This document shows positions 1-13,451 of a DNA stretch of 13,451 bases, piece by piece. Every line of letters starts with the position of its first letter. Positions within the stretch are counted from its first letter, which is position 1. The position numbers and the translations under genes were made by a program. The notes under the pieces are model-generated. The model saw only the letters and a program-made list of their open reading frames with translations, had not been told where the DNA came from and searched no databases. The DNA comes from a virus, in IMG/VR virus record IMGVR_UViG_3300045988_086948, positions 1 to 13,451 of that record, one strand, 5' to 3'.

Positions 1-240
1 TATATACATGTCCGCCGTACACGGACATTTCCCCCATTTTTGTCCGCACACCACGGACACAACCAACTCCGTCTGTCCGTCATAGACAAACACAAACCGC
101 CAAGTCTGTCCGCGGCGAACGCACACCAAACACAAACATATGTTCGAAGTTTTGGCTCGCTCCCTCCGGTCGCTCGCACTGGTGTTAGTCTTATCTAACT
201 CATAGGCAAAGAGAAAGGGCTATCCGAAGATAACCCTTGT
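1..240. repeat. Left inverted terminal repeat (ITR-L), 240 bp
   Basis: Bases 1..240 are the exact reverse complement of 13212..13451, checked by reading both ends. Identity breaks at 241 (gtacatc) versus the complement of 13211. It is visibly more GC- and C/A-rich than the rest of the window. It starts with TATATA. Confidence 0.97.
205..238 (-). terminator. Intrinsic terminator inside ITR-L, facing the left genome end
   Basis: On the minus strand: AAGGGTTATC-TTCG-GATAGCCCTT hairpin (215..238, 9 bp with one mismatch, UUCG tetraloop) followed by TTCTCTTTGC. It begins 8 nt after the stop of the last minus-arm gene (246). Confidence 0.6.
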
Positions 241-245
241 GTACA

Positions 246-1583
246 TCAAGACTTACTCTGAGGTCTACGCCAATCCGCCTGCACATCTTCTAAGTAAAAA
301 TCAACAAATATTGTCATTGATGTTATTTGAGCCTGAGTCTCATTGTTGGTATTGAACAGCATGACACTACCATCTGCTTTTAGTAAAGCTTTAGCGGAGA
401 ACTGTCCACCAACTGAACCATCACCACCAGACCTGTAAGCAATTGCGTAGTTACTGTTATTCTTAGGTCTAAAACAATAAGGTAATGTAAGAATCTTAGT
501 GTACTGCTGTGTTGCGTCTGGTGCTTTAAATACACCCGCAATTCTTATATGCACAAACCTTGTGCCAAAATCTACAAATGAACCATTCTGATTAATTTCA
601 AATACAGAAGTTACAGGAGATGAAGCACTAGCAATCTGCGCTCCCGGTACTCGTTCAAAATAATCTCCTAACGGTACAGGTGACTGAGTAACCAACACAT
701 TAAGAATATATCTAGCAAGTACCTCTGCATATGCTTCTGTGTAATGTAAATACTCTGTGTTTGTTTCAGTGTAAAAGTCACTTAACAACGTATCTGTAGA
801 CGGTGCAATCACAGGTGCACTAGAGAATAAGTCGACAAATGTCCATCCATTTTCTGTTGCATACTGTGAATAAAGTCTCCAATATGCGGTCTGTGGAATA
901 ACCCACGATGACGGCATACCCCTGTAGTTTTTGTATGTGCTAAACAAATACACATGACATTTAGGGTCTACACTCTGTACCTTAGTTCTGATTTTATCAA
1001 GTGCCGCTCTCATATCCTGTAAACTTGTCTGGTCACGAACATCATTAATACCACACCAGATAATAAGGTTGCTTAAACCTTTAACTGATTCATATTTTTC
1101 AAATTTATCAGCCTGTTCTGCAAGTTTAGCACCTGACACAGCATAGTTATACATATTAACCATAACACCTTTTGTCATAGTAGTGAAGTTTTTAAACCAA
1201 GTGATTCCATTTCTACTGGCTGTTAAACTGTCACCAAGTACAACTAAATTCTGTCCCTGCAATACATTCAGATAACTTACCGCACCATAGGTTGATTCGA
1301 TTATGTTTGTTAATGTTCCATCGTCACGATATTTAGTGAGTTCCTGCTGTGTAGCTTCTGTAACATATTCTGGAATATTGTTAATAGTTGTTGTATACTC
1401 AGTCACAAAATCATCAATTTTTTTGTTCTGTTCTTTCACGTTTTTATTGATATCATTCGTGAACTGAGTCATTTTAGTTTCCAGACTGTTAAAGCTGTCA
1501 ACTAATTCTTTCATTGTCTGGATTAACCAGTCAAGATTGAGTTGATGAAAGTTACTGAATGGAAACTTGTTCCATAATGCCAT
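246..1583 (-). CDS. Tail fibre / appendage protein with central SGNH (GDSL) esterase domain, 445 aa
   Basis: I place the start at ATG 1583 (MALWNKF...), preceded by AAAGGAGG with an 8-nt spacer, rather than at the ORF-track start 1616. The SGNH blocks can be read directly: VVLGDSLTA (block I), YAVSGAKL (II), IWCGINDV (III), EYLHYTE (V-like His). The N-terminus is a predicted coiled coil (FHQLNLDWLIQTMKELV...). The C-terminal ~130 aa look beta-rich. It is the last gene of the tail module, the same position as phi29 gp12. Confidence 0.7.
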   Translation of the reverse strand: MALWNKFPFSNFHQLNLDWLIQTMKELVDSFNSLETKMTQFTNDINKNVKEQNKKIDDFVTEYTTTINNIPEYVTEATQQELTKYRDDGTLTNIIESTYGAVSYLNVLQGQNLVVLGDSLTASRNGITWFKNFTTMTKGVMVNMYNYAVSGAKLAEQADKFEKYESVKGLSNLIIWCGINDVRDQTSLQDMRAALDKIRTKVQSVDPKCHVYLFSTYKNYRGMPSSWVIPQTAYWRLYSQYATENGWTFVDLFSSAPVIAPSTDTLLSDFYTETNTEYLHYTEAYAEVLARYILNVLVTQSPVPLGDYFERVPGAQIASASSPVTSVFEINQNGSFVDFGTRFVHIRIAGVFKAPDATQQYTKILTLPYCFRPKNNSNYAIAYRSGGDGSVGGQFSAKALLKADGSVMLFNTNNETQAQITSMTIFVDFYLEDVQADWRRPQSKS

Positions 1584-1597
1584 AGTATTTACCTCCT

Positions 1598-2263
1598 TTA
1601 ATATACACTTAAACAAAAACGATCTCTGAAATCAAATACCATTTTGTTTAACACGTTGATAGCTGACAGTTCATTGAACTTTTTAGCGGAATCAAGAAAA
1701 CTACCATAATCAGAAGTTACTCTGGTATAATTCCTATTTCTATCATCCGTCCCGTTTTCTGTGTTATCATAACTGGCACTTGTATTTGCATTAACATCGT
1801 CAGTTGTTAAAGAGTGGTCTTTCGGTTTTGAATTAGCTTCGTTAAAACCATATACAGCATTATCGGTAGTAATATTATCATTACTGGTGAATACTGTATT
1901 ATTACTAGAATTTATACTTCTAGTGTTCTTTTTACCCTCTTTGTCTGTAAATGTTTCCTGCTTGGCACTTGTCAGAATGTTTCCTGCTTCAAGTTCTATC
2001 GATTGCTGTGCGTTGTAATATGCTTTCCAGACTTCTTTCTGATTATCAACCCAACTTTTTGCAATCCTCTTAAAATAAGTCGGGTTGGGAAGTGTGACCT
2101 CAAGTTCACCACACTCGTATACCAATAAATCATTAAATCTTTCCAACATTGTAATAGCGGTATCTTGAGTTCTGAATAAACTGATAAAGGTATCGAGAAA
2201 CACATCGTCAATCAGGTCTTCATCCCATCCAAGTAAACCTATGATAGTAATATAAGCACTCAT
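1598..2263 (-). CDS. Lower-collar / tail-adaptor candidate (gp11 position), 221 aa
   Basis: RBS GAAAGGAG sits 6 nt before ATG 2263. It lies directly downstream of the connector gene, as phi29 gene 11 does. The middle third is N/S/T/D-rich low complexity. The function is assigned by synteny only. Confidence 0.35.
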   Translation of the reverse strand: MSAYITIIGLLGWDEDLIDDVFLDTFISLFRTQDTAITMLERFNDLLVYECGELEVTLPNPTYFKRIAKSWVDNQKEVWKAYYNAQQSIELEAGNILTSAKQETFTDKEGKKNTRSINSSNNTVFTSNDNITTDNAVYGFNEANSKPKDHSLTTDDVNANTSASYDNTENGTDDRNRNYTRVTSDYGSFLDSAKKFNELSAINVLNKMVFDFRDRFCLSVY

Positions 2264-2331
2264 ATTACACTCCTTTCAATACTTAGTCAGTTCTGCCCAT
2301 ACGATTATTAGTAACACCAGAAAAAATATTA

Positions 2332-3273
2332 CTACTGGTTTCCACATTTTCGCACTCTCCAATCTACACTTATAGGTGTTGCAAGTCTGTCTGCAAACAT
2401 TTTATTTACCTTGCTACAACATTTTTGCAATTCCTCAAGCCATAACTCACACTTACTGCGCGTTTCAAAATCATTACTTTCTGCTTCTGCTGTGATAAGA
2501 CGTTCTTTTTTGTCTGACCTCACGTTATTAATACCAATTTCATTGCAGAACATTTCTTCCCATCTTCTAAGAGTGTCTTGCAACTCAGGTGCGATGAAGT
2601 TGTCTCTCAAGTTCTGAGCGAATACTGTCCACGGCTCTGTAGTATCGCCCGCCATATTGCGCCTGCGTAAATTATTGCCATAAAATACTGCCGCTTCGCC
2701 TTTCATAATAGAATCCATTATAATTTTCATAGATTCGGCTTGCTGTTTGTTGTCCACTCCGAACATATAAGACAATTTGCTGTTTGCAATGTTAATTTCA
2801 CAGCTTTCTGCTGTAAGAGCCATATTATCTGCATAATACATTACAATATCCATTATACCGCGCCAATCTGGTTGTAGTCTGAAAATCACACAGTCTTTAT
2901 TAATTTTGCGTGTTATTTGACCTTTCAGAACAGGATTTACAATATACGCTTCTGTCGGCTGATAAAAGACGCTGTAACCATATAATCCGCATCCCTGAGG
3001 AATCACACCATAACGGTCATGGTAGAACACACAGATATAGCCCCAACAGTATAATGTGTAGAGGAAATAATTCATATCCCATTCTTCTGGCACTGTCCAC
3101 TTGAATACAGAAATTGCTTTTTGTAACAAATATCTCATAAAGTACTGCGTCAATGCTGAGTTCTGACAATGTAATGTAGATGGAGAATAAGATGAACTAT
3201 ATAAGTTCAACATATCATAGTTCATAGGAATCTGACCCATAGGATGATTCCATATTCCCGGAAAATTAACCAT
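2332..3273 (-). CDS. Portal / upper-collar connector protein (phi29 gp10-like), 313 aa
   Basis: The size matches phi29 gp10 (~309 aa). The segment WEEMFCNEIGINNVRSDKKERLITAEAESNDFETRSK aligns with remembered phi29 gp10 [37 protein letters not shown]. Confidence 0.85.
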   Translation of the reverse strand: MVNFPGIWNHPMGQIPMNYDMLNLYSSSYSPSTLHCQNSALTQYFMRYLLQKAISVFKWTVPEEWDMNYFLYTLYCWGYICVFYHDRYGVIPQGCGLYGYSVFYQPTEAYIVNPVLKGQITRKINKDCVIFRLQPDWRGIMDIVMYYADNMALTAESCEINIANSKLSYMFGVDNKQQAESMKIIMDSIMKGEAAVFYGNNLRRRNMAGDTTEPWTVFAQNLRDNFIAPELQDTLRRWEEMFCNEIGINNVRSDKKERLITAEAESNDFETRSKCELWLEELQKCCSKVNKMFADRLATPISVDWRVRKCGNQ

Positions 3274-3277
3274 ATTA

Positions 3278-3937
3278 TCACCCTTTCAAGAAATATTCAA
3301 GCCATTGCTTCGTATATTCCACTCTCCGTGGCTGTTCTACAACAGCGGGTCTTAGATAGTTAGCCGCAAACGCATAGGTAAGACCCTCAAGGTCATAGTT
3401 TAACTGATTGAACGCCCACTGTCGGAAATCACATGGATATTTTGTGGTCTTATACCACTGTGGTTCAATACCTCTGTGTGCTTCACCCACGCTCTCCTGA
3501 TACTCAGCATAGATTACTCCAAGCTGTTTATTTCCATCATACCAGTCTTCGTGACCACCATATAAAACGTCAAGCACTTTGTAAAGGTCAGTTGCGGGAG
3601 TCCACTGTACAAGCCCGTGTCCTGCTCCTGCTGATGTAGTACCTCCTCCAACTTCAATAAGACCCGGATTCAAAGTACTTTCGCCTTGCATGTTTCCAAG
3701 TAATGCCGCCACACTGTTAACATTCCATCCAAGTTTCTGATAGAAATAGTCCCATATTATAGTAGCGTTACTCTGCATATCGGTAGTAGTAAGATATCCT
3801 GACGCTGTGTCAGTAACTATTGTTTTCCATTCGCCCGCGGGTGTGATAGGTGGAACACCACCGCCCCCACCTTGCTGTTTTCCTAACAAATAGAAGATAA
3901 GAGCCGTTCCTTTACCCTCATTGTAATAACTACGCAT
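3278..3937 (-). CDS. Peptidoglycan hydrolase, phage-tail-lysozyme-like domain, 219 aa
   Basis: I place the start at ATG 3937 (MRSYYNEG...), which overlaps the upstream stop by 8 nt. The ORF-track start 4102 lies inside the tail-knob gene. The motif AALLGNMQGESTLNPGLIE...GHGLVQWT matches the remembered GILGN.q.ES.fnP...G.GlaQWT signature of the phage tail lysozyme family. An N-terminal poly-Gly/Pro linker (QQGGGGGVPPITP) is present. Confidence 0.6.
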   Translation of the reverse strand: MRSYYNEGKGTALIFYLLGKQQGGGGGVPPITPAGEWKTIVTDTASGYLTTTDMQSNATIIWDYFYQKLGWNVNSVAALLGNMQGESTLNPGLIEVGGGTTSAGAGHGLVQWTPATDLYKVLDVLYGGHEDWYDGNKQLGVIYAEYQESVGEAHRGIEPQWYKTTKYPCDFRQWAFNQLNYDLEGLTYAFAANYLRPAVVEQPRRVEYTKQWLEYFLKG

Positions 3938-5333
3938 AATATACCCCACTTTCCAAAAAGTTTTTAACCTCGTCAATTTCACTCTGATATGCTCCGGATA
4001 AAGGAGTACTACCGTTTTCAACTTCATAATAGCCAGTTCCAAGTGTTGAGAATTTGCCATTTTTACAATAAGGTCTTCCGTTATCCGCTCTGTCTTCATC
4101 AACTAACAACATACAGTCAACATAGCAATACACGTAAGAAGTCAATCCGATAGTAGAGCCTTGTCCACCTTTTGTAGAGACTTCTGCCGAACCTACAGCC
4201 ATGGCACTGTCAGCAACTCCTTTTGCAAAGCCGCCAATATCAAGTTTAAATAACGAACCTAGTGCGTTACTTACACCTGACGATACGTTTGAGTAATTGG
4301 TTTTTATATCACTTGTTGAAATAGAAACGCCAATATTGGAGTACATTATTCCAAGCAACTCATTTCCACCACCAGTATTATCAACTGATACGCGGCATAA
4401 CGCATGACCTGTACGTGGGTCTACGTCTGCACTTATTTTGATACTTTCACCATCTCTTATTTTGCCACTATCGACAGTAAGACATCCGAAAGGTGGAATA
4501 TATACTCTGATATATCTATATGGTTGACAATTGAGATAATTACCACGTTCTAACTGCGGATGTGATGTAGGAGTGACAGAAGTTTCTTTTGTTTTCCACA
4601 AATCATCATCCAATTTGTATAATGTTAATCCTGTAACATCCCACCAACCAATAGAAATACCAGACATTTGTGTTCCACCGAGCGTGAATGGAAACCATGT
4701 CACTGACGTAATGTACTGAGCGGGATTGACAGCTATCTGTATAAGATTGTCAGATACTTCAGAGATTCCGTCCCCTATCATCCACTTAATATTACTGAAT
4801 ATTGCATTTGCAAGATTCTTAAAGTTTGCGGGGTTCATGGCATAATAATTACAAAGTCCCTGTTTGTTTACGATACCTACTACATAAGAACCTGCAACGT
4901 CGAATCCCTGTTCAATCTGCCATAAAGGATTGCCAGTCACAGTTTGTCTGTTCACCTGTGGTTTTTTCGGATAGAGAGCGTCAGCAATACCGCCATCAAA
5001 AGAAGTAGAAGACCTAACCACATAATAGTTATAGTCTTTAATGGTTTCTCTATAAGACGCAAGAACGTCAACCTTTAACTGAGCCGTCCACAAATTATCC
5101 TCATTTTTCCAGTCACTCACCCAGTAATATCTGGAAAATGTGCTAATATGACAATAGTTCCACCTTGACGGGTTGAAAGATGAAGAAGAATTCGCAATAG
5201 TGATAACAGGATTTATCACACCTGTCCCCTCTTTAATAGTACACATCTCTGTTCTTGTAACGTCCTTAGTCTCAGGCACAAAAGTAGAATTTTTTCTTTT
5301 TGCCACCCGGAAAAACTCAACGTTAAAACTCAT
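3930..5333 (-). CDS. Tail knob / distal tail protein (phi29 gp9-like), 467 aa
   Basis: RBS GAGGTGA precedes ATG 5333. It follows the capsid gene, as phi29 gene 9 does. It has a Gly/Ala/Ser-rich hydrophobic loop (SSGVSNALGSLFKLDIGGFAKGVADSAMAVGSAEVSTKGGQG), like the gp9 membrane-active loop. The C-terminal pattern LSGAYQSEIDEVKNFLESGVYY resembles gp9 ISGDINNNDLQEIRTIFDNGITLW. Confidence 0.5.
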   Translation of the reverse strand: MSFNVEFFRVAKRKNSTFVPETKDVTRTEMCTIKEGTGVINPVITIANSSSSFNPSRWNYCHISTFSRYYWVSDWKNEDNLWTAQLKVDVLASYRETIKDYNYYVVRSSTSFDGGIADALYPKKPQVNRQTVTGNPLWQIEQGFDVAGSYVVGIVNKQGLCNYYAMNPANFKNLANAIFSNIKWMIGDGISEVSDNLIQIAVNPAQYITSVTWFPFTLGGTQMSGISIGWWDVTGLTLYKLDDDLWKTKETSVTPTSHPQLERGNYLNCQPYRYIRVYIPPFGCLTVDSGKIRDGESIKISADVDPRTGHALCRVSVDNTGGGNELLGIMYSNIGVSISTSDIKTNYSNVSSGVSNALGSLFKLDIGGFAKGVADSAMAVGSAEVSTKGGQGSTIGLTSYVYCYVDCMLLVDEDRADNGRPYCKNGKFSTLGTGYYEVENGSTPLSGAYQSEIDEVKNFLESGVYYA

Positions 5334-5346
5334 ATTATCACCTCGT

Positions 5347-5364
5347 ATGTTTCACGTGAAACAT
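5347..5364. promoter_or_regulatory. Copy 1 of the perfect palindrome ATGTTTCACGTGAAACAT
   Basis: 18-bp perfect palindrome centred on CACGTG. On the minus strand it lies between the post-capsid terminator and the RBS of the tail-knob gene, ending 13 nt before ATG 5333. Confidence 0.7.
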
Positions 5365-5365
5365 T

Positions 5366-5397
5366 ATTAAAAAAGAGCGGGCATAACACCCGCCCTC
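5366..5397 (-). terminator. Intrinsic terminator downstream of the major capsid gene
   Basis: Minus strand: GAGGGCGGG-TGTTAT-GCCCGCTC hairpin (5375..5397, GC-rich with a 2-nt bulge) followed by TTTTTT (5374..5369). It starts 17 nt after the capsid stop codon. Confidence 0.6.
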
Positions 5398-5413
5398 ATA
5401 GGAGAAAGAAAAC

Positions 5414-6610
5414 TTAGTCAAGTAAGAACACAACAGCGTTCTCAGTGAAGTCATTCCAATATCGGTCATTAAAGTGAAACCACACATTTGTATATTCACC
5501 ACGGGCGTTATACGGAGTAGTTGCGGTTCTTGCGCCGTATGTGGTGATTCCAGCAGCTTCTTCATCCATGAGAATGCCAAAAATGTTTGATGTAGCCGTG
5601 AATGTGGAATCTGTTTTAACCATTCCTGTAGTGTCCATATAATTAGCCTTAACCTTAATTCCTGTTGGTGTTTTGATTGACTGCCAAAAATTAACGCCCT
5701 CATAGTCCATCATTTTAAGATACTGTTCATTGAATACGCTAGAAAAAATGGAACTTTCCACATTGTTCATTTCCGGAGTGTACAGGTATAAACGCTGGTT
5801 CTGCAAAGGTGTGTGTCGCATGATACTATGTCCAGTGACATTAACATGATACTGCAAACTTCTTTCCGTCATAAGTCCTGATATAGTTTTAATTCGCGAA
5901 AAAGCCCACTTGTAAAATGGTACAAAATTTTCTGGCTTCTTTACCGTATCGGAGTCTAATGACAATCCAGTAACATCGTTGTATTCTGTGACCAAGTGAA
6001 TGATATTGTCAGGGTCTGCTTTTACTTTTCCACCAATCAAGTTCGCGATAGTGGCTCTTGCTGTGGTTTCGTGGCACTGTTCGATCATGTCCATAGTGTT
6101 CTGGACAAGCATGGTGTAAAATCTTTCAAATTCTTCCTCATTCTGTAACGCAATGTTGAGCTGATCGCGAAAAATAGTATAATGCTTGCTGTATACACAC
6201 TGTCCATAAAAATTTGTCTGTAAGATATCAGGCTTACTCACAATGTCCGCGTCAATACTCTGACCGTCTACCAAGTCATATGATACATTCTGCTCAAAAT
6301 TTTTGTCACCAATATTAATCTTTCTAACATGGTTTCCCCATTTCATGTTGTCAACGTATAGTCCCGCAAATTTTCGATTGTATGGACGTATCGAAAAAAT
6401 AGTTCTTGAAATAACCTGCGACATAGCGTTAAGTAATGCGTCTGGTTCTACACCCAACGCCACCGAAGCGACCGACACGAAAGTATTAGTGTAAGAATCT
6501 GATATGTCAGTTAATCCGGTAGCCTGTCCAATAATGCTTGTAAGAACATTTACCGAACTAAAGTTAGATATCGAAGGCTGTGAATTAGATATATCTGTTA
6601 CTGCTCCCAT
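5414..6610 (-). CDS. Major capsid protein (phi29 gp8-like, HK97 fold), 398 aa
   Basis: RBS GAGAGGAGA precedes ATG 6610. The C-terminal block YNARGEYTNVWFHFNDRYWNDFTENAVVFL aligns with remembered phi29 gp8 [29 protein letters not shown]. It is followed by a terminator, consistent with a highly expressed structural gene. Confidence 0.85.
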   Translation of the reverse strand: MGAVTDISNSQPSISNFSSVNVLTSIIGQATGLTDISDSYTNTFVSVASVALGVEPDALLNAMSQVISRTIFSIRPYNRKFAGLYVDNMKWGNHVRKINIGDKNFEQNVSYDLVDGQSIDADIVSKPDILQTNFYGQCVYSKHYTIFRDQLNIALQNEEEFERFYTMLVQNTMDMIEQCHETTARATIANLIGGKVKADPDNIIHLVTEYNDVTGLSLDSDTVKKPENFVPFYKWAFSRIKTISGLMTERSLQYHVNVTGHSIMRHTPLQNQRLYLYTPEMNNVESSIFSSVFNEQYLKMMDYEGVNFWQSIKTPTGIKVKANYMDTTGMVKTDSTFTATSNIFGILMDEEAAGITTYGARTATTPYNARGEYTNVWFHFNDRYWNDFTENAVVFLLD

Positions 6611-6628
6611 ACTCTATCTCCTCTCTAA

Positions 6629-7117
6629 TTATTTCCTAGTGGGATTAATAATAGCCGCTGTCATCTCGTCAACGGTTAACTGTCGCGGCACTTCTACGCC
6701 CTGACCAATTCCGTTCGCCTGTACAGCTCTGGTTAACGTGTTAATAGCGTCTGTCAGACGGGAGTCGTTCGGCATATGACTGGAAATATTCATCTCTGGT
6801 GCATATGGATTCCCTGCATAATTCCCCTGACTGAATGCCTGATTTAAAAGTTCTGTCTGAGCCTGCGCCGCCTGACCCGGATTCTGTAACTGTCCCTGTA
6901 ACATCTGTGGTGGTGTAACAATCGGTGTATTCATTGCTCCATATGGTACTGGCGGTACTCCCTGTCCTACGACTGGCTGTGGAGTCTGCACTGGTGCTGG
7001 TGCTGGTGCTGGTGCTGGTGCTGGTGCTGGTGCTGGTGGCTGTGTTCCCATAAGCTGTGCAATATCGTTTTTCGTAAAGCCTGCACCTGCGAGTGCGATA
7101 ATATCATCAATAGTCAT
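6629..7117 (-). CDS. Scaffolding-protein candidate, Pro/Gln-rich with a (PA)n tract, 162 aa
   Basis: RBS AAAGGAGAA precedes ATG 7117. It lies immediately upstream of the capsid gene, the phi29 gene 7 position. It is low-complexity and predicted to be disordered or helical. The call rests on position only. Confidence 0.4.
   Translation of the reverse strand: MTIDDIIALAGAGFTKNDIAQLMGTQPPAPAPAPAPAPAPAPVQTPQPVVGQGVPPVPYGAMNTPIVTPPQMLQGQLQNPGQAAQAQTELLNQAFSQGNYAGNPYAPEMNISSHMPNDSRLTDAINTLTRAVQANGIGQGVEVPRQLTVDEMTAAIINPTRK
6991..7038. repeat. Perfect hexanucleotide tandem repeat (CTGGTG)x8
   Basis: Eight uninterrupted copies can be read at 6991..7038. In the minus-strand frame they encode the PAPAPAPAPAPAPA tract of the 162-aa protein. 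Confidence 0.95.
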
Positions 7118-7133
7118 TTCGCATATTCTCCTT

Positions 7134-7436
7134 TCACTTGTTGATTTTAATTAAATAGTCAATGTGAGCAAAACCCACAACAATTTTACCGTCTGCCATT
7201 GTGTACTGACCAAGTACCCACTTGAGGGAACTGTCAGTAAAACCGAACCCGAAGAAAGTACTGCCTTTTGGCATAGAGGTAATAACGTTGCTGTCAAACG
7301 TTGGGGCATCTCTTAACATTAAGTCAAGATTATTTGTGTCAATCTTCATCTCACCGTATAGTTCGGAATGTGGATGAAGTTCAAAACCCTGTTTGATGTC
7401 TGTTGCCTGTGAGATAATTTTTGCGGAAAGGTTCAT
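7134..7436 (-). CDS. Stand-alone bacterial SH3 (SH3b)-like domain protein, 100 aa
   Basis: LDLMLRDAPTFDSNVITSMPKGSTFFGFGFTDSSLKWVLGQYTMADGKIVVGFAHIDYLIK follows the SH3b pattern (L.vR..Ps..s.vi..l.kG........W....Y..GK..GyvH..YL). Its ATG overlaps the holin stop as ATGA (7433..7436). Confidence 0.55.
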   Translation of the reverse strand: MNLSAKIISQATDIKQGFELHPHSELYGEMKIDTNNLDLMLRDAPTFDSNVITSMPKGSTFFGFGFTDSSLKWVLGQYTMADGKIVVGFAHIDYLIKINK

Positions 7437-7630
7437 GTTTCCTCATCCTTTCCCAGTTTATCCAGTAACTTCTGTAAGACAAGAGTGTTGTTGTTCAGTG
7501 CATCCTGCATGTTCTTCATTTCTTCCTTATGGGACTGTGTTTCCTGATACCATAAGTAAAAAGTAACTGCAAGACAAGCTACAGGAACACCTAAGTTACT
7601 GAAAAGCTGTGTGATTGTATTTGCGTCCAT
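7433..7630 (-). CDS. BhlA/UviB-type holin-like membrane protein, 65 aa
   Basis: It has one N-terminal TM segment (NLGVPVACLAVTFYLWY) followed by a charged coiled C-terminus (KEEMKNMQDALNNNTLVLQKLLDKLGKDEET). This is the same layout as remembered BhlA/UviB proteins. RBS GAAAGGAG precedes ATG 7630. Confidence 0.55.
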   Translation of the reverse strand: MDANTITQLFSNLGVPVACLAVTFYLWYQETQSHKEEMKNMQDALNNNTLVLQKLLDKLGKDEET

Positions 7631-7644
7631 ATGCTACTCCTTTC

Positions 7645-7664
7645 AATGTTTCACGTGAAACATT
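7645..7664. promoter_or_regulatory. Copy 2 of the palindrome, 20-bp form AATGTTTCACGTGAAACATT
   Basis: Perfect 20-bp palindrome ending 14 nt before ATG 7630 of the holin-like gene. It is downstream (minus sense) of the structured RNA element. Confidence 0.7.
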
Positions 7665-7677
7665 AATAGCGGTATAC

Positions 7678-7778
7678 TGTAATGTAGGGAAGTCCGACTC
7701 TTGAGGTGGACGACCTCATGCACCACAGTTCCGCTGTTTGTCCTTGTGCTACGGACTTATGTTCTCCCTACACGTACA
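7678..7778 (-). ncRNA. Structured three-way-junction RNA element (pRNA-like candidate or structured late-mRNA leader)
   Basis: All pairs are Watson-Crick. The closing helix is 7683-7690/7765-7772 (TGTAGGGA/TCCCTACA), continued by 7691-7696/7752-7757 (AGTCCG/CGGACT) across a 7-nt bulge, and extended outward by 7678-7681/7775-7778. Hairpin 1 is 7702-7707/7713-7718 with loop GGACG. Hairpin 2 is 7720-7723/7746-7749 plus 7725-7728/7734-7737. The strand is chosen because a TTGACA-17-TATCAT promoter would fire into it on the minus strand. The helices alone do not determine the strand. Confidence 0.45.
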
Positions 7779-7806
7779 TGATATTACATATGAAAGTAGC
7801 TGTCAA
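7778..7806 (-). promoter_or_regulatory. Sigma-A/sigma-70-type promoter (candidate late promoter)
   Basis: Minus strand: TTGACA (7806..7801), a 17-nt spacer, then TATCAT (7783..7778). It lies in the last codons of the ATPase gene. The predicted start is around 7771-7773, the first bases of the closing helix of the RNA element. Confidence 0.5.
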
Positions 7807-8848
7807 GAAGAAATTTCGATTCTATGTCTTCAAAATATATCTTGTCTTCCAAATAGTTAATGTTCCATATCCATGAATAGTACCGTTTAAAAGCTTTGAT
7901 GTTCTTTTCATTGATTCCGATAAAAGTTCGTAATGGTTCGCCCTGTTTATGTTTACATACATAGAGCATATCTGAGGACTTGTGTTCATAAATGGCTATT
8001 TCTTCGAAAAATACCAATGGAAGATATTCCGACAGGTTTTGCGTCCTCACATCCGAATAATCGGTGTCATAGAACTCATTTCCAAGTGCCATTTGAGAAA
8101 ATCCGCTGTCCTTACCTACCATCTTATAGAGAGCCGTATTCTGTTTTGCCTGAGAAATAGGACTGTTACATAAATTATATAACGCAATATCTCTATCACG
8201 TAGGAACGCCGTTTCCTGATGCTTCCGTGACATATCAGCAACTTTGCGGATAAGCCCTAAACTTGCGAATAACTCACAGCCCACGTTATCTGAGTTCGAA
8301 AAGCATAACACCTGTAGAGGTGGCAGTCCTTTCAACTCCCTATTTCGGTTCATGGTTTCATAACCGTGAAGAAAAGACGTTGCAATTCCTTTTGGAACAC
8401 GGTCACCTTTCTGCGGAATGAACTCATCCCATATCCACACAGACACATCCTCGGCAGAAAATCCACGTAAATTTGCTAATGTAGTGATAGCTGACGCATA
8501 ACCGATAGGTTGACCAACTGGTACAAGTCTGTCTTTCTCATTGAGTTCTGTGTGATAGAATCCTGCAATATCATCTACAGGGAATGGCTGTATATTCCAA
8601 TCATTATCTGCATTTAACGGTTTGAATGGTGACAACTCAATGTTTTTAATCTTGTCAAGCTGAGTTTGTTTTGTTCTAGAATACATGAAAGTCTTGTTGT
8701 GTTCCACGACATATTTCAGACCACCATATGTCTTGCCCGTACCACGCCCGCCCCAGATAAAGTTAAAGGGATAGCCTTTTTGGACTATCCCCTCAACATC
8801 CAGATAACCTTGCGTTGTGTACAGGCTCTTGGATTTATTCTTTGACAT
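7784..8848 (-). CDS. DNA packaging (encapsidation) ATPase, phi29 gp16-like, 354 aa
   Basis: I place the start at ATG 8848 (MSKNKSKS...), overlapping the SSB stop by 14 nt. The ORF-track start 9001 runs through the SSB gene. Walker A is IWGGRGTGKTYG, Walker B is VWIWDEF, followed by ETMNRNRE...LCFSNSDNV. These are colinear with remembered gp16 VIGARGIGKSYA / IVFDEF / DTVFRNRE...ICLSNAVSV. Confidence 0.9.
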   Translation of the reverse strand: MSKNKSKSLYTTQGYLDVEGIVQKGYPFNFIWGGRGTGKTYGGLKYVVEHNKTFMYSRTKQTQLDKIKNIELSPFKPLNADNDWNIQPFPVDDIAGFYHTELNEKDRLVPVGQPIGYASAITTLANLRGFSAEDVSVWIWDEFIPQKGDRVPKGIATSFLHGYETMNRNRELKGLPPLQVLCFSNSDNVGCELFASLGLIRKVADMSRKHQETAFLRDRDIALYNLCNSPISQAKQNTALYKMVGKDSGFSQMALGNEFYDTDYSDVRTQNLSEYLPLVFFEEIAIYEHKSSDMLYVCKHKQGEPLRTFIGINEKNIKAFKRYYSWIWNINYLEDKIYFEDIESKFLLDSYFHM

Positions 8849-9191
8849 ATTTTGCGGTGATGTACTCCCGGTTGTTCTTGCTATGTTCTGCAACGATTTC
8901 GATACATACATCTGCAACGTTGCAACGTTTTGCAAGTTCCATAATTCTGTCGAATGTGCGAACAAATGCCGCTGAGGTTGTTGCGAAAACATGACCCTCA
9001 TTGGTTGATACGGTAAGAACTTTTACCAGTTCACCCTCTGCGTTTTCTTCTTCATATAAACAGAATTTGTCAATGTGAACCTGTTTTCCTTTGAGGTCAG
9101 CACCACGTAATCTGTCTGGGGACTCAAACATATCATAACTAAGATTCATGTCCCACTCATTGTCTTTGATATTTGTTTTAATAATATTCAT
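8835..9191 (-). CDS. Single-stranded DNA-binding protein candidate (phi29 p5-like), 118 aa
   Basis: RBS AAAGGAGAA precedes ATG 9191. LTVSTNEGHVFATTSAAFVRTFDRIMEL...IEIVAEHSKNNREYITA is colinear with remembered phi29 p5 TTIFAADGSLYSAISKTVAEAASDLIDL...VKVVQGTSSKGNVFFSL. The size is similar (118 versus 124 aa). Confidence 0.5.
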   Translation of the reverse strand: MNIIKTNIKDNEWDMNLSYDMFESPDRLRGADLKGKQVHIDKFCLYEEENAEGELVKVLTVSTNEGHVFATTSAAFVRTFDRIMELAKRCNVADVCIEIVAEHSKNNREYITAKYVKE

Positions 9192-9217
9192 GTTAATTTC
9201 TCCTTTTTTTCATGTTC

Positions 9218-9235
9218 ATGTTTCACGTGAAACAT
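9218..9235. promoter_or_regulatory. Copy 3 of the palindrome ATGTTTCACGTGAAACAT
   Basis: 18-bp perfect palindrome ending 26 nt before ATG 9191 of the SSB-like gene (minus sense). Confidence 0.7.
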
Positions 9236-9253
9236 TCCAGAATGACGAAAACG

Positions 9254-9264
9254 AATGTTTCACG
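9254..9264. promoter_or_regulatory. Isolated half-site AATGTTTCACG
   Basis: It matches the left arm plus the first centre base of the 20-bp palindrome, then diverges (cacgCtat). It lies 18 nt from copy 3. Confidence 0.4.
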
Positions 9265-9340
9265 CTATAGTTCTATATTCAGTTGTAAGTGATTCGAAAA
9301 GTATGGCAATACAAGATATAAAAGGTTTTTTTTTTTACTG

Positions 9341-9622
9341 TTACTCTGTTACGACTGGTTTCATATCGTCTGGAATCTCTGGTTCATCCACTGCGCTGTC
9401 CATCTCTGCAATAGCGGCTCTTACAAAGCCTTCATCAGAAAGCTTGTAAGTATTAAACTTTGTTTCTGTAGTGATGTTTTCAACCGTAGCCCCTGCCGGA
9501 ACAAGTTCATCATCTTTCTTCATATTATTATACATTTTAACCTGCGTCCAACCCGTTCCGATGAATTCCTTTGTGACAAGCTTAATATCATCACTGTCTT
9601 TTTCTTTGATACTCAGTGTCAT
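9341..9622 (-). CDS. Acidic-tailed small protein, possible p6-like dsDNA-binding (histone-like) protein, 93 aa
   Basis: It is the first gene of the minus arm and lies directly upstream of the p5-like gene, which is the phi29 6-then-5 order. FNTYKLSDEGFVRAAIAEMDSAVDEPEIPDD resembles remembered p6 TEVYELPVEKFLEVATVRVEKDEDQEEQTE, including the acidic C-terminal tail. ATG 9622 has no obvious Shine-Dalgarno site. Confidence 0.35.
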   Translation of the reverse strand: MTLSIKEKDSDDIKLVTKEFIGTGWTQVKMYNNMKKDDELVPAGATVENITTETKFNTYKLSDEGFVRAAIAEMDSAVDEPEIPDDMKPVVTE

Positions 9623-9772
9623 AACTGTAGTTGTAATTGTTCTTACTATTGTACCGGAATCTCCTTTCTTATATTATAATTGTTTTGGACTTCTGTCCTG
9701 TGAAAGTGTTTCTCTCAAGGACATTATTATAGTAACATAATATTTCGGTTTTGTCAGCAATTTTTCGAATTG

Positions 9773-9791
9773 ATTGTTGACATTCAACAAT
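9773..9791. promoter_or_regulatory. Operator-like palindrome ATTGTTGA-cat-TCAACAAT overlapping the -35 box
   Basis: It has 8-bp perfect arms separated by 3 nt. TTGACA (9777..9782) is embedded in it. Confidence 0.45.
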
Positions 9792-9805
9792 AAGTGTGAT
9801 ATTAT
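9777..9805 (+). promoter_or_regulatory. Near-consensus extended -10 promoter for the plus (early/replication) arm
   Basis: TTGACA (9777..9782), a 17-nt spacer ending in TGa, then TATTAT (9800..9805). The RBS AAAGGAG (9835..9841) and ATG 9850 lie about 40 nt downstream. Confidence 0.65.
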
Positions 9806-9849
9806 ATAAGTGTTCCAGAAATAGTACTTATATGAAAGGAGTTTTAACA

Positions 9850-10101
9850 ATGACTAAAAAAGAGATAGTTGAGACACTGGATAAACTGTATAATGAAATT
9901 GAAAAAGGTACTGACATGTATGTGTATATCAATAGTATCATGTTCACCACTCATTTTGGAGAGAATGCCAGAATGGAAGTTAAGAAACCTTGTGCTGATG
10001 ACAGCATGTATTGGTTTTTCATGTTTTCTGGTTATGGCGTGACTGCCGCTGTTATGAGTGCTAATATCCATGATATTAAGATTGAGGTAGTGGAGAAATG
10101 A
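9850..10101 (+). CDS. Early protein of unknown function, 83 aa
   Basis: I place the start at ATG 9850 (MTKKEIVETL...), 8 nt after AAAGGAG. The ORF-track start 9796 lies inside the promoter. I recognise no motif. Confidence 0.6.
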   Translation: MTKKEIVETLDKLYNEIEKGTDMYVYINSIMFTTHFGENARMEVKKPCADDSMYWFFMFSGYGVTAAVMSANIHDIKIEVVEK

Positions 10102-10172
10102 GTTTGTTCTTGTTAGGATTATGTGTTGGTTTAATTGTGGGGTTCGTCATAGACGGACTTCACAATGACTAA
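10098..10172 (+). CDS. Possible 24-aa hydrophobic micropeptide (MSLFLLGLCVGLIVGFVIDGLHND)
   Basis: Its ATG overlaps the upstream TGA as ATGA. GAGGT lies 9 nt upstream. The peptide is a single TM-length hydrophobic stretch. It is too short for any statistical support. Confidence 0.25.
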   Translation: MSLFLLGLCVGLIVGFVIDGLHND

Positions 10173-10190
10173 TGTTTCACGTGAAACATT
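10171..10190. promoter_or_regulatory. Copy 4 of the palindrome, 20-bp form AATGTTTCACGTGAAACATT
   Basis: Perfect 20-bp palindrome ending 22 nt before ATG 10213 of the RHH gene, which is the head of the RHH, terminal protein and polymerase block. Confidence 0.7.
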
Positions 10191-10212
10191 TCAAGAATGA
10201 AAGGAGAAAACG

Positions 10213-10386
10213 ATGAAAACAGTAAGTGTTAATTTTCAAGAAGATATCTTGAAAAACCTTGATGAACTTGCTTCTAAACTGGGTACTTCAAGAAGTAATG
10301 CATTAATGATAGTATTAAGAGAGAATGTGATACTCTCTTTAATAGGAAAGGAATGTGGAAAATATGGCAAAGAAATCTGCAAGTAG
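10213..10386 (+). CDS. Ribbon-helix-helix (CopG/Arc/MetJ-like) DNA-binding protein, 57 aa
   Basis: It is not in the ORF track because it is shorter than 60 aa. RBS AAAGGAGAA lies 4 nt before ATG 10213. KTVSVNF (beta strand), EDILKNLDELASKLG (helix A), TSRS turn and NALMIVLRE (helix B) form the canonical RHH layout. It sits immediately upstream of the terminal protein gene, the position of regulator p4 in phi29. Confidence 0.6.
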   Translation: MKTVSVNFQEDILKNLDELASKLGTSRSNALMIVLRENVILSLIGKECGKYGKEICK

Positions 10387-10870
10387 AATACAGCTTGAAG
10401 TCAAATACAGAGAGTTGAGAAAGAAACTTACAGGTCAGATAGCAAAAGTTTCTAAGAGTGCTTATGCAAAAGACGTAGAAGCGGCGAGGGCTTATATTGA
10501 ACCTAGAATTCCAGTTGTTTCAAAGATTAAGTCTAAACGTAACTTGGAAATGGCAATTCGTGAAGTAGAAGCGGCATTGAAGAACAAGACATTTGTGATA
10601 GCTGAGAGAAAACGACAGCGTAAGGCGGCAGTTGAAAGACTAAATATTACGTTTGGGACTAATCAGTTCAAGAATTGGAGACAAGCATCAAAGTTCTATG
10701 ATTTTATGAATCTTGTAAGAACACATTCCGAAGATATCATATATGACAGCGATAAAGCCGCCGATATCTACCTTGAACACACCAATGAACCATCACAAAA
10801 AATATTAGAGAGATATCGTGAGTATGAATCAGAATTCCGTAAAAGAAGTCCCAAGAGAGTGCGTTTCTGA
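10355..10870 (+). CDS. Terminal protein (replication primer) candidate, 171 aa (168 aa if ATG 10364 is used)
   Basis: It lies directly upstream of the protein-primed polymerase gene and overlaps it, as phi29 gene 3 does. The basic N-terminus EVKYRELRKKLTGQIAKVSKSAY resembles remembered phi29 TP KAEYARLVKNTKAKIARTKKKY. QFKNWRQASKF resembles QFNKWKEQASSF. The start is ambiguous: GTG 10355 or ATG 10364 (GGAAAGGA lies 11 nt upstream of the ATG). Confidence 0.55.
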   Translation: MENMAKKSASRIQLEVKYRELRKKLTGQIAKVSKSAYAKDVEAARAYIEPRIPVVSKIKSKRNLEMAIREVEAALKNKTFVIAERKRQRKAAVERLNITFGTNQFKNWRQASKFYDFMNLVRTHSEDIIYDSDKAADIYLEHTNEPSQKILERYREYESEFRKRSPKRVRF

Positions 10871-12920
10871 CATTATCAAAAGTATACCAATTGCAAGAAA
10901 CTACAGTAAAAGAAAGAAAGCAGATAAGACATTATTCCGCAACTGTATGTGTGCTTTCGATATTGAAACAACTTATCTTGATGATGTTGAACAGAGTATT
11001 ATGTACATCTGGCAGTTCGCCGTGATGGACTTGCGAACAGAAAATATTTGGTACTGTTTCGGTAGAACGTGGGATGAATTTTTAGGGTTGTTGAACAGCT
11101 TCTACCATGAGGGTATTACCGTTATGATATGGGTTCATAACTTGAGTTATGAATTTCAGTTTATGCGGCACTGGTTGCCTTTTATGAAAGACAAGATATT
11201 TGCCCTCAAGTCAAGAAAAGTTGTGAGAGCGGATATTGACGGAGTACAGTTTAGGTGCTCCTATATACAAACTAACAAGAGTTTGGACGCATTCACAAAA
11301 GACATGGGTGTGAAGCATCAAAAGCTCAGTGGGGTTGAATTTGACTACTCAAAGAAACGTTATCCATGGACTGAAATGACAGAATATGAATTAACATATG
11401 GGTGTAATGATGTTGTCGGTCTACTCGAAGCAATGAAAGTTAGAATGGATATGGAACATGACACGTTGTATTCTATACCACTTACTTCTACGGGATATGT
11501 TCGGCGGCTTGCCAAGAATGCAATGAAGTCATTCAATCATAATCAGCTACAGGCTATGATGTGTAATACCGATGTATATAGACTGTTAAGACTTGAGTTC
11601 CGTGGTGGTGATACACACGCTAATAGGTATCATGTTAATAAGATACTTGAGAACGTGGCAAGTTTTGACCGCGCAAGTAGCTATCCAGACGTTATGCTAA
11701 ATTATAAGTTTCCTATGAGTGCATTCACACCAAGGATGATAACTGATATAGAGGAACTTGAGCGGAAGTGTAAAATCAGAGATTGCTGTTTCATTGCTGT
11801 GTTTACTATCACTCATTTACAACAGAGGGATATATATTACGGAGCACCGTACCTTAGTCTTGATAAGGCTGTCGAGATAAGTGGTCAAGTAGTTGACAAT
11901 GGGCGTGTATTGAGTGCTGACCAGGCTGTATATGTGTTTAATGATATTGACTGGAAGATAGTCAAGAGTGAGTATGTCGGTGAAGTTGAGATAAGTCAAG
12001 TGTATATTGCTAAATATGGGTATTTGCCACAAGCATTTAGGAATCTGGTCATTGACTTGTTTCACAAGAAAACATCACTCAAGAACGTTGACGGTCAAGA
12101 GTTAAACTACATGAGGAGTAAAGAGTTGATTAACTCACTGTATGGGATGTGTGCTCAGAACCCTGTTAAGCCAGATGTAATATATATGGATGAACCCGAA
12201 CAGGCTTTTAAGTTAGAAGATATAAAAGATATAGGAGAAAAACTTGAGAAATATAACAAGAAAGCATTCCTGTTATATGCGTGGGGCTGTTGGGTAACTG
12301 CATGGGCTAGACTCAAATTGAAAGAGATGATAAACATTGTTGGAGATAATTTTGTATATTGTGACACTGATTCTGTCAAGTTCCTTGTTCGTAATGATTA
12401 TAATAGAATTGTGGCAAGGATAGAGGAATATAATCAGGGTCTAAAAGAACTTAGTATATCAAACAAAGGATATGCTGATGACAAAAAAGGCATTACACAT
12501 TATTTAGGTGTATATGAATATGAAGAAACATATAAACAGTTTAAAACGTTAGGAGCGAAAAAGTATGCATACACTAGACAAGACGGAACATTTAAAATTA
12601 CAATCGCAGGAGTACCCAAGAAAGCGGGGGCGAGAGAAATGGAAACAATCGAAAACTTCAATGTTGGTTTCGTATTCCGTGATTCGGGTAAGTTGGAATC
12701 AGTATACAATGACAGTGATTACGGAACTTACTATACAGATGATTCATCAGAACATCGAATTGAGATTCGTTCAAATGTTGTGTTACGAGAATCAACGTAT
12801 GAAATCGGTCTTTCGTTGGAGTACATGTATCTTTTGGCATCTGTTGGAAATTGGAATAGATTTATAACACAAGAAAGGTTGAAATGGGATGAACAGAGAA
12901 TTATTGGAAATCAGGGATGA
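10818..12920 (+). CDS. Protein-primed family-B DNA polymerase (phi29 gp2-like), 700 aa
   Basis: Exo I is FDIETT, Exo II is HNLSYEFQF, Exo III is YGCNDVVGLLEA. Motif A is DRASSYPDVM, motif B is KELINSLYGMCAQ, with TAWARL. Motif C is VYCDTDSVKF. The KxY motif is GAKKYAY. ENFNVGF is also present. All are colinear with remembered phi29 polymerase. The start is GTG 10818 or ATG 10824. Confidence 0.95.
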   Translation: MSMNQNSVKEVPRECVSDIIKSIPIARNYSKRKKADKTLFRNCMCAFDIETTYLDDVEQSIMYIWQFAVMDLRTENIWYCFGRTWDEFLGLLNSFYHEGITVMIWVHNLSYEFQFMRHWLPFMKDKIFALKSRKVVRADIDGVQFRCSYIQTNKSLDAFTKDMGVKHQKLSGVEFDYSKKRYPWTEMTEYELTYGCNDVVGLLEAMKVRMDMEHDTLYSIPLTSTGYVRRLAKNAMKSFNHNQLQAMMCNTDVYRLLRLEFRGGDTHANRYHVNKILENVASFDRASSYPDVMLNYKFPMSAFTPRMITDIEELERKCKIRDCCFIAVFTITHLQQRDIYYGAPYLSLDKAVEISGQVVDNGRVLSADQAVYVFNDIDWKIVKSEYVGEVEISQVYIAKYGYLPQAFRNLVIDLFHKKTSLKNVDGQELNYMRSKELINSLYGMCAQNPVKPDVIYMDEPEQAFKLEDIKDIGEKLEKYNKKAFLLYAWGCWVTAWARLKLKEMINIVGDNFVYCDTDSVKFLVRNDYNRIVARIEEYNQGLKELSISNKGYADDKKGITHYLGVYEYEETYKQFKTLGAKKYAYTRQDGTFKITIAGVPKKAGAREMETIENFNVGFVFRDSGKLESVYNDSDYGTYYTDDSSEHRIEIRSNVVLRESTYEIGLSLEYMYLLASVGNWNRFITQERLKWDEQRIIGNQG

Positions 12921-13047
12921 TTTAAAAGGAACTCTTGACGCTATGTTATTTAGCAATGACCCCACAGAGTTGAACAGCTTGTTAATTCAAGCGGCAAAAG
13001 ATTTGCTTAATTATCAGCAAGCAATAAAGAAAGGTAATAGGTGGTAA
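12889..13047 (+). CDS. Small helical protein of unknown function, 52 aa
   Basis: It is not in the ORF track. ATG 12889 lies 10 nt after GAAAGG and the ORF overlaps the polymerase 3' end by 32 nt. The translation is MNRELLEIRDDLKGTLDAMLFSNDPTELNSLLIQAAKDLLNYQQAIKKGNRW. Confidence 0.35.
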   Translation: MNRELLEIRDDLKGTLDAMLFSNDPTELNSLLIQAAKDLLNYQQAIKKGNRW

Positions 13048-13049
13048 GA

Positions 13050-13205
13050 ATGTGTGAAAAGAATTGTTATAATACGGGTGACAACAAAGACCTCAAGTGT
13101 GAGTTATGTCTGTCGGCTCGAAATCAGGGTCAAAAAGCTATCCCACCAGAGTGGGTTGACTATTATATGGCTAAGTTCCAAAGACCGAAATATGGTCGAA
13201 TATGA
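13050..13205 (+). CDS. Cys-rich micro-protein (CX3C-X10-CX2C, zinc-ribbon-like), 51 aa
   Basis: It is not in the ORF track. AGGTGG lies 5 nt before ATG 13050. The translation is MCEKNCYNTGDNKDLKCELCLSARNQGQKAIPPEWVDYYMAKFQRPKYGRI. It stops 6 nt before ITR-R. I prefer it over the overlapping 67-aa GTG ORF 13054..13257, which runs through the ITR terminator hairpin. Confidence 0.4.
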   Translation: MCEKNCYNTGDNKDLKCELCLSARNQGQKAIPPEWVDYYMAKFQRPKYGRI

Positions 13206-13211
13206 GAGAGT

Positions 13212-13451
13212 ACAAGGGTTATCTTCGGATAGCCCTTTCTCTTTGCCTATGAGTTAGATAAGACTAACACCAGTGCGAGCGACCGGAGGGAGCGAGCCAA
13301 AACTTCGAACATATGTTTGTGTTTGGTGTGCGTTCGCCGCGGACAGACTTGGCGGTTTGTGTTTGTCTATGACGGACAGACGGAGTTGGTTGTGTCCGTG
13401 GTGTGCGGACAAAAATGGGGGAAATGTCCGTGTACGGCGGACATGTATATA
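13212..13451. repeat. Right inverted terminal repeat (ITR-R), 240 bp
   Basis: It is the exact reverse complement of 1..240 and ends in TATATA at the last base of the window. Confidence 0.97.
13214..13247 (+). terminator. Intrinsic terminator inside ITR-R, facing the right genome end
   Basis: This is the mirror copy of 205..238: AAGGGTTATC-TTCG-GATAGCCCTT followed by TCTCTTTGCC, 9 nt after the last plus-arm stop codon. Confidence 0.6.

What the first reader, a model, noticed from the sequence alone, without database searches (positions are those of the whole stretch)
1..13451. Complete 13.45-kb linear phi29-like phage genome with rearranged architecture
The window starts and ends exactly at a perfect 240-bp ITR. 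It holds a full replication, packaging, head, tail and lysis gene set in about 20 ORFs. Only 5-6 nt of non-ITR DNA remains beyond the outermost stop codons. From memory, characterised phi29-like podoviruses are roughly 16-21 kb, so this would be unusually small for the group. Gene order also differs from phi29. The p6-like, p5-like and ATPase genes are fused to the structural arm on one strand. The regulator, terminal protein and polymerase sit on the opposite arm. Both arms are transcribed outward from one central control region.
Basis: partly seen in the sequence, partly recalled or inferred. Interest (0 to 1): 0.75.

Follow-up and report, generated by a model that had tools for sequence, protein, structure and literature searches.

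The report
Gut phi29-like phage with pRNA-like RNA
The window is a nearly complete 13.45-kb genome of an uncultured human-gut relative of phage phi29; such small genomes are already common in public catalogues, but this one carries a conserved folded RNA, apparently not described before, that looks like the packaging RNA known so far only from Bacillus phages.

Summary
There is a perfect 240-nt ITR at both ends, 17-19 genes, and 5 and 6 nt between the ITRs and the outermost stop codons. Pfam and PHROG confirm a protein-primed PolB, a gp16-type ATPase, a gp10-type connector, a Phi29-type capsid protein and a gp13-type tail lysozyme.

The genome is probably 4 nt short at each end. Seven related contigs begin AAAGTATA, which includes phi29's AAAGTA terminus.

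The novelty claim does not hold. IMG/VR has 18 collinear 12-13.5-kb relatives, the best at about 92% ANI. An ENA contig is identical to the window minus its ITRs. Cultured phi29-like phages of 10.4-12.3 kb already exist. Placing the ATPase before the head genes is normal for this clade. Only the replication module is inverted.

One thing was not in the finding. An 88-nt three-way-junction RNA (7771-7684, minus strand) starts at a strong promoter just after the ATPase gene. Its structure is strongly supported by covariation. Two of its loops stay complementary through nine different sequence pairs across lineages, and cultured Amedibacillus phage AD70P3 has the same fold. The layout matches phi29 pRNA, but Rfam RF00044 does not detect it. 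I estimate about 0.45 that it functions as a pRNA. A cis-acting leader is the main rival.

The parts
1..240 (.). Left inverted terminal repeat. It probably lacks the true terminal AAAG. It contains TGTCCG-N7-CGGACA at 9-27 and 41-59, and GTCTGTCCG at 71-79 and 104-112.
13212..13451 (.). Right inverted terminal repeat, 100% complementary to 1-240.
215..238 (-). Terminator-like hairpin at the inner edge of the ITR, facing the leftward arm. Its mirror copy at 13214-13237 (+) faces the rightward arm.
246..1583 (-). Terminal tail protein or fibre with a GDSL/SGNH hydrolase domain (445 aa). It is the most variable gene among relatives.
1598..2263 (-). 221-aa protein, a probable lower collar or adaptor (gp11-like).
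   Evidence: Position. Weak profile hit to phi29 gp11, 6qz9, E 0.097. 2 of 6 family members hit phrog_3225 adaptor, 9e-7.
2332..3240 (-). Connector / upper collar (gp10-like).
   Evidence: PF05352 1e-16; phrog_2038 9e-34
3278..3937 (-). Tail-associated lysozyme (gp13 N-domain type).
   Evidence: PF18013 3.8e-22; start codon
3930..5333 (-). 467-aa conserved structural protein, a tail-knob candidate by position.
   Evidence: Synteny in all relatives. Only 1 of 8 family members hits phrog_2248 tail protein, 4e-3. No PDB hit.
5373..5397 (-). Intrinsic-terminator-like hairpin plus T-run after the capsid gene.
5414..6610 (-). Major capsid protein, Phi29 type.
   Evidence: PF25622 2.2e-14; phrog_2006
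6629..7117 (-). 162-aa Pro/Ala-repeat protein, a scaffold candidate by position.
   Evidence: no family hit
7134..7436 (-). 100-aa protein of unknown function (faint SH3_3 hit).
7433..7630 (-). 65-aa protein with one hydrophobic (putative transmembrane) segment, holin-like. In every lineage it lies next to the RNA.
   Evidence: phrog_9829; synteny
7684..7771 (-). 88-nt three-way-junction RNA with pRNA-like architecture.
- Closing helices: 7771-7765 with 7690-7684, and 7757-7752 with 7696-7691.
- C-like stem: 7749-7746 with 7723-7720.
- CE-like loop: 7745-7738, containing GGAC at 7743-7740.
- E-like stem-loop: loop CGGAA at 7733-7729.
- D-like hairpin: 7717-7703, with loop CGUCC at 7712-7708.
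7778..7806 (-). Strong sigma-A-type promoter, TTGACA-17-TATCAT, inside the 3' end of the ATPase gene. The predicted start of transcription is at about 7771, which is the first base of the RNA.
7784..8848 (-). gp16-type DNA-packaging ATPase (354 aa).
   Evidence: PF05894; phrog_2150 5.5e-23
8835..9191 (-). 118-aa protein, a weak phi29-type SSB (p5-like) candidate.
   Evidence: phrog_6243 7.6e-4; PF17427 0.036
9341..9622 (-). 93-aa acidic protein of unknown function. The 'p6-like' label is not supported.
   Evidence: conserved in L018 and L022
9729..9805 (.). Divergent promoter-like sites: minus strand CTGACA-17-TACTAT (9757-9729) and plus strand TTGACA-17-TATTAT with TG (9777-9805).
9850..10101 (+). 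83-aa hypervariable early protein of unknown function.
10213..10386 (+). 57-aa ribbon-helix-helix-like regulator candidate.
   Evidence: PF01402 2e-3, below the cut-off
10364..10870 (+). 168-aa basic, all-alpha protein. It is the terminal-protein candidate by position only; it overlaps the polymerase start.
10824..12920 (+). Family-B DNA polymerase of the protein-primed type.
   Evidence: PF03175 2.4e-14; phrog_1907 3.9e-67
12889..13205 (+). Two small, variable ORFs (52 aa and 51 aa) of unknown function.
5347..5364 (.). 18-bp perfect palindrome ATGTTTCACGTGAAACAT, copy 1 of 4. The other copies are at 7646-7663, 9218-9235 and 10172-10189.

Best explanation
The window is the near-complete genome of an uncultured human-gut podophage of the phi29-like, protein-primed kind. 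About 4 nt are probably missing at each end. It belongs to an already catalogued, unnamed clade of 12-14-kb genomes.

Inferred life cycle:
- The linear DNA carries a terminal protein on each 5' end.
- A type-B polymerase starts at both ITR origins. The true ends are probably AAAGTATA..., which would allow phi29-style sliding-back.
- Two early units diverge from about 9729-9805. The rightward unit holds the regulator, TP candidate and polymerase. The leftward unit holds a 93-aa protein, an SSB-like protein and the ATPase.
- A strong internal promoter at 7806-7778 drives the late unit: holin-like protein, scaffold, capsid, tail, connector, collar and fibre.
- Hairpins inside the ITRs end both arms.

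The late transcript begins with an 88-nt three-way-junction RNA whose two loops are complementary. My preferred reading (about 0.45) is that this is the clade's counterpart of phi29 prohead RNA. On that reading it would form a ring on the connector by loop-loop pairing between copies and would dock the gp16-type ATPase.

What is shown: the gene identities, the ITR, the RNA structure and its covariation.
What is inferred: protein priming, the transcription programme and the RNA's function.
For: ITR and spacing.

Core phi29-like proteins.

Physical ends:
- Seven related contigs (L042, L046, L047, L050, L053, L054, L055) begin AAAGTATA(T/C)ACATGTCCG, and 10 of 18 relatives carry ITRs of 99-311 nt.
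- The phi29 ITR is AAAGTA (PMC11476376).
- An ENA assembly broke exactly at both ITR boundaries, as expected for a real inverted repeat.

Clade: 18 collinear full-length relatives, with ANI x coverage up to 90%.

Promoters and terminators.

RNA structure:
- RNAalifold predicts 26 pairs, 6 of them with compensatory changes, among close relatives.
- On 25 sequences, 98.6% of cells are paired and 22 of 30 pairs change on both sides. No shuffle out of 500 reaches the observed values, and slid controls give 31-44% paired. All 4 loop-loop pairs are compensated.
- G-U pairs occur only when the minus strand is read.

RNA distribution and loops:
- CM hits were found in L018-L024, L057, L023, L027-L030 and L063.
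- Nine cognate loop pairs: GGAC:GUCC, GAAC:GUUC, AGAC:GUCU, GGGU:ACCC, GAAAC:GUUUC, CACC:GGUG, GAGU:ACUC, CGC:GCG and UCC:GGA. Two further lineages are tentative: L025 also has UCC:GGA, and L031 would add a tenth pair, GCUA:UAGC.
- The longest Watson-Crick match averages 4.1 nt for cognate loops against 1.95 nt for non-cognate ones, and 0 of 5000 shuffles reach the observed total.
- Independent MFE folds reproduce the junction in 7 lineages, including the cultured Amedibacillus phage AD70P3.

Promoter: a consensus promoter ends 5-8 nt before the RNA in 13 lineages.

Comparison with pRNA: the phi29 pRNA MFE fold has the same order of elements.
Against: Against the genome reading:
- The terminal-protein candidate has no sequence or fold match.
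- The window itself lacks the AAAG terminus.
- No read-level data are available.
- The host is unknown; MAG binning of relatives is contradictory.
- No dedicated endolysin was found.

Against the pRNA reading:
- Rfam RF00044 does not match even at E <= 10 on 131 nt, although it scores 145 bits on phi29-type pRNA.
- My model does not find phi29 pRNA.
- The C-like stem is 3-5 bp, against about 9 bp in phi29, and it matches the D-like stem in length, so intramolecular kissing is geometrically plausible.
- In the window no terminator follows the RNA, so it is probably made as the 5' end of a long mRNA.
- The RNA is linked to the start of the late operon and to the 65-aa gene, not always to the ATPase (L028, L029, L030).
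- The connector lacks the basic N-terminus that, from memory, phi29 gp10 uses to bind pRNA.
Confidence: 0.85

Rival explanations
1. The conserved RNA is a cis-acting 5' leader of the late mRNA, for example a stabiliser against 5' exonuclease, a processive antitermination element of the put/EAR kind, or a protein-binding regulatory site. On this reading the loop-loop pairing is an intramolecular tertiary contact that compacts the junction, and the RNA has no role in packaging.
For: - The RNA starts at the predicted transcription start of the late promoter. In the window no terminator separates it from the next gene.
- It is linked to the start of the late operon even where the ATPase lies on the other arm (L028-L030).
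- The C-like and D-like stems have matched lengths, 3-5 bp, in all 15 lineages, as in riboswitches with kissing hairpins.
- A terminator follows the capsid gene and would need read-through.
- There is no Rfam pRNA match.
Against: - No conserved expression platform or junction sequence exists. Only the structure, the loop complementarity and the apical CGGAA loop are conserved, which is the conservation pattern reported for pRNAs (PMC5066667).
- In L028 and L029 the RNA lies after the first late gene, without a promoter.
- In L027 and AD70P3, and less clearly in L023 and L057, a U-rich tract follows the closing helix, suggesting that a discrete RNA is made.
- The capsid-gene terminator is not conserved among relatives.
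Confidence: 0.35
2. The ITRs are an assembly artefact, or the contig is not the full genome: the real molecule is longer, circular or permuted.
For: - The public ENA version of the same sequence lacks both ITRs.
- No reads could be examined.
- The window lacks 4 nt that relatives carry at their ends.
Against: - Ten independently assembled relatives carry ITRs of 99-311 nt, and seven contigs start at the same nucleotide with AAAGTATA.
- All 18 relatives are collinear and 11.8-13.5 kb long, with no extra genes.
- An inverted (not direct) repeat at both ends of a unique core is not what a circular genome yields.
- Coding runs to within 5-6 nt of both ITRs, and terminator hairpins sit inside them.
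Confidence: 0.05
3. The element is a protein-primed linear plasmid or a non-viral mobile element rather than a phage.
For: Protein-primed PolB genes and ITRs also occur in linear plasmids and casposon-like or polinton-like elements (general knowledge).
Against: - A full phi29-type virion module is present: capsid, connector, ATPase, tail lysozyme and fibre.
- The closest cultured relatives are lytic phages.
Confidence: 0.02

Closest known systems
IMG/VR UViGs of the same genus-level cluster, e.g. IMGVR_UViG_3300045988_147142 (13,370 nt); and ENA contig ERZ28576519 scaffold_2553
   Same: - Collinear over the whole length, with the same gene set, ITRs, RNA and palindromes.
- The best relative has about 92% ANI over 97% of the window.
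- The ENA contig is 100% identical to 241-13211.
   Different: - Similarity is below the 95% species threshold for every IMG/VR relative.
- The tail fibre, gene M and the right-end small genes differ.
- None of these records is described or named, as far as the held collections and papers show.
Amedibacillus phages AD70P2/AD70P3 (12.2-12.3 kb, cultured, filed under Guelinviridae in GenBank)
   Same: - Small phi29-like genome.
- Same order: ATPase, small protein, capsid, tail protein, portal, collar, fibre.
- Same promoter-proximal three-way-junction RNA after the ATPase gene.
   Different: - Polymerase 34% and capsid 31% identical.
- All main genes lie on one strand, so there is no inverted replication block.
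- GC content of AD70P2 is 26.7% (PMC11476376), against about 39% here.
Bacillus phage phi29 and Salasmaviridae
   Same: - Protein-primed PolB, gp16 ATPase, gp10 connector, Phi29-type capsid and gp13-type lysozyme.
- Relatives' termini begin AAAGTA, like phi29.
- The regulator-TP-polymerase block is transcribed outward.
   Different: - Polymerase only about 22% identical.
- 13.5 kb against 19.3 kb.
- 240-nt ITR against 6 nt.
- The ATPase sits at the start of the structural arm, not the end.
- The SSB lies on the structural strand.
- There is no head fibre and no separate endolysin.
phi29 prohead RNA (Rfam RF00044)
   Same: - Same order of elements: a closing helix made from the 5' and 3' ends; a three-way junction; a first arm made of a stem, a 7-9-nt loop on the 5' side only, a 4-5-bp stem and a 5-6-nt apical loop; and a second arm that is a hairpin with a roughly 5-nt loop.
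- 3-5 nt of the internal loop are complementary to the hairpin loop, and the two covary between phages (PMC5066667, PMC12670572).
   Different: - No covariance-model match in either direction.
- About 62-97 nt, against 120-174 nt.
- The first stem is 3-5 bp, against about 9 bp.
- The longest junction strand lies between the hairpin and the closing helix, not between the two arms.
- It is encoded at the head of the late operon, not next to the genome end under an early promoter.
- Its function is untested.
Astrithrvirus (Salmonella phage astrithr, 11.6 kb) and allies
   Same: Very small phi29-like genome with PolB, ATPase, connector and capsid.
   Different: - Capsid about 24% identical.
- Gram-negative hosts.
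- 18-nt ITR in the deposited record.
- Different gene order (polymerase, ATPase, connector, capsid).
- No RNA hit.

Membership tests
phi29-like protein-primed podophages (informal group) | Family-B DNA polymerase of the protein-primed type | tested here: met
   PF03175 2.4e-14; phrog_1907 3.9e-67
phi29-like protein-primed podophages (informal group) | gp16-type packaging ATPase, gp10-type connector and Phi29-type capsid protein | tested here: met
   PF05894, PF05352 and PF25622 all score above their Pfam cut-offs; PHROG hits
phi29-like protein-primed podophages (informal group) | Linear genome with inverted terminal repeats and a reiterated terminal base (AAA...) | tested here: met
   240-nt perfect ITR. 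AAAGTATA termini occur on 7 related contigs, but the 4 terminal nt are absent from the window itself.
phi29-like protein-primed podophages (informal group) | Terminal protein covalently bound to the 5' ends | tested here: inconclusive
   The candidate lies directly upstream of the polymerase. It has no Pfam, PHROG or PDB sequence hit and no Foldseek match. The covalent linkage cannot be tested here.
Salasmaviridae | Close protein relatedness to phi29, genome of about 18-27 kb, and a pRNA that matches RF00044 | tested here: not met
   Polymerase about 22% identical; no capsid hit to Bacillus phages at 1e-5; 13.45 kb; no RF00044 match
Guelinviridae (Clostridium perfringens phages) | Shared capsid and polymerase orthologues at family level | tested here: not met
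   The polymerase hits Clostridium phages only weakly. The capsid protein hits no Clostridium phage at 1e-5. The Amedibacillus phages filed there are 31-34% identical. No proteome-wide clustering was run.
Astrithrvirus | At least 70% intergenomic similarity (genus threshold) | tested here: not met
   No nucleotide match; capsid about 24% and polymerase about 36% identical
Species or genus shared with catalogued IMG/VR genomes | At least 95% (species) or at least 70% (genus) nucleotide similarity over the whole genome | tested here: met
   Genus level is met with six relatives: L055 at 89.7, then L049, L050, L047, L053 and L040 at 71-80. Species level is not met with any IMG/VR record. The ENA contig is the same genome.
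Prohead RNA (pRNA) | Three-way junction with a closing helix from the 5' and 3' ends, a C-CE-E arm and a D hairpin, in that order | tested here: met
   compared with the phi29 fold
Prohead RNA (pRNA) | Complementary CE and D loops that covary between phages | tested here: met
   All 4 loop-loop pairs are compensated. Nine cognate pairs; 0 of 5000 shuffles reach the observed total.
Prohead RNA (pRNA) | Match to the curated covariance model RF00044 | tested here: not met
   No match at E <= 1 on the whole window or at E <= 10 on 131 nt. The positive control scores 145 bits.
Prohead RNA (pRNA) | The loop pairing is intermolecular and builds a ring on the prohead; the RNA is required for packaging | not testable with these tools
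   Needs biochemistry or cryo-EM. The equal stem lengths leave intramolecular pairing possible.

The most novel reading that the evidence does not exclude
The 88-nt RNA at 7771-7684 and its relatives in at least 9 lineages, including cultured Amedibacillus phage AD70P3, are true prohead RNAs. On this reading they multimerise through the covarying loop-loop pairs and bridge the connector and the gp16-type ATPase. An RNA component of the packaging motor would then be an ancestral and widespread trait of phi29-like phages rather than a peculiarity of Bacillus phages. It would also provide a second, much shorter and very diverse family of self-assembling three-way-junction RNAs.
Probability: 0.45. 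Interest if true: 0.85.

Novelty: new member of a known kind. Interest (0 to 1): 0.55.

Why it matters
The genome itself adds only one more species to a catalogued but unnamed clade of very small gut podophages.

The value lies in the RNA. Reviews state that pRNA is known only from phi29 and related Bacillus phages (PMC5066667, PMC11476376). A 2025 covariance-model survey again recovered only phages of Bacillus and close relatives such as Cytobacillus (PMC12670572). Whether other phi29-like motors, which have the same truncated ATPase, also need an RNA has stayed open.

Here there is an RNA with the same architecture and the same signature of covarying complementary loops. It has strong comparative support, and it is also present in a phage that can be grown. 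That makes the question directly testable. If the RNA turns out to be a leader instead, it is still a new and well-supported structured RNA class of gut phages.

Tried and rejected
- Rfam search on the whole window and on the 131-nt region: nothing relevant. No tRNAs.
- Searching phi29-type pRNA with my model R2: no hit.
- A hand-written descriptor scan (three-way junction plus at least 4 nt of loop complementarity), meant to extend the RNA to other phage families. It gave about as many hits in shuffled sequence as in real sequence (859 shuffled hits in 267 kb), so I abandoned it. One apparent hit in L068/L069 did not fold convincingly.
- Model R2 found nothing in astrithr, Clostridium phage HM2, L033-L035 or L065-L069.
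- Terminal-protein test: homologues are all close. The AlphaFold model is all-alpha with pLDDT 78. There is no Foldseek match to any PDB chain and no profile hit.
- The 467-aa protein has no PDB hit, either alone or as a profile.
- Host inference from GTDB genomes: relatives are binned into MAGs of unrelated taxa (Phascolarctobacterium, Coprenecus, Vampirovibrio, Christensenellaceae and others), so no host call is made. Shine-Dalgarno sites of the GGAGG type and TTGACA/TATAAT promoters suggest a Bacillota-like host.
- My hand parses of the RNA in L025 and L031 are not the MFE folds, so I count them as tentative.
- A riboswitch reading was considered and set aside because the junction nucleotides are not conserved.

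Full report
OBSERVATION. Positions 1-240 and 13212-13451 are perfectly complementary, with 12971 nt between them. The leftmost gene, on the minus strand, has its stop codon at 246-248. The rightmost ORF ends at 13205. That leaves 5 and 6 nt before the ITRs. Genes from 246 to 9622 are on the minus strand and genes from 9850 to 13205 are on the plus strand. GC skew changes sign at about 9500-10000.

GENE CONTENT. Pfam and PHROGs identify six proteins with confidence:
- a protein-primed-type PolB (10824-12920);
- a gp16-type ATPase (7784-8848);
- a gp10-type connector (2332-3240);
- a Phi29-type capsid protein (5414-6610);
- a gp13-type tail lysozyme (3278-3937);
- a terminal tail protein with a GDSL/SGNH domain (246-1583).

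Weaker assignments:
- The 118-aa protein has two independent faint matches to phi29-type SSB (phrog_6243 7.6e-4; PF17427 0.036).
- The 57-aa protein is RHH-like but scores below the Pfam cut-off.
- A profile of the 221-aa protein family weakly matches phi29 gp11 (6qz9, E 0.097), and two family members hit an adaptor PHROG.
- The 467-aa protein is conserved in every relative but has no informative match.

Three labels do not hold up:
- The 'p6-like' label has no support.
- The terminal-protein candidate (10364-10870) is assigned by position only. Its all-alpha AlphaFold model (pLDDT 78) matches nothing in the PDB.
- No dedicated endolysin was found.

COMPLETENESS AND ENDS. Eighteen full-length IMG/VR contigs of 11.8-13.5 kb are collinear with the window along its whole length. 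Ten of them carry ITRs of 99-311 nt. Seven contigs begin with exactly the same sequence, AAAGTATA(T/C)ACATGTCCG. The window begins at TATATACATGTCCG. The true ends therefore probably carry four more bases, AAAG, which would make a 244-nt ITR. AAAGTA is the ITR of phi29 (PMC11476376), and the AAA run fits a sliding-back start of protein-primed replication (this last point is inference). An ENA assembly of the same genome (ERZ28576519 scaffold_2553, 12971 nt) is identical to 241-13211. In other words, that assembler stopped at both repeat boundaries, as expected for a genuine inverted repeat.

RELATIVES AND SIZE. In GenBank phage records the only nucleotide match is a 6.9-kb fragment from Mexican human faeces, at 90% identity. 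Protein searches recover these relatives:
- unannotated human-faecal contigs of 12.4-15.7 kb;
- the cultured Amedibacillus phages AD70P2/P3 (12.2-12.3 kb);
- Astrithrvirus (11.6 kb);
- Vibrio phage K58 g2 (10.4 kb);
- Clostridium phage HM2.

A 2024 review lists many human-gut phi29-like genomes of 12-16 kb (PMC11476376). The closest IMG/VR genome has about 92% ANI over 97% of the window, and six relatives exceed 70%. The window is thus a further species of a catalogued but unnamed genus. It is not unusually small for the group.

ARCHITECTURE. The order ATPase, small proteins, scaffold-like, capsid, 467-aa protein, (lysozyme), connector, collar-like, fibre recurs in AD70P3, L023, L024, L027 and L057. 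In those genomes the polymerase block lies upstream on the same strand. In the window's clade (L001-L022) and in L030, the regulator-TP-polymerase block is inverted. So the genome is 'rearranged' relative to phi29, but that arrangement is ordinary for this group apart from one inversion.

TRANSCRIPTION SIGNALS (consensus scans only).
- Back-to-back promoter-like sites lie at 9757-9729 (minus strand) and 9777-9805 (plus strand, 11 of 12 matches with a TG motif).
- The other 11-of-12 site is TTGACA-17-TATCAT at 7806-7778 on the minus strand, inside the end of the ATPase gene.
- A hairpin with a T-run follows the capsid gene at 5397-5373.
- A hairpin at the inner edge of each ITR faces each arm.

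There are therefore at least three transcription units, not one central control region.

A CONSERVED STRUCTURED RNA. In a whole-genome alignment, the non-coding stretch just after the ATPase stop codon is as conserved as the best coding regions. Columns 7701-7800, which also include the last bases of the ATPase gene, are 88% identical. The stretch shows compensatory changes.

On the minus strand it folds into an 88-nt three-way junction, 7771-7684:
- two closing helices made from the 5' and 3' ends;
- a first arm with a 4-bp stem, an 8-nt loop on the 5' side only (AAGGACAA), a 4-bp stem and an apical CGGAA loop;
- a second arm that is a 5-bp hairpin with the loop CGUCC.

Comparative support is strong.
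- RNAalifold on 19 close relatives predicts 26 pairs, 6 of them with changes on both sides.
- A covariance model then found the RNA in more distant genomes whose polymerase is 41-68% identical.
- On the 25-sequence alignment, 98.6% of cells pair and 22 of 30 pairs change on both sides. No shuffle out of 500 reaches the observed values, and slid controls pair at 31-44%.
- The many G-U pairs would be A-C on the other strand, which fixes the strand.

THE TWO LOOPS COVARY. GGAC in the internal loop is complementary to GUCC in the hairpin loop. Across lineages the pair becomes GAAC:GUUC (L022), AGAC:GUCU (L024), GGGU:ACCC (L057), GAAAC:GUUUC (L023, L063), CACC:GGUG (L027), GAGU:ACUC (L028, L029), CGC:GCG (L030) and UCC:GGA (AD70P3). 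L025 (also UCC:GGA) and L031 (GCUA:UAGC) are tentative. Cognate loops share on average 4.1 nt of Watson-Crick match, against 1.95 nt for non-cognate combinations, and 0 of 5000 shuffles reach the observed total. The apical CGGAA loop is invariant in most lineages.

LOCATION OF THE RNA. A consensus promoter ends 5-8 nt before the first helix in 13 lineages. The RNA always lies at the head of the structural operon, next to the 65-aa holin-like gene. It is usually directly after the ATPase gene. In L028-L030, however, the ATPase lies on the other arm, and in L028 and L029 the RNA follows the 65-aa gene.

COMPARISON WITH pRNA. The MFE fold of phi29-type pRNA has the same order of elements (the sequence was confirmed):
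- a closing helix from the two ends;
- a junction;
- a C stem, then a 9-nt loop on the 5' side only that contains AACC, then a 4-bp E stem and a 6-nt loop;
- a D hairpin whose 5-nt loop contains GGUU.

Intermolecular pairing of those two loops builds the pRNA ring. pRNAs share little sequence but keep their structure and their loop complementarity (PMC5066667, PMC12670572).

There are also clear differences. RF00044 does not match the new RNA, although it scores 145 bits on its own family. My model does not find phi29 pRNA. The new RNA is shorter. Its first stem is 3-5 bp and matches the second arm in length, so an intramolecular kiss is possible. In the window it is probably the 5' end of a long transcript.

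The held literature reports pRNA only from phages of Bacillus and close relatives. I therefore rate 'works like pRNA' at about 0.45, a cis-acting leader at about 0.35, and another trans-acting role for the remainder. Membership in the Rfam family is not met.

PALINDROME. ATGTTTCACGTGAAACAT occurs four times, against 0.17 expected by chance. Each copy lies 1-9 nt upstream of a ribosome-binding site: for the 467-aa protein, the 65-aa protein, the SSB-like protein and the RHH-like protein. A half-site lies at 9255-9264. The motif recurs at syntenic places in relatives and in more distant genomes. Full dyad symmetry, including the centre, together with the half-sites, suggests an operator for a dimeric regulator, possibly the RHH-like protein. 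This was not tested.

VERDICT. The finding is real, but as stated it is ordinary: a near-complete genome of a known kind of small gut podophage. The size and novelty claims are outdated. The unexpected content is the pRNA-like RNA. It is well supported as a structure, appears to be undescribed, and can be tested experimentally in a cultured relative.

Noticed in passing
window 5347-5364, 7646-7663, 9218-9235, 10172-10189 (half-site 9255-9264): The 18-bp perfect palindrome ATGTTTCACGTGAAACAT occurs four times, against 0.17 expected by chance. Each copy lies just upstream of a ribosome-binding site. It is conserved at syntenic sites in relatives and is present in L023 (four copies), L024 and L018-L022. 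It is a candidate operator, possibly for the RHH-like protein.
   Followed up: partly
window 9-27, 41-59, 71-79, 104-112 (mirrored in the right ITR): The ITR interior holds two TGTCCG-N7-CGGACA inverted repeats and two GTCTGTCCG direct repeats. The arms are conserved while the spacers vary among relatives. The same inverted-repeat motif is in the L023 terminus. These are likely origin-binding sites.
   Followed up: partly
window 215-238 (-) and 13214-13237 (+): The inner edge of each ITR encodes a 10-bp hairpin followed by a T-rich tail, right after the last gene of each arm. One repeat sequence would therefore serve as the terminator for both outward transcription units.
   Followed up: no
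window ends; L042, L046, L047, L050, L053, L054, L055: Seven related contigs start AAAGTATA..., the same first six bases as the phi29 ITR. The window starts 4 nt further in, so the assembly is probably trimmed by 4 nt at each end.
   Followed up: yes
L058 (ENA ERZ28576519 scaffold_2553): A public contig of 12971 nt is identical to window 241-13211, that is, the genome without either ITR.
   Followed up: yes
window 5373-5397 versus L038-type relatives: In one sub-group of relatives, the terminator after the capsid gene is replaced by a second, degenerate copy of the palindrome (GTTTCACGTGGGAC).
   Followed up: no
L059 (Amedibacillus phage AD70P3, OP172639) about 6320-6385, minus strand: This cultured phage has the same arrangement in the 123-nt gap after its packaging ATPase gene: a promoter followed by a three-way-junction RNA with loops AUAUCCAA and GGGA and apical loop CCGAA. 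The deposited record does not annotate it.
   Followed up: partly
window 7433-7630 and homologues in all RNA-bearing loci: The 65-aa protein with one hydrophobic segment is unusually well conserved (42-77% identity across lineages whose polymerases are 40-68% identical). It is always adjacent to the RNA, either before or after it.
   Followed up: partly
proteins P0009, P0060, P0063 (homologues of window 10364-10870): JGI names homologues of the terminal-protein candidate 'acetyl-CoA carboxylase alpha subunit', which is probably a misannotation. The 99%-identity cluster P0001 has 205 member sequences, so this phage type is common in public metagenomes.
   Followed up: no
window 6991-7044: A tandem CTGGTG repeat encodes an (AP)7 run in the scaffold-like protein.
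   Followed up: no
window 246-1583, 9850-10101, 12889-13205: The tail fibre, the first rightward gene and the two right-end small ORFs are much more variable among relatives than the rest of the genome (17-64% against about 80-90% column identity). This is consistent with host-range and host-interaction functions.
   Followed up: no
L063-L069 (GTDB genome contigs): Whole phi29-like contigs of 11-12.5 kb are binned into MAGs of unrelated taxa (Phascolarctobacterium, Vampirovibrio, Elusimicrobiaceae, Christensenellaceae and others). These are probably binning artefacts rather than evidence of hosts.
   Followed up: no

Follow-up and report, generated by a model that had tools for sequence, protein, structure and literature searches.

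Reviews up to 2024–2025 describe prohead RNA (pRNA) as unique to the phi29-like phages of Bacillus (PMC5066667, PMC11476376). A 2025 Infernal survey seeded with known pRNAs added 12 more, of which those named come from Bacillus phages (PMC12670572), and for asccphi28, a phi29-like phage from outside Bacillus, the authors state that there is 'no evidence for a pRNA' and rest their hypotheses on that (PMC7823558). Our literature search returned no pRNA reported outside the Bacillus phi29-like phages and no mention of pRNA in Guelinviridae or related gut phages. In phi29 itself, a CCA bulge in the A helix of the pRNA is needed for ATPase function, and a basic RKR-type cluster of gp10 contacts the RNA. 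The Rfam consensus of this RNA of Bacillus Salasmaviridae (RF00044) begins with an A helix that bears a 3-nt bulge on its 5' strand and leads through a 1-nt junction into the C helix, followed by a 9-nt 5'-side bulge carrying AACC and by the E hairpin, which leads straight back into C; a 3-nt junction, a D hairpin with the loop UGGUU and the 3' strand of the A helix complete the element.

Here we describe a structured RNA in the window, by which we mean the whole 13,451-bp stretch of DNA analysed. The window is a complete linear phi29-like phage genome with perfect terminal inverted repeats of 240 bp, its first 240 bases being the exact reverse complement of the last 240. Its gene products score above the Pfam curated cutoffs for Podovirus_Gp16, Phage_connector GP10, Phi29_MCP and DNA_pol_B_2 (PF05894, PF05352, PF25622 and PF03175). 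The ATPase belongs to a family with homology to phi29 gp16; the true start of the ATPase probably lies near residue 50–58 of the listed open reading frame, since homologues align from about residue 50. The closest GenBank records to the window are unannotated human-faecal phage scaffolds, whereas the closest cultured relatives, judged by the ATPase, are the Amedibacillus phages AD70P2/P3 (Guelinviridae). Hosts of the cultured relatives are Amedibacillus and a gut Clostridium. An assignment of hosts from the bins of metagenome-assembled genomes (MAGs) was set aside, as contigs of ~13–14 kb with ATPase relatives turned up in many unrelated phyla, which we read as binning noise.

Structure of the RNA in the window and its promoter

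The earlier note had pointed to a structured RNA in the gap downstream of the ATPase gene, and this observation was confirmed. The 153-nt gap is real and extends from the ATPase stop codon TAA (7786..7784) to the ATG (7630) of the gene that had been called holin-like. The RNA is read on the minus strand, with a core of 90 nt. In the minimum free energy (MFE) fold of 7778..7678 (-33.6 kcal/mol), a closing helix with a 7-nt bulge surrounds two hairpins. This segment folds moderately better than shuffled sequences (z = -2.65, with 1/200 shuffles as good), and for the whole 153-nt gap the z-score was -3.95, with 0/200 shuffles as good.

Some details of the proposed fold had to be revised. Of the closing helix, given previously as 8 + 6 + 4 bp, the 8 and 6 bp around the 7-nt bulge stood, while the outermost 4 bp (UGUA/UACA) were discarded: they overlap the -10 box and the discriminator, and their 3' partner is not kept in relatives. 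The two hairpins inside the closing helix, one bulged and one simple, are both backed by covariation. In part of the first arm the MFE pairing was replaced by GCAC/GUGC and (A)ACAG-CGGAA-CUGU(G), the pairing that covariation favours. Finally, GGAC (7708–7711) and GTCC (7740–7743) are present at these plus-strand positions, but the loop labels attached to them followed the plus strand; on the transcribed strand, the first arm carries GGAC in its 5'-side bulge and the second hairpin carries GUCC in its loop. The revised elements are compiled in Table 1, together with the neighbouring genes and signals.

Table 1. Coordinates of the RNA, its structural elements and the surrounding features in the window
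Feature	Position	Strand	Remarks
gp10-type connector	2332–3273	-	Pfam, above curated cutoff
phi29-type major capsid protein	5414–6610	-	Pfam, above curated cutoff
Downstream gene, 65-aa protein	7433..7630	-	one hydrophobic N-terminal segment
20-bp perfect palindrome AATGTTTCACGTGAAACATT	7645..7664		separates the RNA from the ribosome-binding site of the downstream gene
Structured RNA core, first to last A-helix pair	7683..7772	-	covariance model R1 match 7678–7778 (-), 114.9 bits, and covariation
A helix, 3' strands CGGACU and UCCCUACA	7683..7696	-	
Single-stranded junction AAGAGU, 6 nt	7697..7702	-	D helix to A helix 3' strand
D hairpin, stem GAGG/CCUC, loop UCGUCCA	7703..7717	-	'left-hand' loop GUCC 7711..7708
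Junction AU			between C helix 3' strand and D hairpin
E hairpin, stem ACAG/CUGU (with A.G mismatch)	7724..7738	-	pentaloop CGGAA 7733..7729
5'-side bulge AAGGACA	7739..7745	-	between C and E helices; 'right-hand' loop GGAC 7743..7740
C helix, 5' strand GCAC	7746..7749	-	pairs with GUGC 7720–7723
Junction UA			between inner A helix and C helix
A helix inner, 5' strand AGUCCG	7752..7757	-	pairs with CGGACU 7691–7696
Purine-rich 7-nt bulge GAACAUA	7758..7764	-	5' strand of A helix
A helix outer, 5' strand UGUAGGGA	7765..7772	-	pairs with UCCCUACA at 7683–7690
-10 hexamer TATCAT	7778..7783	-	directly after the ATPase stop codon
gp16-type packaging ATPase gene (open reading frame as listed)	7784..9001	-	PF05894, 28 bits (cutoff 25); phrog_2150 terminase
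-35 hexamer TTGACA	7801..7806	-	inside the last ATPase codons
Protein-primed family-B polymerase	10818–12920	+	Pfam, above curated cutoff

The predicted promoter TTGACA-17-TATCAT is present at 7806..7778 on the minus strand, where it forms the joint best sigma-70 match in the window (11/12). At the equivalent place TTGACA or TTGACT occurs in 47/47 diverse relatives, which keep the 17-nt spacing to a -10 element of the form TATACT, TACAAT, TACACT or TATAAT. Transcription is predicted to start ~6–8 nt downstream of the -10 box, which corresponds to the first pairs of the A helix.

Conservation and covariation in gut-phage relatives

Most related gut-phage genomes in our sample contain the RNA. 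Among close IMG/VR relatives, whose ATPases are 67–97% identical, 23/23 carry the element. In the 21 distinct sequences of this close clade, 96.7% of the cells were paired, compared to 32–43% with slid partners, and 13 pairs had changed on both sides, compared to 0–3 when slid.

To cover a wider range, two covariance models were employed, both without the loop-loop pairs: R1, built from relatives, and R2, built from 47 diverse IMG/VR hits. When 71 further IMG/VR loci were picked by ATPase similarity alone (38–62% identity), R1 or R2 matched in 68 of them, in every case on the ATPase strand and just 3' of the ATPase gene, and neither gave a significant match elsewhere in the IMG/VR loci searched. 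The three exceptions are one truncated contig and two loci from a clade in which the RNA is located elsewhere. Phage contigs inside human and animal gut MAGs matched in 29 cases out of 62, again with the same place and strand throughout.

The pairing was maintained in both sets. In the alignment of the 47 diverse sequences, 96.2% of the cells were paired (30–44% when slid), 29/31 pairs covaried, and the covariation score was 0.69 compared to at most 0.09 for slid partners. The 29 MAG-derived sequences, which stood outside model building, yielded 94.7% paired cells (32–47% when slid) and a score of 0.89 (<=0.15 when slid). Since MAFFT placed the A-helix strands of distant relatives in inconsistent registers, model-based alignments were used; the bias that such alignments carry was offset by the unmodelled loop-loop columns, by the out-of-sample set and by the slid-partner controls. 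The earlier note had looked to compensatory changes in relatives as a test of the fold, and here the outcome was decisive for every helix as well as for the loop-loop pairing.

Substitutions in individual helices illustrate this pattern. In the outer A helix, compensatory series run through UAGGGA/UCCCUA, GAGGG/CCCUC and CAGGAG/CUCCUG, while the inner A helix is 100% paired in the close clade, where 3/6 of its pairs differ in both partners (from GUCCG/CGGAC to GUCUU/AAGAC). The C helix is invariant in the close clade but covaries in the wider sets, where it is 100% and 99% paired. The E stem covaries from ACAG/CUGU to GAGGU/ACCUC, with a closing pair that is U-A, C-G or G-C, and the D stem also covaries and is 100% paired. 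Among the single-stranded parts, the E loop is CGGAA in 57/62 simple E hairpins, the A-helix bulge takes the form (A/G)RAC-A(A/U)R in many clades and is missing in some short forms, and a purine-rich, AAGAA-like junction between D and A is frequent across clades. In one clade, which includes MT837693, two hairpins take the place of the E hairpin.

With regard to the strand, paired cells contained 55 G.U compared to 11 A.C when read on the ATPase-sense strand, and therefore the structure belongs to the ATPase-sense RNA. The plus strand folds nearly as well (z = -2.29); this reading was rejected because of the same G.U excess, the promoter and the minus-strand orientation of all model matches. 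A protein-coding reading was also rejected, as relatives show 1-nt indels and compensatory stem changes and do not keep the short open reading frames. An exact search of GTDB genomes with the RNA pattern gave no match. In 3-kb pieces of Cp-1 and of an Enterococcus phage there was no intergenic gap after the ATPase gene and no R2 match.

Loop-loop pairing and comparison with known RNAs

As the earlier note had proposed, two loops of the window RNA are complementary; GGAC lies in the 5'-side bulge between C and E, and GUCC in the D loop. Because the loop-loop columns were left out of both covariance models, the alignments were not fitted to this pairing. Even so, these columns were 96.8% paired in the 47-sequence alignment. 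In a comparison without fixed columns, 71/76 sequences had 4 or more contiguous Watson-Crick pairs between the bulge and the D loop of the same sequence, compared to 6% when the bulge was combined with the loop of another sequence and 17% when its own loop was shuffled. The two mutually complementary loops are the most variable parts of the RNA and track each other, with about 27 distinct complementary pairs in use. They include GUAC/GUAC, GGAC/GUCC, AGUC/GACU, AACC/GGUU and AGAC/GUCU, and further GGUC/GACC, GCAC/GUGC, GUGC/GCAC and GAAC/GUUC. Even close relatives can differ, as in L020 and L021, which have GGAC/GUCC and GAAC/GUUC, respectively. In more distant members, inspected by eye, we observed AAUC/GAUU (MT836115), GUCG/CGAC (MT836155), AUCC/GGAU (AD70P3) and GCUA/UAGC (MT835998). 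Covariation of the loops has likewise been reported for the pRNAs of Bacillus phages (PMC12670572).

The likeness to pRNA that had been suggested for the three-way-junction layout holds point by point when the order of elements is compared with the RF00044 consensus. Both RNAs run A5', C5', a 5' bulge with the right-hand loop, E hairpin, C3', D hairpin with the left-hand loop, and A3'. They share a three-way junction, 5' and 3' ends that are paired in an A helix with a bulge on its 5' strand, a 3' side without unpaired bases between E and C, and a 4-nt right-hand loop in the 5'-side bulge that is complementary to the left-hand loop of D. One gut-phage clade even has the AACC/GGUU loops of phi29 pRNA. 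Further, the setting is the same, that is, a phage with protein-primed replication, a gp16-type ATPase and a gp10-type connector. The GAACAUA bulge in the A helix of the window RNA occupies the same (5') strand as the CCA bulge of phi29.

At the level of sequence, no such correspondence was detected. A search with Rfam Phage_pRNA (RF00044) gave no match at the gathering threshold (100 bits) in the window, at E<=10 in 7400–8000 or at E<=1 among 11 related loci, whereas phi29, the positive control, scored 145.4 bits. By this model, then, the RNA is not recognisable as a member of RF00044. In the reverse direction, R2 did not match phi29 pRNA at E<=10 with filters off. Across all 4227 families of Rfam 15, no gathering-level match was obtained in the window, and the only matches in the region were at chance level (E>1). 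We treat the RNA as a separate sequence family that is pRNA-like in architecture and context.

Several features also set the two apart. The core measures 69–114 nt across the gut-phage family, compared to 118 nt for the Rfam core and 174 nt for the phi29 transcript, and the C helix has 4 bp compared to 9 in phi29. Junction strands are 2/2/6 nt in the window RNA and 1/3/0 nt in phi29, so that the geometry of the three-way junction may differ. The nearly invariant CGGAA pentaloop in E is unlike phi29 pRNA, as is the frequent lack of a terminator after the RNA. The window RNA lies by the ATPase gene at the head of the late operon, whereas the phi29 pRNA gene lies at the left end of the genome among early genes, and the hosts are anaerobic gut bacteria rather than Bacillus. 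In the connector of the window, the N-terminus (MVNFPGIWNHP...) lacks a basic RKR-type cluster.

Two other kinds of RNA bear comparison. Like HK022 put, the gut-phage RNA is a structured first ~70–100 nt after a strong phage promoter and heads a long operon, and in some relatives a terminator follows directly. However, put consists of two independent stem-loops, and we know of no three-way junction or covarying loop-loop pairing in it; unlike put-type leaders, the gut-phage RNA also looks like a separate transcription unit in some clades. No match to put in sequence or through Rfam was found. With retroviral dimerisation initiation sites it shares a short, covarying Watson-Crick loop-loop pairing that can be self-complementary, as in the palindromic GUAC/GUAC of the L057 clade. 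Those sites use one palindromic hairpin loop and form dimers, whereas the gut-phage RNA carries two different loops, each on its own arm of a junction and complementary to the other, which is the arrangement that head-to-tail chains or closed rings need.

Function and distribution of the RNA

The earlier note had put the RNA forward as a pRNA-like candidate, and the layout, the covariation and the phi29-type motor genes support that reading. Judging from sequence comparison, the RNA is likely to be a divergent, ring-forming counterpart of pRNA in phi29-like gut phages of ~12–15 kb. Host RNA polymerase would initiate at the consensus promoter overlapping the last ATPase codons, and the first ~90 nt would then fold, with the paired ends (A helix) closing a three-way junction with the C-E arm and the D hairpin. 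Four to five nucleotides of the C-E bulge (GGAC) would pair with the D loop (GUCC) of a neighbouring copy, so that, joined 'hand in hand', the copies would form a closed ring on the prohead's gp10-type connector. The outward-facing A helices would dock the gp16-type ATPase, which is without a portal-binding nuclease domain, and the invariant CGGAA loop of E is a likely protein contact. Binding of the RNA to proheads and to the ATPase is predicted on these grounds, as is pairing of the loops between molecules. Since the C helix (4 bp) and the D helix (4–5 bp) are short and of similar height, an intramolecular contact between bulge and loop may be sterically possible, and covariation cannot separate pairing in cis from pairing in trans. 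Two observations would nevertheless favour trans pairing: the RNA of CI461P1-type phages, in which the bulge lies much further from the junction than the D loop, and the terminator-bounded RNA genes of the L057 clade.

The form of the transcript bears on the main competing explanation, to which we assign a minor but real probability. Here the RNA would be a cis-acting 5' leader of the late operon with its structural and lysis genes, and the pairing of bulge and loop an intramolecular pseudoknot, a contact that the short C and D helices could permit. Such a leader might render polymerase terminator-resistant, similar to HK022 put, protect the 5' end from RNase J, or bind a phage protein that times late expression. 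In agreement with this, the RNA always begins at a promoter, and at every locus checked it heads a co-oriented gene. In 30/47 relatives, and in the window too, the RNA is not followed by a terminator, and at such loci the next start codon is only 14–52 nt away; the absence of a terminator implies that the window RNA starts out as the 5' end of the late mRNA. The late operon also contains an internal terminator after the capsid gene (5397..5373). A hairpin with a U-rich tail stands right after the RNA in 17/47 relatives, and the resulting order of promoter, RNA, terminator and genes would suit an antitermination leader too. However, no alternative terminator/antiterminator pairing with the 3' strand of the RNA was seen, and the match to the pRNA layout in a phage group with an ATPase of the pRNA-dependent type would have to be a coincidence.

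The L057 clade also argues against a leader. Here the terminator hairpin after the RNA covaries (GCGG/CCGC, GCAG/CUGC, GUGG/CCAC), the ATPase gene has a terminator of its own that overlaps the -35 box of the RNA, and operator-like palindromes and a further promoter-like site lie between the RNA and the next gene. Bracketed in this way by the terminator at the ATPase end and by its own covarying terminator, the RNA of this clade looks like a separate small gene. For the window, we infer that the pRNA-like element would be released from the read-through late mRNA or would work alongside it.

The position of the RNA in other phages provides evidence on both sides. In most relatives the 65-aa membrane-protein gene comes next after the RNA, as in the window, but the RNA does not always adjoin the ATPase gene, a rule that we abandoned. 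In MT835998, where the RNA scores 49 bits (E = 5e-14), it is found ~1 kb from a genome end and precedes this membrane-protein gene, and the ATPase gene lies on the other strand at a distance of ~8 kb; that the RNA stayed with the membrane-protein gene and not with the ATPase gene speaks for a leader. In contrast, Clostridium phage CI461P1 and 14 relatives carry an RNA of the same layout upstream of the ATPase gene, so that the gene downstream is the ATPase and not the membrane-protein gene. In this RNA the A helix is long and leads into a U-tract, the loops read ACCA/UGGU, and compensatory changes occur; the bulge sits ~8 bp and an internal loop up the C arm and the D helix has only 3–5 bp, which would fit a contact in cis poorly. 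Given this variable position, the constants are the promoter and the co-orientation with packaging and structural genes rather than any one neighbour.

It appears improbable to us that the small RNA acts in trans in some other capacity, for instance as a regulator of host or phage mRNAs, as a decoy for a host defence or RNA-binding protein, or as a self-dimerising RNA without a link to packaging. A strong promoter of its own, the terminators in some clades and the lack of a match to the Rfam pRNA model or to any other Rfam family would all agree with it, and the invariant CGGAA loop suggests a specific partner. On the other hand, the most variable parts are the two complementary loops, which track each other and not an external target; apart from them, we saw no conserved single-stranded stretch of a length that would serve antisense targeting, and layout and neighbouring genes speak for the packaging motor. 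The reading as a chance fold, or as a DNA-level signal without a functional RNA, is effectively refuted: single-sequence folding is unremarkable in several relatives (z from +0.3 to -1.6), but every helix covaries across more than 75 divergent sequences, G.U exceeds A.C, and the model matches are specific in position and strand.

Beyond the window, we lean, by a narrow measure, towards a wider reading that takes in Guelinviridae-like and unclassified clades with at least 500 IMG/VR genomes that carry this ATPase. According to it, an RNA-scaffolded motor would be ancestral and still common in small protein-primed gut podophages, with pRNAs that are minimal, diverged and often tied to the late mRNA. 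These pRNAs would measure ~70–115 nt and would have been missed by profile searches through their divergence, and in many genomes they would be cut from the 5' end of the late mRNA or act as that end. If so, assembly of the motor would be coupled to late transcription. Were the RNA a pRNA, an RNA-dependent motor would be widespread in the gut virome, and why phi29 needs an RNA would become a comparative question, with about 100 natural variants at hand that combine an invariant CGGAA loop with much shorter C and A helices. For RNA nanotechnology, they would offer minimal natural ring-forming three-way-junction RNAs with about 27 loop pairs. Cultured systems exist in the Amedibacillus phages AD70P2/P3 and Clostridium phage CI461P1. 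Were it a cis-acting leader instead, it would still represent a new and very well supported class of structured RNA that is absent from Rfam.

One further element of the gap lies outside the conserved RNA core. The palindrome AATGTTTCACGTGAAACATT occurs in four copies in the window, compared to 0.17 expected, and most close relatives lack it at the corresponding position; it may serve to gate read-through or as a regulator site.

Placement and bracketing of the RNA in related phages

The pRNA-like three-way-junction RNA was compared across related phage loci (L-numbers), in which its position, flanking signals and helices varied. In the clade of L057, two terminator hairpins bracket the RNA. 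One closes the ATPase gene, and the RNA promoter has its -35 box within the loop and stem of this hairpin. The other is the RNA's own covarying terminator, which has an 11-nt loop and escaped a simple terminator scan. Two hairpins take the place of the E hairpin in these phages.

In the clade comprising MT835998 (L116), L025, L097 and L100, the RNA is not adjacent to the ATPase gene and lies about 1 kb from a genome end; the small membrane-protein gene follows it, as in the window. Here, the closing A helix spans 12 bp without a bulge and is followed by UUUUUG.

An RNA of the same layout was also found between the polymerase and ATPase genes of Clostridium phage CI461P1 and its relatives. Its promoter reads TTTACA-17-TATAAT, its A helix is long, its loops are ACCA/UGGU and it has a U-tract. 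These RNAs were not detected by R2, the covariance model built from 47 diverse relatives, as their divergence is too great; a few compensatory changes were seen across the 15 sequences.

Coordinates of features in the window and in related loci
Feature	Sequence	Coordinates	Strand	Remarks
Last gene of structural operon	Window	246-1616	-	GDSL lipase/acylhydrolase domain PF13472, 48 bits
Connector gene	Window	2332-3273	-
Intrinsic-terminator-like hairpin	Window	5373-5397	-	Strong; 11 pairs and T-run
ATPase ORF as mechanically listed	Window	7784-9001	-	405 aa
ORF upstream of ATPase	Window	8835-9191
Inverted terminal repeats	Window	1-240, 13212-13451		240 bp, perfect
Palindrome TGTTTCACGTGAAACA	Window	5348-5363, 7647-7662, 9219-9234, 10173-10188
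Terminator hairpins bracketing the RNA	L057	2530-2553, 2691-2728		Equivalents in 10 sister loci
RNA	L116 (MT835998)	1038-1132	+
RNA of same layout	L112 (CI461P1)	986-1110		Also L113, L117-L129

ATPase, connector and structural operon

The listed ATPase ORF carries an extra N-terminal segment of approximately 50-57 aa that is common to no homologue and overlaps the upstream ORF. The true start probably lies near residue 50-58, which would give a protein of about 350 aa, like gp16.

In phi29, a basic N-terminal cluster of the connector gp10 contacts the pRNA. No such cluster was found in the predicted N-terminus of the window's connector (MVNFPGIWNHPMGQ...); hence, if this protein binds the RNA, either the contact must differ from that of phi29 or the start codon was mis-called.

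The terminator-like hairpin within the structural operon lies immediately 3' of the major capsid gene and may set capsid-protein excess. It is also relevant to an alternative role for the RNA, in which it would serve antitermination as a cis-acting leader of the late operon instead of packaging. Tail and lysis proteins of phi29-like phages do not usually carry a GDSL domain such as the one encoded at the end of this operon.

Genome ends, host labels and a repeated palindrome

The inverted terminal repeats are in exact register with both ends of the window, which therefore represents a complete linear genome, presumably replicated by protein priming. They are far longer than the 6-bp terminal repeat of phi29.

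Complete phi29-like genomes of about 12-15 kb were also found within MAG bins (GTDB contigs L130-L191). The MAGs come from the guts of humans, yak, sheep, buffalo and rabbit, and their labels include Clostridia, Bacteroidales, Treponema, Alphaproteobacteria, Chlamydiaceae and Elusimicrobia, among others. Binning contamination most likely accounts for these phage contigs, so that the labels were rejected as host evidence.

The window contains four copies of the perfect palindrome TGTTTCACGTGAAACA, against 0.17 expected. All four are found 15-40 nt ahead of the start of a gene, adjoining the ribosome-binding site. The palindrome probably serves either as an operator bound by a phage regulator or, in the RNA, as a hairpin that affects translation. 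Distant clades also carry it, in some cases as tandem copies 3' of the RNA's terminator.
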